The notes under the pieces: model-generated
What the model was told of the DNA's origin: nothing
What the model saw: only the letters and a program-made list of their open reading frames with translations
Databases searched by the model: none
Program-made: the position numbers and the translations under genes
In this document: positions 1-64,000 of the stretch, piece after piece
Numbering within the stretch: position 1 is the first letter of the stretch
How the letters are laid out: every line of letters starts with the position of its first letter
Origin: a virus
Taxonomy: Duplodnaviria; Caudoviricetes
IMG/VR virus record: IMGVR_UViG_2974613666_000001
Span: 1 to 64,000 of that record
Reading direction: 5' to 3' (one strand)
Length of the DNA: 64,000 nt

Positions 1-758
1 CTACCCAGGGTGATCGCTCTTATCCCATTTCTGAGATGTTTTGTAGGCTGTTTGGAACTTGTCACCACAGCCAAGGCTTGTTTTCCGGTTCAAGTCAGTC
101 TGCAAAAAGATGGCCGTCGATTCGCTTCATTTCTCAAACTTTCCAACTTTTGTGAATTGACCCTCACCAAGGCTTGCTTCTGTTTTCCAAATTGCTCCAC
201 TTAGCTGGCCGGCTTCATTTTGCTTTTCGTACTAGCTTTCAGCATTTCAGCTTTATTACCAAGTAGTGCTTATCCTCTTTCCCTTTTTTTCAGTAGAGAG
301 CGCTGTTCTGTTCTTGTTATGTAAAGGCGCTGAACCCGGTTCTTTTATTGCTTCTCGGTGAACCTTACCCCCAGCAGTTTGGGATATTCATTACTCTTGT
401 CCCCACCCGTTATACACAGGAAACGGTGTTAATCCCTGCACTTGCTCCAGAGGGTCTTTCCGATTAAGGCGACTAGTCTGAAGTAGTTGCTGGTTTATGG
501 CTCTAAAGCCCCTGCCAACCGTCAGAGTAGTATATCTCATCCAGCATTCTGAAAGCCGCAGCTTAAAGCGCTTAATTACCAAGAGAGTGGCGTTAGGTTT
601 GAAGGGTCTGCTTGAGTCTTCGCCACCTACGGCATATCTGAAATCGCTCACTCGGAGGGTACTTAATTTCCACCTCTGCCACTCACTTATCAGATACAGC
701 TAATATAAATCATTTATTTTACTCTTGTCAACTGTTTTACTTGAATTTCTGATATTAT

Positions 759-1055
759 TTGAGATATAACGAGATGGTTGATATAGTAGCGCTCAGGAAA
801 GGACAGCCAAAACCCGGTTCAGAGATAATCCTAGACGATCGCGTGTCTCTCGACAGTCACCAGCCTGTTGATGCTGGTTTAGATCCACTCGCTGTTGAAT
901 GTCTGAAGCACTATTATGGTATAGGTACGTCGACATTGAGTTTACGTGGTGTGGGTGCAAAAGTAGGTAGAAGCCATGAGCGAGTGAGCCAGATAATTGC
1001 TAACGCGATCACCAAATACAAAGAGTATATAATTTTACAAAGTTTGGAATTATGA
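759..1055 (+). CDS. Small sigma-70 region-4-like HTH protein (copy 1 of 3; start may be ATG 774)
   Basis: CLKHYYGIG...LSLRGVGAKVGRSHERVSQII matches the sigma r4 pattern L..R(F/Y)G....TL.E(V/I)G......RERV.QI. Confidence 0.65.
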   Translation: MRYNEMVDIVALRKGQPKPGSEIILDDRVSLDSHQPVDAGLDPLAVECLKHYYGIGTSTLSLRGVGAKVGRSHERVSQIIANAITKYKEYIILQSLEL

Positions 1056-1330
1056 AATTAAAGTCTGGACATAATATCATTTTCCATCCTGATCTAACAC
1101 CTAGAATAATTGCTCAGGTCGTAGGTGAGGATATTTGGTTGTGTCTGAAATATTATTATGGGGTTGGTACTGTAGCATTACCATCAAGGTTAATAAGTGA
1201 GAAGTTGGATATTGCCCAGGTTACAGTAGTCAGACGTGTTGGTAAAGGTTTGCTGACTTTAAAAAATTATTTGCAGTCATTAGAAAAGTTGAGGACATAT
1301 AGTAGTGATAAAACAAAAAGCAGGGTTTGA
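1052..1330 (+). CDS. Small sigma-70 region-4-like HTH protein (copy 2)
   Basis: CLKYYYGVG..ALPSRLISEKLDIAQVTVVRRV; paralogous to neighbours; ATGA-coupled to the upstream gene. Confidence 0.6.
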   Translation: MKLKSGHNIIFHPDLTPRIIAQVVGEDIWLCLKYYYGVGTVALPSRLISEKLDIAQVTVVRRVGKGLLTLKNYLQSLEKLRTYSSDKTKSRV

Positions 1331-1511
1331 GACTATTTTCGATCCTCGCGTTCAACTCACACCACAATTAGCTTTTGCATTAGGGATTGGCGATAATGCC
1401 CTGCAATCATTAATCCTTTACTATGGTGTAGGTTGTGAACCCTTATCAGCCAGGGCTACTGCTGAGAAATTAGGGATACGAGAAGACCAGGAGCGATCGC
1501 TCGTGTACTAA
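1305..1511 (+). CDS. Sigma-70 region-4-like HTH protein (copy 3, C-terminally truncated)
   Basis: SLILYYGVGCEPLSARATAEKLGI; homology stops at a HIP1 site at ~1493. Confidence 0.5.
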   Translation: MIKQKAGFETIFDPRVQLTPQLAFALGIGDNALQSLILYYGVGCEPLSARATAEKLGIREDQERSLVY

Positions 1512-1598
1512 TACATAAAATATATAAACCACAATCAAACAAAAAAGAACCCTGATAAGTAACTTATCAAGGTTCTTCATTTATTTAAGATTCGTGTG

Positions 1599-2231
1599 CT
1601 AATTCTGCGACCTTACCCATCCCAGTGTAGTGTTAGCAGCAATCCAGAAATTCTTACCAGTACACTCCATCCTTACCGCTTGCATGAATAATTCTGTATT
1701 CCATTCTTCCCTAGTAAATCCTTCTTGTTTAGGGCAACTATCTAGTCTATTTCTCAAATAATCTCGTACCTGCTTTTCTGTCGTGGGTACACCGTACTCT
1801 TTCATGTCCTCCATAGTTTTTACTTTAGAGAAGTTTCTCAGTATGTTCTCAATACAGGTAACTTTTTCTGGACTACCTTTTATGATTATTGGGCTTCCTT
1901 CCGTGGTCGGTGTAATATCTCCAGTTGTGTTATCAACTGTTGCACACACCTCTTGAGCATCCTTCTCAGCAGATTCTCGCATTTCTTCATACACCTGCTT
2001 GTCTATTTCTTCCCAGGCTAATTCCGTCAGCACTTTGACTTGGCTGTTAAGCTCTGCAACCTGAGAGAAAATCGAGCCTAGACCATTACTAGCGTCTTGT
2101 CCGTTTTCCAAAGCTAACAATTCTCTGGAAACAACCTTCTGCAATTCAAGTAAGGCTTTCGTGTATTGGCGTTTTTTAATGGTTAGAATCTCTTGAGCGT
2201 TCATCTGTTTTACCTTCTCTCTGTGGTTCAT
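1599..2231 (-). CDS. Hypothetical phage protein (coiled-coil N-terminus)
   Basis: 210-aa ORF ending next to a bidirectional hairpin at ~1546-1577. Confidence 0.55.
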   Translation of the reverse strand: MNHREKVKQMNAQEILTIKKRQYTKALLELQKVVSRELLALENGQDASNGLGSIFSQVAELNSQVKVLTELAWEEIDKQVYEEMRESAEKDAQEVCATVDNTTGDITPTTEGSPIIIKGSPEKVTCIENILRNFSKVKTMEDMKEYGVPTTEKQVRDYLRNRLDSCPKQEGFTREEWNTELFMQAVRMECTGKNFWIAANTTLGWVRSQN

Positions 2232-2493
2232 ATAACTACTATCTCAAATCTACAATAATGCGACAACCGTAATTCTACTGAATTTAATCATACACCATAC
2301 ATCAGTAATCTGAATACCAATAATCTAACCATTACTTAAATTCTCCCTCAACCCAATCAATACAATCCCCTACACACGATCGCCCCTCAGCCTTTACTAA
2401 CCTTCGCCTACTACGTGATTTATACCTGTGGTGAATCTTTACATCAAAATTGCACTGATGTACACACTTATTGAATCTGTTGCCTTTCATCGC

Positions 2494-2985
2494 CTAGAAC
2501 CTCTCGCCGTACCTATCAATCAGATCGTAGAACTCGCCCGGCTCACCAGCCTCAAACTTAACAGGTCTTACCCCAGCACACAATTCCAGCATTAACCCCT
2601 TAAGTAAAATCTTGAGGCACATTTGAGAACTACCCGCTTGCAGCGAAACCTTTGGAAACTTTATTACCCTTCTACCAGCCTGCAATGAGTAGAACAGGTC
2701 ATCAATATTTTGACGCTCTATCTCATTTTCTTTCTCAAAATTCAACTCCCCTCGGACGATCGCGCCTAAGACAGCTTTCAAAGGCTCATGAATGTTACAC
2801 CACACAGGTAGCTTATACCCTCTCAATACTGCTGCAACTTGATCTACTGGTGCATTAGTGAAAGATTGTTCACTGTGAATAACTAAGGTGCGATCGCTTG
2901 TCACCCCTCCTACGAGTATATGGCTTGATCTAAATGAGTAATAGCAGGCGATGATTTCTTTAGTAAAATTTGTAGGATTAAGCAT
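2494..2985 (-). CDS. Hypothetical protein
   Basis: 163-aa ORF co-oriented with the terminase genes. Confidence 0.5.
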   Translation of the reverse strand: MLNPTNFTKEIIACYYSFRSSHILVGGVTSDRTLVIHSEQSFTNAPVDQVAAVLRGYKLPVWCNIHEPLKAVLGAIVRGELNFEKENEIERQNIDDLFYSLQAGRRVIKFPKVSLQAGSSQMCLKILLKGLMLELCAGVRPVKFEAGEPGEFYDLIDRYGERF

Positions 2986-3332
2986 TTTTTCTAAAAGTTC
3001 CTATATATTGCTGTGGTAGCAGTACCTCGTAAGTTCTACAGTGTGGGTTTAGAATCACTATTATTCCCGGTACTTTCTTTCCTTTATCGTCTAGTGTGTT
3101 GAACGGCATCCAATCATTCACCTGATTAAATACCTTGGTATAAACATCTTGCACAAATTTATCCCATGTTGTTTTACTACCATTCTACCGTGCTTAGGTA
3201 GTGGTCATTGGTGATATGTTTCATAGTCATGAAAAAACTACTTAAAATAATTAAGTAGTTTTTCTGGTTATTTATTTTTGCATAGGCTAATCACTATTGA
3301 CCTTTAAGTGTTGCTCTATATAGTTTCTATCC

Positions 3333-3683
3333 TGCCCCAACGGAGTGTTGATTAAAGACTTAGGTAGCGGTTTGAATTACAAGAAGAAAGGACTTACCCA
3401 ACTCATATCTTTACTAGTTCAAGGAAATATAGCAGAACTGGTAATTACTTATAAGGATCGATTACTAAGATTTGGGAGTTAGTTAATCTTTGCATTTTGT
3501 GAACAGTATGGAACTAAGGCTACGATCCTGAACCAACCTACAGACTGCACTTTTGAACAAGAACTAGCGTCAGACGTGCTGGAAGTCATTACGGTCTTCT
3601 CTGCTAGATTATATGGATCTAGGAGTAGAAAAAATCTAAAGCTAATACAAGAACTACATAAAGTTACATCAGAAAATCTATAG
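3333..3683 (+). pseudogene. tnpA: IS607-family serine-recombinase TnpA remnant (5'-truncated, internal TAG at 3480)
   Basis: Manual translation: IKDLGSGLNYKKKGL...TYKDRLLRFGS*LIF...EQELASDVLEVITVFSARLYGSRS, the IS607 TnpA motifs. Confidence 0.9.
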
Positions 3684-3747
3684 AACTGACTATCAATATG
3701 TAAAAATCTAGTGTATAATTAGTGTAAGGTCGAAAAACACTAAATTT

Positions 3748-4971
3748 ATGCAATTAGTAGAGAAGCACGTAATTAGGAAAAACCATATATTCTGGAAAGA
3801 GTGTGACCACTTATCTTTGCAGTCTAAGCACCTCTATAATTCTGCTACCTACATACAACGTCACTACTTCTTTGAAACAGGTAAGTATTATAACTCGATT
3901 GATGTTTACCATCAAACCAAAGATTTAGAAGCCTACAGATACCTACCTACAAAAGTTAGTAAACAGATTGTCCGTAGGGTTTCAGAAGCTTGGAAAGGTT
4001 GGCAGGCTGCTTTAAGAGATTGGTTTAAGCATCCTGAGAAGTATTTAAGTAAGCCGAAAATGCCTGGGTATAAGCACAAGGAACGTGGTAGAAACGTTGT
4101 AGTATACCCTATAGATTCTCTATCAAAACCAGCTTTAACCAAAGGTACTATCAAACTTTCTCAGACTAATATTGAGTTTCCCACTAAGGCTAGAAACATA
4201 AATCAAGCACGTATCGTTCCGAAGCTCGATCACTACGTTATTGAGGTTGTCTATACAGTAGATGATCCTGTATCTAGTACAGGTAAATACTCTGCTGGAA
4301 TAGACCTTGGCTTAAGCAATTTAATGGCTATAACATCAAATCATCCCGGTATAAGACCGCTTTTGATTAATGGTAGACCTTTAAAAAGTATTAACCAATT
4401 TTTCAATAAAAGAGTGGCTAAAGCACAATCCTTAGAAGCCTCGAAACAAGTTAAAGCACTTAATGGTAAGCGTGACAGAAGAATTGATAATTATCTCCAT
4501 ACTGCCAGTCGTAGAGTCGTTGATTGGTGTCAGTTAAATGAGATAAGTCAGTTGATAATCGGCAATAATGCAGGCTGGAAACAAGATATCAACATTGGTA
4601 AGAATAATAATCAATCCTTCACCAAAATTCCTCATGCTAAATTGATTCATCTTTTAACTTACAAAGCGGAGTTATCCGGTATTGAGGTTATAGTTACTGA
4701 GGAAAGCTATACTTCTAAGGCAAGTGCTTTAGATAACGATCCCTTACCAACTTATAAAGCTAAATCAGAATTTAAGCCTGTGTTTAGTGGTAAGAGGGTT
4801 AAAAGAAGGTTGTATAAAACTTCAGCAGGTCAGATCATTAACGCTGATACTAATGGAAGTTTGAATATAGCTAGAAAAGTAATTCCTAACTTTATGGAAG
4901 GAATAGAGGGATTGCCGTTTATCCCTGTAGTTTTAGGACTTTGGACTAAGATTACAAACTTAAATCACTAG
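3748..4971 (+). CDS. tnpB: IS607-associated TnpB RNA-guided nuclease
   Basis: MQLVEKHVI start, GIDLG (RuvC-I), EESYTSKAS, INADTNGS; directly follows the tnpA remnant. Confidence 0.92.
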   Translation: MQLVEKHVIRKNHIFWKECDHLSLQSKHLYNSATYIQRHYFFETGKYYNSIDVYHQTKDLEAYRYLPTKVSKQIVRRVSEAWKGWQAALRDWFKHPEKYLSKPKMPGYKHKERGRNVVVYPIDSLSKPALTKGTIKLSQTNIEFPTKARNINQARIVPKLDHYVIEVVYTVDDPVSSTGKYSAGIDLGLSNLMAITSNHPGIRPLLINGRPLKSINQFFNKRVAKAQSLEASKQVKALNGKRDRRIDNYLHTASRRVVDWCQLNEISQLIIGNNAGWKQDINIGKNNNQSFTKIPHAKLIHLLTYKAELSGIEVIVTEESYTSKASALDNDPLPTYKAKSEFKPVFSGKRVKRRLYKTSAGQIINADTNGSLNIARKVIPNFMEGIEGLPFIPVVLGLWTKITNLNH

Positions 4972-6589
4972 ATTTATTTAGTTTTTTATGAACGGTTTGA
5001 TCAAGTGCCTTTGGATTACTGCATTTAACCAAAATATCCTTGCGTACGTCACCACCGTCAATCATATCTACCTCTACATCTTCACTACCCACGTCAGGAA
5101 TAGTTGATAAATCCCAGCCACCCTCATACTTATCAGCCACACTCACACCAAAAGCTAATGCCATAACCGTATCATCATTTTTACCATTGGCAGCTTCCAA
5201 TTTCTTACCTTGCCTACGGAAGTTTAATAATTCATCCACAATAGGACAATCTTCTGGGAAGTCTAATTCTTGTTTCTCCAACTTCAACAACAGTCCAGAA
5301 ACCAGGACAGGTTTAGTGTCACCACCAGTTCTAATTGCTGTAATATCTAAACCTGGATACTCCTGAGTCAATTTCTCTAAATAAAGTTGACCTACTCCAC
5401 CCGTGGTTTCAATTCCCACAACAGCAGGTTTATACTTATCGATTAACTCGCCTACCTGATATAGATGATACTCTGATGTCTGTTGACGCTTCCTATATAA
5501 TGCAACAACTGATAATTTTTTACCAACCCTTTTCAATACAACAGCTACAAAATAATCAGATCCAATAGTGGAAGTATCAATACCAATAAAATAATCAGCC
5601 CCAATATCACGCGCATCTTCCCAACAACCGATCGCAGCTTCCCGCACTACACTACTCAGGAATATCGAAACAGCACTATCAACAAACTCAAGATTATATT
5701 CCCGCAGCACAGTTTCCCTATCTGTACCATCTTGCTTCATCCTGTATTCTAGATAATCGTCGCGCTGTGAATATACAGGGTGACAAGTCCAATGCAGAAT
5801 TAATTTAACCGTGCCAATTTCATCTACCCACCAGTAAACACCGGGAATATCTTTATACAGTTCACCGTTGGCGACAGCTTTGCATAGCTGCTCAACATCT
5901 TTATCCCCGTTGTTTTCAGTCAACTTTGACCAGTACCAACCTGATTTAGCAGAAGGTGTGGATACTATCAACTTAGTGATACTGTCCCCAGCCAACGCAC
6001 CTGATGGTGACGATGCACTAAAAATCTGGTCGATACCTTCAACGAATGCAGCTTCATCAAATAGGAAGTCTAAAACGGAATCATACGATCTAGAACCTTC
6101 CTTACTTGAGTTCTTAAAGTAAATTTCCCCCAGACCCTTTAGCTTGAGGTGTCCTACGTTATCATTACTTGGTTGAACGTACTCTTTCAGACCTTCAAGC
6201 ATTTGTCTAGCACGACGGGATAATGCACCAGCATCATCGGCATTTCTCATAAACGCCATACTTGAGTAAGCCGGATTTAGGCAAGCGCGATGTAAGAATT
6301 TGGATGCGATCGCTTGTGTCGTTCCCAACTGTCTGGATTTTACGATAACCACGTTATTGTACTGATCCATCAGGCGACTGAGTAGAACCTGATAGTCATA
6401 GGGGATGAATTGTTTCATCTCACCACCAGACCTGATAGTACAGAGATTTACAAAATTATCCCAATTACTAGGTACTGGTTTGGTGATGATGCTGCGGTTG
6501 TCTATGTCCTTCTTGAACTGTTCTAGTTGTTGAAAGACATCACTAATTTCAAACCTAAAATCTGACCCGTAGTTACTCAGTTTTCCCAT
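4952..6589 (-). CDS. terL: Terminase large subunit
   Basis: KSRQLGTT Walker A, FLFDEAAF Walker B, IVSTP, nuclease GIDTS and NDDTVMA; ATG 6589 preferred over TTG 6607. Confidence 0.92.
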   Translation of the reverse strand: MGKLSNYGSDFRFEISDVFQQLEQFKKDIDNRSIITKPVPSNWDNFVNLCTIRSGGEMKQFIPYDYQVLLSRLMDQYNNVVIVKSRQLGTTQAIASKFLHRACLNPAYSSMAFMRNADDAGALSRRARQMLEGLKEYVQPSNDNVGHLKLKGLGEIYFKNSSKEGSRSYDSVLDFLFDEAAFVEGIDQIFSASSPSGALAGDSITKLIVSTPSAKSGWYWSKLTENNGDKDVEQLCKAVANGELYKDIPGVYWWVDEIGTVKLILHWTCHPVYSQRDDYLEYRMKQDGTDRETVLREYNLEFVDSAVSIFLSSVVREAAIGCWEDARDIGADYFIGIDTSTIGSDYFVAVVLKRVGKKLSVVALYRKRQQTSEYHLYQVGELIDKYKPAVVGIETTGGVGQLYLEKLTQEYPGLDITAIRTGGDTKPVLVSGLLLKLEKQELDFPEDCPIVDELLNFRRQGKKLEAANGKNDDTVMALAFGVSVADKYEGGWDLSTIPDVGSEDVEVDMIDGGDVRKDILVKCSNPKALDQTVHKKLNKSSDLSL

Positions 6590-6731
6590 CAGTCTCGCCA
6601 GATTCAATACGAGTTAACTTTTCGCCAAGGTTATTAAAGGTTCTGTCTTGCGCTGCGTCGAGCGATCGTCCTTGCAGCTTCACCTGGTTATTTTTTAGGT
6701 AGGCTATGAACTTATTTATGGTGTCCCTCAT
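6573..6731 (-). CDS. 52-aa hypothetical protein between terS and terL
   Basis: MRDTINKFIAYLKNNQVKLQGRSLDAAQDRTFNNLGEKLTRIESGETDGKTE; ATGA-coupled to the upstream stop and overlapping the terL start. Confidence 0.55.
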   Translation of the reverse strand: MRDTINKFIAYLKNNQVKLQGRSLDAAQDRTFNNLGEKLTRIESGETDGKTE

Positions 6732-7249
6732 TCACTCACCTCAGCAGGTACTGTGATAGCAGCATAGTTGCCGAAACCACCAAGTTTTTGAATTTCTTCC
6801 ATACTTTTTTGTAACTTAGCAAGCCCTAGCACTTGATCATTGAGGCTGATTGCTTTTTCAGCTACTTCTGCTGACATCTTGGCAAATTGAGCTTTTTGCA
6901 TTGGAGATAATGCTTCAATTTCGTCATCAGTAATTGTAGTTATTGCTGAATGAGATTTACCCAGCATCTCAATTGAGAGATCCATCAGCACGTTACGCAG
7001 TTCTCGCGTCTTCTCTCGGCTGTATTGGATATCTTCAAATATGTTCTGCTGCGTGGCTTGTTGAATACTTGCCATATAGTTTTTACGGCAAGTATCAACT
7101 TGATCAACAAACTCTTGACGTTTAAATAATCCTTCTAACCATCCCTTAGATTTACCAAAATGTCTAATTACTTCCTCACGGCTTCTACCACGGGCGATCA
7201 TGTCAGCCGCCTGGAGGTCAATAAGTTCTAAATGTATCTTTTTAGGCAT
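6728..7249 (-). CDS. Putative terminase small subunit
   Basis: N-terminal HTH (ARGRSREEVIRHFGKSKGWL) plus helical body, upstream of terL. Confidence 0.6.
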   Translation of the reverse strand: MPKKIHLELIDLQAADMIARGRSREEVIRHFGKSKGWLEGLFKRQEFVDQVDTCRKNYMASIQQATQQNIFEDIQYSREKTRELRNVLMDLSIEMLGKSHSAITTITDDEIEALSPMQKAQFAKMSAEVAEKAISLNDQVLGLAKLQKSMEEIQKLGGFGNYAAITVPAEVSE

Positions 7250-7347
7250 TTTATCTATATCAGTGTAATATTACTTATTCTATCAAATTACGCACTATAT
7301 AACTATGTAGTTATAGCTATAATTGAGATATTCTACTCAAAATAAAT

Positions 7348-8757
7348 ATGCAAGTTTTTAATATAGCCACGCTTTTCAACAACCTGAATCATTACGTCGC
7401 AGCGCGATCGCCCCTAGAGTTTGATGAGGGTAACGAGTTATTATCTAGCGTTGAAAAGCTTACAGAGTTAGCTATCCAAGGTTATGAACAACCAATTAGA
7501 GACATACTTCAGACTAGATATGCTGGTAAAATATCTGGTTTTAACCGGATTACAGTAGGTGAGAAGAGTGTGAGTGGTGAGTTCTATGATATGTACTCGC
7601 CTTTCCGCACCACTCGCAACACATTTTATATTTCTCCCACAAGAATTGATATTAATGTGATTGGTGGGAGTATGCCAGTTTACTCTGAAGTAGACTTCGC
7701 CGCAGCCGTAAGCAAAACCTGTGGTGATGGGAAAAAACCATGTAAGGTTAAGCGTGGATCAACAGAGTATTTCCGTTGTGTACCTAAAACTTGGAAACGT
7801 GCTGATGAAAAAGCAGCTTTAAAGGGTGCTATTAAGGAAGAAACCAAACGAGCTAAATCAACAGGTAGCTCTAAGCCGTCACCTAAAGAAGCCAAAGTAA
7901 TCGAAGGGATTATTGCTAAGAGAATTGAAGCACAGCAGGAAGGTACTCGGAAGTCTAAAAATAAATATGGGGTTAAGCCAGACGCTACGGCTAAGAAACA
8001 GGCTAAACCAGAGCAGAGATCATTGTTGGAGGGTATGTTCCCACAGTCGCGTAATGTTCCAGGTGCTGATAAGTTGAATGATGCTTTGGGTGAGATTAAT
8101 TCTAGACCTAGCAAAGTAGCCGAGTTAGCAGGTAAGCAAAGCACCAAGCGCAAAAAAGAGCGCAAAGGTAAATCTGATAAAGTTACTGACCTGTTTCAGA
8201 GAAAACTTGAGGAAGGCGATATTGTAGGGGCGATCGACCAAAGTCTACTTTTAGCTGATCAAGGTAAGAAAATAGCTAAAGAAGGCTTAGATAATATTCG
8301 CCGTAATCAGCAGGAAATAGATCAGGAGGTTGAAGACGCTTTAAAACGGTTCCCTAAGTTAGGTGATGATAAACCCGCAACACCCACACCTGATATTAAA
8401 GAACAAATAAATAACTCATTCAAAACCAAAGGCGAAAGGCTAGTTAATCAATCTCTGAACATACTTCTAGACAGGGGCAAGTTTAATCTCAATGACCCCT
8501 CTCAGTTAAAAATACTGGACGACGCAAGAGCTAAGGTTGAGGAACACGCAGAAGCTACGAAGTCCTATTTAGACAAGATTAAGGGTGTTGAAGGTTTAGC
8601 TGCTGAGTCTAGGAGAGAAAAGAAACAAAAGAGACTAGATGTTATCAATTCAGTCTTAAAGCAGTACGATGAGTCGGCAAAACCCAGTAAAGATAAGCAG
8701 AACTTATCTAACTACACCAAATCATCAGAAACTATAAACAGGGTAGCCGAAAGCTAA
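7348..8757 (+). CDS. LFxNL-leader family protein 1 (putative head-packaged protein)
   Basis: IATLFNNLNHY leader, shared N-domain, YSEVDF, Cys knuckle CGDGKKPC..C, Lys-rich C-terminus. Confidence 0.75.
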   Translation: MQVFNIATLFNNLNHYVAARSPLEFDEGNELLSSVEKLTELAIQGYEQPIRDILQTRYAGKISGFNRITVGEKSVSGEFYDMYSPFRTTRNTFYISPTRIDINVIGGSMPVYSEVDFAAAVSKTCGDGKKPCKVKRGSTEYFRCVPKTWKRADEKAALKGAIKEETKRAKSTGSSKPSPKEAKVIEGIIAKRIEAQQEGTRKSKNKYGVKPDATAKKQAKPEQRSLLEGMFPQSRNVPGADKLNDALGEINSRPSKVAELAGKQSTKRKKERKGKSDKVTDLFQRKLEEGDIVGAIDQSLLLADQGKKIAKEGLDNIRRNQQEIDQEVEDALKRFPKLGDDKPATPTPDIKEQINNSFKTKGERLVNQSLNILLDRGKFNLNDPSQLKILDDARAKVEEHAEATKSYLDKIKGVEGLAAESRREKKQKRLDVINSVLKQYDESAKPSKDKQNLSNYTKSSETINRVAES

Positions 8758-8875
8758 AATTCCATTTGTTGCTGTTGTCATATCTTTTATTAGTTGTACT
8801 GATTATTTACAAGGTAGACGGTGAAAACTCCTAGCCCATAAAAGACTAGGAGTTTGATTCACTTAATTATGGGCT

Positions 8876-9647
8876 TTAACGCTTCTCTGGTAGTGTTGGC
8901 TTGATACCAAAAAATGTACAGTAACGTTCTACTGCTTCTATAGGCTCAATGTCTTGGTTATCGATTAAAGAGCAGATTGCATTCTCAGCAGCGTCTATTT
9001 TCTTCAGACATTTAGCTGTCAAGTTATCACGGGATTTATTGCGTTCACAGCCTAACTTAGCCTCTAGGGCTACTGCTTCCATACCAAACACGCTTAAATA
9101 CATCATGTTAGTAGCTCTCGCATAAACCCATTTTCTTGTAGTTATCAGACACGTTAGGGTGACGGAGTAGGTAATCTTTGATTGCATCTGTAAGCTCTCG
9201 TCTTGTGCCAATTCCTTTACTCCTAATGTCATCCCATAGCTTTTGTAACTTTTCTTGTGCTTCTAATGCTTCAGAGGTTAAGGCTTTAAACTCACCATTT
9301 ATAATCCTCATCAGCGCATCAGTAGCCCAAAGAGCGAAGTCGTCAGACAACCATATTGCTAGGTGTATAGCTACTTTAAAATGAACCCAAGTACCTTGTA
9401 AGTTCTTATCGTTACCACCTTCGATACTAATCGTGGCCGGTCTTCCGATCAGAAGTGCGGTAGAAACGCTACTAGCAAAGGATTTAGAAGATTTTAGTTT
9501 CCAATAGTTAGACCAAGTTTTCCCGTTAACCTTACACATTGCCGTAGCATTCACCCAACCTTTAGGGATTAAGTGGCCAGCAATCATTGTGTCTTCAGAA
9601 GTCTGATTGATTTGGATTCCATCGAAATTGTGTGCAATAATAGTCAT
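8876..9647 (-). pseudogene. KilA-N domain protein with a 1-nt frameshift near 9131
   Basis: WVNATAMCK...GTWVHFKVAIHLAIW (KilA-N); reading continues as KWVYARATN... in the overlapping frame after aagaaaatgg. Confidence 0.8.
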
Positions 9648-9955
9648 GTGACCTAGATTCCTTAAATTAGTTAGGTGACACCAGCGATAAGTAACAACAC
9701 GGGACGCTTCGACCCGTTCCGTGATTGTGCTGGTTTATACCATCATATCATTTGTTTTAATTATTTTACCTACCTGTGGTTGTGCCATAAGCGATACTTA
9801 ACATAAGCATCTCAATCACCCATAACTATGAACAGTAGTGACACAGCACACAATGACGATCGCACCTAACACCTAGATATAACCGCATAGTCATACATTT
9901 ATACAGTCATATCGCCTACAATGAAATAATTGAAACATATTATTTAAATTCTGAT

Positions 9956-11368
9956 ATGGTACTATCTGAAGCTTTACGCAGAGAAATAGCATCAGCCGAG
10001 CAAGATCCGAAATATATTTTATTCGACGGTGTACCGCAAACACCTGATGATACCCTGCGGTTTTTACTTGGTGGTGACTTTGATAAGTATGATTTAATCC
10101 TCAAAGACTCCAAAGCTAAAGCACTTCTAGAAGTCAGGGACAGAAACGTAAGTTGCCGTGAGTGGTATGTTGATCCAGCATCACAGTCACGCAAGGATAG
10201 AAAAGCTGCTGACGTTGTAAAAAATATTCTGCTAGGCTTTGACTTCGATCAAATGTGCAGTGACTTGAACTCCAACTCACTGTTGAAGGGTAATGCTTTC
10301 ATAGAGTTGAAGTGGGGTATAGATGGGCAAACCACATATATAGAAGATGCGATCGCCAAGCCTAACCACAGATTTAGGTTTGTGTTGCATAAAGGTGATG
10401 GTAATAAAGGCGCAAACGGCGAACCTATTGGGATTTTTAAAGGGTATCAGGTAAGGGTTCTATCACAGGGTAACTTTTATTTAGGTGCTGAAGTGCCTGA
10501 TAAAAGGATATTATGTCACGCTTACGAAAGACGATCTGATAATCCTTGGGGTATTGGCTTGGGGCGTGTTCTTTACTGGATGGCTGTAATCTTCAAAAAA
10601 GAACTGTGGAAACAGCGCATGATTTTCCTAGACAAACACGCACAGCCCACAGCACTTGGTAAAGCCCCACAGTCTGAAACTCAGGTTACTGATGTAGCAC
10701 AACGTAATGAGTTTCGTGAAGCAATGGAACGTATTCTTGCTGGTAAGTCAGGAGTGTTACCCCCTGGTTGGGAGCTAGACTTTTTACAGCCCTCTAGTTT
10801 AGGGTCTGATCTATTCCAAAGTGCGATCGACGCTATCAACGAAGAGATGTCGATGCTTGTGTTGGGTGAAACTTTATCAATGAGTTTACCCGGTGGTGGT
10901 AGCCGTGCTGCTGCTCAAACTCATGCTGAAGGTAGTAGGGTTTATCTTGCTAAGTATGACTCAGATAGACTATCAACAGGGGCTTTGAGGGAATTAGCTA
11001 AATGGATTACTGAGCTAAATGTTGAGGGTGCAACTCCTCCACAAATCTGGCGCAAGTTCCCTGAGTTTGATGAAACCGAAGACCCAGCAAATCGCATTAG
11101 CAGAGATAGCCAGCTTAACTCCTTGGGCTACAAAATATCACCTGAAAAAGTACAGGAAGTTTATGGAGATGGTTACATCGATTTGGAAGAAGCTAAAGCA
11201 CAGCAGGAAGCTGAAAACCCACCTGCCCCCAATGCTTTCAATATCGGATTTAGCGAGATTGATCCTGTTAACCACGAGTATCTGACTGCAAAAGCTATGG
11301 CATTTCAGCGTAGCATGAGTAAAAAGCTTATTTTACCCAATAAACGTTTACTGGTTCCATCTAGGTAG
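9956..11368 (+). CDS. Portal protein, Mu gp29/DUF935 family
   Basis: DNPWGIGLGRVLYW, FLDKHAQP, INEEMSMLVLGETLS, GSRAAAQTH motifs. Confidence 0.9.
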   Translation: MVLSEALRREIASAEQDPKYILFDGVPQTPDDTLRFLLGGDFDKYDLILKDSKAKALLEVRDRNVSCREWYVDPASQSRKDRKAADVVKNILLGFDFDQMCSDLNSNSLLKGNAFIELKWGIDGQTTYIEDAIAKPNHRFRFVLHKGDGNKGANGEPIGIFKGYQVRVLSQGNFYLGAEVPDKRILCHAYERRSDNPWGIGLGRVLYWMAVIFKKELWKQRMIFLDKHAQPTALGKAPQSETQVTDVAQRNEFREAMERILAGKSGVLPPGWELDFLQPSSLGSDLFQSAIDAINEEMSMLVLGETLSMSLPGGGSRAAAQTHAEGSRVYLAKYDSDRLSTGALRELAKWITELNVEGATPPQIWRKFPEFDETEDPANRISRDSQLNSLGYKISPEKVQEVYGDGYIDLEEAKAQQEAENPPAPNAFNIGFSEIDPVNHEYLTAKAMAFQRSMSKKLILPNKRLLVPSR

Positions 11369-11744
11369 CCGTTTTGGTTTAAATAACAAAAAGATCCATG
11401 AGTTTTTAGGAGGAGTAAAAGATAAAGAAGGTAGAGCATCATTAGCAGCAGAAGAGGCAATAGTAAATGTAGTCGAACACTTATCTAGAGGAGATAGTTT
11501 TGAAGCAAGCATAACTAATGGTATGCAATTAGCTAGAGTTATAGCTAGGGCTGGTGCGGATGCGGAAGGGGCTGAATACTTGAGATCAGATGAGTTTAAA
11601 TCTAAGTTAGAGGATTTAACTAGAAAAATCTTTACCAATGATAATTACAATGAGTATATGAAGTTGGTTAGAGACGCTAATAAAGTATCTGGGACAGTAA
11701 GAAGTTCTGGGAATGACTTTACAAATACAGCAAGTGGCGGTTAA
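11361..11744 (+). pseudogene. Headless (orphan) effector C-terminal cassette
   Basis: Frame open from 11319 with no start upstream of the homologous region; RFGLNNKKI..VKDKEG..EEAIV aligns with the C-terminal domain of 19682..21298. Confidence 0.6.
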
Positions 11745-11748
11745 TTAA

Positions 11749-11949
11749 ATGAATGAGTACGTAAAAAAGTTTTTAGAAGAGTGCCATGCTGATGGAGAAC
11801 CATTAAGTAAAATACCTTTTTTATTGCAGGGTTTTGTGAAAGCTCTAGCAGCAATTCAGGATAGTGGTGAACTATATCGTAATTCTCAAGATCCAGAATG
11901 GTTACAAGAACAGATAAAGGAATCTGGGTTGAAATTCAAAGACAAGTAA
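11749..11949 (+). CDS. Small partner (putative immunity) protein, paralog of 21339..21536
   Basis: EYVKKFLEE...DG..L...FL...F....A....SGEL aligns with EYIKAIRED...NG..I...FI...F....A....SKEL. Confidence 0.65.
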   Translation: MNEYVKKFLEECHADGEPLSKIPFLLQGFVKALAAIQDSGELYRNSQDPEWLQEQIKESGLKFKDK

Positions 11950-12004
11950 TATACAACCACATAACCAACAGGTTATACTTGAGACATATCACAAAAAGCC
12001 ATAT

Positions 12005-13498
12005 ATGCCTCATCCTACACAAACACTTATTACCGACAACCTAGACTTCCGCAGGTCGATCGCCTCTGCATTCGATCCATCAACCGATTACTCAGAAGTA
12101 CCACAGGCTGAGATTGATGGAACGTTTGAGGCGATCGTCTTTCAATTGCTATCTCATTATCAGACTTCCCAAGCATCCCCTGAGTTTACAGAATCTAAAA
12201 CAAACCAATTACCTGAAACAGGTGATACAGTTACTTGGAAATGGGGTAAAGGTCGGGGTGTAGGAACTGTTACCAAAGTCTACACTGAACCCACGACTAT
12301 TACTATTGAGAAATCTAAAATAACTCGCAATGGTACAGAAGAAAACCCAGCTTTACTGATTGCACAGGATAACGGATCAAAAGTTTTGAAACTTGCATCT
12401 GAAGTTACTGTTACAAGAGATGCTGATCCTTCGGACACAGCGATCGCATTTAGCTTTGATTTTGATGGTAGATATGACGATATTGATCTGACCCCTACCA
12501 AGGGAATGGTGCAAGCAGCTAAGAAAGCACTTGATTATATAAACGAAGGGTATGGTGGTGATGGTTTAGAGGACTCAACTATACGATGGGTACGGAAAGT
12601 TGCCAAAGGTGAGCCATTATCGATTGAGAAAGCCAAGAAAGGGTACAAGTTTTTTCAACGTCATAATTATTTCAAGCAGAACAAAAATAAAGGAGATACA
12701 AACCCTAATTCACCTGCGCCTTGGTACGTAGCAAGAATGGCTTGGTTTGGTGACGATGGGGAAAGATTCTTTAACCGTGTTTGGCGACAGATTAAAGCTG
12801 CTGATTCTGAGTTTAACGAACCAACTCCTTACGGTAATGCTCCTGAATTTGGAGAATTTGAACCAGAATTTGGCTGTGTAATTCATAAAGTAATCCCCTG
12901 GAATGGTTTAAAGTTAGGTGTAGAATATCGCCCCGGTGACATCAGATTTAAAGGAAGTAAGCACGAGCGCAAACTTAAATCTGGTTACGGACACATCAGA
13001 GGTTACAAAGGCAATGACAAGGAAGCGCTAGACTGCTATCTTGCACCAGGATTTTTTGATGGTTCACTAATAACCAAAAATATGTTTCTGGTTGAACAGT
13101 TAAAAGCCGATACAGGTGAGTTTGATGAGGAGAAGATTCTAATAGGCTATAACGATATTGATCACGCCAAAGAATGCTATCTTACAGAGATGTCACCTCA
13201 ACACTTTGGTAGCATTAAGCTAATTAGTTTAGTTGAAATAGATAAATACCACAAACGTCACTGCAATAAAAACTTAGAGAAACTAATTAAGAGTTTGAGC
13301 GATCGCTTGTCGCAGTTAGAATTTGAGCAACGATCGTTTGAAGAAGTACCTAAGTCACGGCGTAAAGCCAGAAAAGTCAATATTGCTGAAGATTTAGATG
13401 TAGATAACAGTGATGAGGCTGTATTTGAAGCAGCCAAGAAAATGTTTGAAGCCGCTAGAGAAGCAGAAGAACTACAAGGTGAGGTAGGTAATGTTTGA
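12005..13498 (+). CDS. Polyvalent head-associated protein: DUF2945 Tudor-like, helical head-morphogenesis-associated domain, inorganic-pyrophosphatase-like domain
   Basis: GDTVTWKWG..G.V..VY...ITRNG.EENPA; PTKGM...FFQRH...VARMAWFGDDG; YGHIRGYKGNDKEALDCY...EFDEEKILIGY. Confidence 0.75.
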   Translation: MPHPTQTLITDNLDFRRSIASAFDPSTDYSEVPQAEIDGTFEAIVFQLLSHYQTSQASPEFTESKTNQLPETGDTVTWKWGKGRGVGTVTKVYTEPTTITIEKSKITRNGTEENPALLIAQDNGSKVLKLASEVTVTRDADPSDTAIAFSFDFDGRYDDIDLTPTKGMVQAAKKALDYINEGYGGDGLEDSTIRWVRKVAKGEPLSIEKAKKGYKFFQRHNYFKQNKNKGDTNPNSPAPWYVARMAWFGDDGERFFNRVWRQIKAADSEFNEPTPYGNAPEFGEFEPEFGCVIHKVIPWNGLKLGVEYRPGDIRFKGSKHERKLKSGYGHIRGYKGNDKEALDCYLAPGFFDGSLITKNMFLVEQLKADTGEFDEEKILIGYNDIDHAKECYLTEMSPQHFGSIKLISLVEIDKYHKRHCNKNLEKLIKSLSDRLSQLEFEQRSFEEVPKSRRKARKVNIAEDLDVDNSDEAVFEAAKKMFEAAREAEELQGEVGNV

Positions 13499-13658
13499 GC
13501 TATTTAGTAATTTACGTGGTTATATTCAAGAGTCAAGAGGTGATGAGGCTGCTGAACTAATCTCACCTGTGAGTAAACTTAGCCAACTCAAACCGAGTGG
13601 TTGCGGTTGTCACACCTGTAAACAATCAAAAGGGAAATCTCTAAAGTGTCATTGCTAA
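13491..13658 (+). CDS. 55-aa stand-alone LFxNL leader protein with Cys/His-rich tail
   Basis: MFELFSNLRGYIQESRGDEAAELISPVSKLSQLKPSGCGCHTCKQSKGKSLKCHC; GAGGT RBS; overlaps both neighbours. Confidence 0.7.
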   Translation: MFELFSNLRGYIQESRGDEAAELISPVSKLSQLKPSGCGCHTCKQSKGKSLKCHC

Positions 13659-15523
13659 CATTATTTACCAACCTAGAACATAAAATACAGGGTGATACTT
13701 TAGATTTTCATGAATATCCCCTTGAGTTTCAAGAATTACTAGACAGCTTCACTATTCTGAACTTTCAAGAAACTGGCTTAATCCTGAAGGATTTAATTGA
13801 ATCAGTCTACACTACAGGTATTCACAGCCTGGATGATGTGGATGAGAAAGATGGTGTGATTACAGGTGTATTTCAAGATAAATCAGATTCAAAAAAACCA
13901 CGTAAATTTAAATTCACTATTGATGAAAATAAGATAGTTTATAAAGAAATATTAGATCCTGAGTTTAGTGAGCTAGATGTAGAATTTAGTGATTTCTTAA
14001 ACGGCATTGTAGACTTCAAAGCCCCTAAAACACCCCCAGCAGCTAAAAAAGGGGAGAAAACGAAAGCGGATAAGTTAGGACGGGTTCAAGTTTGTGATCC
14101 CTCAAAATCCTTCGTATGCGGTGCTTCTTGCCAGAAAAACGGACGTAACTGCGCTTCTAAAGTGTCAACACCAGAGCAGAAACAGCAGTATCGGCAGGTT
14201 GTAGAGCGATCGCAGCAGATGAAGTCTGAGGACTTGGGGCAGTATCTGACTAGCAAAAAAACACCCAACAAGAAGGAGAAGGTTTTATATAAAAAAGAAC
14301 TAGAAGCTACGGACGAGACTCCCGCACCATCTGTAAAGGAAGTAACCACACCGAAACCTGAAAAAAGAGCTTCCAACTTGTCACAGTACATGACTACTAA
14401 AGGGAGCGTAGCAACATCTAAAACACGTTTAACTAAAAGTGATAGTAGCTTAGGTGCTACATTAAAAAAAGTCTTTGATAGATTTAAGGATAGGGTCGGT
14501 AAGGTCATAGACTCATCGGCTGCTAAAGTCGAACAAATGTTGTTTGGTGGTACTTCTGATAAACCTGAGAAGGAGAAGCCCAGTAGTCCCCCTAAAATCA
14601 ATAAACCTGCTGTACAGCCTGAAAAACCTAAAGAGTACCTTGAGATTAAGCCTAAGAACCCGCAGATAAAAGTTAACAGTAATGAGTTACAGGAAAAACG
14701 TGAGTCTTTAGTAGCTAAGTTTGGGGAAAAATTGGTAACTGATGCTGAAAACAATGTTTCAAAAATTATAAATGATAAGGACACTAATGTTTATATTCGT
14801 GTTGGCTCATCTGAGACGCTAGGTTTTATATTAGGCGATAGGTTTAAACCCGCTCATGAGTTAGGTGGTAGACCAGGGGGTGCTGATGATTATCTAGCTA
14901 AACGAGCAAGAGTAGAGGAAAAAACTTTAGGATATTCTAAGGACACAGAGCCGAGCGATCGCCCTATATACGGTTACTTGGGAGGGTCTGATTTAAAGGG
15001 GACTGCACACCAAGACGCTGGTAAGGCTTATGGGTCTATTTCCGTTAAGTTAAAGCCAGATATTAAAGATAGGGCAACGTTTACGGGTGCTGATTCATTT
15101 AAATCCGGTATTGCCTCTGAGATTAGGCCAGGGGAAACACCACCACCCCCAAGTGCCGCTTCTTTAGTACCATCTACGAGGGGTGGTAAAGATATAACTG
15201 AGGAAAAGCGTAGAAATGATAAGAAATACTTAGACCATGCGGCTAAGTCAGAAAATATTGATGATCTGGTTTCTGGTTTAGCCTCATCCGGTAACAGATA
15301 TATGGAAGCTCAGTTACATGGTAAAGTAGGCTTAACAGATATTGCAGAGCTACACTTCAATCCTGAAAGCGATCGTGACTCGCCTAACGAGAGTATATTT
15401 GATATTGCCGAGCAGCATAATATAAGTGTGTTTGTGAGCGGTGAGAAAGTCACTAGAGATTTTTTAAAGCGAGCAGCCCCAGAAACTACAGAACAACTAA
15501 AAGAAAATGAAAGTAATAAATAG
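13646..15523 (+). CDS. LFxNL-leader family protein with DUF3626-like C-terminal domain
   Basis: LLTLFTNL leader, shared domain, CDPSKSFVCGASC..C knuckle; RPIYGYL..YG..RATFTGADS..YMEAQLHG. Confidence 0.75.
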   Translation: MSLLTLFTNLEHKIQGDTLDFHEYPLEFQELLDSFTILNFQETGLILKDLIESVYTTGIHSLDDVDEKDGVITGVFQDKSDSKKPRKFKFTIDENKIVYKEILDPEFSELDVEFSDFLNGIVDFKAPKTPPAAKKGEKTKADKLGRVQVCDPSKSFVCGASCQKNGRNCASKVSTPEQKQQYRQVVERSQQMKSEDLGQYLTSKKTPNKKEKVLYKKELEATDETPAPSVKEVTTPKPEKRASNLSQYMTTKGSVATSKTRLTKSDSSLGATLKKVFDRFKDRVGKVIDSSAAKVEQMLFGGTSDKPEKEKPSSPPKINKPAVQPEKPKEYLEIKPKNPQIKVNSNELQEKRESLVAKFGEKLVTDAENNVSKIINDKDTNVYIRVGSSETLGFILGDRFKPAHELGGRPGGADDYLAKRARVEEKTLGYSKDTEPSDRPIYGYLGGSDLKGTAHQDAGKAYGSISVKLKPDIKDRATFTGADSFKSGIASEIRPGETPPPPSAASLVPSTRGGKDITEEKRRNDKKYLDHAAKSENIDDLVSGLASSGNRYMEAQLHGKVGLTDIAELHFNPESDRDSPNESIFDIAEQHNISVFVSGEKVTRDFLKRAAPETTEQLKENESNK

Positions 15524-15842
15524 TGACAGATTTGACGATGTGGAGTTTTTACCAGAAGGGGAATTTAAAATTATAGGTACAGCCGGAGGTGTGGATTTGT
15601 ACCTAGTTGGCAAAGATGAGGATGGTGAGGAAATAGTTGCTAAGGAACTTCCCAACTCAGAGTTATTTGCTATACCAATGTACGAACTCTTATCTCATTC
15701 TCAGGACAAAATCGTGCTGTATGATCAGCCATCTACAGCCACTGAAATGAGTGATGCGGATAGGGAATCTGCCAATGAATCAATAAGTAAATTACAGGAT
15801 GCTATAAAAAAGGCTACTAAGAAACCTAAGAAAGATAGTTGA
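15507..15842 (+). CDS. Small acidic partner (putative immunity) protein
   Basis: 111 aa, acidic, overlaps the stop of the upstream effector-like gene. Confidence 0.6.
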   Translation: MKVINSDRFDDVEFLPEGEFKIIGTAGGVDLYLVGKDEDGEEIVAKELPNSELFAIPMYELLSHSQDKIVLYDQPSTATEMSDADRESANESISKLQDAIKKATKKPKKDS

Positions 15843-15917
15843 AGCTTGACAAGAGCGATCGCCCCTGCGGATTTAAAACTGTAGGGGTTATACTTAAATA
15901 AATATCTATAATCTAAT

Positions 15918-16874
15918 ATGTATCTTTCAATACTGTTTCGTAACCTCCAAATATACAGACCTACCAGCACAGATTTAGACTTTTGTGAGTTTATCAAGCC
16001 ACTGGACGATTATTTTTACAGCTTCCTAGAATTTGTTGCACCTGCAGTAGTGGATAAAGACGGGGCAACTGCTGGTAGGTGGCGAGATGCAAATGGTAAG
16101 TTTATCACTATGCCCGACATCTTACAGGAGGATGTGCGTGGTGGTATCAAAAAAATGGTGCAAGATGGTAATAGAAACACTGCACGGAGATTGCTACAGG
16201 ATATCAGTAAGTCTAAATTACTCCAACTGACTGGTAAAGATGCCTATAAAGCTACTGTTGAGAAAATAAAGAGGAAGTATAGGGGTAAATCTTTTGAACT
16301 GGGCTTGATATCAGCTTTGCAGATTGAAAGTAGGGTAAAAAAAAAGGCTATTTCTGATAAGCTTATTGAATTACAAAAAATACTGAAGGAGACTAAGGAA
16401 GACCCTAAAGCCGAACCAGCTAACCAGATAAAGCTAAAGTTGGCAAACGTTGAGATTGAGACAGTTAAACTGAACAAGCTAGATATATTTGATAATTTAG
16501 ACAGAGACAGTAAAGACCTGAAAGTTGATGATAAGAGAGCTATTGAAGTTATTGACGAGTACAAGAAACAGGTTAAGAGGTACAATTCTATAGCTGAGAA
16601 ATTGAAAAACTCAGATAACATAAGCGCTTCAGAGTATGACGACTTATTTAATGAGCGTGAGAGTCTATGGAAAAGTATGGTGGGTAGCAAATCATCACCG
16701 GGGACAATAGGTAAAGCCAGAAAACTCAAGAATAAATTTCTGAGTGAACCAATTTTAGATGAGTTTATAGAAGCAATCGCTAGTGTTTCAAAGGAATCCC
16801 CTGGTGGTGTGAGGTTAGAGATCCCAAAAAATATGGATGCTATTAAAGCGAAGATAGCACCCGATCCTTGTTAA
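15918..16874 (+). CDS. LFxNL-leader family protein, short leader variant with RDANGKF motif
   Basis: LSILFRNL, DFCEF, GRWRDANGKF (RDxxG[RK]F motif of phage head-associated proteins), helical Lys-rich body. Confidence 0.65.
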   Translation: MYLSILFRNLQIYRPTSTDLDFCEFIKPLDDYFYSFLEFVAPAVVDKDGATAGRWRDANGKFITMPDILQEDVRGGIKKMVQDGNRNTARRLLQDISKSKLLQLTGKDAYKATVEKIKRKYRGKSFELGLISALQIESRVKKKAISDKLIELQKILKETKEDPKAEPANQIKLKLANVEIETVKLNKLDIFDNLDRDSKDLKVDDKRAIEVIDEYKKQVKRYNSIAEKLKNSDNISASEYDDLFNERESLWKSMVGSKSSPGTIGKARKLKNKFLSEPILDEFIEAIASVSKESPGGVRLEIPKNMDAIKAKIAPDPC

Positions 16875-16891
16875 TTATTTGGTTGCAGGTC

Positions 16892-17155
16892 TTAAGTGTA
16901 GGCTAGACTATACCTTTCAGAATTTAGCTGTAGCTTCTGGTAAAGCATCGAACGCACGTCTTCATCCATATCGTCAAGCTGATCTACACCTAGAGATACT
17001 GTTTCTAGTTCATCTAGATCGCCGTAAACAGGATAGTCAAATCTTAGTCCGCATTCACGCCCATCTATTGTACTGTAGTAGATCCTACCTTTGATCATTA
17101 AAGAGAGGATTATCTTTAATGCTTCCCCATCATGCCTTACCCAAAAATGACTCAT
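16892..17155 (-). CDS. Small partner (putative immunity) protein
   Basis: 87 aa, ATGA-coupled to the upstream HNH-like gene. Confidence 0.6.
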   Translation of the reverse strand: MSHFWVRHDGEALKIILSLMIKGRIYYSTIDGRECGLRFDYPVYGDLDELETVSLGVDQLDDMDEDVRSMLYQKLQLNSERYSLAYT

Positions 17156-19056
17156 ATAAGACTACCTTTCAACTTGTCCTGAAGCGTGATCATACTGTAC
17201 TGCATATTTGCTTTCCTGTTACTGTCTGCTAATTTGTTTAACTTATCAATCGCATCATCCCCATAAGCAGATTCTAAGTGTTCCACAGCTTGTCTTGCAT
17301 TATACTTGTGGATCTGTCCGTTCATGGTCGGGCGAGAATCACTGTAATCCTCACTCTCAGTGTAACCTTTATCCAGACTAAAGAAGCCGTTGGAATCTTC
17401 GTATAGTTTTAAAGCTTTGCTAATACCAATATCAGCTACAGCTTTAGCCTCTATGAGCTTTGCATTGTAGCTTTTTATCTCTGCTTCCAGATCACTAGAT
17501 TCTTTTATAAAGAGTAGTCCGTCCCCCTTCAGCAGCCTAATGGCATCTGCATTATCTATTAATGACTGTTTAAATTTTTGGGACTCCTTTTTTGCTAGTT
17601 TTTTGAGATCACCTTGCAAAGCATCCACGTCTATATCTCCAGTAGAAGTAATAGGGAAGAGAGTCACTATCTGACCAGAGCTAGACGTAATTCGTAATGC
17701 TTTGAGGTGATTAAGCACGTCCTTATTACCTAACCAACCATTATCACTATTAAATTTTATCTTATCTGTTATTTTTTCTGAATCTTCTATCTCACGTGAC
17801 CATCTTTCAACTTCTTGCTTGATACTAATCACCTTCTTATGCAGATTCAGTTTATCCTCTAGTTTATCCTTTTCTTTGATAAACTCTCCCCTCGCGTCCT
17901 TGGCATACTTGTATTTCAACTTCTCATCATCAGTTAACCCACTCTTCTGTATCATCCTGCCATTCTTATCGGGTTTCTGATAGTTTTTAACATCTGCATC
18001 TAAGACGCTTATCTGATTATTAAGCACCCCGATTTGATCAGTCAGATCCTTCTCATACTCCTTTGGTGTCTTTATCCTTTTCTCTAATTCAATGATCTCG
18101 GCTTCATACCTTGGAATGTCACGCTTTGCCTTTGCTACTAATTCAGGAACTTTATCAGCTATCTTTTGTCTCAGAAACTTATCATCTTCACCATCAAACC
18201 TGTAGTAATGTAAGTGTGTAGCAGCATCGTCTCCACTATGCGCCCCATCCATCAGTTCAATAAATTGAGTATTTGAGCCGTGTTTAGCTGAGTTCCAATA
18301 TTCGGGAATCACTTTCAGACCTAGCTTACTGGTGTTTCTGTCCCAAATTAACTGTATTGAGTTTGGCTTGACTCTACCATTCTCATCCACATACACATTA
18401 TTAAATATGTGATGATGCTCAATACCGTCTGATAGCGATTTTTTAACTTCTAACCCATCTATGTCAATGTAATCATTAGGGTTGCGGGTTAGCTGTTCTG
18501 ATGACATAGCCCTGGATATCGACCGTAAAATAAGATCCTCAGCTACTTTAGTCTCTCCCGTGTCAAGTAATTTTTTTACAGTAGGCGCTCCGAAAATAGA
18601 AGCAAGTCTTTGTTTTGGTTTACCTTCTGAATCCTTGGCGAATACAGTATCCTTGAAAACTAGCTGTTCACGACTTGTGTAAAGTGACTCCATGACTTTT
18701 ACCCTTTCCTCAGCCACAACCAGATCCGGATCTTTTAACAGATCTGCATCAGAATTTTTGAGCAAATCTTTAAGTTTGGTTAATCGTTCTGGTTTAAGTC
18801 CTGACTTGGCTAATTGACCAGCCTCAATCTCTAGGAGCGATCGCCTGACGTTACCATTTAAGTGATATTCCAGATCGTATATAGCCTTTTCGTGTTCAGC
18901 TAGTCGAAATGGATCGGCATCTGGGTTCTGCTTTAATTTTTCGTAGTCAGTGTTTATATCACTTAGACGTGTTCTAAGATTTTTAACTACTGATTGCTGT
19001 GCTGTTATGTGTTTCTTAGCTAATTCTGATAAATCCTGTGATTCTAAGCAAGCCAT
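17152..19056 (-). CDS. Coiled-coil protein with internal HNH/AHH-like nuclease motif
   Basis: GIEHHHIF...GSNTQFIEL..AH......HLH between coiled coils. Confidence 0.55.
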   Translation of the reverse strand: MACLESQDLSELAKKHITAQQSVVKNLRTRLSDINTDYEKLKQNPDADPFRLAEHEKAIYDLEYHLNGNVRRSLLEIEAGQLAKSGLKPERLTKLKDLLKNSDADLLKDPDLVVAEERVKVMESLYTSREQLVFKDTVFAKDSEGKPKQRLASIFGAPTVKKLLDTGETKVAEDLILRSISRAMSSEQLTRNPNDYIDIDGLEVKKSLSDGIEHHHIFNNVYVDENGRVKPNSIQLIWDRNTSKLGLKVIPEYWNSAKHGSNTQFIELMDGAHSGDDAATHLHYYRFDGEDDKFLRQKIADKVPELVAKAKRDIPRYEAEIIELEKRIKTPKEYEKDLTDQIGVLNNQISVLDADVKNYQKPDKNGRMIQKSGLTDDEKLKYKYAKDARGEFIKEKDKLEDKLNLHKKVISIKQEVERWSREIEDSEKITDKIKFNSDNGWLGNKDVLNHLKALRITSSSGQIVTLFPITSTGDIDVDALQGDLKKLAKKESQKFKQSLIDNADAIRLLKGDGLLFIKESSDLEAEIKSYNAKLIEAKAVADIGISKALKLYEDSNGFFSLDKGYTESEDYSDSRPTMNGQIHKYNARQAVEHLESAYGDDAIDKLNKLADSNRKANMQYSMITLQDKLKGSLI

Positions 19057-19157
19057 GATGTTTCACTATATATATATCAACTATATCTATAGTATCAGCA
19101 TTATATTAATACTCAGAATGTCATTATAATCACGTTTATAAATAGTTCTACGATTAG

Positions 19158-19254
19158 GTATAATTACGGTTGTTTTAAATTGATATTCTTGAGATAGTAG
19201 TTACATCGAGGGAAAGGAAACACCTCAAGAACATTCAAAATAAAGGTAAAACAA
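19158..19254 (+). promoter_or_regulatory. Repeated promoter/leader cassette, copy 1
   Basis: GTATAATTACnGTTGTTTT-N-ATAGTAGTT(A/G)CAT...AGGTAAAACAA-ATG shared with copies 2 and 3. Confidence 0.7.
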
Positions 19255-19551
19255 ATGTCTAACTCCACATTCACAGCAGCTTTCGTTACCAGTTCTGCAA
19301 TCGAGTTCATCGCATTTAATTCTAACACTGGTGTCCTTCGTGTTATGTTCACTTCAGGTGTAATGTATGATTACTCTGGCTGCACAATGTCCGACTTTGA
19401 AAACTTAGCTACTGCTGAATCAGTAGGACGTGAGTTCCAATGGATTAGAAACACTTGCAACTATCTAAGAGTAGAGGCTGCACAAGCAGCTAGGTTCCTA
19501 ACAGCATTAGCTAGAGCAAGAACATCTGGATTTATTTCAGTAGAAGCCTGA
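19255..19551 (+). CDS. KTSC domain protein
   Basis: VTSSAIEFIAFN....LRVMFTSGVMYDY.......F..L..AESVGREF. Confidence 0.85.
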   Translation: MSNSTFTAAFVTSSAIEFIAFNSNTGVLRVMFTSGVMYDYSGCTMSDFENLATAESVGREFQWIRNTCNYLRVEAAQAARFLTALARARTSGFISVEA

Positions 19552-19575
19552 TTACTAACAAATAAAATAACCCAA

Positions 19576-19609
19576 ACCGTAGGACTAATAATCAGTCCTA
19601 CGGTGTTTT
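19576..19609 (+). terminator. Intrinsic terminator
   Basis: accgtaggact-aataatc-agtcctacggt followed by gtttt. Confidence 0.7.
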
Positions 19610-19681
19610 AGTGGGCTAAGGCGTGTAAAGAAAAAAAATTAGATATACTTAAAACATATCTACTGTTTAAATGAGATAAAT

Positions 19682-21298
19682 ATGACCAGTGTTATTGCAG
19701 AATTATTTTGGAATCTACACACTTTCCAACCACTACTAACTGCCGTCGAGTTCGGAGAAGTGATCGCACCTCTGGAATCTGTAGAGTTTTCAGCGCCTAC
19801 GGTTAACGCTGATTTTGACGAAACGGGCTTACTGCTGAAAGAACTGATTGAGGAGACTTTCACCGACGGTGTAGATAAATTTGAAGGTGTGACTATAACT
19901 GGACGTGGGATTACAGGTGCTTTCTACTCGGATAACGTTAAGTATAACTTTAAAGTTACACGTAATGCTGTCCAGTATAAGCAAGCCGCTACTGCTGATA
20001 TGCGAGAACGTAGTAGGTTAGCTGTTACATTCTCAGATATGATTGAGTTTGCTAAGGCTAAAAAACCTGTAGCTGTGGGTAAGAAGTCAGGTGTTGACAA
20101 ATTAGGGCGCACTAAAAACTGTAACCCTGAGAAATCATTCCCCTGTGGTGCGGCTTGTGTGAGAAATGGATTTGGATGTAAAACAGCCCCTAGCACCAAT
20201 CAGAAAGCACTGTTTGATCAAGTTGTACAACGTGCCAAAACTGGTAATAAGTATGGCATGAGTAAAGGAGAGACAGCCACTAAGATGACCAACACTAGAA
20301 AGAAGCTACCTAAAGTTGAGGCAACCAGACCTACAACAGGAGCAGCAGCTAAGTGGCGATCGGATGTAATGAACGGGCTGAATAAACGACTAGCTGGCAA
20401 GAAGCCCGACTACGGGGATACGCAAGTTAATGATCTTAAAGACAAAGAGATACAGTGGACTAAACACCCACTAGCTAAAGGACGTGTACTTGAGGTAAAG
20501 GTAGCTGACTTAGAAAAAGCTTGGAATGATAAAGAAAATAGGGTTGAAGCCGACGGTAAGGGTGGTATTGGTAAAAGATATGAAGATGCTAAAAACTTCA
20601 TGTTGAATAACCCTAAAGTCAACATGATTGAAGTAGTAGCCAAACCTGATGGTAGTGTAGTGTTCAAGGACGGTCGCCATAGGTTTGCAGCATTACGTGA
20701 TTCAGGTAGGGAAACTATAAAGGTGGTGGTTCAGGACAGTAAAAACTGGAAACCAAAAAGTGATAAAAAACAGGAACAACCTGACAGTAATGAGCAGGTT
20801 ACACAGAATGATAATCTATCTAAATGGAAAGGTTCTAAAGAATTACCGTCAGAACTTAATGAGAAATTAAAAACCTTTGTACCTCAAAAACCATTGACTG
20901 ATGAAGAAGTTCAAAAAGCCACTACAGACTGGGTTACTAAGCAAGGATTTATGGATTTCAGTGGTCATGATAGAACACACATTGTAATGCAAAGAATGAT
21001 AGGTTTAGAATCAAAGGATATAGCTATGGCGACTAATGTGGATACAGAGGGTGTCACTGAGCTAGAAGAGTTCATTCTTATTGCTGCTTATGATTTAGTT
21101 AAGCAACCAGACATCACGTTTAAAAAGCTGGTAGAAGGTACTAAAAGTAAAACAGAAGCTCTAGCAAATAGAGACGGACATCCTAATGTGGATAAACTTA
21201 TGACAGAGCTAGTACAGAGAATGTATGACCACCCTTATAAGACTGATTATCTAAAGCAGTTTAGGAGTGTGTGGCCTGATAGTTTATTTTACGTTTAA
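19682..21298 (+). CDS. LFxNL-leader family protein with ParB/Srx-like domain and C-terminal HDxxH domain
   Basis: IAELFWNL leader, ETGLLLKELIE domain, CNPEKSFPCGAAC..C, FKDGRHRFAAL, GHDRTH...EE. Confidence 0.75.
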   Translation: MTSVIAELFWNLHTFQPLLTAVEFGEVIAPLESVEFSAPTVNADFDETGLLLKELIEETFTDGVDKFEGVTITGRGITGAFYSDNVKYNFKVTRNAVQYKQAATADMRERSRLAVTFSDMIEFAKAKKPVAVGKKSGVDKLGRTKNCNPEKSFPCGAACVRNGFGCKTAPSTNQKALFDQVVQRAKTGNKYGMSKGETATKMTNTRKKLPKVEATRPTTGAAAKWRSDVMNGLNKRLAGKKPDYGDTQVNDLKDKEIQWTKHPLAKGRVLEVKVADLEKAWNDKENRVEADGKGGIGKRYEDAKNFMLNNPKVNMIEVVAKPDGSVVFKDGRHRFAALRDSGRETIKVVVQDSKNWKPKSDKKQEQPDSNEQVTQNDNLSKWKGSKELPSELNEKLKTFVPQKPLTDEEVQKATTDWVTKQGFMDFSGHDRTHIVMQRMIGLESKDIAMATNVDTEGVTELEEFILIAAYDLVKQPDITFKKLVEGTKSKTEALANRDGHPNVDKLMTELVQRMYDHPYKTDYLKQFRSVWPDSLFYV

Positions 21299-21338
21299 AG
21301 CAGATTCAGATATACCACATAAATAGGAAGATACTAGA

Positions 21339-21536
21339 ATGACAGTCGTGGAAAAGTTTAAGAAAGAAGCTAGAGAGTATATAAAAGCAATAAGAGAGGA
21401 CTTGGAGGTAAACGGTACTGATATAGATTACTTCTTATTCATCTGTAAGAGTTTTCAGAATACTAAAGCGCTGATGTATAGCAGTAAAGAGCTTAGAAAA
21501 GCAGACCTTACTGAGTTCTTTAAAACGTTTTACTAA
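21339..21536 (+). CDS. Small partner (putative immunity) protein
   Basis: Follows 19682..21298; paralog of 11749..11949. Confidence 0.65.
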   Translation: MTVVEKFKKEAREYIKAIREDLEVNGTDIDYFLFICKSFQNTKALMYSSKELRKADLTEFFKTFY

Positions 21537-21623
21537 TTCAGTATAATTACTGTTGTTTTTTACCTCTAATCTTTGAGATAGTAGTTACATAAGCAAAACG
21601 AGCAGCAAACAGAGGTAAAACAA
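21534..21623 (+). promoter_or_regulatory. Repeated promoter/leader cassette, copy 2
   Basis: taattcagtataattactgttgtttt...tgagatagtagttacat...aggtaaaacaa. Confidence 0.7.
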
Positions 21624-21818
21624 ATGAAATTAGCTAAAGTTGAGAACAGTCAGGAAACCATAGGACAGAATGCAGATAGACTATTACACAAACTCGCTGT
21701 TAAAAGAGGTTTCAGTGCTAATGAGTCTACTGAATTAGTCAACAGAGTTAGAGCCTATATTAGATCTGATAACTACCCGGAGGCATATAAAATATTGAAT
21801 AGACTCTCAGATTCCTGA
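21624..21818 (+). CDS. Small hypothetical protein
   Basis: 64 aa behind cassette copy 2, followed by a terminator. Confidence 0.65.
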   Translation: MKLAKVENSQETIGQNADRLLHKLAVKRGFSANESTELVNRVRAYIRSDNYPEAYKILNRLSDS

Positions 21819-21836
21819 ACAATCACATAGCTCTAT

Positions 21837-21879
21837 AGACAGAAGCCGCCATTAGATAAGCTAATGGCGGCTTCTGTCT
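21837..21879. terminator. Long perfect hairpin (terminator-like)
   Basis: agacagaagccgccattag-ataag-ctaatggcggcttctgtct. Confidence 0.7.
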
Positions 21880-21966
21880 CTTGCCCATAAATGTATCCTA
21901 TCTATTATGAGTAGATATAATTGCATAAAGATAGCAAGATGATATACGTGTCAAATAATCTTTTAT

Positions 21967-22053
21967 TAATTCAGTATAATTACTGTTGTTTTAACCTATA
22001 AATCCTTATATAGTAGTTGCATAAGGTAAAACAAGTAAGACAAGGCGAAACAA
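21967..22053 (+). promoter_or_regulatory. Repeated promoter/leader cassette, copy 3
   Basis: Same 26-nt 5' block as copy 2; TTGTTT-N17-TATAGT. Confidence 0.7.
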
Positions 22054-22410
22054 ATGCTCTACATCAATTTCTTAGACAGCAACGAAACAGTAAAATCCAT
22101 AGAGATTAATGAAAAAGACTATAAAACTCTCAGACCCTTTGGCATGGAGTGCCTAGTTTCTAATGCAGTAGGTGATGATTATGTGGATTATTTTGACAGA
22201 TCATCCAAAAAACCCAAAGGCGAGGTAATCACTCATAACTGGCAGAGTTTCAAAAACGAAGTAAGGGCGGAGAACGTAACCCTGAAAAGGAAAGCAACGG
22301 CTGGGTACAAAGGAAGAAACATACTTTGGCTTATCAAAGACGCTGAAGCCATGAACAGCACCAGACCAGGAACGCCAGCTATGTGGGATCAGGTTTTAAC
22401 AGAACAATAG
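22054..22410 (+). CDS. Hypothetical protein
   Basis: 118 aa behind cassette copy 3; bidirectional terminator at ~22430-22467. Confidence 0.65.
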   Translation: MLYINFLDSNETVKSIEINEKDYKTLRPFGMECLVSNAVGDDYVDYFDRSSKKPKGEVITHNWQSFKNEVRAENVTLKRKATAGYKGRNILWLIKDAEAMNSTRPGTPAMWDQVLTEQ

Positions 22411-22471
22411 TATACAACAACAGGTTCATAAAAAACCCTTTACTCGGCAATCAGTAAGGGGTTTTTTACAA

Positions 22472-22750
22472 TTACCCCAAATGATCGCCCATCTCAGGAA
22501 ACAACGCGCTCTGATCCATATTAAAAATTTTACACATAAGCTCGATCGCACTGCGCCACGGTTTTTGTCTGCCTTTCTCAAACTTACATATTATTGAGGG
22601 ACTGATATTTGTATAACCTATTTCCTGCATTTTTATAGCTAATTCAGTCTGACTCCATCCCCTAAGTGTGCGCTCCTTTCTAAGGACTTGACATGGCGGG
22701 TATAGGGTATTTTTTTTGACTATTGTTTCATCTATGCTTAAACCAATCAT
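22472..22750 (-). CDS. XRE-family HTH transcriptional regulator
   Basis: LRKERTLRGWSQTELA...ISPSIICKFEKGRQKP; divergent from the head operon. Confidence 0.85.
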   Translation of the reverse strand: MIGLSIDETIVKKNTLYPPCQVLRKERTLRGWSQTELAIKMQEIGYTNISPSIICKFEKGRQKPWRSAIELMCKIFNMDQSALFPEMGDHLG

Positions 22751-22854
22751 ATTCCTAATTCCTCATATAGTCAGTCAGTCAGTCATACCTATTTTAACTT
22801 AAGTATATAAAAATAGTGATATATCTTACGCGTTTCAAATAGTGATTAAGAAAG

Positions 22855-24567
22855 TTGACTAATCAAACTTACGAGATAGAAATATTCAAAGCAGGGGAGC
22901 ATACAGCTAGTAATGGTGCAACTCTAGACTTCCCTAGACATAAATTAAGGGAAGCAGTCACCACCTACAACCCTCAAATATTTCGCGCACCAGCAATTAT
23001 TTCCCACGATACAGGCGGGATATCTGACAATTCCATTGCAGATAAAGAGCTTTGCTATGGTGTGCCTCACAAGTTGAGATTAGATGGCGACAGTCTAAGA
23101 GCTATTTTTACAAAACTTTCCCCCAAACTTGTTCAATGGCTGCGCGACGGTGCTTTGCATAGCCTCAGCCCAAGTTTTTACCTACCTAATAGCCCAAACA
23201 ATCCCTATCCTGGGAAATTGTCTCTGAGGCACATTGCTTTTCTAGGTAAAACTCCTCCAGCAGTTAAAGGGCTTGCACCAATACCGCAACCCCCTGTTGA
23301 TTGGAGTGAGGCTGAGTTTGAAGAGTTTGGGTATTGTGAATTTAATGTTTTTGCTCCAGAAGAAGGAGTAGTTGATTTTTCTATAGGTATTACTAATATG
23401 CAAGTAAATCCACACATGATCGCTGCTGACTTGTTTCAGCGCTATCGTGAAAATCTGATTGCTACTGAGGATCTTGAAACTGCTGAAAGCGTTCTCCCAG
23501 GAGAAACGATAGCAGCCCTGCGAGAACAAGCTGTGCAGGAACAGCAAAAAGACCGTCAAATTCTTGACCTCCAAATGGAAGTCCAAGAATTGCGTAACAA
23601 ATGCTCTGAGTTTGAATCTCAACTAGAGAACTACTCTAACTGGGATGAGGACGAGGATGAGATGGATTACGGTCAGATGAAGCTTGAGTACGGTCAGATG
23701 AAGCTTGAGTACGGTCAGATGAAATCCCGCATTGCCGAACTTGAGGAAATGATGGATGAAGAATCTGAGTACGGTGAGGGTTACTACAAGCGGAAGTGCG
23801 GCGATAAAGATAAACAAATCGCCGAATTAACTGAGCAATTAAAGCTCAAGAAACCCGCAGAAACAACAATGTCTCCAATGAGCTATTCAGAAATGACCGA
23901 TTATAAAGGGTTAATGAAAACCCTAAAAATGACAGCTAGCGCCGTGGCGGAAGCCACTGGAATCGACATTGACGAGCTAACTGATTATGTTAATGGCGAT
24001 GGTGAGCTAACTAAGAAAGAAATTGAAAAACTCAATTCTATCCTGAACACAGAAATGTCTGATAAACAGGAAGAAATTGAGTACGCCGAATCTCAATTAG
24101 CCGCCAAAATCGCTGAACTAGCAGAACGAGAAGATGCTCTTGCACAACGCGAAGCTGAATTAGCTGATAAGGAGCAAAAAGCCGAGTTTAGCGAAGTTTC
24201 CAAGAAGGTTGACGAGCTAATTAACGCTGGTAAAGTCAACGCTCAAAGACGCGATCGCACCATCAAACTATTACTCAATGCTTCCAACGATAGCTTAATT
24301 GAGTTCTCTGAGGATGAAATGCTAACACCCCGTCAAGAGTTAATTGCTCAATTAGAATCAGTCAAACCTTGGAACTTCGGCGAAACCATTGTTAAGGGTG
24401 ATGAAATTCCAGCTACTGACAACTCTATAGCTGTTACCCCTGGTGCAACTCAAGAATCTGTACAAGGTTTAGCTGCTGTTAACGCTTGGTGTATTGCTAA
24501 TAAGAAAGACTTCAACAGCGATGCTGACTTCAATGAAGCGTTGAAAGCACTAAACATTGAGTTTTAG
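22855..24567 (+). CDS. Mu-like prohead protease/scaffold (protein I type)
   Basis: IEIFKAGEHT, APAIISH, SPSFY.P.SP.NP.PGK..LRHIAFLG..PPAVKGL; acidic coiled-coil C-terminus. Confidence 0.88.
   Translation: MTNQTYEIEIFKAGEHTASNGATLDFPRHKLREAVTTYNPQIFRAPAIISHDTGGISDNSIADKELCYGVPHKLRLDGDSLRAIFTKLSPKLVQWLRDGALHSLSPSFYLPNSPNNPYPGKLSLRHIAFLGKTPPAVKGLAPIPQPPVDWSEAEFEEFGYCEFNVFAPEEGVVDFSIGITNMQVNPHMIAADLFQRYRENLIATEDLETAESVLPGETIAALREQAVQEQQKDRQILDLQMEVQELRNKCSEFESQLENYSNWDEDEDEMDYGQMKLEYGQMKLEYGQMKSRIAELEEMMDEESEYGEGYYKRKCGDKDKQIAELTEQLKLKKPAETTMSPMSYSEMTDYKGLMKTLKMTASAVAEATGIDIDELTDYVNGDGELTKKEIEKLNSILNTEMSDKQEEIEYAESQLAAKIAELAEREDALAQREAELADKEQKAEFSEVSKKVDELINAGKVNAQRRDRTIKLLLNASNDSLIEFSEDEMLTPRQELIAQLESVKPWNFGETIVKGDEIPATDNSIAVTPGATQESVQGLAAVNAWCIANKKDFNSDADFNEALKALNIEF
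23668..23723 (+). repeat. 21-bp tandem repeat (about 2.7 copies) in the protease gene
   Basis: tacggtcagatgaagcttgag repeated, encoding YGQMKLE. Confidence 0.9.
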
Positions 24568-24625
24568 TTTTTTCATTTACCTAAACCATAACTAGATGGT
24601 TATATAACTACGGAGAAATTTAAGA

Positions 24626-24979
24626 ATGTCATCTCAACAACGTGCCACTCGCACAATCACTGTTAATTCAGCCGCAGACATTGCAGCTAAAAGGGCTGTA
24701 ACCTTCGCCCACGCTCAAGCGGAAGCAAATGCAACTGCAATCCTTGGTATTGCTAACGAAAAGATAGTTGCTGGTTTTCCAGGGCTAGTGATTCGTGGTG
24801 AAACTGCGATCGCCGAAGCTGGAGCAGCGATCAACGGCTCAGTTCCCGACCTAATGACTGATTCTGTTGGTCGTTTAGTTGTCTGGACTACAGGTAACAC
24901 CGTTGTTGCTCGTCTGGTTCCCGGTCAAACGGCTGCTGCTGCTGGTGATTACATCGAAGTTTACCCCGTTCAGTTCTAG
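24626..24979 (+). CDS. Capsid cement/decoration protein (DUF2190-like)
   Basis: Ala/Gly-rich, AIAEAGAAI...LMTDSVGR...AAAAGDYIEV; between protease and capsid genes. Confidence 0.75.
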   Translation: MSSQQRATRTITVNSAADIAAKRAVTFAHAQAEANATAILGIANEKIVAGFPGLVIRGETAIAEAGAAINGSVPDLMTDSVGRLVVWTTGNTVVARLVPGQTAAAAGDYIEVYPVQF

Positions 24980-25012
24980 ATTTAACAAACTTTTTAAGGA
25001 AGAAATTGAAAT

Positions 25013-26005
25013 ATGACTACTCCATATAGAGAGAGTAATTTAGGCGTAAACCAGATTCTGACCAACATTGCACAGCGCTATGTTCAGCCAGAACACGTTA
25101 TGCGCCTGCTGTACCCCTTAGTTGAGGTTGGATCTATCTCCGGTCAAATTCTTAGCTTCGGTGATGAAGACTACAACAACGTAAATGATGACGTTGCTGA
25201 TGGTGATAACTACGCTGAGATCGAAGACACCTTTAGTGGTCAGCCTTTTGTACTCAACTCTAAAGGGTTGATGTATAAATTACCAGATCGCAAACGTCGC
25301 CAATTAGAGTTCCAAGGGTACAACTGGGGACAACACGCAGCTACTAAGTTGATGGAGCGGGCTTCTTTACTGCATGAAGCTGAGTCAGCAACTAAAGCTA
25401 CTAATGCTGCTAACTATGCTACTGACAACAAAATCACCCTAACAAGTGGTTCTCAGTTTAACGAAGCGGCTGTAGACCCAGAACCCTTTATCCGCCAAGG
25501 TACAACAGCCATTATCAAGCAGATTGGCGCAAAACCCAATGTGATGATATTAGGACGTGAGGTATTTGATACTTTGGCAACCAAGTTTAGTCGTACCTTT
25601 ACTTCTACAGTTGTAGGTGGTATGCGTCAACAACTAACTGAAGATGTTTTAGCTGCTACCTACGGGTTTGCTAGAGTCCGAGTCTGTGATGCGATCGTCA
25701 AAAACGGTCAAACCAAAACCAACCCATTCGGTAAAAACATTGTGATTGCACGTGTTAACCCTGCCGCTCTGAATGCAGATCGTATCCCCTACAGAATTGA
25801 TGGTTCTATCATGCCTCAAGAGTACAGCTTCGGTTACACATACGTTTACAAAGGTAATCCTTTAATGTATGACAGAGGTCGCAACGATGAGAAGAACTAC
25901 GACTACTTCAAACTAGATTTTGATCGCTCAGTAGTTCACACAGGTGTTAACAAAACATCTGGATTAATCGAATCTGGATACTTGATCAAAGACGCAGTGG
26001 CTTAG
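25013..26005 (+). CDS. Major capsid protein
   Basis: ILTNIAQRY..P....LYPLVEV, IG.KPNVMILG, SFGYTY, GYLIKDAVA; position in the head operon. Confidence 0.88.
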   Translation: MTTPYRESNLGVNQILTNIAQRYVQPEHVMRLLYPLVEVGSISGQILSFGDEDYNNVNDDVADGDNYAEIEDTFSGQPFVLNSKGLMYKLPDRKRRQLEFQGYNWGQHAATKLMERASLLHEAESATKATNAANYATDNKITLTSGSQFNEAAVDPEPFIRQGTTAIIKQIGAKPNVMILGREVFDTLATKFSRTFTSTVVGGMRQQLTEDVLAATYGFARVRVCDAIVKNGQTKTNPFGKNIVIARVNPAALNADRIPYRIDGSIMPQEYSFGYTYVYKGNPLMYDRGRNDEKNYDYFKLDFDRSVVHTGVNKTSGLIESGYLIKDAVA

Positions 26006-26013
26006 GGGGCTAA

Positions 26014-26349
26014 ATGGCAAACTCAATCTACAGAGTTACGCCCCTTGGCGAACCTATCTCAGCAAACGGTGAAAGATTTCTTGCTGGTCAGGAGTATGAA
26101 GGTGATACAGAGATTAATCAGCGTTTGGTTGATTCTGGATATGTGGAACTTATTCGTGCTGTGCCAGAAAGAAAAAGATCCTCCATGCCTCCTGAACCTA
26201 CAGCGTCTACACCTGTTGTAACTAAAGAAACTCAAGAAACAAAAGTAACTACTGAAGAAGCTGAGACTGAGCCTAAGACAACCACTGAAACCGTTGAAAC
26301 GCCTGAAACAGTTAAACCCACAAGAACATCTCGCAGAGGTAGCAGTTAG
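26014..26349 (+). CDS. Small head-associated protein with Thr/Glu-rich tail
   Basis: Between the capsid and gp36-like genes. Confidence 0.6.
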   Translation: MANSIYRVTPLGEPISANGERFLAGQEYEGDTEINQRLVDSGYVELIRAVPERKRSSMPPEPTASTPVVTKETQETKVTTEEAETEPKTTTETVETPETVKPTRTSRRGSS

Positions 26350-26351
26350 TT

Positions 26352-26828
26352 ATGGGATACGCAACTGCTGAGGAGTTTGAACTACGTGTTACAGCAAACC
26401 TAGCTATTGACTTAACTAATCTAGACGACCCAAGTGCCACAACAGTTAATTTAACCAGACTGACATCCGTACTTGACGACGCTAGTGGTGAAATAAATGG
26501 TTTTTTAGCTACACGCTACCAAGTACCTTTAACAGTTGTCCCAAGCTTCCTAAAGACCTACTGCATTGATATTGCTGTATATCTTCTTTCACGTAATCGT
26601 AAGGATGAGGATGCTGTCAGTAGGTACGACAAGATAATTGAGCGACTAAAGGATATAGAGAAGGGTCGAATGCTGCTAATTGATGACGCTACAGGGCTAC
26701 CTATACCTAAACGTGATCCACTCAACCTACTGGTTGATGAGCGCGGTCAAACACTTAATGACTTCACGGCAAGCTCTAATATAGCCGCCACAAGGTTATT
26801 CACTGAAGAATCCCTCTCTCTGTTCTGA
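26352..26828 (+). CDS. Head-tail adaptor, Mu gp36/DUF1320 family
   Basis: MGYAT...LDDASGEINGFL..RY.VPL..VP..L...CIDIAVYLL. Confidence 0.88.
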   Translation: MGYATAEEFELRVTANLAIDLTNLDDPSATTVNLTRLTSVLDDASGEINGFLATRYQVPLTVVPSFLKTYCIDIAVYLLSRNRKDEDAVSRYDKIIERLKDIEKGRMLLIDDATGLPIPKRDPLNLLVDERGQTLNDFTASSNIAATRLFTEESLSLF

Positions 26829-26830
26829 CT

Positions 26831-27262
26831 ATGATTACTGAATTAAGACAAGCAATAATCGAGAGATTAGAACAGAGATTCAGCAGTCGAGCCAAGATCA
26901 TCTCTGACGATACAGATGGTGATACTACAGCTAAGTTACAGCATCGAGGCGATCAGATAATCCGAGTAACCTACGCAGGTACATCTTTTGAGCCTCCTAC
27001 CAGCCCTGATGATGTAGCTATCCAAATAGCTAATCGCTCATATCAAATTTCTGTTGAAATTAGAGACTTGAGAACTGAAGACAAAACAGTTCAACTACTT
27101 GAAGATATCCAAGCCAGAATGATGGGATTTTGCCCAAAAGTTGATGGAGTGACAGGACAATTCTACCTGCAAAATAACAACTTTAAGCAAAACGACAGTG
27201 GTACATATTTTTACACGATAAACATAGCAATACCTTCAAGGGTATTAAAATCATATGTCTGA
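26831..27262 (+). CDS. Mu gp37-like tail terminator
   Basis: AIIERL, V.Y.G..F, LLEDIQARMMGF.P; synteny after gp36. Confidence 0.65.
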   Translation: MITELRQAIIERLEQRFSSRAKIISDDTDGDTTAKLQHRGDQIIRVTYAGTSFEPPTSPDDVAIQIANRSYQISVEIRDLRTEDKTVQLLEDIQARMMGFCPKVDGVTGQFYLQNNNFKQNDSGTYFYTINIAIPSRVLKSYV

Positions 27263-28085
27263 TGCAAAGTATGGTCTTCGTACCATTACCAGAAGTTTAA
27301 TTTATCGCCAAGTCGAAGTATCTGACGGTCTAGGTGGTTTTGTTACCGCTTCCCTACCTATTCCTGAAATCGTTGGTGCAGTCTCCTTGGTTATTGACCC
27401 AGGTATTCAGCTTCTTGAATTACCAGGTGTGAATTGCAAAGGTGAAGAAGTCATTGAACTAACTGTACCTAAATCACGACTACCAACAATGCAGATAGAA
27501 TACTCTGTTGGTGCGCCAGAAATGGATTCTTTGATCCACGGTAAAATCATCAGCAGTCAGGCTGACTTTGTAGGTGATGTGTATTTCGAGGCTGTTGCTG
27601 ATACAGCCAGCATACCTGCAAGAATTAGTGGTCAAGCTGGTTTCAGTGTGACCCCGCAAGCTGCTGCAACTAGCACAGCACAAGTGTATTACGTCGATCC
27701 CGTTACGCACCTAGCCAAGAAGCTTGAGATTGCAGACGGTACACCCGCAGGCGATCAAATCACTATAGGTGCGGCTTTAGCTATCACACTAAGTCCTGAG
27801 TTGGTTGCTACAGGTGCTATCATCCGTGGCTGGGTTCCCTGTACCTTTACTGCGGCTACAGCCATCACAAATAGTGATGTGAGATTGGTTGGTGTGAAAG
27901 CTATGGGTGTTGATTTCGGTGGTAAGTTTGCTGGATTCTCTGCTCGTAATTGCTCTCTCCTTTACGGTGCTGCTTTGGGATCTGACCCCAAAAAATCAAT
28001 CAAACTACGTATTCTCCCAGACCAAAATGATGGCACTGGTTTAGGTTTCCAAATGTTCTACACCAACGAAGACTTAGTGTGCTAG
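27255..28085 (+). CDS. Putative major tail tube protein
   Basis: Position after gp37-like gene, beta-rich composition; no sheath gene seen. Confidence 0.5.
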   Translation: MSDAKYGLRTITRSLIYRQVEVSDGLGGFVTASLPIPEIVGAVSLVIDPGIQLLELPGVNCKGEEVIELTVPKSRLPTMQIEYSVGAPEMDSLIHGKIISSQADFVGDVYFEAVADTASIPARISGQAGFSVTPQAAATSTAQVYYVDPVTHLAKKLEIADGTPAGDQITIGAALAITLSPELVATGAIIRGWVPCTFTAATAITNSDVRLVGVKAMGVDFGGKFAGFSARNCSLLYGAALGSDPKKSIKLRILPDQNDGTGLGFQMFYTNEDLVC

Positions 28086-28705
28086 TTAATGAGCATTACT
28101 GGTTACTAGAATTTCTATCGGGTGATTTCTTGCTTGTAAATCAACCAAGTTTAAAAATCGCCCGTGAAATTCGAGCATACCATGATATTTTACTTTCACG
28201 GTTTAAGAATTTAACACAGTCGCCTGATTTCCATAACCTAGCATTTGATAGGCTACATGAAGGGTTAGCGAATTACTATAGCAAAATAGTAGATAGGCTA
28301 AACCCTTCTTTTGATTTTCTTAGTCTTACAAGTGAGTCACGTCATAGGTTCTTTATTGCATCGGAAGTGAGGCATGGTCACTGGATATCTGGTCTTGAGT
28401 TACTTATGGGTTTAGACTACGAAAATCCTGATAATAAGACCAAAGGTGTATCCAAACTAACTCTCACAAGCGGCGACTTAGAGATAGATATTATGGCAGG
28501 TCTATTACTACAGGAAAACATAGGTAATGTGGAATGGTTACACGAGTCTAAGTCCCCACAATACTTGGTCAAGCTACTAACGCAGATGAATAACTGTCGC
28601 AGAGGTCAGGGAGCGATAGAGGAGCTTCAGAGAGAAAGAGATTTAGAGATAGTAAAGCAAAAGAATATGGAAAACGCGCTTGCTAATTCGGGGTTTAATT
28701 TTTAA
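28079..28705 (+). CDS. Hypothetical protein (possible tail assembly chaperone)
   Basis: Position only. Confidence 0.4.
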   Translation: MLVNEHYWLLEFLSGDFLLVNQPSLKIAREIRAYHDILLSRFKNLTQSPDFHNLAFDRLHEGLANYYSKIVDRLNPSFDFLSLTSESRHRFFIASEVRHGHWISGLELLMGLDYENPDNKTKGVSKLTLTSGDLEIDIMAGLLLQENIGNVEWLHESKSPQYLVKLLTQMNNCRRGQGAIEELQRERDLEIVKQKNMENALANSGFNF

Positions 28706-28707
28706 TT

Positions 28708-29325
28708 ATGGCAAAACTGAATAGATTAGCTCAAACCATAGCGGGTATTAACCCAAACACAGATAGTGAAGAGGTGGTTTCCGTTATAGGTGGTGTGTTA
28801 CAGACTTCTGTAGATATTTCAGGAAATGTAACTATAGACACAAGCCTATTAAGTAAAGAGGCAACACTAGCAGAGGTACGCGATCGCCTACCTCTGACAC
28901 TAGGGATAAAAACAGCAGATGCAAGCTTGCCTGTGGTATTAGCATCTGACCAACAATTATCCTTGATCAATGATGTCAATAATAGAGTTTTTGTTGATAG
29001 CGAACCGTCTGGATTGCAAAACATTCTTGTATCACGCAATACAACTACGGGAGATGCTTTAATAGCTGCACCCGCTACAGGATTTAAAACTGTCGTGCGT
29101 GGATTTTTAGTATCAAATCTTTCTACTACCAATAAACAGCTTGTAGCGTTTCGTGCTGGCGATCCTCAAGTAAATGTTTATCCTCAATTTACTTTACAAA
29201 CTGAAGAAGTGTTTGGGGACAAATCAGCAATTCCATCCATGTCTTTAACAGGAGCTTTGTTTATAGTTTTGTCAAATGCTAGTCTTTGTGATATTCAAAT
29301 TCAGTACACAATAGAAGCTGTCTAA
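28708..29325 (+). CDS. Putative virion structural protein
   Basis: LGIKTADASLPVVLASDQ motif typical of phage fibre-associated proteins. Confidence 0.5.
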   Translation: MAKLNRLAQTIAGINPNTDSEEVVSVIGGVLQTSVDISGNVTIDTSLLSKEATLAEVRDRLPLTLGIKTADASLPVVLASDQQLSLINDVNNRVFVDSEPSGLQNILVSRNTTTGDALIAAPATGFKTVVRGFLVSNLSTTNKQLVAFRAGDPQVNVYPQFTLQTEEVFGDKSAIPSMSLTGALFIVLSNASLCDIQIQYTIEAV

Positions 29326-29332
29326 AACTATT

Positions 29333-29799
29333 ATGACAACTCAATCATTAAGCCAACTTTTAATCACAGATCCTGAGATACAAACACTATTAGAATCTTC
29401 TCTATGGAAAGAAGTAGCTGATTTCATTAACGCCATTCCAGTGATTGCCAACCCGGAGCCACAGCAAGATATTCCAGTATCGGCTACTTTACAAGATGTA
29501 CTGGGGTTGGTGACTCCACAGGAAAGATTTGCTATTGGCGAAACGCAAGCCTATAGACGAATTTTAGATGCTGTTAATCAGAGTAGGTTTGATTGGGTTG
29601 TAGATAATTTAACAACATTATTGGGGGGGGTGGAATTATCTCTCAATCAAGCTATGACGCAATATTATCTGCTTTAGACAGCCCTCAGATGATTCCTGAC
29701 CCCAACTACCAAGCGCAAATATCAGGACAATCTTTGTCACAGCAGAATGGGTTGGGTTTTGTTGATGAAAGACAGATTATGCTGGTTTGGTTAAATTAA
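29333..29799 (+). pseudogene. Hypothetical protein frameshifted at a G8 tract (29623-29630)
   Basis: G6 or G9 would fuse to GIISQSSYDAIL...IPDPNYQAQI...WLN* ending at 29799. Confidence 0.65.
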
Positions 29800-29981
29800 T
29801 ATGGCAAATATTGTGGTAGGGGCGATCGCTCCCATAAACCCGGAAAATATCTTGTTTATAGCCAAGATTTCTACGGATTTGTAAAACTTACTCAAAACTA
29901 CAGATATGTAGTGAAATATCTAGCATATTTCACTACATATCTGATACTATATAACCATAAGGTGATATAGAAGACAGTTAT

Positions 29982-32900
29982 ATGATAAAGGCTAGATATG
30001 CGGGTATTGGCACTAATTGCCCTTTGTTTGATGTTTTGGTTCTAGGTGCTGGTAATCTCACGTCTAGTGGAACCTTATATTTTTCTTTCCAATTACAAAA
30101 CCGTGCTGGATATAATATTCCGTCTGTTTCAAGCGCAATATCTTACACGGCGGGGCAACAAATACAGATAACCATACCAGAAACCGTAAAACAACCGGGA
30201 TGGGATATTCATTACTATATAGTGAGTGCTGGAACTACAAGTAATCCAAGTACCCACGTACAAATAGCGAGATACCCCGGTTTTGAGTATGAAATAGGTT
30301 TTGATCCTCAAGCAACCCGTACAACTCTACCTGCTACCATAACCTTGAGTAGAGATGAGCATATAGGGCTTGCCCCATCTGTAGCTGACTTGAATAGTTT
30401 GCCCACTGGGTTAAATAGATTAGATGGTCAAGTACGCTGGGTAGCTAGTGAGTCTAAGTGGTTCACTTACCGCGCAGATTCAAACCTACCGTTAAGCGTA
30501 GATGTGATTGCGGCTGATATTGGTCAATGGGTGCGAATGGGAACTGCTGGGGTATATGTATCAGATACTCGTAGTGGTGCTGGGAGTGATCGCATAGTGA
30601 CTGCTGTAAACCCAGTAACAGCCATACCAACACCACCATACCCAGGAAATAATATTGGAAAGGTATTACCACAATGGGAAGCTCAGTATTGGCTCTACAA
30701 CAACGGTACAAATGTGCTTCCTGCTGGAACTGAGTTCGGCATAGCCTTAGAGTATAACAATAGGCGATCGCCTGACTTGCTTGATGGTCTATTCCTGGTT
30801 AAATTTATAGGGTTTATCAGAAGTGATGGGACAGTAAGGACACAGACAAGTGCTGGATTAGAGTTTCCGAACTTAGGTGCATTCATAACGTGGACACCTA
30901 AAAAAACTGCACCGTTTTTAACTATAGATGACTTACAACCGGGAGAGGCGATCGCACTTGCAGTCAAACCGTTCTTTAGCTCTGCTGAGTTAAACAACCA
31001 AGTAACACCTAAATCAGTAATAGGTGTAATACCTGTAATAAGGACGCAATCAGGTGACTACAACTCACTGGGTAAAGTGATGGGTAGTAACGTAGTTTAC
31101 GACATAGGTGACAAATACAGGATAGTACCGAACACATTACTCTCTTATGACATCCTATCGGGAATAGCACTTGTTGGTGGTTACGATTTCCCTAAAAAGG
31201 AAAGGCGCACATTCGGTAATTTACAAGCTGGTATACCCGGACAGAAAGTGATAATAAATGGCAATGGAGGTGTATACTCAGAATTAGATAGCTATGTACC
31301 TTCTAGTAGTGAAGATATTAGAGCGATAGTCGGAACCGCAGCAGGTGAAAGTTCAGTAGGTAACTTCACTACATACACGGCAGGTAGTGGTTTTAATATT
31401 TCTTTCACTCATCCGACTCTCATACGCAGTGACTATCCTGATGTGATTGCTGGTAGTGATAAGGGTAAGTTTAACGCTATCTATATCAATTTCTACATCC
31501 AGAGGGAGGACACATTAGAGATTCGTAAGTTTACGGGTTATATGACCCTACCAGATGGTGTGCAAGAATATACCATTTCTAATTGGGACTCAGGGACTGT
31601 AGCCGCACTACCAACACCTAACGCTGACTTCTCTTTATTTACACCTAGTAATGTAACCATTACCTCTATCACAGGTAACTTCCCTGCTACAAATTTTAGG
31701 GTGGCATATTCGTTTCAATACGACGGATACCAAATAACATCTATATCGCATTCTACACCGCCGTGTATTAAAGAAATAGTTGGAGATTTGAAGCCACCAA
31801 CTGTGCAGGTAAACCCTACCATAACAACTGTAGCCCACGGAGAACCTGCCACAGTAACAAACACGGGTACGACCAGTGACTTAAATCTGACATTTACACT
31901 ACCAGCAGGGGAACCAGGCTTACCAGGGGAAAATGGGATTAATGCGTTCACTCAAATTACAGCAGATTTTACTATTCCGGCTATAGGTACAACAGTAACT
32001 ATTGCTGTAGGGAGTTCAGAGTGGATGTCTCCTGGGCAACTGATTTATATAGAAAACACAGGAAGTTTCACCGTAATCAGCAAACCAGACCCCATCTCTG
32101 CGATTATCCAAAATGACGGCTACCAGGGCAACTTGAACCCCGGTGTAATTGTAATTGCGCCAAAAGGTGTATCTCCTGCTGGTGCTGCGGGATTGAGTGG
32201 TAAATCTGGCTATACAACAACAACTGCTGCTTTCTTGCAACCAGCTACAGGACTAACTGTAGAAGTAGCAGTAATTGACAGTAATTGGATGCCTGTGGGT
32301 CTGATTACCTTTATTTCAGTAGGGGGATATTACAGGGTTCAGTCAAAACCAAGTAGTACAGCAGTTATCCTTGAAAATCTTGGATATTCTGTAAATGCTG
32401 CGGAAGGAGCAACTATAGCAATTTCGCAAACTGTCTCTAGTGGTGGTGTAAGAGGCATTGGTGGGATAGACGGTATTGACGGAATTAATGCTTACACGAC
32501 AACGACGGCTGATTTTGTACAACCGTCGGTAGGGATCGCAGTAACTATATCTGTTGGCAGATCAGATTGGATGTCAATTGGTCAGGTGGTTTTCGTCGAG
32601 GACGCTGGTAGTTACCAAGTGGCGGTAATTCCAGATAGTATCTCGGCAACTTTAGTGAATTTAGGGTATTCCCACAACGTCGCTTCAGGGACTTCTGTGG
32701 TTGCTCCTAAGAAAGTCACACCAGCAGGATTGAATGGTGATACTGGTATTGGTACACCTGGTCAACCCGCTTACACTTCCACTACTTCCAGTTTTGTGCA
32801 ACCTGCTAGTGGGGCAAACGTAATAATTGAAGTGGGCAGTTCTGATTGGGCTGGTGTTGGTGCGAGAGTATTTGTTGTTTCCGGTGGTACTTATCAGGTA

Positions 32901-33665
32901 ATTTCCAAGCCTTCTGCAATCTCTCTAGAAATACAGAATCTAGCGACCTATTCAACTAATACCGCAGCAGGTGCAACTATAAATAGTGGTGTGTTGGTAG
33001 CTCCCACAGGTACTAAAGGCGAGCAAGGCGCGACGGGTACAGTCACAGGATCTAGTGGGTTAATTCTAAATCCTGCAAGTTCAATTACTACTGGAGTTAA
33101 TGAGTATGGTGTGTACTTCGATAGTATTACTGGGTTCCCCAAATACAGATTCCCTGAAAACGGCGCGACAGCAATTGTGGGTAATTATCAAAATGCCATC
33201 TATTTACTACCGTTGACAACACCCTCTACACCATCAACTGCTCATGCTTTCTTTGTTGATAGCGCTGATGGTAGAATTAAAAAAAGGGGGAGCAGTGATG
33301 GTGCTGTAAATCCATTTGCTTTCATCAATCTTCCACAGCAATACAGTAACTTCCAAGGTTCTGTACGTGTAACTCAGAATATATCAGGGAGTGTAACTTT
33401 AGATGGTTCTTTAGCCAACATTTATGACCTAACTGTAACTGCTGAAGTCACTAATTTAACTGTAAATAATCTACAGTCAGGGTTTTATATTTTTAATATA
33501 ATTCAAGGCACAACACCTTATCCTGTGACATTAGATGGGGATGTATTTAAGATACAAGATGATGATATTTCTGTTATTTCAATCACCACTAATAAAAAGA
33601 GTAAGATAACAGGCGAATGTAACGGTACAACTATTGAATACGCAATTGGCGTGTGGAGTATATAA
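29982..33665 (+). CDS. Tail fibre / receptor-binding-like protein
   Basis: Four ~90-aa repeats starting (A/G)(F/Y)TxTTxxFxxP, separated by short collagen-like G-X-Y stretches. Confidence 0.7.
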   Translation: MIKARYAGIGTNCPLFDVLVLGAGNLTSSGTLYFSFQLQNRAGYNIPSVSSAISYTAGQQIQITIPETVKQPGWDIHYYIVSAGTTSNPSTHVQIARYPGFEYEIGFDPQATRTTLPATITLSRDEHIGLAPSVADLNSLPTGLNRLDGQVRWVASESKWFTYRADSNLPLSVDVIAADIGQWVRMGTAGVYVSDTRSGAGSDRIVTAVNPVTAIPTPPYPGNNIGKVLPQWEAQYWLYNNGTNVLPAGTEFGIALEYNNRRSPDLLDGLFLVKFIGFIRSDGTVRTQTSAGLEFPNLGAFITWTPKKTAPFLTIDDLQPGEAIALAVKPFFSSAELNNQVTPKSVIGVIPVIRTQSGDYNSLGKVMGSNVVYDIGDKYRIVPNTLLSYDILSGIALVGGYDFPKKERRTFGNLQAGIPGQKVIINGNGGVYSELDSYVPSSSEDIRAIVGTAAGESSVGNFTTYTAGSGFNISFTHPTLIRSDYPDVIAGSDKGKFNAIYINFYIQREDTLEIRKFTGYMTLPDGVQEYTISNWDSGTVAALPTPNADFSLFTPSNVTITSITGNFPATNFRVAYSFQYDGYQITSISHSTPPCIKEIVGDLKPPTVQVNPTITTVAHGEPATVTNTGTTSDLNLTFTLPAGEPGLPGENGINAFTQITADFTIPAIGTTVTIAVGSSEWMSPGQLIYIENTGSFTVISKPDPISAIIQNDGYQGNLNPGVIVIAPKGVSPAGAAGLSGKSGYTTTTAAFLQPATGLTVEVAVIDSNWMPVGLITFISVGGYYRVQSKPSSTAVILENLGYSVNAAEGATIAISQTVSSGGVRGIGGIDGIDGINAYTTTTADFVQPSVGIAVTISVGRSDWMSIGQVVFVEDAGSYQVAVIPDSISATLVNLGYSHNVASGTSVVAPKKVTPAGLNGDTGIGTPGQPAYTSTTSSFVQPASGANVIIEVGSSDWAGVGARVFVVSGGTYQVISKPSAISLEIQNLATYSTNTAAGATINSGVLVAPTGTKGEQGATGTVTGSSGLILNPASSITTGVNEYGVYFDSITGFPKYRFPENGATAIVGNYQNAIYLLPLTTPSTPSTAHAFFVDSADGRIKKRGSSDGAVNPFAFINLPQQYSNFQGSVRVTQNISGSVTLDGSLANIYDLTVTAEVTNLTVNNLQSGFYIFNIIQGTTPYPVTLDGDVFKIQDDDISVISITTNKKSKITGECNGTTIEYAIGVWSI

Positions 33666-34315
33666 TGTTTAATCTAATTGGTTCTGGTTTGATTAATAGT
33701 AAGAAAAAAGCAATAATAACACCCTCTGATCCTACAGTGAAAGCGCTATTTCACTTCGATAGTGATTTCAGTGATGTAAAAGGTAATACTGTGAATCTAA
33801 TCGGAAGTCCAACCCTCTCTACTGCTCAAAGTAAATTTGGAGGTTCATCTTTCTACGCAGACCCCCCCTATTCCCATAGAATAGAAATACCTTCAACAGA
33901 GAATTTAGCGCTAGGAACAGAAAACTTTATCTTTGAATTTTTCTGCTACGCAGTTACGACGGCTCAAAAAAACTTTAATGTTCTAGATACTAATAATCTA
34001 TCATCAGATATATTTTTCTATACACGTGACAATAATATCAGCCTTTTTTATGGCGGAACTAAGATAACTACACCTTGCCCTTCTGGGCAACAGAATTACG
34101 TTGCCTTAACTCGTGAAGGTGGTCTGATAAAGCTTTACGTGAATGGGGTTAAAGCGTCTACTGATTATAATTTTGGTACGGGTTCTTTAGGAACAGCTAC
34201 AAAATTAACAATAGGTACGACTTTTGGAAATAATATCTATATAGATGAGCTTCGATTAAGTATCGGCTCTATTCAGACACCTACCGTAGTCCCAACAGCA
34301 CCGTTTCCCGATTAA
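33653..34315 (+). CDS. LamG-like jelly-roll domain protein (start probably ATG 33665)
   Basis: ALFHFD..FSD, STAQSKFGGSS, FIFEFF, YVALTR....KLYVNG, YIDELR. Confidence 0.8.
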   Translation: MEYIMFNLIGSGLINSKKKAIITPSDPTVKALFHFDSDFSDVKGNTVNLIGSPTLSTAQSKFGGSSFYADPPYSHRIEIPSTENLALGTENFIFEFFCYAVTTAQKNFNVLDTNNLSSDIFFYTRDNNISLFYGGTKITTPCPSGQQNYVALTREGGLIKLYVNGVKASTDYNFGTGSLGTATKLTIGTTFGNNIYIDELRLSIGSIQTPTVVPTAPFPD

Positions 34316-34429
34316 AGCACGAATAACGAACAAGAGATAAAACAACTATTTTCAAACCTGCAAAACATCTAGGCAGGTACTACGGTTAGACAGCTATTCC
34401 CCAGACCTTTAAGCAATCGGAGTAATTGA

Positions 34430-34768
34430 ATGAGCCAGCTAAAAATAGTTGAAGATAACCTGTTTGTATTTGTACTCAACTTTTCTGATACTGTAGTTGA
34501 CTTATATGAAGTATTGAAGGTCTATAATCAGTATGCGTTCTTAAGTGATGACTTTTTCCCGGATATTTACGAAAATCTTTGTGTGAATGCTTATAACGCA
34601 AGAAATATGGAAGATTTGCGTATTTAGGCAAATCATTATAGCTTAATACCTCCAAACAAAATACTCGCATACTTTGAAGGAAAAGTTATTGATTTTTCAC
34701 AAGCATATAAAATATCTAAACTTCTTGAGTGCGGTGAAGACTATTACTTGATGGATGAAAATGATTAA
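34430..34768 (+). pseudogene. Hypothetical protein with in-frame TAG at 34625
   Basis: Frame stays open past the TAG to TAA at ~34768, overlapping the next start. Confidence 0.45.
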
Positions 34769-36980
34769 CGAACAAGAAATAAAGCAACTATTCTCCCGTC
34801 TGCAAAACATCCAATCTGGCACGTCTACAGGTGGACGGGCGGGGAGTAAAATATGGTTCAAATTGCCCCAGGGACAGGAGCAAGCTATCTGCGTTAAAGA
34901 TGTAGAACCTGGGGCTTGCCTGGGGTTGAAAGCCGATGACGGGCAATGGTATTTGACTCAGGCTAGTGAAATCTCTAGGGAGGAGCGATCGCGTCACCAG
35001 ATTAGCTATAGAAGGTGTGAGCAGAAGCCCGAAAACAACTATCCTATTATTTCTTTACTTTACCAAGACCAGAACTTATCTCAAGCGCCACTTAAGCCTG
35101 AATTCAAAATAGCTGAGTATTGGCTGACTGGTAATAAAAAATATAAATTAAAACTTATCACATCAAAAGATGGCGACCCCAGTATAGGCTACGACGACGA
35201 CAAGATGACAGTTGCCAACGATGCAGCCAACGCTTTTGTACATAATTATGGTAAAGGTAAATACTTGTTTGCATCATTTAGATTTGATTTTGCAACCGGA
35301 TACGAGTTTATTATAAAAAAACCCACAGGAGAAACAGTAGAAATAAAGTCCCCTAGCAATGCCGGCTTTGGGTATTTAGGAAATGGGATATATCAGTTCT
35401 ATATTGAGAATGGCATAGGACGTTCGTTGGATGCTATGCTTCCAGACATAAGGATAAATAACGAGACTAGGATGTTTGTCCGTAACGGTACAATTGGCGA
35501 TGTGTATTATGGACTTGATGCGCCTGGTGCTTACCTCGACGGGTTTGGCGGGAATGTCAAATACCTCACTTCTAGTTCTGGAGGTTTTGGCTTTTATGCC
35601 ACATCTAGGCTAAATTCTTATATATTGCCGGAAGGCAAGAATTACACAATATATGATGGCGAATTGATTGAATTAAGCGGTTCAGTCAGTATAAATTTAG
35701 GCGGAATATTTGAATACGAGGGAGTACCTACTGCTAATAATAACTATATTCCTCAGTTTTTAGATCGTCCGCTTTTTGGCTGGAGGAATAGAACAGTATC
35801 ACATACAACGTGGCTACCCAATGAAAATAAAACTTTTACCTTTTTTTCCACAGCAAGTAAAGATACAGTATCTGATCAAGATAACATATATAAGTATACT
35901 TACCTGGAAACTATGTCTGGTGAGCTAATGCTAATGAGTTGGGAAAAAGACTACATAGTGCATAAGTTCTCAGGAGTGAATAAAGAAACTAAGCACATAG
36001 TGAATGAAGAAACTAAGCACATAGAGGGGAATAATGCTACCCTTGCAGAATATATTGCTCCAGGTACACAAATATTAACTCTAAAAAGATATGGTGACGT
36101 GGACGGTGATAATGACCTTCAACTAAACGCAACAGGTAAATTTTTAATTTTACCTAAAACTTACAATACGTCTTTAACTCCAGATACAGTTTCATTTTCA
36201 GTAAGATTGGATTATGGTTTGGATTTTTACACAGATAGGCTTAATCCAAGCTTGGATTTATCATCTTATATAGGTGAAAAGATAATTACTTCTCAAACTA
36301 TGGGTGGTGTGAATTATATAATAAGAGGGTTTATAAAGGGCTTTACAGAAGATGCAAACGGTAGGTTGAATTTCAATATTACGGTAGAAAATATGTCCTC
36401 GATACCGAGAGCAGAGTCTTCTTTAAACTTTATTAAAAATAGAAACCATCCTTTTGTAGATTTTATAGTATTAGACAATGGTTGTTTCTGGAACTACTAT
36501 TTAAGCTCTGCCATTAATGCGGGAGCTATATCGTACAAAAGATTTAACTATGACGGATTTAGCTTTAAAGACATAGAGGGGATGTCTTTTGGTACGAGAA
36601 GAAAAACTTTGACCTGTGATCAGACGATGGGGTTTATCCATACGAACCCCATAACAGTACCTTTCTGCGCTTTATACTTAGATGACATATACGCGCCACC
36701 TGCTAGAGTTCTACTTACAGACAATTTAGTGGGTAGAAGTATTTATAGGGTTAATGATTTTTCATTAATAGACTCATATGTAGATGGAAGTACTGCCGAA
36801 GAACTAAAAATAAAAAAAATGCCTGTATCTGAATGGAAGATTGATGATGAGGGCAACGTTGTGTATAGCAAAACTTTTTTAGTAGACTACATTAATAAAT
36901 TCCCTCACATCAATCCTGACACAAAAACCATTGATCCGAACTTAACTCAATTTGGTAGCAGCTATCACCCAAAAGTTTAG
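34755..36980 (+). CDS. Large hypothetical tail-region protein
   Basis: 741 aa, beta-rich; 24-bp tandem duplication (VNKETKHI/VNEETKHI) at ~35976-36024. Confidence 0.65.
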   Translation: MKMINEQEIKQLFSRLQNIQSGTSTGGRAGSKIWFKLPQGQEQAICVKDVEPGACLGLKADDGQWYLTQASEISREERSRHQISYRRCEQKPENNYPIISLLYQDQNLSQAPLKPEFKIAEYWLTGNKKYKLKLITSKDGDPSIGYDDDKMTVANDAANAFVHNYGKGKYLFASFRFDFATGYEFIIKKPTGETVEIKSPSNAGFGYLGNGIYQFYIENGIGRSLDAMLPDIRINNETRMFVRNGTIGDVYYGLDAPGAYLDGFGGNVKYLTSSSGGFGFYATSRLNSYILPEGKNYTIYDGELIELSGSVSINLGGIFEYEGVPTANNNYIPQFLDRPLFGWRNRTVSHTTWLPNENKTFTFFSTASKDTVSDQDNIYKYTYLETMSGELMLMSWEKDYIVHKFSGVNKETKHIVNEETKHIEGNNATLAEYIAPGTQILTLKRYGDVDGDNDLQLNATGKFLILPKTYNTSLTPDTVSFSVRLDYGLDFYTDRLNPSLDLSSYIGEKIITSQTMGGVNYIIRGFIKGFTEDANGRLNFNITVENMSSIPRAESSLNFIKNRNHPFVDFIVLDNGCFWNYYLSSAINAGAISYKRFNYDGFSFKDIEGMSFGTRRKTLTCDQTMGFIHTNPITVPFCALYLDDIYAPPARVLLTDNLVGRSIYRVNDFSLIDSYVDGSTAEELKIKKMPVSEWKIDDEGNVVYSKTFLVDYINKFPHINPDTKTIDPNLTQFGSSYHPKV

Positions 36981-37058
36981 TGGTATTGCTTAGGGGTTCT
37001 ATCCTGTATCTGCTATCGCTGCTCTTCAAAAGGGAAAGCATTATTGCCGAATAATGCT

Positions 37059-39479
37059 TTACCAGTCAGGCTTTCTACGGCTAACCACAATAGACCAATC
37101 TAGACCGCTACCTAGTGTTTGGGCTATTATCTGAAAAATGGTTAGATCAACTTGCGGAGGTTCTGGATCTGGAGGAATTTGTATTTTATCAAAAGTTACT
37201 ATTGGGTAATCACGCCTACCTAATGTAAGGCTAGTGACTGATGTAATTTTAGGCATACCGTTAATAGAACCAAGTATTGTGTCTGTAGTAGACGCTGATA
37301 GAATTGTGCGTCTACGATACTGGCCGTTACACCAATAAGTGAAAGGATCTCCCTCTTTGAGGTCTGGTCTACCTTCTATTTGAAGAGCCTCAGTAAAACC
37401 ATTCCGCCAATTCTCAACAGCTAGTTTACACCTCGCGCCAGTTATAGCTTGATCAAATGTAGTAGCTGCTGTGAAGGATTCTCTACCTCCAACTGGATTA
37501 CTAGCACTATAACCTTTAGATTGAATGAGATATCTATACTCTTGAGGTGCTGGATCTGTATCAGGTGGGGGTAGGTTGTCTGGGTCGTTTAACTTGAATA
37601 GGGGGGGTCTGCGAGGAGCTAAGGGTAACTCACCTGTACCTTCTTCTACAAATGTCTCTTCAACAGCAGAGGCGATCTCCTGACCCTGCGCGTTAAACTT
37701 TTTAATGTAGGTTGAGAATTTCTGGGGGGACACTTCTTCCTTGTTAGTAACTACAGAGACATTAAGGATAGGGTCTATGCCATAAGTATATTTATACGTA
37801 GGAGGTATTACTTCTGTAAAAGACTCAAACCTCGACTCCTCCCCTACTATTAATCTAGGTAGAAGCTTGTCGGTTGATCCGGGATCTATACCTGTATTTT
37901 CTGGATTCTCTCTGCTTTTATATGATACCGTCTCACTGCGCTCAAATTTTACATAGTAGGGAGGTGCATAATTAAGATTTTTTACAAACACAGGGGAACT
38001 TGTACCATCAGGATTGCACTCCTTACCTTGGACAAGAAAATCGCTGATACTGAATTTGTATTCAGGTATTATTTCTAAATATTTGCTTGATCTTCCCACT
38101 ATAGGAAGATCAAAAAACTGATATAGCTCAAACTCAGGATCTGTTGCACCTAATTGCAAAGTCTGAGGTGCTTCAGTGGATTCCTGTTTGTATCTAACCT
38201 TCTGGAAACCATAAGCGTAAGTAGACAGTAAATAACCTGTTTTAATATCATAATTATATGTTGTTGTTACCTGCCTAATTAGCTGCCAGTAGTTAGAAGG
38301 TATACCATCAAGCCCACCTGTACTAGCGCTATATAAATCATCGGCTATAAAGGCAAAACCATAGGTTTCGTCCACCTGTTTTGTTATAGTACCACCAGAT
38401 TCAGTAATTATAGAACGTGATTTGGTAGTACCTCCTATGTCAAAGCACAGACTCATAGTTTTTATTGTGTCTACACCTTCCAAAACATTGGGAGCATCCT
38501 CATCACCTTCTATGCGCTCTTTAGTTGTTAAATCAATAGCAGTGAAGGTGGGTATATAATTACCCTGCGTTGGGTCAACTATATCAGTATCTAGTGGGTC
38601 TGAAAACTCCCCTGTTAGCTCAACATTAGGATATTCAAACCCTAATGCAATATCCTCTGCTGCTTGTATAGTAGGTACTGGATAAGGTGTAGTTGTTAAA
38701 GGGAAAGTAGTCTGATTATTAAACGTTGGTGAGATATATGGCGGTGAGCTTATTACTGTCTTGGCAGTTCTATCTATAGCCTCGTAGCTAGTTTCTACAG
38801 CCCCGTAAATCTCCGATTCAGGATAATAAGCACCCCCGTAGACATTAATAGATGAAACCTCCACACCATTGGGATTACTCCACCGAATGAATGCGTTAGC
38901 AATCCTTACTCTTTCCTCTAGTAACTGTATTGGATCTACGACAGCATCAAGAGGAGTATTTTCTGGTATGTTTACGGGGTTTAAAGTAACTGAACCTAGG
39001 TAGGGTATGCCTATCTTAGATAGTAAGTTTTGAACTGTTGTAGTTTTGTTTGGATCTGGATCATCAGGATCGTCAGGTACTACGCAATCAGGATCAAGGA
39101 AAGGCACGTCAGTAGGAGGATTGTTAGTACCGTCTCCTCTCAGAAAAGCAACGCTTCCCGCATTATTCTCCCATCTACCACCAAGAGATACGCTGATTCT
39201 GCATCGGCTGTCAGGATGTATAGAACGGGGCATCTCCTGAATCTGAATGTTATTAATCCTAAAAGGTATTCCGTATATATTAAATTCTTTACCCGGTTTA
39301 AATATAGACTGTAATATGTTCTTAGATAACGTGGATTCAAGCTCTAACTGACCACTTGGATGCTGCTCAAACTGGCGGTTAATCTGCACAGTGCCAGTTA
39401 AAGGTAAATTGTAGAAGAATGATGGTAAAGATGTAAGCAGCTTAGGTGCAAAGGGTAATGGGTTAGGAGCCATAGACAA
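37059..39479 (-). CDS. Putative baseplate hub/tail protein
   Basis: 806 aa, Thr/Pro-rich; C-terminal LQIEGRPDLKEGD reminiscent of hub proteins. Confidence 0.45.
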   Translation of the reverse strand: MSMAPNPLPFAPKLLTSLPSFFYNLPLTGTVQINRQFEQHPSGQLELESTLSKNILQSIFKPGKEFNIYGIPFRINNIQIQEMPRSIHPDSRCRISVSLGGRWENNAGSVAFLRGDGTNNPPTDVPFLDPDCVVPDDPDDPDPNKTTTVQNLLSKIGIPYLGSVTLNPVNIPENTPLDAVVDPIQLLEERVRIANAFIRWSNPNGVEVSSINVYGGAYYPESEIYGAVETSYEAIDRTAKTVISSPPYISPTFNNQTTFPLTTTPYPVPTIQAAEDIALGFEYPNVELTGEFSDPLDTDIVDPTQGNYIPTFTAIDLTTKERIEGDEDAPNVLEGVDTIKTMSLCFDIGGTTKSRSIITESGGTITKQVDETYGFAFIADDLYSASTGGLDGIPSNYWQLIRQVTTTYNYDIKTGYLLSTYAYGFQKVRYKQESTEAPQTLQLGATDPEFELYQFFDLPIVGRSSKYLEIIPEYKFSISDFLVQGKECNPDGTSSPVFVKNLNYAPPYYVKFERSETVSYKSRENPENTGIDPGSTDKLLPRLIVGEESRFESFTEVIPPTYKYTYGIDPILNVSVVTNKEEVSPQKFSTYIKKFNAQGQEIASAVEETFVEEGTGELPLAPRRPPLFKLNDPDNLPPPDTDPAPQEYRYLIQSKGYSASNPVGGRESFTAATTFDQAITGARCKLAVENWRNGFTEALQIEGRPDLKEGDPFTYWCNGQYRRRTILSASTTDTILGSINGMPKITSVTSLTLGRRDYPIVTFDKIQIPPDPEPPQVDLTIFQIIAQTLGSGLDWSIVVSRRKPDW

Positions 39480-39813
39480 CTATAGAAGGTATGACCTCGT
39501 TTAAATAAATTTGAACAGTATTTGTATAGGGATTGTGAAAGAACTCGCCAGCAGTAGGAGATACAGGGTTAACTGCTGGTGTTAGGCTTTTACCATTAGC
39601 TACCACAAGTAAGACCAGCCGCCAATCATTAGGTAAGGGCATAGCCCCTGACGGGTTACTAATTACCACTGTTTTGGTACTAGCGTAGTCAATATTGGCT
39701 AGGTGGGGATAATAAACCCCGTTGGTATTCTGGTCAAAAGAAACCTCGATGAACGGAGTGTACGAACCTAATAGGCTGTCAGGGAAATCAGGGGAGTCTA
39801 TTATTATTGCCAT
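39463..39813 (-). CDS. Hypothetical structural protein
   Basis: Overlaps the start of the downstream 806-aa gene. Confidence 0.6.
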   Translation of the reverse strand: MAIIIDSPDFPDSLLGSYTPFIEVSFDQNTNGVYYPHLANIDYASTKTVVISNPSGAMPLPNDWRLVLLVVANGKSLTPAVNPVSPTAGEFFHNPYTNTVQIYLNEVIPSIVVYGS

Positions 39814-39977
39814 TATTTATATTGCTTGTAAGACTTACCCTGTATCTGAGTTCTTGTTAGTTCAAACGGTAGCGTGAACTTAACACCCCTGTAAGTTATC
39901 TGAACATCAGAATCAGTTTTTTTAATTCTGGGTAGTAGTTTGTAGAATAAATTGGCATTTTCTTCTGTTGTGTACAT
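39813..39977 (-). CDS. 54-aa hypothetical protein
   Basis: MYTTEENANLFYKLLPRIKK...ITYRGVKF...; TAATG-coupled to the next gene. Confidence 0.55.
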   Translation of the reverse strand: MYTTEENANLFYKLLPRIKKTDSDVQITYRGVKFTLPFELTRTQIQGKSYKQYK

Positions 39978-39999
39978 AGCTTTTCTTTAATACAAGTCC

Positions 40000-40329
40000 T
40001 TAAACAGGTGTAGGATTTGAATCATCACTTTCTGGTTCTTCGTAATCTAAAGGGCAATCACCAGGAGTAACGTATTCAGCAGGGGATAATCCTAGCAGGG
40101 TCATAGCTTCTGACAATAAGCCGATCAAATACAAGCGACGTGCAGGACGGCTCACCACTAAATCAGTCCAGTAATTACCATCAGAATCAGGCACTCTAGA
40201 AATAGTTACATGAAGGTCGTCAGAAGGTAGACCGCCAAAGTCTCCGGTAGTGGACGCTAATAAGTCTTCATCTGTTTGAATAGTCTCACTGAAGTCATTA
40301 CCTTGATCTGGTTTAGGTTGGTCAGCCAT
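40000..40329 (-). CDS. Acidic hypothetical protein
   Basis: 109-aa ORF heading the minus-strand operon. Confidence 0.6.
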   Translation of the reverse strand: MADQPKPDQGNDFSETIQTDEDLLASTTGDFGGLPSDDLHVTISRVPDSDGNYWTDLVVSRPARRLYLIGLLSEAMTLLGLSPAEYVTPGDCPLDYEEPESDDSNPTPV

Positions 40330-40837
40330 ATCACTTATTTTGATTACTAGCTCAATTATATAAACCCAACCACATATATATGTATGACCATTTAGAAGCG
40401 ATTTGGTTCTTAAGTATGACTTGATATCCCATCAACGCCCTGACTGTGATTTAGCAAGATTACTTTTAAGTTTGTTCGATCAGCTTCTGCTATCTCAGAG
40501 CCTGAACCGTATTATTAGCAATAGCTGAGGGTGTTCCAACATTCGAGGTAAGAATAGACTGATATGAATGTTAGAACACCCTTTTAACCCTTACTATATA
40601 TACGTTCTAGCCTTACGATCTTTTTAACTAGATCCAATAATTTTTACAATGAGTGCTATTCTATCTCACTAATTAATATAATTTTTGCTATCTATTATCA
40701 AGCTACTTAATTGATTATTGTTAGGGGCGATCGCTTTAGAGACGTTAGGGTACGCTGTTTACTCCTTATTGGGGCAAAAAAGTGGTGGGTGGTGACGGGA
40801 AACAGTAAATTACTAAAAATTTGCAGCACAAATGTCT

Positions 40838-41027
40838 GGACTACAAGAGCTAAAAATAAGCTTAAGGGTCGTAGCCCTTGGGTATATTGATTTGAAAAGC
40901 TTACCTGACCCTCTCAGCCAACGTCAGGCGATCGTCTGAGGGGAAGCTTTTGTTTTTGTCATCGAGTTTTTCTGATTTCTCAGAGTTGCGTCAATACAGG
41001 TAGTCTGCGGGAATTGTCCCGGTTTTT
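40838..41027 (+). ncRNA. Candidate structured RNA with possible pseudoknot (5' end uncertain)
   Basis: Nested helices with plus-strand G.U pairs and a terminal hairpin followed by T5. Confidence 0.4.
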
Positions 41028-41029
41028 AA

Positions 41030-41753
41030 AATTTTGAGAATAGCTTTATACTTATCCGAAGTCTTCAGTAGTTCTTTTTTCACGCATCCCGGTCACAGGA
41101 GTTGGTACTCTGAAAGTTTCACCCTTTTATCCTAGTGGGTAACTTACTCTTACTCCTACCATCAGCAAGGTTCTTGAGTCGCCTGGTGAAATTCTTAGCT
41201 GGTGTCTTCTTAGCTCACTTATTGCGTCGTATTCCGCCTTCCGCTTACTTGACTTTATATACGAGAGTTCAAGTCCTCCACAGTTCGCTACACTGCTTTG
41301 TTTTGACCATTAACCAGAACTTCGTTTTATTACGGAGTTACGTTTCCGCATCAGCTTACAACCTTTTTCCTTTGGGCTAGTTTTACCGGGAACACCGCTA
41401 CCCCTCAGCTACTAAGAACTGCTATATAGTAACTTGACGCTACCCTAGCATATACTGCTTACCCTTCCAAGTTACACAGTCTTAGCACTTACTCATTCCC
41501 TCAAGGCTCCTATACTACCCATTCCTTGCAGAACTTCATACGTATCAGAGAGGTACTTGCCTGAGCATCTTTCTGGTTGCTCCGAGGTTATGCTCGGATT
41601 AGAATCTTGTTGACCTCTTTTATGAGGCTTTGCCTTACTCCCTACTCCCTGCCCTTCTAAAATAAATTAGATAGGTTGTGTTGTCGTGGTGGTTAGCATT
41701 CGCAAGATTAGCATCTGGTCACACTCGGCTTTACGCCGCAGGTATCAGATGCC
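41030..41753 (-). ncRNA. Large structured ncRNA, GOLLD-like
   Basis: No credible ORF; own sigma70 promoter; 5' stem GGCAUCUG/CAGAUGCU; many helices; 3' end GGAUGC..GAAAAAAGAA..GAAGAC..GCUAUUCUCA resembles the GOLLD 3' end as recalled. Confidence 0.6.
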
Positions 41754-41756
41754 TAA

Positions 41757-41786
41757 ATAATAGCACAGGATTTTGATATGAGTCAA
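41757..41786 (-). promoter_or_regulatory. sigma70-type promoter for the large ncRNA
   Basis: TTGACT-N18-TATTAT with an extended -10 TG. Confidence 0.7.
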
Positions 41787-41929
41787 ATGTTTTTTGTAAA
41801 TATTGCTTTGTCAGTTTTGTTTCGATCCTTATTAGGGATCGTGCCTTTGTTATAACTCCTATTTAGAAAATCAGGTAATACTGTTTCTGTTTCAATCCTT
41901 TATAGGGTTATAGCATTTTTATAGTTTAT

Positions 41930-43280
41930 TAAGTTTATAGTGGTCTAAAGCCCTACCATTTAAGATATACCATTTATTTTACAATTAATGTTGCTATTTT
42001 GTAAAATATCTAGTATACTTGAAGCAACAACATTAGCATCAGGTCGAAATGCTTAATCTTACTTACACCTACAAATTACAACCAACAGCGAAACAGATAG
42101 AAACCATAGAGCATAATCTCAACGTGTGTAAGTCTGTTTGGAACTATGCTCTATACGTCAGAAAGCTCTGGTACAATAGCCGTAGTTGTAAGATTAACCA
42201 ATGCTCTCTATTTCAGGAATATGTTGTTGAACCTTTTGAGTATCCTAACTACCATACTAAGTCTTCTGAATTAACACTTGCTAAAAAGACTAATCCTTTT
42301 CTTAAATCTGGTAATGCCCAAGCCATGCAGCAGACATTACGTAAGTTGGATAGAGCATTCAATGATATGAAGTCTAGAGGAATGGGGTTTCCTAGATACA
42401 AGAAAAAGATGAAGTCTTTTAATTTGTTAGGAGGTATATCAGTTCAAGGAAATATACTCAAGATGCCTCTACTTAAAGAGGTTAAGTTTAGAAAGTCAAG
42501 AGAAATTCCAGAAGGGTTCAAGGCTAAGCAAGTACAAATCATTAAAAAGGCAAGCGGTTACTACGCTAATTTAATGATAGAGCTTGATGTTAATGTTGCT
42601 AGTCCTACACCTCATGGTCATGCCTTGGGGATTGATGTAGGTATTCAAAACATGATAGCAACTTCCGACGGGTTGACGCTAAAAAGACCTAAGTTCCTAG
42701 ATAAAGCACTGCGTAAGATTAAATTACTACAAAGGAAGCTTAAAAAGAAAACTATTGGGTCTAATAACTGGAGAAGTCTGCAACATCGGATTGCTTTGTT
42801 ACATGAGGCTGTAGCAAATAGGCGTAAAGATTACCATTTTAAATTAGCTCACCAGTTGTGCGGAAATTCGGGAATGATATTTGTTGAAGATATTAACTTT
42901 GTAGCTTGGAGCAAAGGTTCATTTTCAAAACAGTCTCTAGATATGTGTCTAGGTCAATTCTTCAACATCCTTGAGTATGTCTGCTCTCAGACTGACACCT
43001 ACTTCAGTAAAGTAGATAAAAACTACACTTCTCAGATTTGCCCTAATTGTGGAACTCACACAGGTAAAAAAGACCTAAGTGTGAGGGTGCATAAATGTTC
43101 TGAATGTGGGTATGAGCGAGATAGAGACATAGCTGCTGCTGAAGTAATAAGAAATAGGGGTTTAGATAATATTGCGGTAGGAACTGCCGTGATTAAACAG
43201 TCCAGTAATGGCGTTCTAGCGGGGACTTCGGTCTAGTTAAGAGTCTAAATGGGAATCCCTTATCTTTAAGGGAAGTTCAA
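41930..43280 (+). mobile_element. IS200/IS605-family tnpB-only element
   Basis: Left end ...ggtctaaagccc after TTTAT; right end GAAT-hairpin-TCAA at 43253-43280; promoter TTGCTA-N17-TATACT (41991-42019). Confidence 0.8.
42049..43236 (+). CDS. tnpB: TnpB RNA-guided nuclease (intact RuvC D/E/D, Zn ribbon)
   Basis: TYTYKLQPT HTH, GIDVG, FVEDI, CPNC..CSEC, DRDIAAA. Confidence 0.93.
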   Translation: MLNLTYTYKLQPTAKQIETIEHNLNVCKSVWNYALYVRKLWYNSRSCKINQCSLFQEYVVEPFEYPNYHTKSSELTLAKKTNPFLKSGNAQAMQQTLRKLDRAFNDMKSRGMGFPRYKKKMKSFNLLGGISVQGNILKMPLLKEVKFRKSREIPEGFKAKQVQIIKKASGYYANLMIELDVNVASPTPHGHALGIDVGIQNMIATSDGLTLKRPKFLDKALRKIKLLQRKLKKKTIGSNNWRSLQHRIALLHEAVANRRKDYHFKLAHQLCGNSGMIFVEDINFVAWSKGSFSKQSLDMCLGQFFNILEYVCSQTDTYFSKVDKNYTSQICPNCGTHTGKKDLSVRVHKCSECGYERDRDIAAAEVIRNRGLDNIAVGTAVIKQSSNGVLAGTSV

Positions 43281-43380
43281 CCTAATGAGCTTCTTGCTTC
43301 TCCTTTCAGTTTCAATCACTGATAAGGGTTATAGAGTTTTTTCTGCCAAAACATATAAATTTCCGAAGATAAAATATAGT

Positions 43381-43895
43381 CTAGGTCAAATAATTGGCAC
43401 AAAGCTCAAAAGAAAGTGGCAAAATTGCATGAACATATTGCTAATACTAGAAAGGACTTTCATTGGAAAATAGCACATCAACTTTGTGATACTGCTCAAA
43501 CTATCTTTGTAGAAGATTTGAATTTAGTGGGATTGTCCAGGGGAATACTTGGCAAGCATTGTCTAGATGCTGGATGGGGACAATTCTTTGAAATTCTGGA
43601 GCAGTGTTGTTTTAAGCGTGGTGTATTTTTCCAGAAAGTAGATAGCCGAAAGACTTCTCAGATTTGCCCTAATTGTAGAATAGAAACGGGTAAAAAAGAG
43701 TTGTCACAGCGTGTTCATGTTTGTGAACATTGTGGCTATACAACTGATAGAGATGTTGCAGCCGCTCAAGTAGTTCTGATTAGAGGACTTGCAGCCGTCG
43801 GGCAGACGGTAAATATGCTTGCTGAGGGTAAATTCGTTGGAATCCCTGTGACGCAAGAATCCCCCCGGCTAGAAGCCGGGGGGAGTGTCAAGTGA
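43381..43895 (+). pseudogene. tnpB: 5'-truncated tnpB with its right end
   Basis: SNNWHKAQKKVAKLHEH...FVEDLN...CPNC..CEHC..DRDVAAA; right end gaatccccccggctagaagccgggggagtgtcaa. Confidence 0.88.
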
Positions 43896-43932
43896 ATCTT
43901 GATTTAGATGTAGCGTTGGATGAACACGAATA

Positions 43933-44367
43933 ATGCGACCGCCAATAATGATCGCCTCGCAGCGCAATCTATCCCCATTGTTAGGTTACACCGATGTCAG
44001 GTGCGATCGTGCATCTGTACTTGGTAATCCTTTTGAACTAACCCATGAGTCACAACGTCCACAAGTTTGCGCTGCTTACAAGGATTATTTTGGACGTAAT
44101 CTGGTAGCTTCTATTTTTACACCTGGTGAACCTGTGAAAGTTGGTAGTTATGGTTTGCAGATTGCTAGAACTTTTAAAAACCCAACGCCACAGCAATTTG
44201 TAGCCGAATTAAACAGGCTTTATGATTTAGCTTTATCAGGTGTGAAACTTAGGTTGCTTTGCTGGTGTAAGCCTCTACCCTGTCATGTTGATACCATTCA
44301 GGAATATTTACTTTTTTCCATTGGCTATAAGGTAGAAATAGCACCATGCCAGATCAAACTTTTTTAG
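43933..44367 (+). CDS. DUF4326 family protein
   Basis: RASVLGNPF...LLCWCKPLPCHVD. Confidence 0.85.
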   Translation: MRPPIMIASQRNLSPLLGYTDVRCDRASVLGNPFELTHESQRPQVCAAYKDYFGRNLVASIFTPGEPVKVGSYGLQIARTFKNPTPQQFVAELNRLYDLALSGVKLRLLCWCKPLPCHVDTIQEYLLFSIGYKVEIAPCQIKLF

Positions 44368-44379
44368 ATAGATAAAATA

Positions 44380-44598
44380 ATGGCATCAATAAATAGACTG
44401 AAACCTGGACAAACAGTTTACATCCCAACTAGAGGAGGGTCAGTAATAAAATATGACAGCTACATTGAAATCCACATTCAAGAAGTCAATGTTGAATCTG
44501 GTTATGTGATCGCTAAATCTGGACACATACCAGGAACCAGAAAATATAACTTATCTCAGATTAAGCAGTGGAGAATAAGTAAACCTAAATCGAAGTAA
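44380..44598 (+). CDS. Small hypothetical protein
   Basis: 72 aa followed by a terminator hairpin at ~44615-44648. Confidence 0.6.
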   Translation: MASINRLKPGQTVYIPTRGGSVIKYDSYIEIHIQEVNVESGYVIAKSGHIPGTRKYNLSQIKQWRISKPKSK

Positions 44599-44837
44599 CT
44601 TGATAATAAGCAAGATAACCTGATAGCAGCAAACTATCAGGTTATTTTATTTTTTTACCTTAAAAAACTTCACAACACCAAAAAACTCACCCAACACACC
44701 TTTCATCATCTCCTGCCTTTCCCTATGAGAGACGATCGCCTTGGAACCTGCTTTAATCCTGTTGCTGATATTATCCTTGTTCTGCTCTTCCATAACTAAT
44801 GCATGGTAAAATATTCTTACTATATCAGTTAAAACAA

Positions 44838-45266
44838 ATGGAACGATCGCCGCAACCGGGACAGATTTGGAAGCATTTCAAAGGTAATGATTATGAGGTG
44901 CTGCTAATAACTGGTATGCCTCTCATCGGCACAAATAACCCTGATTTAGATATTTTAAGGTCTTTCTGGTCTAAAGATATTAAGCACTCAGAAACTCAGG
45001 AGACACTAACCTTGATAACTGAGTTATCTAGTGACAACGTGACTACCACACACCTGATGAATTATCAGCATGAGCTACCTAAAGTTATTAAAGAACCTCA
45101 TGTGATTTACCGCAGGTGTGATCGCGCCTATCCAGATATTTGGGCGCGACCTATGGATAATTTTTTGGATATCTTGACTGTTGAGCAATTGGCAGCAGTA
45201 CAGGTTGGTAAACACAATTTGGGGTTTGGTGAAGGTTTGGATTATAGGTTCACCAGAATAAGCTAG
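44838..45266 (+). CDS. DUF1653 family protein
   Basis: PGQIWKHFKGNDYEVL...HSETQE...VIYR...IWARPMDNF. Confidence 0.8.
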   Translation: MERSPQPGQIWKHFKGNDYEVLLITGMPLIGTNNPDLDILRSFWSKDIKHSETQETLTLITELSSDNVTTTHLMNYQHELPKVIKEPHVIYRRCDRAYPDIWARPMDNFLDILTVEQLAAVQVGKHNLGFGEGLDYRFTRIS

Positions 45267-45300
45267 TACAATTAAATAAGTAAAACAAAGGTAAAACAGA

Positions 45301-46779
45301 GTGCCAAAACGCAGCAGCAACATCAAAATTCTATATCACAAAGTCCGTCCAACCTTAGACTGTCCTGATGGTATTTATGCAGCTTATACAGCCAAGCGTA
45401 AATTCCCCACAGCACAACTAATCGGTTGTATTTATCAACAAGAACCACCAAAGGTTAACGATGGTGATAAGTTAATCATCGTAGATTTTAGTTTCCCCAT
45501 AGAAGTAATCAACGGCTGGCGCGATCGCTCCTGCGAAGTAATTCTTATCGATCACCACAAAACCCTAGTGGATAAAGTGCGTGAGTATTGCACCAAAGTA
45601 TTAATGCGCTCAATGGGTGTTTACTTACAATCAACACGTAATCAGCAATCAGCTAGTAGCGAACTAAAACAAGGTGCGTCAGCTTTATTGATTGATTCTG
45701 TTTTTAGTGCCGTCCGGGAAAAGCAAGAAGTAAAAGGTCAACCAGTATTCCAAGACTTCCTTACCTTTTTACGTTTCACAGGTTTATTCACTCAAATAAA
45801 GCAGCAGCCTGTCTGGTGTGATCGTTCCACGAGTATTAATGAGGTTTTAGATTTAGACTTCAGCAGCGATCGTCCTGAAGATTATACACATGATCAGTGG
45901 GAAGTTTTTAAAGAGTTCCACACCTTAATCATTACCCAGATTGAGAAGTTTATGGATGTGAAAGGAGTAGCCAGCCTATTCAGATACTTCTCAGACGGTG
46001 AGTTAAGTTTTGATATTAAAAAGTGTGGTGCTGTGTTGACGTGGGAGTATTTCTTTCCCGATGAACCAGTGCCAGCGCTGTTACTGTTTGCACAGGATAG
46101 GGATTTGTGGGTGTGGAGATTACCCCATTCTAAGCAGATAAATGAGGCTTTAGCTCACGTTGGGCGCACTCAGGCGATTTACGATGAACTGTTACCCCTT
46201 ACTTTAGAACAGTTGACTAATCGCTTTATTGATTTAGGTAATATACTGGTCAACCCTAAGTTAGAAAAAGCCAAGGAACTAGCAGCAGGGGCAGTGTGGA
46301 GAGATATTCTAGGCTATAGAGTGTTAGTGGTTGAATTGCAGTCTCTGGATGCCTACTACTACAATGATGTGATGGAGTACCTGTACACTCACAATCCTGA
46401 CTCACCTTTTGTAGCCACTTATATTAAGTTGCCTGATGATGCTGGGTACAAGTTTAGTTTTAGATCACCTCAAATATATGATGGCTTCGATGTTAGTTCT
46501 ATTGCTGCAAAGTTCGGTGGTGGGGGGCATTTTTTTGCTGCTGGTGCTAAATTACGCAAACTACCTTGGGAGACTACTGAGACTATCGAGACTGCCGAGA
46601 CTAACTCAATAGAGTATTTGGTTAAGTCTTTTAATGGTACTGGTGCAGAAGTCACAATGGGCAATTTCCCAAATCACTACATGGCGGAAAGATTTATCCA
46701 AGAGGTGAAAATTTACCCGACTTACTGCGATCGCCCCGTGTGGTGCGACGTGGTTGTGGATGGTGAACCAGTTGTCTAG
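45301..46779 (+). CDS. DHH/DHHA1 family phosphoesterase with large insertion
   Basis: DCPDG, IVDFSF, IDHH, QDRDLW, FSFRS, FGGGGH..AAG. Confidence 0.88.
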   Translation: MPKRSSNIKILYHKVRPTLDCPDGIYAAYTAKRKFPTAQLIGCIYQQEPPKVNDGDKLIIVDFSFPIEVINGWRDRSCEVILIDHHKTLVDKVREYCTKVLMRSMGVYLQSTRNQQSASSELKQGASALLIDSVFSAVREKQEVKGQPVFQDFLTFLRFTGLFTQIKQQPVWCDRSTSINEVLDLDFSSDRPEDYTHDQWEVFKEFHTLIITQIEKFMDVKGVASLFRYFSDGELSFDIKKCGAVLTWEYFFPDEPVPALLLFAQDRDLWVWRLPHSKQINEALAHVGRTQAIYDELLPLTLEQLTNRFIDLGNILVNPKLEKAKELAAGAVWRDILGYRVLVVELQSLDAYYYNDVMEYLYTHNPDSPFVATYIKLPDDAGYKFSFRSPQIYDGFDVSSIAAKFGGGGHFFAAGAKLRKLPWETTETIETAETNSIEYLVKSFNGTGAEVTMGNFPNHYMAERFIQEVKIYPTYCDRPVWCDVVVDGEPVV

Positions 46780-46896
46780 TCCCAAACTGTTAGTAATTTT
46801 TAATATCATGTCACCACAAAAATTAAATCCTGAACAGGTCAGGGTTGGTTACAAAACTGAACTGGTTTTTCAGTTCGGCTTAATTTTTCTTGAGTT

Positions 46897-47165
46897 TTAT
46901 ACCAGATTTCCTATTTTGATATAGAAGCAAACCACAGGATCTGCATTACCAGCACCTGCAAAACCATCAGACATATATTCCTCACAAATTTCTTTTGCAA
47001 TTTGCAGTTCTTCCATATCTAATACTAGTGAGCCATCACAAACACTTAATTTCCCTGCAAGTGTAACTTCTGGTCTGTATCATCCGAGGCAACATCCCTT
47101 ATGAACTGGTTTGTTGCTTCTTTTAGAGCTTCTACTTCTGCTGCTGTAATAGGGACATTAAACAT
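46897..47165 (-). pseudogene. Small hypothetical gene with frameshift
   Basis: GAGGT RBS; MFNVPITAAEVEALKE... continues in another frame as PEVTLAGKLSVCDG...IGNLV*. Confidence 0.4.
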
Positions 47166-47868
47166 TGCGTGACCTCGTTTGGTGCAGATTTTTACTTTAC
47201 TCTCCACCGTTAAATAATGATCTTACTTTAAAACAGTTGAAACATATAGCTATACAGTTATATACTTGGTATAGTAAAAACAACTCCACTGTTACAGAAT
47301 TATCTATTAACCAGTGGAGCAATAACACATTAAAACTATGACCATTATCACACACTTTTTTGATGAGTTTGAGATTCAACAATGCGACGGCGGCACTCAG
47401 ATTGGTAAGAAGCTAATCCCACACACTTATGTTAGTGCTACTCAGATGTGCAAGGCTAACAAGAAAAAACTAGCAGATTTTGCCCGACTTAAATCAACTA
47501 AAGAGTATTGGGAGGCAGTTTCTGCGGATGTGGGGATTCCCGTTTCCGGCTTGGTGATTGAGGTTGAGGGTTCACTAAACGGTGATGCAAGCATTCAAGG
47601 TACTTGGGTTGAATTAGAAATCGCCTTAGATTTAGCTAAGTGGTGCAGCACATCTTTTAGAGTTTGGGCTAATCGTTCGTTAAGACTTTTAGTTAACGGT
47701 GATTACCAAGCCTTAACACCCGATGCTGAGGAAGCTAAACAGAAAGTTCAACTCCTCTGGAATACTATCAGGAAGTCAACTGTAGTTACACGCAGCACAA
47801 TCACAGAAATAATACCGATACGCGGGAAGCCCTGCACTTTAGTGGTGGGAGGTAAGCGAACGGCGGTT

Positions 47869-48012
47869 TTAACAGCCGTCTTCTTTGCACTCTCTAATCA
47901 GTCTTTTAATTGCTGCTGACCTACTACAACCCCAATTAGCAGCAATAGCCTCTAGTTTTTTAAGTTCAACATCATCAAGATACGCAGGAACAGGATGTTT
48001 TTTAGTTGCCAT
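47869..48012 (-). CDS. CopG/RHH-type small regulator of the IS
   Basis: MATKKHPVPAYLDDVELKKLEAIAANWGCSRSAAIKRLIRECKEDGC. Confidence 0.75.
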   Translation of the reverse strand: MATKKHPVPAYLDDVELKKLEAIAANWGCSRSAAIKRLIRECKEDGC

Positions 48013-48066
48013 ATATAATAATAAAGTGTAAATACTATGTTATTATATATTAAGGAGGTAAGAAAA

Positions 48067-49320
48067 ATGTTTGGATGTCAACAAAATCTAATTAATCCTG
48101 ACAAAGAAATAAAAGCGATACTTGAATTTCTTTGCAGTGAGTCCCAAAAACTAACTAATTGCGGGATCTATTATTCCCGGCAATTGTTTTTCAAGACTGG
48201 CAAAATCCCTAGTCGTGCTGATTTGCATAAAGAACTAGGTACAAGGAATTTAAACCCGCACTATCAGGCTTTTTACTCTGATACAGCACAACAAATCCTA
48301 ACTACCGTAGCTGAGTCGTTTAAGTCGTTTTTTGGATCACTCAAAGCCGTTAAAGCTGGTAAAGTAACCCAAAAACCTAAACTGCCAAAATACCGTAAAG
48401 GTGGTATGGCATTAGTGACTTATACAGGTCGTTCCGTAAAGCTTGAAAACGAATTACTGCGTTTCCCCCTTGGTTCTAAGGTTAGGGCGTGGTTTGGTAT
48501 TGACGCTTTTTATCTACCAATGCCATCAAACCTTGATCACAAATCAATCAGAGAATATCGGATATTGCCTAGAAATGGCTGCTTCTATCTTGAATTAGTC
48601 TATAAAACTGAACTAATTCAGGCAGAGGTTAATCCTAGCAATGCTTTGATGATTGATCATGGCATGAATAACTGGCTAACCTGTGTTAGCAATGTTGGCA
48701 CGAGTTTTATTGTTGATGGCAAGCATCTAAAATCTATCAATCAAGGTTATAACAAGCGTGTTGCGTCTTTGACGGAAGGAAAGGCTAACGGATATTGGAC
48801 TAAACGTTTAGCCAATATTACTGAAAAGCGTAACCGTACTATGCGAGATGCTATCAACAAAGCAGCCAGAAAAGTTGTTAGGCATTGCTTGGATAGCAAG
48901 ATTGGTACAATTATTTTTGGTTGGAATGTTGGGCAAAAAGACGGCGCTAATATGGGAGCGAAGACTAACCAAAAGTTTGTCCAGATTCCTACAGGTCGCC
49001 TTAAAGAAAGAATTAAACAACTGTGTGAGCAGTATGGCCTTCAGTTTGTAGAAACTGAAGAGTCATATACTTCCAAGGCTTCGTTTATTGATAGAGATTT
49101 TCTACCTACGTTCGGCGAAAAACCTGAAGGGTGGAAAGAATCTGGTAAGCGAGTTAAGCGTGGTTTGTACCGTACTGCTCAAGGCTATTTGATTAATGCA
49201 GACTGTAATGGCGCTGCAAATATGGGTAGAAAAAACGTAGCGGTGATGCTTGGACTAAATCTAAGCGGAATCAGTAGAGGCGATTTGTCAGCGCCTTTAA
49301 GACTTAAATTATGGTCTTAA
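48067..49320 (+). CDS. tnpB: TnpB RNA-guided nuclease
   Basis: MFGCQQNL start (ORF track gives 48037), MIDHG, EESYTSKAS, INADCNGA. Confidence 0.92.
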   Translation: MFGCQQNLINPDKEIKAILEFLCSESQKLTNCGIYYSRQLFFKTGKIPSRADLHKELGTRNLNPHYQAFYSDTAQQILTTVAESFKSFFGSLKAVKAGKVTQKPKLPKYRKGGMALVTYTGRSVKLENELLRFPLGSKVRAWFGIDAFYLPMPSNLDHKSIREYRILPRNGCFYLELVYKTELIQAEVNPSNALMIDHGMNNWLTCVSNVGTSFIVDGKHLKSINQGYNKRVASLTEGKANGYWTKRLANITEKRNRTMRDAINKAARKVVRHCLDSKIGTIIFGWNVGQKDGANMGAKTNQKFVQIPTGRLKERIKQLCEQYGLQFVETEESYTSKASFIDRDFLPTFGEKPEGWKESGKRVKRGLYRTAQGYLINADCNGAANMGRKNVAVMLGLNLSGISRGDLSAPLRLKLWS

Positions 49321-49520
49321 GAATCTCAGTCGCTTCAGCGCTGAGAGTGTCAACAATCGAGAGACTATCTAACTGCTGACTGTCTCAAGCGTATTGATTT
49401 TGTAGAAGCTGCTATCTGTTTGCAAATTGATAATGATGTGGAACCCAACAAAGCCGTTATGCGAGCTATCGCTGTAAACCACATCAAAAGAATGATGCCG
49501 AAAAGGAAAGAGGTTTAAGT

Positions 49521-49697
49521 ATGAGTAACGACATGGATCGGATACAGATAAATTTTAGAGCGAGAGTCAAACACAAGAAGAAGCTGGAGCGCTGGGCTAA
49601 TGCTTCCAATACCACCACATCAGCCATAATTCTGAAGCTGATTGAAAACTTGCCGGAGGATGCGATCGTCCTTGAGGTTCCAGCTAGGTTGGATTAA
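49521..49697 (+). CDS. 58-aa RHH-like DNA-binding protein
   Basis: IQINFR....KKKLERWA....TTTSAIILKLIE. Confidence 0.6.
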   Translation: MSNDMDRIQINFRARVKHKKKLERWANASNTTTSAIILKLIENLPEDAIVLEVPARLD

Positions 49698-49701
49698 ATA
49701 A

Positions 49702-49742
49702 AAAATAACCCTGTAGCCGTTACAAACTACAGGGTTATTTTT
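49702..49742. terminator. Bidirectional terminator
   Basis: aaaataaccctgtag-ccgttacaaa-ctacagggttatttt between convergent genes. Confidence 0.8.
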
Positions 49743-49758
49743 GTTTTGGTAGGTATGT

Positions 49759-52095
49759 TTAGTGATCCCAACCACCCATTATTAGACTTTCTGCTGATTT
49801 CTCCATGTCCTCATAAACCATCACACCATTACCTGTAAATCTTTTCATAGCAGCAAGCATAGAATTTTTTACTATTTCTGCACAATCTAAGGCTTGCTGC
49901 TGCGTACAAGTAGCTACAATCTCATCATGGCATATCAGACCTAATCTCAAATCATACTTGTCTGTAAAGACAGCCTCCTGGTAAACCTTTGCTATGCCAG
50001 ATTTCATGATGTCACTTTCTGTTTTTAACCAGACATTTGCGATAGCACCTTGGGGCATATATGGTCTTCCATCCCCTGAATTTTTGCAGAATACATAAGA
50101 CCGTCTCATGTACCCTTCTGTCTTGTTGGGACAGAAGTCAGTCTGCAATACTCCATACCAATGTCCATCAATTTGTATTTTTTTGTTGTTACCTTGCTTC
50201 CACAAGCTAGTTCTAAGTTTTGCAATTTCGGGGAAAACATCAGGAAAAGCATTTACCATTGCTTCACATATTTCCAGAGGTACATCACGCTTTTGACCTG
50301 TCTTGATGGTGTTCTGCAATGTTGGTGCGCTACCGCAATTTAAGCCACTGTACACGACATTTTTACAGCTTGCCCTTATTGGCTTAAAAATCTTTTGGTA
50401 ACGTTTTGCAGTTTCTATGTCTAAACAAGTTACTTTCTCGAAATGACCACCGTTTATATTACTTATATCTTCTACGCTAAGATGCCTATATTGCTTATAT
50501 TCTTCTACGACAGCAAATACAGATTTCATAGTTATCGCGTGGTTATCCAAACCATTCTCTTCTATGTATTTCATAGTTTTACTTGCATACTCACCGCTAT
50601 AAAACTTTGCAATAGCTAAGTGTGCAGCAGGTAAATCTTGGTCAATAGTATTAAATCCTGCTGGTGACTTGAAAATGTGTCTAACTATCGGGCATCCCAT
50701 TTTTACCAAACTATCAGGCATTTTATTTTCACTGGGCGGATTTTGCAGATTAGCAGCCTGACATTTGACAGGGTTTCTCTTGTTACCTGAACAAGTTCTA
50801 CCTTGCCCTTTACGGGTCAATTGCCTCACCCCACCGGATATCCTTGGTATACCTTCAACCCAGATAATCTCCTGCCTCACTTGCTTGCAATAGTTCATGT
50901 AAATTGCAATCGTGCGGAAATCTACAACCAACTGAACCACACGATGATCACCTAGTAAAGCCAAATCAGATTTACTACTCCCATACTTCACCACAGAGTC
51001 GATCACTTCATGAGTTTCCTGCTCTATCTCCAAATCATCCATATCCTCGTCATCATCATCCGCATCTACACCAGACGATCGCTTGTTAGCCTCAATCTGT
51101 TGGTTGATTTTCTGAACGATTCCCGCTATTTGCTGACTAGATTTGATATTGCAGCCTGGGTGCATCTTGACAAATTCCATCTCAATATCAAGTAACTTGG
51201 CTTGATACCATTTGATTTGCCTCTCCAATTCCACTAAATCAACAGGTAAGCCCCAATGGTTGATTTCTACTAAAGCTGGGGTAAATTCACTTTCTATTTT
51301 AGCTACAGTTTGCAATCCTGCTAACTTAATCTCCTTAGCTAAATGCGTGAATAATCGCTTGGTGTAGCTGATGTCCAGCGCTGCATAGTTGATTTGAGCA
51401 TTTCTTAAAGGTAGTGAGAAATCAGAAGACTGCTCGGTTTTATCAACATCTTTAATCTTCAGATAGCGCTCACAGCAATCTTTTAAGCCGTGGCGATACG
51501 TCAGAATACCTGCTGTCAATAGTTGAGAGAGGATCATAGTGTCATAGCTGATCCACATTTTGACACCCCAGTGAACCCGCAAGAATAGCAAATCAAACCC
51601 GATGTTATGTCCAATAAAGGCTTTTTTAGCTTTGGCAAACTCAATGGTCTTAAACTTTAGGTATTCAATAAACGCCTTATACTTTTCAGACAGTAAGGGT
51701 TTATCCCACTTAGTTTTAAGGTCTACAACCAGCACATCTTTCTGATGGACTGCTGAGATTTGAAATAGCCGGATATCACCATAGTAGGGGGATAATGCCA
51801 TATCCTGTAAGCCGTTCGTGGTTCCCTTTTTCCAGCTACGAGCATTAGTGGTCTTCTTTTTATAAGCCCCATTCTCAGGTGCGATCACACCATAAGTTTC
51901 TAAGTCAAGCACCACCAAGTTACTGCTGAAGCATTCGTTAACAAACTGATAGATTTCATCAGTTATATCTGCGTCGCATCCTACAAACTTTACCCAAGGA
52001 GCTAAAGGTTCCTGATTTTCCACTATTGATATACCGTTCTCAGCCCCGATGCTGGAGAACATATCAAGCTGAGTACCTGCAAGTGTTGCAACCAT
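49759..52095 (-). CDS. polA: Family A DNA polymerase with 3'-5' exonuclease
   Basis: Exo DLET, GHNIGFD, YAALD; polymerase NLQNPP, RxxxKxxxY, CHDEI. Confidence 0.9.
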   Translation of the reverse strand: MVATLAGTQLDMFSSIGAENGISIVENQEPLAPWVKFVGCDADITDEIYQFVNECFSSNLVVLDLETYGVIAPENGAYKKKTTNARSWKKGTTNGLQDMALSPYYGDIRLFQISAVHQKDVLVVDLKTKWDKPLLSEKYKAFIEYLKFKTIEFAKAKKAFIGHNIGFDLLFLRVHWGVKMWISYDTMILSQLLTAGILTYRHGLKDCCERYLKIKDVDKTEQSSDFSLPLRNAQINYAALDISYTKRLFTHLAKEIKLAGLQTVAKIESEFTPALVEINHWGLPVDLVELERQIKWYQAKLLDIEMEFVKMHPGCNIKSSQQIAGIVQKINQQIEANKRSSGVDADDDDEDMDDLEIEQETHEVIDSVVKYGSSKSDLALLGDHRVVQLVVDFRTIAIYMNYCKQVRQEIIWVEGIPRISGGVRQLTRKGQGRTCSGNKRNPVKCQAANLQNPPSENKMPDSLVKMGCPIVRHIFKSPAGFNTIDQDLPAAHLAIAKFYSGEYASKTMKYIEENGLDNHAITMKSVFAVVEEYKQYRHLSVEDISNINGGHFEKVTCLDIETAKRYQKIFKPIRASCKNVVYSGLNCGSAPTLQNTIKTGQKRDVPLEICEAMVNAFPDVFPEIAKLRTSLWKQGNNKKIQIDGHWYGVLQTDFCPNKTEGYMRRSYVFCKNSGDGRPYMPQGAIANVWLKTESDIMKSGIAKVYQEAVFTDKYDLRLGLICHDEIVATCTQQQALDCAEIVKNSMLAAMKRFTGNGVMVYEDMEKSAESLIMGGWDH

Positions 52096-52245
52096 ATTTT
52101 GTTAAAAGCAGTGAGTATTGTTTAGAGAGTCACGCTATGTCAGCTATAGCACTATATCGCATTGCTACCTGATATACGTTATTGACATTGCTGTAAATAT
52201 ATTCTAGCATTGTTGCTATAACTACCATAAGAGAATAAACCAGAA

Positions 52246-52596
52246 ATGGCAATAGCGATTAGAAAATATACCAGATCGTTCATAGACCTGTTGGAACTAG
52301 ACCTTAACCTAGATTTATGGGGCGAGGTGGTAGAAGTGTTATCTAACTGTCCCGAACCTAACTGGACTAGCCCAGAGCTTTATTTTGCCTATGACCGGAA
52401 TAGGATAATCGGTTTTATCCTTGGTAGCAACGGTTGTAAGTGCTATTACATATCTGTAGACTATCGTTATCGAAATCAAGGCATCGCCTCAGAACTGGTT
52501 AGGGTTTCTGGATTTTACGAACCCCACGATATCTACAACAGCAGTGAGGCTAGAGGGTTCTGGGCTAGTGTAGCTCAAAGTATGGTGGCAGCATGA
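52246..52596 (+). CDS. GNAT family acetyltransferase
   Basis: IIGFI...YISVDYRYRNQGIASELV...ARGFW. Confidence 0.8.
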   Translation: MAIAIRKYTRSFIDLLELDLNLDLWGEVVEVLSNCPEPNWTSPELYFAYDRNRIIGFILGSNGCKCYYISVDYRYRNQGIASELVRVSGFYEPHDIYNSSEARGFWASVAQSMVAA

Positions 52597-52928
52597 CCAA
52601 ACTTTCCCACCTTTACACAATCGCCCCCACCCATACACAACTGAATTTAAACCAAGCGGTATGGTGGGTGTGTTTCCTTCTTAAATCCAGCAACACGTAT
52701 CACACAGACATCAAAAATAAGTTACAGCGAGATTACCCAAACTTTAAATTGTCTAGTTGCATACTAGATCAAGCATTAAGTCTGCTGAGGAATGAGAAAC
52801 TTGTAACCACTACAGACCAACCAACAGGTACAAGAGGGGCAAAAAGAAAGATTTACGCGATCGCACCTGCGGGTCAATCTTTGGTTAATGATTTCGCTAA
52901 TTTATGGAGGCAATTCACCAATGGTTAG
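52593..52928 (+). CDS. PadR-family regulator, cyanobacterial Pex (period extender)-like
   Basis: QAV...L....Y.T.....L..DYPNFKLS..IL..AL..L...RGAKRKIY...FANLW. Confidence 0.7.
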   Translation: MTKLSHLYTIAPTHTQLNLNQAVWWVCFLLKSSNTYHTDIKNKLQRDYPNFKLSSCILDQALSLLRNEKLVTTTDQPTGTRGAKRKIYAIAPAGQSLVNDFANLWRQFTNG

Positions 52929-53121
52929 TATATCAGCTACTACATTAGACCAGTTAGTTAAATTAACCAAGTTAGACAGGAAAAATATACACCTTATTCT
53001 GGATACTTACCCAGAGCTAGTCAATAATGATCCAGCTACTCTTGATGTGAACAATCTGGCTGATCTCATAAATGACAACAAGTTTGACCTAGTAACAAGT
53101 CTCAATAAATATCGCTGGTGA
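52921..53121 (+). CDS. Small hypothetical protein
   Basis: ATG 52921 with GGAGG RBS, overlapping the upstream stop. Confidence 0.55.
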   Translation: MVSISATTLDQLVKLTKLDRKNIHLILDTYPELVNNDPATLDVNNLADLINDNKFDLVTSLNKYRW

Positions 53122-53125
53122 AATT

Positions 53126-53341
53126 ATGACTAACTTTGATTCGCCAAAACTACCTTACTGCTTACCACTACATTTCAAGGACTTCTATGGTAGCCTGACA
53201 GATGATCAGAAAACCTACCTGATCTCAGAATTAGTAGACAGCCATCCTCACAACGTTGCATCCTTTATTGAGAAATTAAAGGAATCCGCTAAACGTGATA
53301 GTGAACTACCAGATAATGATCTTTTTGATTGGGACGCATAA
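53126..53341 (+). CDS. Small hypothetical protein
   Basis: Tightly packed operon. Confidence 0.55.
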   Translation: MTNFDSPKLPYCLPLHFKDFYGSLTDDQKTYLISELVDSHPHNVASFIEKLKESAKRDSELPDNDLFDWDA

Positions 53342-53343
53342 TA

Positions 53344-53559
53344 ATGTCACTATCTAAAGAGTTTTTTCTGAAAGTTAGGGCTAAGGCTGGTTTGGCAGTC
53401 TTTACCTTACGGAAGATTGCCTTGTACTACTCTGAATATATAGAAGATGGTGGGAGTGATGCAGATGTTGAAAGGTTTGTTGCTTTTATCGAAGAGAACC
53501 GGGACGATATTTTAGCAAATGTAAATCGCTACACCATCCTAGACCAATTCATAGTTTAA
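53344..53559 (+). CDS. Small hypothetical protein
   Basis: Tightly packed operon; ATG 53344. Confidence 0.55.
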   Translation: MSLSKEFFLKVRAKAGLAVFTLRKIALYYSEYIEDGGSDADVERFVAFIEENRDDILANVNRYTILDQFIV

Positions 53560-53563
53560 AAAA

Positions 53564-55027
53564 ATGTCATTAGTAAATAAGTACAGACCCCAGAGGCTAA
53601 CCCAAATAGTTGGGCAACGTTCCACAGTAATGTGTCTCAAGAACGCTATAAACCGCCAGACTTTACACCCTGCTTACTTATTCAGTGGTGAACGTGGTAC
53701 AGGTAAAACTTCCACAGCCCGTGTAATTGCAAAGTCTTTAAATTGCCAAAGAGGCTTAACAACAGAACCTTGTGGAGAGTGCAGCAACTGTAAATCCATA
53801 CAATCTGGTGGTGCGTCGCTGGGAGTAAATGAAATAGATTGCGCCACCAATAACGGTGTAGACTTTGCCAGAGACTTGGTTAGCAAAATCTATTACGCGC
53901 CGATGTCCAATTACAAAGTTTATGTTTTTGACGAGGCTCATAATTTAACCAGACAGGCTTTCGACGCTTTATTAAAATGCCTTGAGGATTCAGGTAGTAA
54001 GGTAATTTTCATTCTCGTAACTACTGAACCTAACAAAATACCCAAAACAGTACAATCTCGTTGTCAGCACTTCCAATTTACACCACCTTCTCACAGCGAT
54101 GTTGTAAACTACTTGCGATCGCTCCTCGCCCTAGAAAACTTATCTGTGAGCGATGAAATTCTAGAGTTGATTGCTGAACATACAGATGGTGTATTAAGGG
54201 AGGCTTTAACTCTGCTGGATAAAATAGCACTGTCTGGTTTTACTGAAGTTAATGATGTTTACGAGCTACTGAATAAACCGCAACCTACAGACATTCATAA
54301 GTTACTTGCGTGCTGCGTAAAGCAAGACTATCAAGGTATTTATCGTGAACTGAAAGCCGTAAATAAGTCTGGTGCAGATCCTTTAAAAGTGCTGGGAGAT
54401 ATCGCCAACTTCATCAGAAACGCAATTGTTGGTTACAGTAAACCAGACTATAAGCTGATGACCACTGATACAACTACTTTTAAATTAGCTAGTCAGTGGG
54501 GGCGATCGCTTCCCCAATCTACTCTAGTTGACTGTGTGATCATGCTGCGTAAGGCTGAAATTGATTTTATAGCAGCTAAGTTTCCGAAGCTTTATCTGGA
54601 GTCAGTTTTACTTGAGTTATCTAAAATGATGACACTTACTAAAAATGAGTTTACATCTGCTCAAAGTAAACCAACAGTCAAACAGTTGCAACAAGTAGAA
54701 ATGGAAACTGGATCAAACCTAATAACCAACTGTTACTACAATTGCGATAATCCCGTTCTATTAACGTTACCTGAGTTTGAACCTGTAGAACCTTGCGTCA
54801 GAACTGCAATGCTCTGGCAACAGCTTTGTCAAACAGAACCGATGAACAAACTAAGAACTAAAATAGTTGAGTATCAATGGTATGAGCAGGATCTAATGAT
54901 TGTGCTTGACGCAAGTGTTGGTGCTAAACCTAATGTTAAAGAGTTAGCAGCATCAAGGATTAAAGAAGCCCAACGTGCGATCGGTATGCAGCCCTACGAT
55001 TCAATAAATGTGGTAGTGCATTATTAA
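53564..55027 (+). CDS. dnaX: DNA polymerase III gamma/tau-like clamp-loader subunit
   Basis: KYRPQ, GERGTGKTS, C4 zinc module, DEAH, SRC arginine finger. Confidence 0.9.
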   Translation: MSLVNKYRPQRLTQIVGQRSTVMCLKNAINRQTLHPAYLFSGERGTGKTSTARVIAKSLNCQRGLTTEPCGECSNCKSIQSGGASLGVNEIDCATNNGVDFARDLVSKIYYAPMSNYKVYVFDEAHNLTRQAFDALLKCLEDSGSKVIFILVTTEPNKIPKTVQSRCQHFQFTPPSHSDVVNYLRSLLALENLSVSDEILELIAEHTDGVLREALTLLDKIALSGFTEVNDVYELLNKPQPTDIHKLLACCVKQDYQGIYRELKAVNKSGADPLKVLGDIANFIRNAIVGYSKPDYKLMTTDTTTFKLASQWGRSLPQSTLVDCVIMLRKAEIDFIAAKFPKLYLESVLLELSKMMTLTKNEFTSAQSKPTVKQLQQVEMETGSNLITNCYYNCDNPVLLTLPEFEPVEPCVRTAMLWQQLCQTEPMNKLRTKIVEYQWYEQDLMIVLDASVGAKPNVKELAASRIKEAQRAIGMQPYDSINVVVHY

Positions 55028-55121
55028 ATTGTGCTACTGTGGCGTTATGAGTGTTGGTGGTACATACGCTTTGCTTTGATTTTGAGTGTGTACTTCTGTC
55101 ATTTGTTTTACCTTTTATATC

Positions 55122-55161
55122 AAACCCGCGAACCCTTTGTTGAGTAGGTCGCGGGTTTTTT
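55122..55161 (+). terminator. Intrinsic terminator
   Basis: aaacccgcga...tcgcgggttttttt. Confidence 0.75.
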
Positions 55162-55227
55162 GTTGGTCATACACAGCACGTCATTAAATTACTAGCCTTA
55201 ATGATATAGAGCTAAACAATTAAAATA

Positions 55228-56481
55228 ATGCAAATATCCCAAAACTGTATAGACCTTATAAAGGAGTTTGAAGGTTTCCGATCCAGTGCTTATCTATGCC
55301 CGGCTGGTGTACCTACTATTGGCTACGGTACTACGATTTATCCCAACGGCGCAAAGGTGGCTACGCAGGATACAATCACACGGCAAGAAGCAGAAGATTT
55401 TCTAGAGGCTTCTGTCCTGCAATTTTCCAAGGCTGTAAATAGCGAAGTAAATGTAAAACTAAATCAAAACCAGTTTGATGCTTTGGTATCGTTTGTGTAT
55501 AACGTTGGTATTGGTGCTTTTAAAAGTAGCACCATGTTGAGACTGATCAACGCCAATAAAATATCTGAAGCGGTTGATGAGTTTCCCAAGTGGGATAAAG
55601 CAACTGTAAATGGCAAGAAAGTATCACTAACAGGATTAGTACGTCGTAGAGAAGCAGAACGGAAACTATTTAACACTAGCGCTGTAACTGCTCAACCTTT
55701 AACTGCTCAACCTGAGTCGGTTCAGGAATCAGTAACATGGCTTAAAGAGTATACCGAGAAGGGTAAAAAGGTTGTAGTTACTTATGGCGGTTCGACTATC
55801 TGTGAGATTCTGCAATTTGAGTATTCACCACCGGAAGATTACTTACGAGAGTTACTAAAGACTTACCCGAACGCAAATAATTCTCATATAGCAACACCTG
55901 GGGAAAGTGTGCCGAAGGGCGATCGTGTTTTCATTATGGATCGCTCTTGCCTAGATTCTAGAAGTGAATTAGCCCAAAATGTTGTCAAGTCAGCCAAGAG
56001 TTTTTTAAGGTTGACAAAAACCAAGAGTAAAGACCAGTTTGGCTGTTATATACTCAAGCTAGATTACTTTAAGAATGGCGTGCTGGTGGATTCTTTAAAC
56101 ACTTGCTCAGGCATTGCTAGTAGGCAATATTTTAGAAAAGGAGTAGATAGTGTAGCTAGAAGTCTAGAACCTTTACCTGAAGGGTCATGGCGAATAGAGA
56201 ATATTAAGTGGGCAGGTGGTAGAGGTAACTGGAATCAGGTATTTAACTCCGGTGTAGGCGCTGTAAGCGTACCCTTAACTTATATCTCACCGGGAAGTAC
56301 CCGCCGAAGTGCAATAGAGGTGCATATTGACAATAACCGCAAGTCAGCCCCAGGTACAGCAGGTTGTGTAGGTGTCTACAATCGTGCTGATATGGAGAGG
56401 TTTCTAGGCTGGTTGTATGACACTGATCCTAGAGACTTTTACTGTGATTGGGGGCTGGGTTCTTGTCCGAAGATTGAGTAG
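55228..56481 (+). CDS. Endolysin: GH24 lysozyme plus C-terminal L,D-transpeptidase-like (DUF2778/Tlde1-like) domain
   Basis: IKEFEG..AY.CPAGVPTIGYG...GLVRRR.AE; PLPEG.W...IEVH.D.....GTAGCV. Confidence 0.85.
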   Translation: MQISQNCIDLIKEFEGFRSSAYLCPAGVPTIGYGTTIYPNGAKVATQDTITRQEAEDFLEASVLQFSKAVNSEVNVKLNQNQFDALVSFVYNVGIGAFKSSTMLRLINANKISEAVDEFPKWDKATVNGKKVSLTGLVRRREAERKLFNTSAVTAQPLTAQPESVQESVTWLKEYTEKGKKVVVTYGGSTICEILQFEYSPPEDYLRELLKTYPNANNSHIATPGESVPKGDRVFIMDRSCLDSRSELAQNVVKSAKSFLRLTKTKSKDQFGCYILKLDYFKNGVLVDSLNTCSGIASRQYFRKGVDSVARSLEPLPEGSWRIENIKWAGGRGNWNQVFNSGVGAVSVPLTYISPGSTRRSAIEVHIDNNRKSAPGTAGCVGVYNRADMERFLGWLYDTDPRDFYCDWGLGSCPKIE

Positions 56482-56535
56482 TCGGTTGATAACAATAAAA
56501 AACCTCTAAGTATACATCCTTAGAGGTTTTTTCAT

Positions 56536-57126
56536 TCAAAATAGATCCAACTGCTTATTCTGTCCAACTCTAGACAACTTAGGATTTATAGACCATAAAT
56601 TAATCGAGTAACGATCGCTCGCGCATCTTATAGCTGCGTGGGGATTTTTGCAATTGAAAAGTACCACCGCACCAGAGGGTAGTTCAAAGGTTTCACGTTC
56701 TGGTGTAAAATCCTGCTTCCCGTAGCAATATCCTGGGTACATTGCTTGATATCCCCACAAGGTTGATTTGCTGGTTAGATTAATGCTCACTGCTGGGTAG
56801 TCTGCATAAGTTGCATCTCTATGCCAGTTTATCCCCACAGAACCATAAGCGACCAAGCCTAATGCAGATTTTGGTTGATAATCCAAACCAGTGTGCTGCA
56901 TCGCCCGGTCAAAAATAGTGCTGCACCAATCCCATAACCGAGGTAACTTGTGAGCTTTATTAAATACTGGTTCCTTGTCCAATGTGGGTTGAGATTTTAA
57001 CCAAAAGCGTTGTCTACCTTTTGCATAACTACTGACATCCCTTTGTAGTAGTTGCTGGTGTTGGTCAAGATATTCGCGGATCTGTTGCTGTTGGGTACTT
57101 GAGATAACTTTAATGATTTGTAGCAT
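56536..57126 (-). CDS. AlkB-like 2OG-Fe(II) dioxygenase
   Basis: INWHRD (HxD), PHAA, RYSINLW. Confidence 0.8.
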   Translation of the reverse strand: MLQIIKVISSTQQQQIREYLDQHQQLLQRDVSSYAKGRQRFWLKSQPTLDKEPVFNKAHKLPRLWDWCSTIFDRAMQHTGLDYQPKSALGLVAYGSVGINWHRDATYADYPAVSINLTSKSTLWGYQAMYPGYCYGKQDFTPERETFELPSGAVVLFNCKNPHAAIRCASDRYSINLWSINPKLSRVGQNKQLDLF

Positions 57127-57209
57127 TACACTTGTTTTACCTTTGTGCTGATTATTATATCACGTTGTATATGCTACATTTGAAATAGTTTATTTAAAAT
57201 TCTAAAAAT

Positions 57210-60200
57210 ATGTCGCTGTCTCACCTGTTCCACAACCTACGCGAGTACACAATTGGTAAAAATGGAATTGAAACCGCCAACCTACTCACACCATCAAAAA
57301 CGATCGCAGCTATCCGCAAATGTGAAGAAAACCAACTAGAGTTTGCCGAGTTCATGGAAAGTGAGCAGGATTACAAGCGATTGGGCTTGGAGCTTAAATC
57401 CGTACTTGAGAATGTCTATGGTGACACTATTGATGGTTTTGAGGGTGTGAAGGTTAGCAATGGCGAGATTAAAGGGTTTTTCTTCAGTAATTTATCACCT
57501 ACTCTAGTTAAGAAATTCCAGTTTACAGCGTCGCCGCAGGGAATTTACTTTGAGCTAATTAACGCCAATGAAATTAATAATGCTAATGTAAGTTTCCAGG
57601 AAGCTGGCTTATATGCTAATGATGTTGTAGATTTTGCTACGGCTGCAGGTGATAAAAAGAAGCGAGTAATTAAGAATTGCTCAGAGGGAAGTAAAACTTG
57701 TCACGGTGCGGACGGTAAAACCAAATACTGCATCAATAAGAATTTCAAGTGTGCTACAGAACGAAAAGCCACACCAGCCGAGCGCAAATCCAGAACTGTA
57801 AAACCATCACCAGAGGACGCAGCTAAGTTAGAGAAAATTGTACAGCGTGGGGAAGTTGCAGCCGAGAAATTCACCAAAGCACGAGTAAGTAAGGATAAGT
57901 TAGCCAAACTTGATCAGCAATTGCGCGATGAATTAAGCACAGGTGGTGAGGTTGACGTACTGAAGTTGCAACGGAAGCTGAAGTACCCCGCAACTACATA
58001 TGGTAATGACCCTCTAAATAATCCAGTAAATCGGCTACTGGCTGATATGCGGACTAAGGGAGAACTTGAGGCTAATGAGTCAGGTGATAAGGTTAAGTTA
58101 TCTAAATCTGATAAATCATCAGAAACTATAAACAGTAAAACTGCTAAAAACCAAGAATCAGCTAAAGGAAGTGATAAGATAGCTGATACAGGTAAAACAA
58201 AAGGTAAAGCAGTGTTAGAGTCAAAATCTAAGACAATAAAAGAAGCTGAGATAGCCCACAAAAAAATATCCGATGATATCGCAGCTAAAACTAGAAAGTT
58301 CGGAATAGATGAGATATTCAAAGACGATTACCTTTTCAACCCTACTGGCATGGAGGTATTGATCAGAAAGGATGCTAAGTTTATTCCAGCGAAAGTAGTT
58401 TCCTTACAAACTAGCTACAAAGACAACTTAAATAAGGCTACACCTACAGGTCGGTTGGTTGTGGAGACTCAAGACGGTACTAGAGCGTTGAGAATGAGTA
58501 ACGGAATATTAGATAGTAAAAAAGTAAGTGCTGATGATCTTAAAGAGATGAATGCACTTGCTAAACAACAAAGTGAAGCTATGGTAACGCTGAAGAAATC
58601 TGATGAAGACTACTACTATACTAAAAACCTAAACGCACTAGACACCCTAAAAACCCAACAAGTAGAACTACTAGATAAAATCGCCGCCGCAAAAACTCCA
58701 GCCGAGAGACGATCACTCAATAAGGAATTGCAAGCTACCCGTAAAGAAATGGATGCTTTGAAGGCAGGGGACAATAAAAAAGAAGAATGGCGAAAACAAT
58801 CTGAACAAAGTTATGACAAAGCTTTCAATGGTGAAAAGTTCTCCTACGACACCAAGGAAGGTAAAATTATAGCCAAGTATGTACAGGGTAGAGATGGTGT
58901 AAATTACCTAAAGATGTACAAAGATGACAGTGACAACCCGTTCCAAAGTCCAATAATGAATAGATCCGAGTTATCTAACTTTATTGACGGTCTTCATAAT
59001 CCTAAAATTCAGGATGCAAGCGGATTTAACTCAACACCAGTGTTTGATAAGAAAGGCACTCGTAAAGAAATGGAAGATTTGAAGGTTGGGGGCGATCGTG
59101 GTGGGGAAGGCAAGGAAGTAGCCAAAAAAGTACCACAATCTGAAAAGAGCTATGAACAGATAGCCCAAGAAAGAGAAGGTGCTGACTTGACTTACAGACA
59201 GGCAAAAGATGCTCCTAAAGGGGGGGCTGTAAACCAGAATTATGGTAATTCGCAAGCAACTATTGCTGATGCACTAAACCGTAAAGTATTTGGCGTTGGT
59301 AATGGTGAAAAAATCTACAACTGGGCTAAAAAGCATGATGTGGATTTATTCAAATTGCAAATGGATGCTAATAACGATTTTTCTATATCAACAGACGGTA
59401 AAAGGTCAGCAGACAACAGAGCGCTGATGGATGCCGTTGTGATGGGTAAGCCTTTCAAGAAAACTGCGCCCACAGTAAAAACCAAACCCGAACCCGAACC
59501 CGAACCCGTAGCGGAAACCAAGCCTCGTAAAGTTGGTAACTCAGAAGTAGGGTCAGTTTACGATGGAGATAAGAGGCTAGAACATCACGTCTCAATCAAC
59601 GGTAAATCAGAGCATCTTTTCAGTGTGCTAGGTAAAGATAAGTACGGTGAGTTCAAAGATCAATTAGCAGAACTCCAAAAGAAAAATAACTACGACTTAT
59701 CAAAGTACGAACCGGAACTAGATAAGTTGGTAGATGGTTTTATAGCTGATAAGCAAAATCCAGAACCAGTAGTCAGGGGTACTGCTAACACTTCTAAAGC
59801 AGGAGTTCCAACTTACACACGCGATCGCACCCCCGCAGAAGTGGATGAGTACAACCAGCACTTAGATAAGGTTGCTAAGGGGCTGAAAGCTGTTAAGGGT
59901 GAGGTTGCCTTAGCTTTCAGAACCAGAGGTGGCGGTACAGTTACTAAATCTGTAAAAGCTACTGTCTATGGTGAGAGTGGGCTAGCCTACGCGCCTAAAA
60001 CAGATGCAATGGGTGAGGAAGGATTTAGCACACTTAGCGCACTTGTTCACGCTGCATCAGGTTTGAAAATAATAGAAGTTTCTACGGCTAAGGAAGCTAA
60101 ACGGCTGTCCGGACTGTTGGCTGATAGTGGTATTGACTTCAGTAATCCCGATTTAACTACAGATGCGGACGTAGCTTATAAACTACGAGCAATTGTGAAA

Positions 60201-61742
60201 GGTACAGGTATTGCGCCTAATAAGTTACCTAAGCAGTTCACACCTCCCGATAGCTGGGGGAAAGGTGCTGATGTTAAATCTGAAGCTGGTAAGGAAGTTA
60301 AAACACAGGCATCTAAAACAAGCACTGGAGGCAAGCCAACAGTAGCTACTCTACAAAAGCAATATGCCGATGTGGGATTAACATTTGAAAAAGATCAGGA
60401 TAACAACAGATATCCGTACAAAGTTACTAATGCTGATGGGAAGTTTAACAGGTATAAGACTCTATCTGAGGCTAGGGAAGCATTACCAAAATTAGCTGAA
60501 ACAGAGAAGACTAGAGCATCTAAAACAAGTGTGACTAGCAGCAAATACGAAGTGGAAGATTTTGAGGCAGCAGAGGGAGTTGCTAAATTGGAGAGTGATC
60601 TTAGGATGGCGGATGGTATGCTAAAAGCCATTAAAGAAACTATCACAGCACTGGACGATGAATTAAAGGATGTTAAGGGTAGTAAGCGTAACAGCTATAC
60701 CGTAAGTGGGTTATCCGGTAAGAAAAAACTCACTAAGGAACAAATGATATCCTCCATATTAGATAAACAAGAGGATTATAAAAATATGATTCAGCAAGCG
60801 GAGGATAGGAGGAAAAAAACTAAAGATGGTTTGAGTAAAGTACCAGAAGATGCAACTAAAGCATACAACTACCTATACAAGAGAGTAGACCCAGATAGTA
60901 TAACCTCTGAATATGGCTTAATAGAAGCTGGTAAGAAACGCGGTTTTAAAGTAGGTAAAAGGTTTGGCAACTACATCATTGACCAAAACAAATACGATAG
61001 TGATTACAAACTACCTACAAAACTAGGGTCTGATTTGGAAGAAGCCGTTTACGGACTAAACACAGCTATTGCGAGAGGTGAATTTGTAAAATCCTTAAAC
61101 ACTTCACCGGACATCGAAGTATCTATGCAGGGCGAGAGTTATACGGTTTTAAATAAGAAGACAGGTGAGGAGCAAAGATTTGAGTTCTATAGAGGATTTG
61201 AGGATGTCAAAAAAGCTGTAGACTCTTTCTCAAACACTCAAAATAAACAAAACAGCACCGTAAGCAACATCAAAGGTTTAGAAGAGCGAAACAAACAGAA
61301 ACTAGCGAAGTCAAGTGCATCGGAAGCGCGATCGCTCGTAGAAAACCTAACTAACGCTCAGGACGTACTCAAAAAACTAGACGAGTATGAACTGGTGGAA
61401 GGTTCTAAAAGGAATCGTTGGTTTAGTCCAGACCCCAAGGATGATGTTATGGACGATGAAGACTACAACGACGCTGTAAAATCAGCCCAAAATGAACTCA
61501 AGGACACCTACACCCGCTTGTTACCATCAACCAAAATCAAAGGGCTACAACCAGATTTACTTGGTGGTGACATGACTGCGATCGTTTCTCTCCCTGGTGG
61601 TGGTACTGAGGTGTGGAATACTTCTAAGGTCAAACCTGCTAAGGATGTTCCTAGCTTGCAGGATAAGGAAAGTGGGTTGTATGTCTATCCCACGTTGCCT
61701 GTGCAGGAGAAGGTTGAGAGTAAACCCAAAAAACGAACCTAG
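57210..61742 (+). CDS. Giant LFxNL-leader family polyvalent protein (1510 aa)
   Basis: LSHLFHNLREY leader, shared domain, FAEF/FQE/VDF, Cys knuckle, many Lys-rich modules. Confidence 0.8.
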   Translation: MSLSHLFHNLREYTIGKNGIETANLLTPSKTIAAIRKCEENQLEFAEFMESEQDYKRLGLELKSVLENVYGDTIDGFEGVKVSNGEIKGFFFSNLSPTLVKKFQFTASPQGIYFELINANEINNANVSFQEAGLYANDVVDFATAAGDKKKRVIKNCSEGSKTCHGADGKTKYCINKNFKCATERKATPAERKSRTVKPSPEDAAKLEKIVQRGEVAAEKFTKARVSKDKLAKLDQQLRDELSTGGEVDVLKLQRKLKYPATTYGNDPLNNPVNRLLADMRTKGELEANESGDKVKLSKSDKSSETINSKTAKNQESAKGSDKIADTGKTKGKAVLESKSKTIKEAEIAHKKISDDIAAKTRKFGIDEIFKDDYLFNPTGMEVLIRKDAKFIPAKVVSLQTSYKDNLNKATPTGRLVVETQDGTRALRMSNGILDSKKVSADDLKEMNALAKQQSEAMVTLKKSDEDYYYTKNLNALDTLKTQQVELLDKIAAAKTPAERRSLNKELQATRKEMDALKAGDNKKEEWRKQSEQSYDKAFNGEKFSYDTKEGKIIAKYVQGRDGVNYLKMYKDDSDNPFQSPIMNRSELSNFIDGLHNPKIQDASGFNSTPVFDKKGTRKEMEDLKVGGDRGGEGKEVAKKVPQSEKSYEQIAQEREGADLTYRQAKDAPKGGAVNQNYGNSQATIADALNRKVFGVGNGEKIYNWAKKHDVDLFKLQMDANNDFSISTDGKRSADNRALMDAVVMGKPFKKTAPTVKTKPEPEPEPVAETKPRKVGNSEVGSVYDGDKRLEHHVSINGKSEHLFSVLGKDKYGEFKDQLAELQKKNNYDLSKYEPELDKLVDGFIADKQNPEPVVRGTANTSKAGVPTYTRDRTPAEVDEYNQHLDKVAKGLKAVKGEVALAFRTRGGGTVTKSVKATVYGESGLAYAPKTDAMGEEGFSTLSALVHAASGLKIIEVSTAKEAKRLSGLLADSGIDFSNPDLTTDADVAYKLRAIVKGTGIAPNKLPKQFTPPDSWGKGADVKSEAGKEVKTQASKTSTGGKPTVATLQKQYADVGLTFEKDQDNNRYPYKVTNADGKFNRYKTLSEAREALPKLAETEKTRASKTSVTSSKYEVEDFEAAEGVAKLESDLRMADGMLKAIKETITALDDELKDVKGSKRNSYTVSGLSGKKKLTKEQMISSILDKQEDYKNMIQQAEDRRKKTKDGLSKVPEDATKAYNYLYKRVDPDSITSEYGLIEAGKKRGFKVGKRFGNYIIDQNKYDSDYKLPTKLGSDLEEAVYGLNTAIARGEFVKSLNTSPDIEVSMQGESYTVLNKKTGEEQRFEFYRGFEDVKKAVDSFSNTQNKQNSTVSNIKGLEERNKQKLAKSSASEARSLVENLTNAQDVLKKLDEYELVEGSKRNRWFSPDPKDDVMDDEDYNDAVKSAQNELKDTYTRLLPSTKIKGLQPDLLGGDMTAIVSLPGGGTEVWNTSKVKPAKDVPSLQDKESGLYVYPTLPVQEKVESKPKKRT
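59784..59882 (+). repeat. 99-bp perfect direct repeat, copy A (contains HIP1)
   Basis: Identical to 62095-62193. Confidence 0.95.
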
Positions 61743-62094
61743 TACACCAAAAACACCGACTCCCGTAAAAATAGGAAACTTGCAAATAGCTGTAAATCCT
61801 GCCTTACATTCCGAACTTAACCTAGAGTTTGACCCCGTAACAGCGTGGACGATAACAGGTAAGGACGGTCAAAAAGTTAGGGAATCTATAAAGCTTGATA
61901 AGACTCAACCAATTGTGAGGTTTAAAACCAAAGACGCTGCTGAAAGGTTTGCTCAGAAAATTCTTAAGTCTGCTGAAAAGTTAAATGTCTAGTTAGGGGT
62001 TTGTAACTGTTCGGTAATTTCTACCTATAACTAGACAAACCTAACGGAACGTCCATATAATTAACTCAGTCAAGTAAAGGAGTTAATTATATGG

Positions 62095-62193
62095 GCTAAC
62101 ACTTCTAAAGCAGGAGTTCCAACTTACACACGCGATCGCACCCCCGCAGAAGTGGATGAGTACAACCAGCACTTAGATAAGGTTGCTAAGGGG
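62095..62193 (+). repeat. 99-bp perfect direct repeat, copy B
   Basis: Identical to 59784-59882. Confidence 0.95.
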
Positions 62194-64000
62194 TTGAGAG
62201 CGGTTAAGGGTGAAGTGTCTATTCCCGTTTCTGAGTGGGGTAAAGGAGTATCTACAAAGACAGTTCCTGCGACTATTTATGGTGGAACTGGGTTAGCATT
62301 TACAACCAATAACTTTACCTATACATCACCGTCGTCCGGTAAAACAGAAGAGTTTGTTACCAAGACACTAACCCATGTCCCCACAGGTATGAAGATCCTT
62401 GATGTCAGCAGTGAGAAACAGGCAAGGAAGCTAGTAGCACTTTTAGCAGAAAGCGGTGTAGATTTAACCAGCCCCGATTTGAATAAAGACGGGGATACCT
62501 TATCCAAGCTGGTGAAGATTATAAAGGGATCTGGTGTGACCCCACAAACAGGTATACCTAAGAAATTGAATGCTCCTGATAGCTGGGGGAGTTCAACAGC
62601 CAGCAAACCAACCCCAGATGTAACAAAAGATAGTGTAAAGCAAACTACTAGAGCAACACCAAAACCAGACGTATCAGAGGCTAGCCCATCAAAAGATGAG
62701 ATTAAACAAAAGCAGTCAGATGTGTTAGAAAAATACTCTGCTAAAACTAAAAAACCTGACTCAGTAAGAGAACTAATAGATAGCCTGGATCTAGGTACTG
62801 GTAAAGCCAACGAAGCAAAATCTTTTCTAAAACGTAATCTAGAGAACAAGATTGAAAGGAAGTCTATCACTGAGGAAGATTTTAATAACGCCTTTAGCAA
62901 CAGTTCCAACTTCATCCCAGAAGCAGATAGAAAAGCTGTAAAAGAGCAGTTCATCAAAGGTTTCTCAGATATTGGTGTTTCAATCGTCAAGTCTGCTATG
63001 AGTGACAAGCAGGTGAAGTTGTCCGATGCAAAAGCTCTCATAGTACAGGCTAATAATCTCAGAGAGCTAGGTAATTCATCTGAAGCAGAGAAATTAGAGT
63101 CTGAAGCTAAAAGGCTTAGAACAGAAGCTAGACAAGTACAAGAACCTGAGAAGAAAACCAAACCAACCACCAACGAAGACAGGAATAAGGAAATTAAGGT
63201 AGCAGATAAAGAAACCAAACCCACAACTACTGAAGATATTAAAAAAGCCAAAGTAGTCGCTGATCTAGAGCTTCAGAAGTTGCAAGATGAGAGCAATATC
63301 AGTAATTTTCAAGACCAGATAGCTAAACTTGATGGTGAGCTAAAGGAAGTCCAGGAAAGCAAACGCAATAGTTATACTGAAAAAGGTCTGAACAAGCGCA
63401 AGCTCAACAAAAAAGAGAAAATAGCAGATATTCTCGAAAAGAAGGAGTTTTTCAAAACTGCCACTGAATCAGCAAACAAGCGGTTAGCTAAAATCGCTGA
63501 TGATTTAGATAACACACCAAAAGAAGCTAAGGACGCTTACAATTCTCTTTACAGAAGCATAGATCCAACGGCTATAAAATCATTTGAAAATTTAGCAGAG
63601 GCGGGTAATAGGTTCGGTATGCTCATTGACAGAATGGGTGGAGATTATGTTATTAGAAGGCAACCAGCAGGTAGTAATATTTACGTACAGCCGACAACAT
63701 TAGGTAGTGACCTCACAAGAGCTACCAACAGACTAAATGAAGAATTAGCTAGGGATAAGTTCATAAAATCTCTGAATACATCTCCTGATATCAAAGTCAG
63801 CGTAGCTGGTGGTGATTATGTAGTAGAGGATAAGAGAACGGGTAAAAAAGACCGATACTCACATTACAAAGATTTTGAGGATATTGAAAATGCTGTTAAC
63901 ACTTTGAAAAAACAACAAAGTAGACAAGACAGCACAATAAGTAATGTCAAAGGTTTAGAGGAGCGCAATAAACAGAAACTAGCAAAATCCAGTACATCTG
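62095..64000 (+). other. Headless alternative C-terminal cassette paralogous to the 3' half of 57210..61742 (runs off the window)
   Basis: Manually translated open frame of more than 630 codons, from ANTSKAGVPTY... to ...KGLEERNKQKLAKSS; the upstream ATG (62091) is out of frame. Confidence 0.8.

Follow-up and report, generated by a model that had tools for sequence, protein, structure and literature searches.

The stretch of DNA analysed here (the window, 64 kb in length) comprises the first 64 kb of the 145-kb genome of a Nodularia siphophage, Ravarandavirus, which appears to be lytic and infects filamentous cyanobacteria. The large terminase is encoded on the minus strand (4952..6607), and the plus strand encodes a Mu-type portal (9956..11368), a protein with Hva1_TUDOR and InPase domains (12005..13498), a head maturation protease/scaffold (22855..24567; phrog_976, E 6e-55) and the major capsid protein (25013..26005), the last known from the annotation of MK605244, a 99% identical phage. 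As an earlier, sequence-only reading of this DNA had proposed, six genes encode proteins that open with an LFxNL peptide; all six exist as plus-strand ORFs, with the motif 5-12 residues from the start. They are LF protein 1 (LFNNL, 469 aa, 7348..8757), a 55-aa mini ORF (LFSNL, 13491..13658) that is also annotated as a gene in MK605244, LF protein 2 (LFTNL, 625 aa, 13646..15523), LF protein 3 (LFRNL, 318 aa, 15918..16874), LF protein 4 (LFWNL, 538 aa, 19682..21298) and LF protein 5 (LFHNL, 1510 aa, 57210..61742). Most of these genes had been placed between portal and protease, and four of the six indeed lie there; the gene for LF protein 5 adjoins a lysozyme gene 33 kb away from the head module. 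Related phages have the same order of genes (portal, LF plus ADP-ribosyltransferase (ART), InPase, LF plus ParB, LF, protease, capsid), and LF genes likewise lie between portal and protease in relatives L003 and L007.

About 3.5 LF.NL matches are expected by chance over six frames of the whole window. All six genic matches are N-terminal and their codons differ synonymously between genes, so that selection acts on the peptide; the remaining six-frame matches in the window fall in short non-genic frames. LF-like matches at 62007 and 65026 were considered as genes and rejected, being out-of-frame pieces of a 99-bp repeat. Across the family the leader has an amphipathic consensus of ~13 residues, M-x-[IL]-x-x-L-F-x-N-L-x-x-[HY]. 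Its columns are occupied in 63 of 158 aligned domain copies, always at the N-terminus, with L in 100%, F in 95% and N in 83%, and 56 family members bear a leader as defined by this pattern. The leader is restricted to true N-termini and also stands without the domain that usually follows it, on LF protein 3 (leader, h-D-F motifs, then the body) and on the mini ORF (leader plus a Cys/His-rich tail).

In the other four proteins the leader is part of a shared module of ~170 aa, which aligns throughout and is recovered by an HMM built from this genome with E values of 1e-66 to 1e-70; LF protein 3 and the mini ORF match this HMM in the leader region only (E 3e-4 and 0.04). The module consists, in order, of the leader helix, repeated [DEN]-F-x-E motifs, an acidic core of one helix and four strands, and a Lys-rich 4-Cys knuckle. 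As had been claimed, all four proteins have its F-x-E ... h-[DE]-F cluster. The Cys knuckle, said to be common to the four, is complete in LF proteins 2, 4 and 5, but LF protein 1 has only a 3-Cys stretch; across the family the four Cys are kept in 96 of 97 knuckle copies. The first 125 residues of the four full members have a pI of 4.3-5.1, and the remainder 9.0-9.7. AlphaFold2 models reached a pLDDT of 81-89 in the core and ~85 in the knuckle (models from the four-sequence alignment were poor, with pLDDT 44). The constant N-terminus on which the earlier reading rested exists, but has two separable parts, leader and core.

That reading had further proposed a candidate new family and had recognised no MuF gene, and our searches bear out both points. 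The N-module has no match in Pfam, NCBIfam, PHROG or PDB sequences: Pfam models, LPD families included, do not match the core or the knuckle at E<=0.1, and a profile search of PDB sequences gave nothing below E 0.37. The predicted core fold has no Foldseek match in the PDB at E<=0.001, a wide fold search with VIA gave cystatin/latexin-like folds as its best, not significant, hits (Z 4.4), and the ESM Atlas returned no usable match. With the MuF model PF04233, whose controls respond, the whole 145-kb genome gives no match at E<=10.

Beyond the module the proteins are unrelated to one another, in agreement with the original description. LF protein 2 carries a DUF3626 (SopF-family) domain at aa 430-598 (E 4.5e-9), which, from the SopF work, may be a catalytic ADP-ribosyltransferase; the DUF3626-SopF link is confirmed in the literature. 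LF protein 4 was said to combine ParB with HDxxH, and its C-terminal region does contain an H-D-x-x-H string, but the ParB-like region (aa ~300-390) is weak (Pfam E 0.09, PHROG 1033 E 0.004). LF proteins 1, 3 and 5 have Lys-rich, coiled, basic bodies without a known family or a recognisable enzyme domain, that of LF protein 5 being long; by Pfam, none of the LF proteins has more than one recognisable body. Constancy of the N-terminus and variability of the C-terminus are also seen between close relatives, which share aa 1-345, 1-256 or 1-200 and diverge completely beyond; relatives of LF protein 1, for example, match it over aa 1-345 with 76-90% identity and are unrelated thereafter. Among 91 members, the C-terminal domains include ART/ADPrib_exo_Tox, GNAT, InPase, DnaJ, ParB, PARP, HipA-like, kinase and esterase domains. 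Behind four of the five large LF genes lies a small ORF in the same orientation. Two of these are candidate partners, an acidic ORF of 111 aa (pI 4.5) that overlaps the end of LF protein 2 (15507..15842) and a 65-aa ORF 40 nt past LF protein 4 (21339..21536); the others are at 16879-17094 and 61765-61992. Scans of the first and last by position (15507-15842 and 61765-61992) revealed no Pfam family and, for the former, no PHROG, nor any immunity function or family.

Orphan cassettes had also been postulated, and a real one lies downstream of LF protein 5. Cassette 1 is the C-terminal 652 aa of that protein itself; cassette 2 (62095..64000 within the window, extending to genome position 65022) is leaderless, is paralogous to the C-half of LF protein 5, and gives a sub-threshold hint of a GH-E nuclease (E 6e-4). 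Cassette 2 is bracketed by a 99-bp repeat (61996..62094) that is 100% identical to genome positions 65015-65113, and its first 119 bp (62095-62213) are 97.5% identical to a recombination handle inside LF protein 5 (59784..59902). In natural populations cassette 2 is found recombined in frame onto aa 1-858 or 1-907 of LF protein 5; these joined forms, with the junction at the 119-bp handle, occur in metagenome contigs from three studies (runs X5, X6 and X2).

A profile of the N-module finds 144 protein clusters, and two N-domains, compared by tblastn with 50,697 phage records, matched the Nodularia phage group only; in a related-loci search with a single N-domain, the query's own contig was the sole match. 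Without the leader, the core occurs behind Portal_Mu (P0081, P0093, P0095, P0117 and fragments), behind Phage_Mu_F in true Mu-like phage (P0092, L004), behind TUDOR-InPase, the architecture of the 12005..13498 protein (P0055), and behind an N-terminal domain that looks protease-like by eye and has no Pfam match (P0098, P0099). P0092 contains both a bona fide MuF domain (aa 55-171) and, further along, the core (aa 254-386). The core and the Cys knuckle also recur in giant relatives (P0123, P0129, P0151 and CL131 ORF048). Because the core stands behind MuF and portal domains and is repeated inside giant proteins, it is evidently not, in itself, a MuF substitute. ORF048, a leaderless, distant carrier of the core with repeated knuckles, was the top-scoring virion protein, with 105 peptides, in LC-MS/MS of CsCl-purified particles (PMC6293099 Table S5). 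Head targeting, which the sequence-only reading had inferred, is thereby strengthened, the fusions to portal, MuF and protease and the presence of a distant carrier in purified virions all pointing to association with the head or virion.

A second line of evidence is the F-x-E motif. Occurrences of [DEN]F[SAGTDNE]E, a pattern defined in part from the very proteins in which it is counted, are concentrated in seven head-module proteins, which make up 11% of residues and hold 15 of the 23 in the genome (P 8e-10); with LF proteins left out, 10 of 18 lie in 3.9% of residues (P 3e-10). The protease/scaffold has five [DEN]F.E motifs, one of them an I-E-F-S-E kept in relatives, the TUDOR-InPase protein has four, and in the portal an invariant Phe (F432) is within a C-terminal G-F-S-E. 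Among leader-bearing members, 48 of 56 have a site, mostly at residues 17-24, ~10 past the leader, the background rate being 0.10 per 70 aa; of 35 internal core copies, only 12 are preceded by one within 70 aa. Head protease sites in T4 and phiKZ are of the Phi-x-Glu type; a search of the literature on Mu protease cut sites gave nothing useful. The h-[DEN]-F-x-E motifs also occur at the portal C-terminus, in the protease/scaffold and in the TUDOR-InPase protein, and for this reason they are most likely sites at which the head maturation protease cuts, although they could serve binding instead. Genes of relatives that encode a phrog_24776 domain begin with M-x-[VI]-D-F-A, resembling the predicted mature end of the LF proteins, and in L003 this domain precedes the body of LF protein 3 in place of the leader. 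The phrog_24776 domain, which ends in a Cys-rich motif and is absent from this genome, was considered as a hidden MuF and rejected (hhalign probability 0.07%, no Pfam match).

Our data suggest that the LF proteins are probably a family of virion cargo addressed by a leader and independent of MuF, with a two-part N-terminal address, trimming by the head protease and injection. In such a scheme the leader would tether the protein non-covalently, during assembly, to an internal component of the prohead (portal, protease/scaffold or capsid interior), an equivalent of the direct portal, MuF or protease fusions of relatives. The second part of the address would be an acidic pro-region, the helix and 4-strand core between h-[DEN]-F-x-E motifs, and cutting at F-x-E by the head maturation protease would remove leader and core together. 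The mature protein would be basic, beginning near h-[DE]-F-A, with the Lys-rich 4-Cys (zinc) knuckle next and an exchangeable body at its end, whether a Lys-rich coil, a ParB-like domain or an ADP-ribosyltransferase of the DUF3626/SopF-like kind; it would remain with the DNA in the particle and travel with it into the next host. Bodies would be exchanged through recombination at conserved handles. We infer the packaging of the six LF proteins, the binding partner of the leader, F-x-E cleavage and injection from the features described above.

Several other explanations were weighed against this scheme. Some phages carry structural proteins inside the head that are ejected with the DNA, such as the T7 core and P22 ejection proteins, and the LF proteins might be DNA-condensing or channel-forming proteins of this kind rather than effectors, with the N-module as an assembly domain and the Lys-rich bodies binding DNA. 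The basic, coiled bodies that are all LF proteins 1, 3 and 5 carry, and the great abundance of ORF048 in CL131 virions, fit such a role, but in relatives the module precedes ART, GNAT, kinase, ParB, DnaJ and InPase domains, and neither the swapping of C-termini among near-identical phages nor orphan cassettes would be expected of structural proteins, so that we consider a purely structural role unlikely, though not negligible. The two readings overlap, as packaging is needed in both.

Alternatively, the proteins might not be packaged at all and might act in the cytoplasm of the producing cell, late or early, for example as anti-defence enzymes, the N-module serving regulation, oligomerisation or the binding of a host factor. 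Such a role would suit the location of LF protein 5 outside the head module and of some relatives among tail or baseplate genes, but it leaves unexplained the recurrence of core fusions with portal, MuF and head protease, the presence of ORF048 in virions, the F-x-E motif common to portal and protease/scaffold, and the four genes between portal and protease, and we regard it as quite unlikely. Loading into the tail lumen together with the tape-measure protein, instead of into the head, was also considered. The giant carrier gene lies directly upstream of the tape-measure gene in CL131 and in relative L008, so that ORF048 itself could sit in the tail and not in the head; family members occur among baseplate genes; and the tails of Nodularia phages in this group are very long (795 nm in 2AV2; PMC6293099). 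However, the fusions are to proteins of the head interior (portal C-terminus, MuF and protease) and none is to a tail protein, and the genes lie between portal and protease in the window, L003 and L007, making the tail lumen an improbable destination for the family. That the N-module is a highly diverged MuF, and the proteins ordinary MuF polymorphic toxins, is hardly credible even with the same genomic position and the same logic of constant N- and variable C-terminus, given an hhalign probability of 0.3% for a 106-sequence family profile against a PF04233-positive protein, the silence of PF04233 in this genome, the occurrence of MuF and core side by side in P0092, and a predicted core that is merely a helix and 4-strand meander.

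If the LF proteins are leader-addressed cargo, a broader proposal can be made, which we offer tentatively and to which we give somewhat less than even chances: that Mu-like cyanophages possess a portable loading grammar of LFxNL leader, F-x-E sites, acidic pro-domain and zinc knuckle, which would stand in for covalent fusion to MuF or portal, bring any body into the capsid, release it by way of the head protease for injection, and have its bodies shuffled in the wild by cassette recombination. To our knowledge, little is known about how proteins are chosen for travel inside tailed-phage particles beyond the capsid targeting sequence (CTS) of T4 and MuF or portal fusions. In the present case, a whole set of exchangeable proteins in phages of bloom-forming cyanobacteria is marked by a short leader together with a carrier domain that has no model; the fusions indicate the head interior, a common motif suggests a route for trimming the cargo, and metagenome contigs show exchange in nature. 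Together these features provide a concrete, testable rule by which injected effectors might be sought in uncultured phages, make the leader a candidate packaging tag, and are relevant to the ways in which cyanophages of the Baltic Sea and of lakes overcome the defences of their hosts. Were the loading grammar true, injected phage effectors would be predictable from sequence and the leader usable as such a tag.

The proposed scheme resembles that of the T4 CTS proteins (IPI-III and Alt), in which a capsid targeting sequence is cut off by the prohead protease. In both, unrelated proteins share a short N-terminal peptide with a hydrophobic-x-Glu motif after it, their mature parts are basic (predicted, for the LF proteins), one body is of the ADP-ribosyltransferase type, and the genes lie among head genes. 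Unlike the CTS proteins, with which they have no sequence similarity, the LF proteins add an acidic core of ~75 residues and the 4-Cys knuckle between leader and body, and belong to a Mu-like siphophage with a protease/scaffold of the phrog_976 type and not a T4-type prohead core; their loading and cutting are predicted from sequence.

MuF polymorphic toxins likewise have a constant, head-associated N-terminal part and a variable, toxin-like C-terminus (Jamet et al. 2017, PMC5576092). Their genes, like those of the LF proteins, come after the portal within the packaging/head module, and proteins of both kinds are proposed to be delivered with the DNA, but the LF proteins have no MuF domain and would be addressed by a short leader and a different domain. 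MuF toxins are found in temperate Firmicute phage, whereas the LF phage is apparently lytic, on filamentous cyanobacteria, and no immunity gene was identified in it. Rhs/CDI-type polymorphic toxin systems possess orphan C-terminal cassettes, and cassette 2 resembles these in being downstream, leaderless and promoter-less, with a near-identical handle by which it replaces the C-terminus through homologous recombination. It differs in that no immunity gene is evident and in that the recipient is a putative phage virion-protein gene and not a bacterial secretion-system toxin.

Finally, the polyvalent proteins of phages and conjugative elements carry two to fifteen effector-type domains per polypeptide (Iyer et al. 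2017, PMC5512222). The LF family draws on the same vocabulary (ART, ParB, InPase, Hva1-TUDOR, GNAT and kinases) and has the same fusions to portal and MuF, and the giant relatives P0123, P0129, P0151 and CL131 ORF048 are true polyvalent proteins. Unlike them, the proteins of the window, in which no zincin metallopeptidase was seen, are single-body "solo" versions that carry a leader.

All six plus-strand ORFs to which the sequence-only reading had assigned an LFxNL leader (7348-8757, 13491-13658, 13646-15523, 15918-16874, 19682-21298 and 57210-61742; the LF genes) have L-F-x-N-L at residues 5-12. The chance expectation for this motif is ~3.5 occurrences anywhere in six frames but far less than one within the first dozen residues of real genes, and its codons differ from copy to copy, indicating that the leader is conserved at the protein level. 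The proposed common N-terminal domain is likewise present in four of the genes: the products of 7348, 13646, 19682 and 57210 align over a ~170-residue unit, the N-module, and the 15918 product and the 55-aa ORF at 13491 have the leader region alone in common with the other LF proteins. The Cys knuckle described for these four proteins is found overall, the exception being the 7348 protein, which carries three Cys instead of four.

When the four N-modules were turned into a profile and compared with 1.84 billion representative proteins, 144 clusters matched at E<=1e-3 (73 at E<=1e-10). From the column statistics, the module begins with a leader, M-x-[IL]-x-x-L-F-x-N-L-x-x-[HY], and continues with h-[DEN]-F-[SA]-E, present two or three times, and then the core, whose signature is [LI]-K-x-[IL]-L-E-x-x-Y-x-D-G-I ... 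G-x-F-x-D ... K-[RK]-[FY]-x-F-x-I ... Y-x-L-x-N; after the core come a second F-S-E, then h-[ED]-F-A, and a Lys-rich stretch with four Cys. In an AlphaFold2 model built from a 106-sequence alignment (overall pLDDT 69.5), the leader is predicted to be a helix, the core a helix with a four-strand meander (pLDDT 81-89) and the Cys region small hairpins (pLDDT ~85). No Pfam, NCBIfam or PHROG model covered the N-module in profile scans, no PDB entry matched it by sequence profile or by Foldseek, and the best match in an exhaustive structural search, cystatin/latexin-like, was non-significant (Z 4.4); BFVD matches came only from Nodularia phages, Planktothrix phage PaV-LD and a few unnamed proteins. 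The N-module is undescribed in the libraries searched.

Behind this constant N-terminus the C-terminus varies, as had been suggested from the sequence, with close relatives retaining the N-terminal part and exchanging the rest. Over aa 1-345 the 7348 protein shares 76-90% identity with three relatives, and past that point it is unrelated to them, giving three different tails; the 19682 protein is 69% identical to the family member P0013 over aa 1-256 and unrelated beyond; and the 13646 protein has 54% identity to P0014 across aa 1-200. C-terminal domains among 91 family members include ART (7), ADPrib_exo_Tox (6), GNAT (6), InPase (3), DnaJ (3) and ParB_N (2), as well as ART-PolyVal, PARP, HipA-like kinase, PI3/PI4-kinase-like, esterase and DUF3626. 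The ParB assignment made for the C-terminus of the 19682 protein is weak; the rest of that description holds.

The predicted orphan cassette is also present, as a leaderless ORF (62095 to genome position 65022) downstream of 57210-61742 and paralogous to the C-terminal half of the 1510-aa protein encoded there. The first 119 bp of this ORF (cassette 2) are 97.5% identical to 59784-59902 within the expressed 57210 gene, whose product ends in the 652 aa of cassette 1, and cassette 2 is bracketed by a perfect 99-bp repeat, after which comes an IS607-type element. When contigs from four metagenome runs, each of a different study, were aligned to the region, a 59783->62095 joint was found in one run (X5) at full flank depth and a 59930->62239 joint in two (X6 and X2). 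Both are in frame and generate an 1834-1835-aa protein in which cassette 2 replaces cassette 1 behind the N-terminal part of the 57210 product, indicating that wild populations contain tandem and swapped forms, in proportions that are rough because they come from assembled contigs. The cassette is therefore genuine and at work in natural populations. The genome has four TnpB (OrfB_IS605/Cas12f-like) genes (3748-4971, 42049-43236, 48037-49320 and genome 65080-67070, the last at 8110-10070 of locus L011); the last lies directly after the cassette with an IS607-type MerR-resolvase TnpA, and its upstream 99 bp are the bracketing repeat. Just upstream of the 1510-aa LF gene, a gene for a phage lysozyme with a weak YkuD (L,D-transpeptidase-like) domain fused to it (55228-56481) adjoins a 2OG-Fe(II) oxygenase gene (56536-57126, minus).

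The window is the opening 64 kb of a virus record 145.4 kb long. Its portal region is 99% identical to that of vB_NspS-kac65v162, a Ravarandavirus phage of Nodularia spumigena from the Baltic Sea, and the GenBank relative labels all six LF genes simply as hypothetical proteins. The head module consists of a large terminase (4952-6607, minus), a Mu-type portal (9956-11368; Pfam E 1e-70), an Hva1_TUDOR + InPase protein (12005-13498), a head maturation protease/scaffold (22855-24567; phrog_976, E 6e-55) and the major capsid protein (25013-26005). Two related phages, L003 and L007, have the same order of genes and likewise place several genes with the leader between the portal and the protease. 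The ~66-71-aa acidic protein encoded after the portal (11749-11949) resembles by eye a small ORF directly 3' of an LF gene in L002 (2855-3070) and may be a recurring small partner protein. At its N-terminus the TUDOR-InPase protein carries a conserved motif of its own, N-L-D-F-x-R ... D-G-x-F-E-A, which also occurs in L003, L007, P0055 and P0085 and may be a second kind of address. The MK605244 annotation makes this gene 36 codons longer, which implies an indel or a difference in frame near 11898-12005. Within the plus-strand head module, a 634-aa minus-strand gene without a family (17152-19056) resembles by eye, over its first ~150 residues, a minus-strand gene of 593 aa that occupies the corresponding position in L003 (11227-13008). 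The protease/scaffold contains an internal HTH_3-like stretch (aa 354-402), present in L003 too, and ends in N-I-E-F (N-I-T-F in L007).

The leader occurs only at true N-termini, with residues at the leader columns in 63 of 158 domain copies in the family alignment, and it is found without the core on 15918 and 13491. The N-terminal address is made of two separable parts. Leaderless cores follow Mu-type portals (P0081, P0093, P0095, P0117 and fragments), a TUDOR-InPase architecture (P0055) and a protease-like N-terminal domain (P0098 and P0099, assigned from N-terminal sequence with no Pfam match), and occur in two or three copies inside giant proteins (P0123, P0129, P0151); in P0092, which comes from a genuine Mu-like transposable phage, a single polypeptide contains a MuF domain and, next to it, a leaderless core. 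If the reasoning usually applied to effectors fused with MuF or portal (PMC5512222, PMC9503650) holds for these fusions, the core would reside inside the particle, and the leader plausibly replaces the covalent anchor. The 15918 body offers a parallel case: it is 41% identical to the C-terminal half of a relative's protein (L003:9350-10825; L007:9314-9964 was also compared) whose N-terminal half is a phrog_24776 domain, starting M-x-V-D-F-A and ending in a Cys-rich H-C-x-Q-C-P ... C-D-C. No phrog_24776 domain was found in this genome, and the leader in its place supports a role as anchor substitute.

Of the 23 copies of the motif [DEN]-F-[SAGTDNE]-E in a proteome of ~42,600 residues, 15 fall in seven head-module proteins (four LF proteins, portal, TUDOR-InPase and protease/scaffold) that together account for 11% of the residues (binomial P 8e-10). 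Once the LF proteins, from which the motif was derived, are left out, 10 of the remaining 18 copies fall within 3.9% of the residues (P 3e-10). The Phe of the portal C-terminal G-F-S-E is invariant across seven portals, fused and unfused, and I-E-F-S-E in the scaffold part of the protease/scaffold is kept in two relatives. An F-x-E-type site is present in 48 of 56 leader-bearing members (defined by the leader pattern), usually at residues 17-24, against a background of 0.10 per 70 residues; among internal core copies, a nearby upstream site is present in only 12 of 35. In the four full members, an acidic stretch formed by the first 125 residues (pI 4.3-5.1) precedes a basic rest of the protein (pI 9.0-9.7). 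Because the prohead proteases of T4 and phiKZ cut at hydrophobic-x-Glu sites, we interpret the F-x-E motifs as putative maturation sites, at which leader and acidic core would be removed. The enrichment could be explained just as well by a binding motif.

Overall, we think it reasonably probable that the LF proteins are particle cargo addressed by the N-module. In the proposed scheme, the leader would tether the protein to an internal prohead component, the head protease would cleave at F-x-E, and the basic mature protein, composed of the zinc knuckle and a body (DUF3626/SopF-like, ParB-like or Lys-rich), would remain with the DNA and go with it into the next cell. This full loading grammar, cleavage included, is a more tentative proposal, to which we give somewhat less than an even chance. 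The LF proteins might instead be purely structural internal proteins, or cytoplasmic proteins that are not packaged. ORF048 of Aphanizomenon phage CL131 (1811 aa) contains a single copy of the core (domain E 1e-12) along with four perfect C-x-x-G-K-x-C-G-x-x-C-I-x5-C knuckles, and in LC-MS/MS of CsCl-purified CL131 particles it had the highest score, with 105 peptides and 54.6% coverage (PMC6293099, Table S5); this module carrier is a virion protein. Since ORF048 is distant from the window's proteins, leaderless and encoded beside the tape-measure gene, we infer a head location for the LF proteins rather than read it from the particle data, and tail-lumen cargo is a further rival. The CL131 portal gene (L006 8800-12981) encodes 1393 aa, many more than an ordinary portal has; with 59 peptides its product is abundant in virions, and no core-domain copy was found in it.

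That the N-module is a divergent MuF is essentially excluded: the Pfam MuF model had no match in the whole genome at E<=10, with controls responding, in agreement with the earlier statement that no MuF gene is recognisable, and comparison of the family profile with a PF04233-positive protein showed no similarity (hhalign probability 0.3%). Because the defining domain was tested and is absent, the LF proteins stand outside the MuF family.

In the proposed scheme, the LF proteins would work like the CTS proteins of T4 and like MuF- or portal-fused effectors, although they lack the MuF domain. The family has a domain vocabulary in common with polyvalent proteins, but the LF proteins of the window, being single-body, are not strictly polyvalent; with polymorphic toxins, the LF family has its cassette logic in common.

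Follow-up and report, generated by a model that had tools for sequence, protein, structure and literature searches.

A start-less frame downstream of the portal gene

The window analyzed here, a stretch of 64,000 nucleotides from a Baltic Sea Nodularia phage, carries a Mu-type portal gene that is followed by an open frame lacking a conventional start and then by a small acidic gene. The features of this locus, with genes designated below by their first coordinate, are as follows:

9956..11368, + strand: Mu-type portal gene, 470 aa (Pfam Portal_Mu, E 1.2e-70; PHROG portal)
11258..11372, + strand: junction, comprising a unique 36-residue portal tail, the stop codon TAG (11366-11368), and 4 more nt
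11319-11744, + strand: open frame with no conventional start at its head, +1 relative to the portal ORF 9956-11368
11373..11744, + strand: start-less relic of a C-terminal domain, covering the last ~124 of ~190 residues (phmmer, HMM, and codon usage)
11523..11744, + strand: 73-aa ORF from the first ATG within the relic, annotated as gp015 ("hypothetical protein") in MK605244
11749..11949, + strand: partner gene, 66 aa, acidic (pI 5.0), starting 4 nt past the stop of the relic

The frame at 11319-11744 is no random ORF. Over the stretch from the portal stop to the first ATG, its codon usage is gene-like, with a score of 0.46 versus -0.56 to -1.05 in the other plus-strand frames. An exhaustive phmmer search with the headless frame as the query retrieved 49 proteins at E ≤ 1e-3, 13 of them at E ≤ 1e-30. 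Two matches were set aside, one to the 73-aa ORF of the window itself and the other a spurious match to a HEAT-repeat protein; in the 47 true matches, query residues ~19 to 141 align with the extreme C termini of larger metagenomic proteins. The relic is 45 to 62% identical to the C termini of P0002 to P0043 (phmmer E 6.7e-39 to 1e-20) and covers positions 274 to 395 of the 395 in the family HMM (E 5e-60) and 92 to 213 of the 213 in the domain-only HMM (E 5.9e-53). The original prediction had singled out this frame from the sequence alone, and it proves to be real: it is open, contains no ATG, GTG, or TTG until 11523, and belongs to a family with many members.

According to both HMM and tblastn, family homology begins at 11373. 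The relic retains the EEAIVN..EHLSRGD segment and the C-terminal ...TASGG and lacks the third of the domain that bears WAK..GF, NGF, and HD..HP..H. This upstream part gave no match in any plus-strand frame of 10900-11372 (HMM in three frames; tblastn). We call the relic beheaded because the invariant H-D-x2-H-P-x2-H block is missing in every frame, in agreement with the earlier observation that the HDxxH segment was absent. A decayed homology extending upstream across the stop at 11316 (FS...K...PI, picked by eye) was unsupported by HMM or tblastn. The only piece of the relic that could be started conventionally is the 11523 ORF, for which no Shine-Dalgarno sequence was evident. Unlike its family members, the relic does not form the extreme C terminus of a larger translated protein. 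A near-length word-indexed protein search with the relic returned no match, and tblastn against 50,697 phage records found the sister Nodularia phage only. Contigs from RNA libraries cover the region, a coverage that is no sign of transcription or translation.

The portal gene itself resembles its relatives up to residue ~434 (GFSE, nt ~11257), where homology stops in blastp and tblastn comparisons with the fusions P0010, P0021, and P0022. The junction that follows matched no family member in any frame (tblastn of the 47 family proteins against 11101-11420; HMM in three frames), and it contains a deletion or recombination breakpoint. The junction sequence is identical in the sister phage, and four environmental runs likewise showed no variants. 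Just 4 nt separate the portal stop from the first homologous codon, a spacing that a +1 shift at the stop would also need. No DNA repeats were found linking the relic region to the 19682/21339 pair described below or to other parts of the window, and the portal used as a query for related loci in IMG/VR recovered none.

An intact domain family with an adjacent small gene

In its intact state, the domain comprises ~190 residues and is located at the C terminus of the 47 larger metagenomic proteins (family seeds P0002 to P0048; alignments A2, A3, and A6). The family includes portal fusions of 840 to 1120 aa, and 5 of the 47 members are Portal_Mu fusions. Its signature is H-D-x2-H-P-x2-H ... EE ... 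E, in which H, D, H, E, E, and E are invariant across the 47 sequences. Overall, 9 positions are invariant and 18 nearly so, with His, Asp, Glu, Arg, and Asn frequent among them; the remaining columns are otherwise only ~13% identical per column. Such a pattern is typical of an active site and suggests that the domain is enzyme-like.

HD phosphohydrolase, zincin, PAP2, PLA2, and lysozyme-like folds were weighed for this domain. The structural model is all-helical and confident (pLDDT 93.7, pTM 0.90), and its best hits were at E 0.37 in a Foldseek search of the PDB, E 0.18 against BFVD, and Z 4.6 in a wide VIA-align search. Lysozyme-like or GT51 glycosyltransferase domains recurred among the weak VIA-align rows at Z 4.0 to 4.3, which is within noise for helical models. 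A PDB profile search reached E 0.31 at best, Pfam held no family for the domain (polyvalent-protein-associated families included), and the protein atlas gave nothing usable. The HDxxH...EE domain, reported as unrecognized in the original prediction, is thus absent from Pfam and the PDB, and its model has no clear match among solved and viral predicted structures. These comparisons point to a previously undescribed domain family without a known fold.

Among 401 cyanobacterial genomes sampled, the domain was found in 1. In related cyanophages, it ends a long extension of either a Mu-type portal or a separate protein with an N-terminal, presumably capsid-targeting, leader and a Cys-rich ribbon. 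A syntenic IMG/VR contig, L003, displays the intact state, with the portal fused in frame to cargo that ends in the domain, followed by the partner. Identity between L003 and the window is 36% for the portal, 56% for the domain, and 48% for the partner (E 5e-19 for the 11749 product), and homologues of 15918, 16892, and 17152 lie downstream. In L004, the order is portal, InPase, ribbon, and domain, then a 70-aa gene.

The small gene is a recurrent neighbor of the domain. The 11749 family (alignments A4 and A5) has 8 database relatives of 64 to 80 aa (E 5e-23 to 8e-9), is acidic (pI 4.2 to 5.0), and adjoins the domain gene in 5 of 6 distinct related loci (L003, L004, L005/L006, L008, and L009), being absent in L007. 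It either starts 3 to 11 nt downstream of the domain gene stop or overlaps that gene, and in related cyanophages its ribosome-binding site, GGAGG, is encoded by the last Ser-Gly-Gly codons of the domain. Gene 11749 is a conserved, tightly coupled downstream partner gene of the domain. Charge complementarity of the usual kind is lacking in the pair, whose domain is not basic. In L005/L006, the partner forms the N-terminal part of a fusion with the next capsid cargo protein, lying ahead of its leader. The partner was detected in 1 of 57 and 2 of 401 cyanobacterial genomes sampled; the extra match, L013, is cut by a contig end. The partner homologue P0056 is listed as chromosomal in Anabaena sp. 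PCC 7108. The earlier description, in which a C-terminal module without its head and an intact small partner gene come directly after the portal, therefore applies to the window phage.

The relic thus leads to an undescribed family, one with a partner gene of its own, a confident predicted structure, and an active-site-like set of invariant His, Asp, and Glu residues. Members sit on portal fusions and other, presumably head-packaged, cyanophage proteins, and the carriers include a phage in culture that infects Nodularia spumigena, a bloom former. This family offers a tractable entry into the role of capsid-delivered cyanophage proteins on reaching the host.

A probable second copy in the window and a sister haplotype

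The window holds a second candidate pair:

19682..21298, + strand: full-length cargo protein, 538 aa, with a leader, a Cys-rich ribbon, a weak ParB-like middle, and a divergent C-terminal domain
21339..21536, + strand: small gene, 65 aa, occupying the partner position downstream of 19682; its neutral pI of 7.8 contrasts with the acidic family

The middle of 19682 gave weak ParB matches only (E 0.091 in Pfam and E 0.0037 in PHROG). The domain copy spans residues ~403 to 530 (nt 20888-21271) and has HDRTH, the third His, N115, E118, and S-R-G being replaced. The original prediction had aligned the headless frame with the 19682 C terminus. As a pairwise alignment this did not hold (BLASTP E 3.5; shuffled Smith-Waterman z about 0); at the profile level the homology was recovered in the same register (hhalign probability 72%, E 3.4e-5, over 127 columns). 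The domain-only HMM also detected the 19682 ORF at E 1.7e-4 versus 0.56 for the runner-up among the 205 ORFs of the window. Most of the profile signal comes from the N-terminal third, a region without a counterpart in the headless frame. By profile comparison, the 19682 C terminus is thus a probable divergent paralogue of the domain. Its single-sequence AF2 model was all-helical at low confidence (pLDDT 57.7), too uncertain for fold comparison. The domain is conserved between the window phage and the sister phage; tblastn with it against the 50,697 phage records found the sister Nodularia phage only, and the near-length word-indexed protein search gave a self match only.

Homology between the two small genes, also proposed from the sequence, is borderline. 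The Smith-Waterman score of 49 between 11749 and 21339 was reached by 1 of 20,000 shuffles and was the best among 210 small ORFs, but BLASTP gave no match and the family profile was blind to 21339 (hhalign E 0.17 and 0.24; hmmsearch E 6.4). We consider it possible that 21339 is a very divergent partner paralogue.

Two natural haplotypes of the module, with the partner intact or knocked out, provide a ready-made comparison. The window haplotype, with an intact partner, was present in 26 contigs. In the sister haplotype, the partner gene carries a stop at codon 27 and a 1-nt insertion that shifts the frame, and the nonsense allele was the only allele seen at 11827 in contigs of three metagenomes (three studies, 2022 to 2024). 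The relic and partner together show 11 differences over 576 nt versus 54 over 12,858 nt in 14 neighboring genes (P = 9e-5), i.e., a 4.6 times faster divergence, and the relic differs at 5 nonsynonymous and 1 synonymous sites. This 5:1 ratio is a small count, and every sister difference here falls in one two-haplotype patch (11458-12101), which could have been imported in one recombination event instead of evolving in place under relaxed constraint. Since the stop-containing haplotype is the sole allele seen at that site in three metagenomes, the partner is dispensable in nature, intact as it is in the window haplotype, and the module as a whole looks dispensable.

Origin and fate of the module

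We favor, with a probability of about 0.75, the reading in which a cargo module delivered by the capsid has decayed in this phage and left this region behind. In the intact module, the cargo would be incorporated into the prohead, freed by the prohead protease at F-x-E-type sites, and ejected into the next host, where the domain would work as a metal-dependent hydrolase. The partner, coproduced with the domain, would bind it inside the producing cell, either as an inhibitor, which is somewhat favored, or as a folding or packaging helper. Comparison with intact relatives shows that a deletion or recombination extending from the portal tail to mid-domain removed the cargo body and the first third of the domain with every invariant His and Asp. 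The remaining 124 codons, start-less and in the +1 frame, would probably be untranslated or yield a 73-aa fragment at most, and the relic cannot be an active enzyme. It is still open over 142 codons, with gene-like codon usage and up to 62% identity to intact relatives; this speaks against a mere leftover, since it implies either a recent loss or some remaining constraint.

T4 internal proteins and Alt, as well as the P1 Dar system, are capsid-targeted, protease-processed, and ejected. Similarly, 7348, 13646, 15918, and 19682 share an N-terminal leader with F-x-E-type motifs resembling capsid-targeting sequences; there is no sequence relationship to the T4 and P1 proteins, and packaging and cleavage are presumed here. 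Orphan toxin-CT/immunity modules are found in CDI and Rhs systems and likewise place a truncated CT beside an intact partner. Unlike these, the relic shows no DNA similarity to the resident full-length gene, so it cannot swap in by homologous recombination, and the sister haplotype carries a knocked-out partner. The MuF polymorphic toxins of temperate phages, which have downstream immunity genes (Jamet et al. 2017, PMC5576092), also attach a variable C-terminal domain to a head-associated carrier, with a small cognate gene encoded just downstream, but the carrier here is a portal or leader-ribbon protein and the pair is at most a candidate toxin and immunity gene. That virions package effectors fused to portal or MuF proteins is well established, and the polyvalent proteins (Iyer, Burroughs, Anand, de Souza, and Aravind 2017, PMC5512222) are akin to the present family in that the domain of the relatives ends multidomain Mu-type portal fusions, sometimes with InPase (P0021), in a head-gene context. 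The products of the neighboring genes 12005 (Hva1_TUDOR and InPase) and 13646 (DUF3626) in the window are of the same kind. Unlike polyvalent proteins, the terminal domain is outside Pfam, has a dedicated small partner gene, and persists in the window only as a start-less fragment.

It is possible, though not what we expect, that the pair is no effector and inhibitor, the partner instead helping capsid cargo to fold, be packaged, or be adapted, and the C-terminal domain being a structural module or one that binds DNA or the portal rather than an enzyme; the reading of the relic would be unchanged. The L005/L006 fusion implies that capsid-targeted proteins can carry the partner along, and the domain of 19682 is conserved between two phages despite lacking the third His and the N/E/SRG motif. 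The missing fold match to any hydrolase and the missing charge complementarity of the pair point the same way; the active-site-like set of invariant and near-invariant residues argues against it. For the partner, chaperoning of packaging is as conceivable a role as immunity. Conversely, it seems doubtful that the domain and its acidic partner constitute a novel effector-inhibitor system, delivered by the capsid and built on a new fold, acting in the first minutes of cyanophage infection, with stand-alone partners such as 11749 and the Anabaena homologue defending against the effector of competing phages; if so, the relic and its partner would be a snapshot of phage-phage warfare.

An orphan immunity module, as originally proposed, would require that selection keep 11749 against the injected domain of competing phages or against the phage's own 19682 protein. 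The arrangement itself, with an intact small gene beside a truncated domain, was upheld, and the conservation of the partner family beside the domain, the 26 intact contigs, the chromosomal Anabaena homologue, and the precedent of MuF immunity genes are all compatible with such a role. Selective retention is weakened by the codon-27 stop in the sister haplotype. Cross-protection is doubtful given that the 11749 profile is blind to 21339 and the 19682 domain is very divergent, and a partner fused before the leader of the next cargo would be odd for an immunity protein. We therefore regard orphan immunity as unlikely.

Expression of the headless frame is very unlikely, whether by +1 slippage where the portal gene stops (AGG-TAG-C read as AGG-AGC), which would give some portal subunits a 125-residue C-terminal extension, or by termination-reinitiation, which would give a stand-alone fragment that would still bind the partner or maintain its translational coupling. 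Homology starting in the +1 frame 4 nt past the stop, the open and gene-like frame, the portal extensions of relatives, and the invariant junction would fit; however, the stop follows AGG with no slippery, re-pairing P-site codon and no upstream Shine-Dalgarno-like stimulator in 11330-11368 of the kind that marks a prfB-type programmed +1 frameshift, the fusions of relatives (L003 and L004) are in frame and full length with a frameshift in none, the product would lack any invariant His or Asp, and relic substitutions are mostly nonsynonymous.

The module in this phage is accordingly an ordinary gene-decay relic. In GenBank, gp015 is a domain fragment and gp016 a truncated partner gene, and the long start of gp017 is probably an artifact of an A-run indel.

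The headless frame behind the portal gene

The window covers the opening 64 kb of an IMG/VR virus record of 145.4 kb, and Nodularia phage vB_NspS-kac65v162 (MK605244; Ravarandavirus, Baltic Sea), referred to here as the sister phage, is 99.3% identical to it across the searched stretch 9956-13498. The head-gene block runs from the large terminase through a KilA-N gene and a Mu-type portal to a run of large "cargo" genes, followed by the prohead protease/scaffold gene 22855. The features considered here are as follows:

9956-11368, Mu-type portal (Pfam Portal_Mu, E 1.2e-70)
11373-11744, relic: start-less tail part of a C-terminal domain
11749-11949, partner gene, 66 aa
19682-21298, cargo protein gene, 538 aa
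21339-21536, small gene behind the 19682 gene, 65 aa

The original prediction of a headless C-terminal module with a partner directly after the portal, and of a second copy at 19682, was essentially right. Frame 11319-11744 is open and shifted by +1 against the frame of the portal gene, which ends in a TAG stop at 11366-11368; the first ATG, GTG, or TTG in the open frame occurs only at 11523. From the portal stop to the first ATG, codon usage scored 0.46 in the relic frame, compared to 0.26-0.39 for the phage's real genes and -0.56 to -1.05 for the other two plus frames of the same stretch. With the headless frame as query, HMMER was run exhaustively against 1.84 billion representatives and returned 49 matches (cut-off E<=1e-3), of which two were left out: a 73-aa ORF of the window itself and a spurious HEAT-repeat hit. 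In all the others, query residues ~19-141 aligned to the extreme C terminus of a larger protein (149-1120 aa), mostly at 45-62% identity. Five matches were Portal_Mu fusions (840-1120 aa), one with an additional InPase domain.

In the relatives, approximately 65 further conserved residues precede the aligned part (ED..GRKP ... W.K..GF ... NGF ... T.AHD.AHP.TH). Family homology in the window starts at 11373, and the earlier part of the domain had no match in any plus frame of 10900-11372, confirming the predicted absence of the HDxxH segment. Portal homology to the fusion proteins stops near 11257, at the motif GFSE, and the 115 nt between it and the relic match nothing and encode a unique 36-residue portal tail plus stop. 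Since the earlier third is without a match and this junction resembles nothing, the relic frame represents a true decapitated domain, which retains EE/N/E/SRG but none of the invariant His and Asp residues. We rejected a complete domain interrupted by a frameshift, since the upstream third is missing from all these plus frames. Reading of the relic through a programmed +1 shift at the portal stop would agree with the position of the stop, but there is neither a shift-prone codon nor a stimulator, and no relative has the same arrangement.

The domain family and its partner gene

Residues G56, H73, D74, H77, E110, E111, E118, G123, and F160 (numbering of the database protein P0018) are invariant across 47 sequences, and P78, H81, N115, S121, and R122, among others, are nearly so. 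An AlphaFold2 model of a 208-aa member built on these 47 aligned sequences (pLDDT 93.7, pTM 0.90) shows the intact domain as all-helical, with ten helices. No clear match to this model was found by Foldseek against the PDB (best E 0.37) or in BFVD (best E 0.18); VIA-align against 48,161 chains reached a best Z of 4.6, under the tool's stated noise level for helical models, and nothing usable for the domain came from Pfam, the protein atlas, or profile comparison with the PDB. The invariant His/Asp/Glu set by itself suggests that the domain may be a metal-dependent hydrolase. Members of the family are rare: those looked up were all metagenomic singletons or came from cyanobacterial MAG contigs, and of 401 cyanobacterial genomes sampled, one contained the domain. 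Two metagenomic Ser/Thr protein kinase clusters, P0047 (707 aa) and P0050 (667 aa), carry a distant relative of the domain at their C termini (E 4e-8 and 1e-3, ~30% identity), so that its occurrence extends beyond portal and leader cargo proteins.

The IMG/VR locus L003 is syntenic with the window, with the terminase followed by a 1031-aa protein (P0010). Its first 380 residues correspond to the portal (36% identical), its middle resembles the N-terminal leader/ribbon region of the 13646 and 19682 proteins, and its last 118 residues share 56% identity with the relic. A 64-aa gene behind it is 48% identical to 11749 (E 5e-19) and precedes homologues of 15918, 16892, and 17152. In locus L004, a portal-InPase-ribbon-domain protein (P0021) is followed 3 nt downstream by a 70-aa gene. 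Judging from these comparative data, the lost protein was probably carried by the portal itself.

In the full set of loci retrieved, the small gene lies behind the domain gene in L003, L004, L005/L006 (near-duplicates), L008, and L009 and is absent from that place in L007. The small proteins are acidic (pI 4.2-5.0) and align as a single family in both alignments (A4, A5); eight relatives, each 64-80 aa long, were found in the database. Their genes start 3-11 nt past the domain gene stop or overlap it. This adjacency in most fetched loci, the single family, and the tight spacing make a conserved gene pair well supported. In L003 (5570-5593), L004, L005, L008, and L009, the last codons of the domain (Ser-Gly-Gly) contain GGAGG, positioned at Shine-Dalgarno distance from the partner start, so that the C terminus of the domain also supplies the partner with its ribosome-binding site; the pair is probably translationally coupled. 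The corresponding sequence in the window (11730-11751) is GGCGG, as opposed to GGAGG in the sister phage.

By analogy with portal- and MuF-fused effectors (PMC5512222) and MuF toxins with immunity genes (PMC5576092), domain and partner might hypothetically be an effector and its immunity protein. A serious rival is that the partner acts as a packaging helper, as favored by its fusion ahead of the next cargo protein's leader in L005 (3581-4210) and L006 (1717-2346). There, the partner homologue has no gene of its own: it makes up the N-terminal ~60 residues of a 209-aa product, which continues into the FSE/FAE ... DFAAP leader and Cys-rich ribbon.

The pair at 19682 and other cargo proteins

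The relic had originally been aligned directly with the 19682 C terminus. That pairwise alignment was not significant, but the family profile recovered the match in the same register (hhalign, 127 columns on residues 403-530, probability 72%, E 3.4e-5). A domain-only HMM gave the 19682 ORF E 1.7e-4 versus 0.56 for the next best among 205 window ORFs, and a wider HMM including the Cys-rich ribbon gave E 4e-11. Most of the signal comes from W(V)TKQGF ... HD..H....GLESKDI, the third missing from the relic; an HMM restricted to the two-thirds that the relic retains did not find 19682. The 19682 copy is without the third His and the N/E/SRG motif, and a single-sequence fold of its C terminus was all-helical at low confidence. 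We consider the two domains likely to be paralogous. The proposed homology of the small genes fared less clearly: 21339 was the best of 210 small window ORFs against 11749, and their ungapped 40-residue alignment scores 49, reached by 1 of 20,000 shuffles, but the partner-family profile did not recognize 21339, which, unlike that family, is not acidic. Their paralogy is thus an evenly balanced possibility.

An N-terminal leader (LF.NL ... (D/E)F.E ... EF.AP) is common to four head-region proteins (7348-8757, 13646-15523, 15918-16874, and 19682-21298), three of which carry a Cys-rich ribbon (C..K.F.CG..C...G..C). In L003 (2484-5579), the portal reads in frame into the same leader/ribbon region (blastp 2e-6 and 3e-5). 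The shared leaders fit capsid-targeting sequences cut by the prohead protease. The 13646-15523 protein contains DUF3626 (Pfam E 4.5e-9), and a very acidic 111-aa gene (15507-15842, pI 4.5) overlaps its end, giving a second cargo-plus-small-partner arrangement in the block.

Variation between the window, the sister phage, and environmental runs

The relic differs from the sister phage by 5 nonsynonymous and 1 synonymous differences, and the sister-phage partner gene is interrupted by CAG>TAG at codon 27 and has gained 1 nt in an A-run close to its end. Relic and partner together differ at 11 of 576 nt, compared to 54 of 12,858 nt in 14 neighboring genes (Fisher p 9e-5). These differences form a single patch (11458-12101) that one recombination event could have imported, which makes the rate argument suggestive but not decisive. 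Contigs from four environmental runs contained just the window and sister-phage haplotypes of the region and an invariant portal-relic junction. In the three DNA runs (2022-2024, three studies), only the nonsense allele was seen at 11827, and a third variant, P0059, has the A-run insertion only. That a knocked-out partner persists in the environment nevertheless speaks for a dispensable module.

Elsewhere, the large terminase gene (4952-6607) shows 9.2 differences per 100 nt from the sister phage (135 synonymous, 18 nonsynonymous) between nearly identical flanks, clearly a recombination mosaic under purifying selection. Another hot spot is the intergenic stretch 9500-9955, with 58 differences. 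The left ends are rearranged (window 1-4971 versus sister-phage record 1-3658), with only short blocks aligning at 86-96% identity, and the sister phage carries IS200/IS605-type transposase genes there at 1003-2705. The window 12005 gene (12005-13498) has a Hva1_TUDOR plus InPase, polyvalent-protein architecture. Its sister-phage counterpart gp017 is annotated in GenBank as 36 codons longer (window 11898-12044 and 12005-13498; sister-phage record 10742-12343), an extra A at 11937 opening an in-frame upstream ATG; this long start is probably an annotation artefact.

Follow-up and report, generated by a model that had tools for sequence, protein, structure and literature searches.

A candidate family of large structured non-coding RNA in siphoviruses of filamentous cyanobacteria

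We identified a putative non-coding RNA of about 0.9 kb in a gene-free stretch of a cyanophage genome. We regard it, with a probability of about 0.6, as representing a previously uncatalogued family of large structured phage RNA that occurs in siphoviruses of filamentous cyanobacteria; the RNA may act in trans. The DNA analyzed here, referred to as the window, comprises the first 64 kb of a virus record that is complete at 145.4 kb. The closest public relative of this phage is Nodularia phage vB_NspS-kac65v162 (genus Ravarandavirus, Baltic Sea), hereafter kac65v162. Based on the predicted promoter and terminator, the RNA gene would run on the minus strand from about 41750 to 40853; conservation between phages and an RNA contig covering 41746 to 40875 are consistent with this extent.

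The longest ORF-free stretch of the 145.4-kb phage genome (no ORF of at least 75 aa) was located at 40330 to 42048 of the window. In a preliminary description of the window, a ~720-nt RNA at 41030 to 41786 had been proposed, in a region with no credible ORF into which a near-consensus promoter points. The lack of a credible ORF was borne out, and the frames in the region were not conserved. The promoter was also found as described: a sigma-70-type sequence lies on the minus strand at 41786 to 41757 (−35 TTGACT, 18-nt spacer, TG-extended −10 TATTAT), and its counterparts are TTGACT-18-TAATAT in kac65v162 and TTGACA-17-TATATT in the uncultured phage G002. The gene-free stretch thus stands, but the length and the 3′ end had to be revised. 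Conservation against kac65v162 runs beyond 41030 to about 40853, which makes the unit ~0.9 kb long instead of the ~720 nt first proposed. A terminator-like hairpin is located at 40879 to 40864 on the minus strand, and a U-run at 40856 to 40852. Conservation, this hairpin and the RNA contig together place the 3′ end near 40853 to 40875. The helices quoted in the preliminary description are correct only when read on the minus strand.

The RNA gene heads a minus-strand unit, in which a conserved spacer of 530 nt is followed by genes of 109 aa, 54 aa, 116 aa and 806 aa. Conservation of this spacer, 3′ of the terminator, extends to G002. The transcript is rich in purines (59% A+G). The motif GUAAG is enriched in the RNA (8 copies, 1.4 expected), but only about three of the copies are positionally conserved.

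Part of the 1.7-kb stretch was contained in 20 public runs, two of which are metatranscriptomes, both from one study. We mapped the RNA contigs of these two on 40200 to 42200. In run X10, a marine metatranscriptome, a single contig of 872 nt (depth 42) spans exactly 41746 to 40875 with 0 differences, which corresponds to the span from the predicted promoter to the predicted terminator. No RNA contig of this run covers 40249 to 40874 or 41747 to 42039, and DNA runs cover the 40249 to 40874 flank continuously. A second RNA contig from the same sample (697 nt, depth 30.8) carries the kac65v162-type allele; both alleles were therefore present together in one environmental RNA sample. The depth of 42 resembles that of neighbouring phage contigs (33 and 14). 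In run X13, low-depth RNA contigs cross the terminator and the 530-nt spacer, indicating that some read-through occurs. Since the RNA evidence consists of assembled contigs from one study, which give no strand, exact ends or abundance, and since the X13 contigs read through, expression of the RNA is moderately supported. Runs X16 to X20 contain small shares of the stretch, and parts of it have no RNA contig in run X13.

Three lineages carry the RNA. Two are the window type and the kac65v162 type; the third is a distant homologue present in G002 and G003, both uncultured phages. Window and kac65v162 RNAs are 74–75% identical, in flanks that are 97–99% identical and in phages that are 97.6% identical overall. 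The divergence begins at the 3′ end of the RNA, and the RNA is one of about 15 divergent mosaic islands between the two phages. Despite the overall identity of 75%, blocks of 12–20 nt are retained between these two Baltic alleles, in part also in G002. Eight contigs, which come from several samples, carry the window-type RNA unchanged. The kac65v162 type comprises three variants that are ~1.5–1.8% apart over the locus and its flanks, with only a few differing positions within the RNA; polymorphism within an allele is too low to be informative. The homologue of G002 and G003 (IMG/VR sample 3300042503) was found by a motif-cluster search, and the DHH protein of these phages is only 45% identical. 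It is ~0.96 kb long, has its own promoter and aligns clearly over the 3′ third. Its central part gives a poor alignment and is missed by the covariance model of the core domain (model R1); scattered invariant motifs, such as UAGGAUAAAA and AAGUACC, occur elsewhere in it. The structural comparison thus rests on three lineages, and effectively on two over most of the length of the RNA.

Searches for further members gave no additional homologue. Exact-pattern scans of IMG/VR yielded 17-mer matches (L003 to L006) that were attributed to chance, as were all four matches from JGI metagenome scans. Blastn against GenBank phages found no further homologue, and its only matches in 389 Nostocaceae genomes were heptamer repeats and a single 23-mer, the latter within a broken symporter gene. 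Model R1 gave only noise of 17–22 bits on related phages and 151 Nostocaceae genomes. No homologue was found in the Aphanizomenon phage CL131. Searches via the neighbouring proteins (806 aa, 109 aa, the RNA ligase and a 149-aa protein of G002) and via a spurious ORF revealed no further homologue either, and protein-cluster members of the neighbouring genes yielded only the two Baltic alleles. In a distant relative, L016, an iteron-rich gap lies in place of the RNA.

We compared the two Baltic alleles for coding potential. The alleles differ by indels of 21, 28, 1, 2, 1, 2, 1, 1 and 1 nt. GenBank annotates three small ORFs (gp050 to gp052) on the opposite strand in kac65v162, all of which carry stops in the window allele. 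The only minus-strand frame open in both alleles has 30 aa, with a pN/pS of 0.87 and 8, 8 and 7 differences by codon position. A plus-strand ORF of 81 aa had no homologue among 5.8 billion protein clusters, and in a tblastn search with phage proteins none matched the region; a decayed TnpB or other decayed gene was rejected for the latter reason. A test for a conserved frame with codon-position bias failed and, judged by this comparison, the RNA locus is non-coding. The three hypothetical proteins gp050 to gp052 of kac65v162 are probably spurious. The preliminary description had named coding-type conservation without covariation as the pattern that would speak against an RNA; between the alleles we found no coding-type conservation, and compensatory changes were present.

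We evaluated the secondary structure by folding statistics. The folding energy of the single sequence was not better than that of dinucleotide shuffles (z −0.8), and in local windows z ranged only from −1.7 to −3.9, hardly differing between strands. It is therefore the comparison of lineages, and not the density of helices, that supports structure. For the two alleles, the RNAalifold consensus was −153 kcal/mol against −110.6 ± 5.7 in column shuffles, and 22 pairs were compensatory, with both sides changed, against 13 ± 3.8; column shuffles do not keep dinucleotides, so significances derived from them are overstated. When, as a test with less bias, the structure predicted from one allele was scored on the other, double changes numbered 15 and 16 (8.7 and 8.3 expected; p 0.02 and 0.006) and broken pairs 77 and 51 (96 and 67.5 expected; p < 0.0005 and 0.002). 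The cross-allele signal was weaker on the reverse complement. Over the 3′ third, where three lineages could be aligned, the energy was −40.8 against −17.1 ± 3.9 (z −6.1), and 18 pairs covaried against 7.3 ± 2.8, a number reached by 0 of 150 shuffles; the reverse complement gave z −4.1 (p 0.013). With three known lineages, the set is too small for a proper covariation statistic such as R-scape.

Several helices retain their pairing with a different sequence in each lineage. In the 5′ hairpin (41708 to 41750, minus strand, as are all elements of the RNA), the closing stem is GCAUCUG/CAGAUGC, GUCUG/CAGAC or UUGGU/ACCAA, different in all three lineages, and the hairpin is followed by a conserved motif, GCUA(A/G)U. 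Relative to kac65v162, the segment at 41610 to 41692 has two insertions, of 21 nt and 28 nt, that are specific to the window allele. They include GGGCAGGGAGUAGGGAGUAAGG (41654 to 41633), a sequence resembling the intergenic heptamer repeats of Nostocaceae genomes. The hairpin UCCGAG-CAUAAC-CUCGGA (41581 to 41598) differs from kac65v162 (CCCAAG...CUUGGG) by two compensatory pairs around an invariant loop. At 41510 to 41542, a stem with a nested GNRA-capped hairpin shows three compensatory pairs, and its cap is GCAA here and GUAA in kac65v162.

The central domain (41198 to 41408), on which model R1 is based, contains helices with 4 double and 5 single compensated changes. Long A-rich single-stranded blocks, AUAAAACGAAGUU, UCAAAACAAAGCAG, CGUAUAUAAAGUCAAG and AGCUAAGAAGACACCAGC, lie between these helices, and such blocks of 12–18 nt are invariant between the Baltic alleles. 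The next hairpin, ACCC-ACUAGGAUAAAA-GGGU (41121 to 41140), carries two compensatory pairs relative to kac65v162, and its loop motif UAGGAUAAAA is invariant in 3 of 3 lineages. It is followed by a branched helix (41058 to 41120), whose outer stem is UUUCAG/CUGAAG, UUCUG/CAGAG or UCAGAU/AUCUGG, one per lineage, and encloses an inner hairpin, UCCU...GGGA. Two capped hairpins lie further downstream. In CGGGA-CAAU-UCCCG (41021 to 41008), variation is confined to the loop; UCUGA-GAAA-UCAGA (40984 to 40971) is matched in G002 by GGGA-GCAA-UCCC at the corresponding place. The GNRA cap is thus retained while the stem changes (CUGA-GAAA-UCAG to GGGA-GCAA-UCCC).

Five helices had been named in the preliminary description, and they fared unequally against the other allele. 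CCGAG/CUCGG (41598 to 41581) is preserved by compensatory changes and GAGCA/UGCUC is only loosely kept, but CGGC-GUAAA-GCCG gains an A-C mismatch, and neither GCG-GAAA-CGU nor UAGGAGU/ACUCCUG is kept; good support exists for other helices instead. Taken together, the covarying helices and the invariant unpaired blocks suggest a tertiary fold that works as a molecule and not as an antisense RNA. Such a combination is characteristic of tertiary-folded RNAs.

The 3′ element (40853 to 40951) comprises three invariant AAGCUU palindromes, two crossing helices and the terminator hairpin. The palindromes permit alternative folds within 3–4 kcal/mol. One crossing helix reads CCUGAC/GUCAGG in the window, CCUGAU/AUCAGG in kac65v162 and CGUGAC/GUCACG in G002. 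The second, CCUCAG/CUGAG(A)GG, also shows compensatory changes. In the structural model, the two crossing helices may represent either a pseudoknot or two alternative states. GOLLD and ROOL RNAs assemble into symmetric multimers from RNA alone, as seen by cryo-EM; as a sign of such multimer assembly in the cyanophage RNA, the AAGCUU palindromes give only a hint.

We then compared the RNA with known families using the 4227 models of Rfam 15, in gathering mode for the 64-kb window and in a permissive mode (E ≤ 10) for 40300 to 42300 and for the kac65v162 allele. At the gathering score, there were zero matches anywhere in the window. Permissive matches were noise only (15–20 bits, E 1.6–9; snoRNA, miRNA and CRISPR-DR models) and were not common to both alleles. 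The preliminary description had considered a divergent GOLLD with a GOLLD-like 3′ terminus. This reading did not hold up: the GOLLD covariance model matched neither allele in gathering or permissive mode, and no Rfam model supports a GOLLD-like 3′ terminus even at E ≤ 10. The Rfam models of GOLLD, ROOL and OLE, which it had pointed to as a check, gave no match to any of the three. ROOL (RF03087), OLE (RF01071), HEARO (RF02033), raiA, group I and II introns, RNase P, tmRNA and 6S RNA were rejected because no Rfam match was obtained. Since Rfam gives nothing in two alleles, we conclude that the RNA is not GOLLD, ROOL, OLE, HEARO or an intron. The alternative in the same description, a new large RNA class, is supported by the promoter–terminator unit, the discrete RNA contig, the non-coding character and the compensatory changes across three lineages. 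Full-text literature searches found no description of this cyanophage RNA.

GOLLD frequently adjoins tRNA genes in phages or prophages. The preliminary description had seen no tRNA here, and ARAGORN detected none either, whether in the window or across all 145.4 kb of the phage genome. The cyanophage RNA resembles GOLLD (Rfam RF01998; Weinberg et al. 2009; cryo-EM in PMC12286853), which is phage-borne, ~800 nt long and non-coding, in that it lies in a virus record, is ~0.9 kb long, has no conserved frame and combines many helices with conserved unpaired blocks. It differs from GOLLD in having no covariance-model match and no tRNA genes nearby or elsewhere in the phage; in addition, GOLLD hosts are Lactobacillales, whereas the host here is a cyanobacterium, and far fewer members are known here. 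ROOL (RF03087) is likewise a large ornate RNA that often occurs in prophages; however, it is ~580 nt long and found in rumen and Firmicutes contexts, its model did not match, and no tested motif was held in common.

The preliminary description had also listed a CRISPR mini-array and TnpB as neighbours. Both are real, but they are not conserved partners, as they are absent in kac65v162 and in contigs L146 and L147. Two degenerate CRISPR-like repeats, 70 nt apart and in the same orientation as the RNA (41814 to 41920, minus strand), lie outside the RNA, and their ends read GGAUCGAAAC and GGAUUGAAAC. A third copy is located at 43304 to 43341, beyond the TnpB element. The three copies (starting at 41814, 41884 and 43304) are only 79% alike, and one of them is parted from the others by the TnpB element. 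The Rfam CRISPR-DR match to these repeats was below threshold, and the repeat had no 26-nt match with up to 3 mismatches in 301 Nostocaceae genomes. At both of its ends, the window repeat is similar to the genuine type I-C array of G002, which has 8 repeats, and we read the window repeats as a decayed array. The TnpB gene (42049 to 43236, plus strand; OrfB_IS605 and Cas12f1-like TNB domains in Pfam) also lies outside the RNA, between repeat copies 2 and 3.

These neighbours vary among phages. The 8-repeat array of G002 ends in a degenerate repeat immediately before the RNA promoter; the array sits behind cas3 and a divergent cas5d-cas8c-cas7 set, and is part of a phage-borne type I-C system; no cas genes were found in the Baltic phages. 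In kac65v162, TnpB is absent from the RNA site, there are no repeats, and an RNA ligase lies 80 nt from the RNA promoter. Contigs L146 and L147 carry the RNA without repeats, TnpB, cas genes or ligase. The RNA is single-copy, although the phage has 6 TnpB loci; the other five loci have no copy. As the neighbours change while the RNA stays, the RNA is not tied to CRISPR, TnpB or the ligase. Judging from these gene arrangements, the RNA gene forms the fixed edge of a hotspot for cargo. TnpB omega RNA and Cas12 tracrRNA, which are located at the 3′ end of the nuclease gene and co-occur with it, were rejected, because the cyanophage RNA is encoded upstream of TnpB, on the other strand, and occurs in kac65v162, L146 and L147 without TnpB at the site.

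The following mechanism would be consistent with these data. Host RNA polymerase would start at the near-consensus sigma-70 promoter at 41786 to 41757 and stop at the hairpin and U-run near 40853. With a sigma-70-type promoter, transcription could be carried out by the unmodified host polymerase from the start of infection. The structured RNA would then act in trans as a folded molecule, and the alternative 3′ pairings may also set read-through into the downstream operon (109-aa to 806-aa genes). Complementarity of the RNA to the phage's own genes did not exceed 15 nt, and that to 389 host-family genomes did not exceed chance. A sponge for Shine-Dalgarno-like or GGA motifs was rejected, as these were not enriched. 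As a tentative proposal, the RNA may serve as a protein-binding scaffold or decoy for host takeover or for defence or counter-defence, possibly with 3′ read-through control in addition.

Other explanations of the locus were weighed against a trans-acting RNA. The RNA could mainly be an extended, structured 5′ leader or attenuator for the minus-strand operon that lies downstream, with the 3′ pairings choosing between termination and read-through. The interval from the terminator to the 109-aa gene lacks a strong promoter, with TTGGAA-17-AATAAT as the sole candidate, and a leader would fit the three invariant palindromes with their closely spaced alternative folds, the compensatory changes in both crossing helices, the X13 contigs over the terminator and spacer, and the conservation of the spacer just downstream even in G002. 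In phage lambda, the pR′ 6S transcript, which ends at tR′, is likewise a terminated non-coding transcript upstream of an operon, made from a strong constitutive-type promoter. Such leader RNAs share with the present locus the strong promoter, the terminated transcript before an operon and the possibility of alternative 3′ pairings, but they measure 70–200 nt and lack extended conserved structure, and no antiterminator protein was identified here. The X10 contig ends at 40875, with none over 40249 to 40874, and an attenuator does not require a conserved structure that extends 0.8 kb upstream and contains invariant single-stranded blocks. We therefore consider a mainly cis-acting leader unlikely; a leader role is compatible with, and does not exclude, a role in trans. 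It is also improbable that the locus is a mosaic spacer, transcribed but without function, or a relic of some decayed gene, with an apparent structure that arose by chance. The ordinary single-sequence folding energy, the few lineages, the location in a recombination hotspot among about 15 divergent islands and the junk that phage genomes do have between modules would all suit such a spacer. They are countered by the promoter and terminator, by the many 12–20-nt blocks kept at 75% identity and partly in G002, by double compensatory changes that exceed unbiased nulls, by one helix with three different paired sequences and by a translated comparison without any gene trace.

A link to the neighbouring elements, in which the RNA would be a tracr- or omega-like scaffold, a CreTA-type toxin RNA under Cascade or an RNA anti-CRISPR, appears very unlikely. 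CreTA modules and RNA anti-CRISPRs are small RNAs beside CRISPR loci, and the cyanophage RNA resembles them in lying behind a strong promoter directly beside CRISPR repeats, some of them degenerate. The repeats are directly upstream and in the same orientation in both the window and G002, the latter with a full type I-C cas5d-cas8c-cas7-cas3 set, and TnpB adjoins the RNA in the window. However, the RNA is ~10 times larger, kac65v162, L146 and L147 have it without repeats, TnpB or cas genes, and the five other TnpB loci of the phage have no RNA copy. In addition, the RNA contains no repeat-like units, and matches of spacers to the promoter or the RNA do not exceed 10 nt; CreTA-like control was rejected, as no spacer–promoter match was found. 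That the RNA is a highly divergent member of GOLLD, ROOL, OLE or HEARO is highly improbable. Its size, phage location and many GNRA-capped helices look alike, and Rfam models can miss very distant members, but neither allele gave a match at the gathering score or at E ≤ 10, the phage has no tRNA genes and the host belongs to a different phylum. Hardly any weight is given to the last alternative, that the locus encodes small proteins or an origin-priming R-loop transcript. GenBank annotates gp050 to gp052 on the opposite strand, and the transcript is purine-rich (59% A+G). These ORFs are, however, interrupted by stops in the window allele, indels break the frames and no codon-position bias is seen, and an origin of replication was rejected since the cumulative GC skew has no turning point here and there are no iterons.

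A trans-acting structured RNA is thus the reading that we prefer, and it bears on the study of large RNAs and of these phages. Very few of the RNAs known from bacteria and phages are, to our knowledge, longer than 500 nt, and those found so far (GOLLD, ROOL, OLE) have all proved structurally remarkable. A cultured phage–host pair exists in Nodularia spumigena KAC65 and kac65-type phages, and two natural alleles 25% apart co-occur and are both found in environmental RNA. With this pair and these alleles, genetics, probing and cryo-EM can be applied directly, in contrast to most orphan large RNAs. The public annotation of kac65v162 is also corrected, as gp050 to gp052 are probably spurious. The locus marks a hotspot at which bloom-controlling cyanophages exchange cargo: CRISPR-Cas, IS elements and RNA-repair genes. 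By analogy with the known large RNAs, we speculate that the RNA might be the founding example of a class of tertiary-folded "ornate" RNA in phages of filamentous cyanobacteria, an RNA machine working by self-assembly or catalysis that would be made early and kept while the defence cargo turns over.

Three degenerate CRISPR-like repeats (41814-41845, 41884-41920 and 43304-43341) are located beside the RNA gene in the window, and a 1.4-kb TnpB element is located between the second and third copies. The repeats look like a decaying array that was struck by an insertion sequence element. No close match to the window repeat was detected among 301 Nostocaceae genomes. The TnpB studied here (42049-43236) shares 70-83% identity with the TnpB proteins of Pleurocapsa, Waterburya, Crocosphaera, and other cyanobacteria. 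Six TnpB-type (Cas12f1-like TNB) matches were found in the phage genome, five of them full length; besides the studied gene, they lie at 3748-4971, 43416-43895, and 48037-49320 in the window and at positions 66696 and 106013 of the whole genome (G000).

G002 (IMG/VR 3300042503_001836), which belongs to the third lineage with the RNA, is an uncultured, cyanophage-like virus of 118.5 kb. Its type I-C cas/array region occupies 16803-19963 (minus strand) of the genome stretch L159, and 19-2097 and 3357-3888 of the stretch L160. The genes encode Cas5d, Csd1/Cas8c, Cas7, and a Cas3 that is divergent but has both an HD and a helicase domain; together they look like a complete type I-C interference set. 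Neither cas1, cas2, nor cas4 was seen in the examined stretch of G002. The CRISPR array contains eight repeats of 37 nt, which end in GGATTGAAAC. Compared with this type I-C repeat, the window repeats have similar ends, but the internal hairpin is gone. The other side of the hotspot is formed in the window by conserved genes for DUF4326, DUF1653, and a DHH/DHHA1 phosphoesterase of 492 aa (43933-46779), and a DHH protein of G002 occupies the same relative position as the phosphoesterase.

In the related phage kac65v162, three genes for hypothetical proteins (gp050, gp051, and gp052) are annotated on the strand opposite the RNA (MK605244, L002:4018-4709). Their frames are interrupted by stop codons in the window allele, and these genes are probably gene-calling artefacts. 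Downstream of the RNA is a 530-nt non-coding spacer (40330-40852). The Baltic phages share it at approximately 99% identity, and even G002 keeps a part of it (GUCCAGACA..UGCUGC.AAUUUUUA). The spacer includes a 17-nt inverted repeat at 40528-40582, and this piece is also matched by other contigs of DNA runs.

Gene-free gaps were also observed elsewhere. The second largest in the phage, 1.1 kb, is located outside the window at G000 73563-74655. A lake metagenome yielded a distant relative in which a 1.3-kb gap (L016:5077-6367) near the homologue of the 109-aa gene consists of two units of approximately 540 nt each, rich in iterons of the GGGTGAAAAA type. This gap is not homologous to the RNA; it may serve as an origin or as a regulatory array.

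A perfect 23-nt match was found between window 41182-41204 and L118:1501-1523, antisense to a sodium:dicarboxylate symporter gene fragment in one 4.8-Mb Nostocaceae genome. Approximately 0.07 such matches are expected over the whole search, and the match is absent from the other RNA allele; it is probably due to chance. An insertion in the window-type allele contains GGGCAGGGAGUAGGGAGUAAGG (41633-41654, minus strand), which is nearly the same as the tandem heptamers (GGGAGTA)n found in intergenic regions of Nostocaceae genomes (L115-L117). This near-identity suggests that the variable 5' part of the RNA acquired host-like repeat DNA.

Follow-up and report, generated by a model that had tools for sequence, protein, structure and literature searches.

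The closest described counterpart of the locus reported here is found in cyanophage N-1, likewise a phage of filamentous Nostocales, which carries a short array without cas genes whose 37-nt repeats belong to the DR5 family and end in GGGATTGAAAC (Chenard et al. 2016, PMC4916379). The DR5 consensus for N-1 and its hosts ends in ...CCCTAT(T/C)AGGGATTGAAAC (PMC4916379), and the N-1 array, which has five well-conserved repeats near those of the host, is transcribed and cut by the Cas6 of Anabaena (PMC4916379; bioRxiv 10.1101/2020.04.14.041012). Viral solitary repeats can also act as RNA anti-CRISPRs (Racrs; Camara-Wilpert et al. 2023, PMC10651486); these are intergenic repeat mimics without cas genes, in which the part read by the Cas proteins is best kept, and the solitary candidates were called at an identity of at least 90% over at least 50% of a known repeat, with a host that has the same CRISPR subtype. 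The Baltic cyanophage vB_AphaS-CL131 of Aphanizomenon ('type V-U2', PMC6293099), has a tnpB gene by its array and no other cas gene. Its array (L156, MG209611 62037-62814) consists of 11 near-identical 36-nt repeats from another family, and the tnpB gene is about 250 nt away. Finally, tnpB elements of the ISDra2 type (IS200/IS605) insert 3' of a short motif without target duplication, and their omega-RNA runs from the tnpB 3' end up to the element's right end, with the flanking DNA as the guide.

We analysed a stretch of 64,000 nucleotides (hereafter, the window), positions 1 to 64,000 of a virus genome that is complete at 145.4 kb (IMG/VR record IMGVR_UViG_2974613666_000001). On either side of the locus, the sequence shares 92-99% identity with Nodularia phage vB_NspS-kac65v162 (MK605244), whose host is N. 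spumigena KAC65, and the assignment of the window to a phage is therefore sound. The locus contains three CRISPR-like repeats (R1, R2 and R3) and an insertion sequence (IS-A), and we think it somewhat better than an even chance that it is the relic of a DR5-family mini-array without cas genes, split by IS-A, in an IS hotspot of a Nodularia-type siphophage. As in N-1, the spacers have no known targets; unlike the N-1 array, this one has three repeats that are only 60-73% identical to one another, fail to match the Rfam DR5 model, lack the hairpin in two cases and are separated by an IS. The best-kept part of the repeats is the part read by Cas proteins, as in Racrs, whereas three copies at array spacing with 82% identity in the core fall outside the Racr criteria (PMC10651486), and the likely host species does not have a matching CRISPR type. 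In contrast to CL131, where tnpB lies beside the array, the tnpB of IS-A lies inside it and has its own ends and omega-RNA, with Cas6-type repeats on the opposite strand. IS-A is like the ISDra2-type elements in that it lies 3' of a short motif (TTTAT), has no target duplication and shows the same arrangement of the omega-RNA, but differs from them in having no tnpA, an apparently decayed left-end hairpin, and a CRISPR spacer in a phage as its target.

On the plus strand, R1 (41819-41855), R2 (41889-41925) and R3 (43309-43346) all start with GTTTC(A/G)ATC. Read on the minus strand, they end in ...GGAT(T/C)GAAAC, and the GAT(T/C)GAAAC ending given in the original prediction was correct for all three sites. 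The sites were compared with a 22-nt core, GTTTCAATCCCTAATAGGGATT, which was derived from real Nostocaceae arrays and covers the hairpin and the ATTGAAAC handle of CRISPR-DR5. Genuine arrays with this core, with a period of 71-73 nt, occur in 157 of the 201 sampled Nostocaceae genomes; in the host arrays to which the locus was compared, the period is 70-79 nt. R1 and R3, the latter a variant with a TGATA loop and a 1-nt insertion, match 18 of the 22 core positions each, and R2 matches 18 without a gap or 19 with one gap. When at most four mismatches to the core were allowed, exactly three sites (R1, R2 and R3, all on one strand) were present in the 145.4-kb phage genome; 50 Markov shuffles yielded none, and none is expected by chance. 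The similarity of R1-R3 to DR5 repeats is real, and their origin lies in the DR5 family of cyanobacteria. The resemblance of 36-38-nt repeats to cyanobacterial ones that had been noticed earlier holds for about the first 22 nt, but the distal 15 nt or so are unlike CRISPR repeats. Because the ends match those of the DR5 repeats of N-1 and its hosts (PMC4916379) as well as the orientation of CRISPR-DR5 in Rfam, the minus strand was taken as the crRNA sense. In this sense R1 ends in GGATCGAAAC, all three repeats have the 8-nt ATTGAAAC tag at their 3' ends, and a crRNA-like species from the minus strand would carry an 8-nt tag reading AUUGAAAC or AUCGAAAC. Neither Cas6 nor Cas1 was found anywhere in the 145.4-kb phage genome; the original prediction had noted that the window has no cas genes.

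R1 and R2 enclose spacer 1 (33 nt; 41856-41888, minus strand) and have a period of 70 nt. The 1.4-kb gap between R2 and R3 is filled by IS-A (41930-43280, plus strand), a tnpB-only element of the IS605 family that is 1351 bp long and whose ends were set by comparison with its relatives, and a fragment of a second tnpB lies beyond R3; the original prediction mentioned neither. When 41930-43280 was deleted in silico, the R2-R3 period was 69 nt (or 78 nt), so that the regular period and the spacers of about 30-40 nt expected of a CRISPR array were present once IS-A was removed. The restored period of 69 nt suggests that IS-A was inserted in spacer 2 of an array with three repeats and two spacers. 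The left stub of this spacer (41926-41929) ends in the motif TTTAT (41925-41929), the putative TAM of IS-A, and its right part (28 nt; 43281-43308) lies directly 3' of the conserved right end of the element. The empty-site junction and a 23-mer of R1 were absent from viral contigs, R1 was absent from metagenome contigs, the 15 hits of the R2/R3-type pattern in contigs are single, scattered and irrelevant, and look-ups via the neighbouring proteins gave just two alleles, with either an RNA ligase gene or the array and tnpB. Since these searches revealed no IS-free array, the insertion is argued from the anatomy of the locus.

The tnpB gene of IS-A (42049-43236, plus strand) encodes a protein of 395 amino acid residues, TnpB-A, which matches the Pfam models OrfB_IS605, Cas12f1-like TNB and HTH (E-values of 2e-20, 8e-18 and 1e-8). 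The D/E/D residues of RuvC and the zinc finger are present (motifs GIDVG, FVEDIN, CPNCG...CSECG and RDRD), and TnpB-A is intact as far as its sequence indicates. More than 30 relatives of IS-A, often multicopy, were found in cyanobacteria, with a protein identity of 72-85%. The homology to these relatives starts at about 41972 and stops at 43260-43280, and the right end ...GGGA(A/G)GTTCAA, which is invariant in 24 copies, is located at 43280 in IS-A. At the left end, TTTATC or TTATC abuts about 20 of the related copies; in the window, the sequence after TTTAT at 41925-41929 begins with TAAG..., which two relatives share, and an alternative TTTAT motif is located at 41934-41938. The last 190 nt of IS-A have a conserved fold, in which nine of the 31 pairs show compensatory changes, which marks this region as the scaffold of the omega-RNA, which ends in ...GGGAAGTTCAA at 43280. 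The first 16-20 nt or so of 43281-43308 are presumed, from their position, to be the guide of this omega-RNA. The left-end hairpin of the relatives, GACCCTCA..TGAGGGAT, reads GCCCTACCATTTAAGAT in IS-A with loss of the pairing, and thus appears to have decayed; no tnpA gene adjoins the element. Note that the left end also includes a palindromic promoter-like pair (41976-42007), in which TTTACA-N18-TAAAAT is found on both strands and the core motifs are invariant across the relatives. The copy on the minus strand would read outward over R2 and R1.

The region from 41794 to 43891 (2.1 kb) has no counterpart in vB_NspS-kac65v162, which has an RNA ligase gene in its place and no DR5-like site. The counterpart with the ligase gene corresponds to L003 4750-5605 and is also seen in L150. 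The 180 nt to the left of this variable island (41611-41793) are strongly diverged from the relative phage (75% identical or unalignable). Farther left, 40895-41786 is 92% identical to vB_NspS-kac65v162, where the small ORFs gp050-gp052 are annotated, and gave no Rfam match at the gathering score; the same scan of the whole window and a tRNA scan gave no matches either. The environmental contigs have the same two alleles, that is, the RNA ligase gene or the array with IS-A and the fragment of the second element, with no intermediates. At least 22 environmental contigs encode an identical TnpB-A, and in the ten that were examined, which come from several projects, R1-spacer 1-R2, IS-A and R3 are 99.8-100% identical with one SNP, in R1. 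This sole variant in the repeat region, C to T at the equivalent of 41840 (L147, Logan SRR29895363), shifts R1 toward the DR5 consensus GGGATT and breaks a compensated G-C pair. The locus is fixed and stably carried in a widely sampled phage population; because variation is near zero and the time depth shallow, selection on the locus cannot be read from these copies.

The second element, IS-B, remains as a fragment next to R3 (43384-43891, plus strand), which comprises the 3' 40% of a tnpB gene and the right end. The fragment shares 98.8% identity with part of a complete tnpB element (404 amino acid residues) in the Nostocaceae genome G157 (L136, G157:C1:496620-500126), which carries the CRISPR repeat of the N. 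spumigena type, and this similarity points to the host. The homology stops exactly at the right end of the IS, ...GGGGAGTGTCAA, and the corresponding point in the relative phage follows TTAT inside the RNA ligase gene. The high identity and the exact end at the IS terminus by the TTAT of the ligase gene suggest a very recent transposition from host to phage. In total, six matches to Cas12f1-like TNB were found in the phage genome, four in the window (4633-4869, 42952-43149, 43575-43769 and 48994-49224) and two beyond it (66696-66896 and 106013-106207), and five of the six are in open frames of 396-448 amino acid residues. This load of IS605-family elements is unusually high for a siphophage of the lytic type, and the island around the array is a landing zone, or hotspot, for IS elements.

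From these arrangements we infer the following order of events. The original array would have had three repeats, two spacers of about 33 nt and a period of 70 nt, would have had no cas genes and would have been read as crRNA from the minus strand; its repeats would belong to the DR5 family, the repeat of type I-D/III systems that is processed by Cas6 and ends in ATTGAAAC. IS-A would then have inserted behind a TTTAT at the beginning of spacer 2, and the remainder of the spacer, now directly 3' of the omega-RNA, would by default act as its guide. Together with this omega-RNA, TnpB would cut copies of the array that are free of the IS and would thereby drive the copying of IS-A into them (homing). 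The host-derived IS-B probably transposed into the adjoining RNA ligase gene, and a later deletion or rearrangement may have removed the 5' 60% of IS-B, so that only its 3' part remains by R3.

Near-identity is expected of repeats within one array, and the intact phage arrays have it (CL131, 11 copies; N-1, five; PMC4916379). R1-R3 fall short of this, with matches at 23-27 of 37-38 positions (60-73% identity) between pairs, the most similar pair being R2 and R3 (27/38). Compared with the host repeats, they match at 21-27 positions over 37-38 nt (57-71%), and at 82% within the 22-nt core. The divergence is uneven: of the 27 positions that the 9-nt handle block GTTTC(A/G)ATC takes up in the three repeats, 26 agree with the consensus, a figure to be read in the light of R1-R3 having been found via this same handle motif, whereas the core outside the block is about 60-75% conserved (9-10 of 13 positions per repeat). 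The well-kept handle hints at a constraint, past or present, on the part read by the Cas proteins.

The predicted folding in the crRNA sense also differed among the repeats. R1 has the stem-loop before the tag (-7.7 kcal/mol, compared with about -8 for host repeats), in R2 it is weak (-1.8 kcal/mol), and in R3 it is absent (0.0 kcal/mol). The compensated CGATCC/GGATCG stem of R1 in the original prediction was right, with one compensated base pair, but the statement that the repeats keep a hairpin applies, in the crRNA sense, to R1 and not to R2 and R3. On the plus strand, which is favoured via G-U pairs, R1 and R2 fold with -9.5 and -7.4 kcal/mol. In searches against Rfam, R1 and R3 had no hit, and none of the three repeats hit CRISPR-DR5 (RF01318) at E <= 10. 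The match of R2 to CRISPR-DR10 on the minus strand (17.4 bits, E = 1.4) is below the cut-off of 39, whereas host repeats score 52.3 bits against CRISPR-DR5, which is over the cut-off of 40. With drift of this extent, the array has most likely ceased to be a CRISPR substrate, and R1 at most could still bind a Cas6.

It is possible, although we consider it unlikely, that the array still functions, with RNAs from the minus strand bound by host Cas6 or effectors (type I-D or III) and acting either as Racr-like decoys or as a mini-array against competitors; any such remaining role would chiefly concern R1. The handle read by the Cas proteins is near-perfect in all three repeats, the compensated hairpin of R1 is stable and of host strength, and the processed array of N-1 and the Racrs of other viruses are precedents for such roles. 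However, the identity to host repeats, overall and in the core, is below the 90% level of the Racr candidates and the Rfam thresholds, the hairpin in the crRNA sense is missing in R2 and R3, and 1.35 kb of antisense IS interrupts the array. Promoter-like sites face R3 (43400-43373) and, from the left end of the IS, R2 and R1 (42005-41976), but the promoter scan gave six sites against a mean of 7.5 in shuffled sequences, that is, fewer than expected by chance.

Spacers of a CRISPR array are expected to match mobile elements, but no protospacers were found. For spacer 1, the best site in the own genome has 11-12 mismatches, the collection of 50,697 phage records gave only matches with E >= 0.1, and 389 Nostocaceae genomes contain none at three or fewer mismatches. 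Likewise, for spacer 2 none was found in the own genome, the 50,697 phage records or five Nodularia-like genomes. The search for targets of spacer 1 and the reconstructed spacer 2 that the original prediction had proposed was thus without success.

The CRISPR repeats of the hosts bear on a functional array in both directions. In published arrays of N. spumigena the repeat is another one, ...CCCCTAACGGGGATGGAAAC, and belongs to type III-B (PMC5853447). Among the genomes with the exact N. spumigena repeat, G157, G189 and G201 have no DR5 arrays, and G230, G232, G135 and G048 have many. Co-occurrence of DR5 arrays with the Nodularia-type repeat in these latter four is in favour of function, but the published N. 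spumigena strains and G157, the donor of IS-B, carry only the other repeat family. The likely host species uses a repeat family other than DR5, and the lack of DR5 arrays in the N. spumigena-type genomes G157, G189 and G201 is a further difference from the Racrs. A comparison with host repeats had been suggested earlier; the repeats in the window turned out to be similar to those of the host's family and unlike those of the host species. Together with the negative protospacer searches, this gives a mixed outcome under the refuting condition of the original prediction. The original proposal that the array may work with Cas proteins borrowed from the host is not upheld, given the diverged repeats, the failure to match Rfam DR5, the loss of the hairpin in two of the three repeats, the split by the IS, the lack of protospacers, and the other repeat family in N. 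spumigena (PMC5853447).

A bolder version, which we regard as improbable, is that the divergent repeats are kept on purpose as a battery of RNAs that bind Cas6 or effectors, directed against the DR5-type I-D/III systems of some Nodularia. The divergence would then avoid recombination, the left end of the IS would serve as an outward promoter for R2 and R1, and homing by TnpB would police the array in co-infecting siblings.

It is similarly doubtful that the repeats were never a phage array and represent a decayed orphan array of a host, captured together with IS-A as one piece of host chromosome. DNA did flow from host to phage at the same spot, as the 98.8% identity to G157 shows, arrays of cyanobacteria tend to fragment and become orphans (10.1101/2020.04.14.041012), and the locus is missing in the relative phage. 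However, no donor was found: among 5.8 billion proteins there is none closer to IS-A, the next best TnpB-A being 85% identical; neither IS-A nor the repeats occur in five Nodularia-like genomes; and viral and metagenome contigs contain neither the 23-mer of R1 nor repeats of the R2/R3 type beyond single hits by chance.

That R2 and R3 are no CRISPR repeats but terminal hairpins of IS-A recognised by TnpA is very hard to credit: they are direct repeats on the same strand flanking tnpB and the most similar pair, and subterminal hairpins of a similar kind, on one strand, are indeed present at IS200/IS605 ends, but the more than 30 relatives have hairpins of their own (left, GACCCTCA...TGAGGGAT; right, CCCTCG...CGAnGGGAGGTTCAA), the homology to them begins after R2 and ends 28 nt short of R3, and R1 sits 70 nt further out in the same period. 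This candidate was rejected, as the conserved ends of the relatives differ and none has the GTTTCAATC motif. A type V-like transition, in which tnpB would use the repeats, was also rejected, because the repeats, which are of the Cas6 type, lie on the opposite strand, and because the omega-RNA needs nothing from them to be complete. The array of CL131 may also be an ordinary tnpB element by a host-type array, with no dedicated effector.

With the relic of a split DR5-family mini-array as our preferred reading, the phage would be another cyanophage with CRISPR repeat material, after N-1 and CL131. The locus would provide an anatomically clear case in which a TnpB element has entered a CRISPR spacer and the remnant of the spacer has turned into the guide of an omega-RNA, and IS-B, at the same spot, records a very recent transfer of an IS from host to phage (98.8% identity). 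The case shows that motifs resembling CRISPR repeats may persist in phages as relics, and that a tnpB gene by repeats need not mean type V. If R1-R3 did still bind Cas proteins, which the evidence disfavours, RNA anti-CRISPRs would extend to bloom-forming cyanobacteria.
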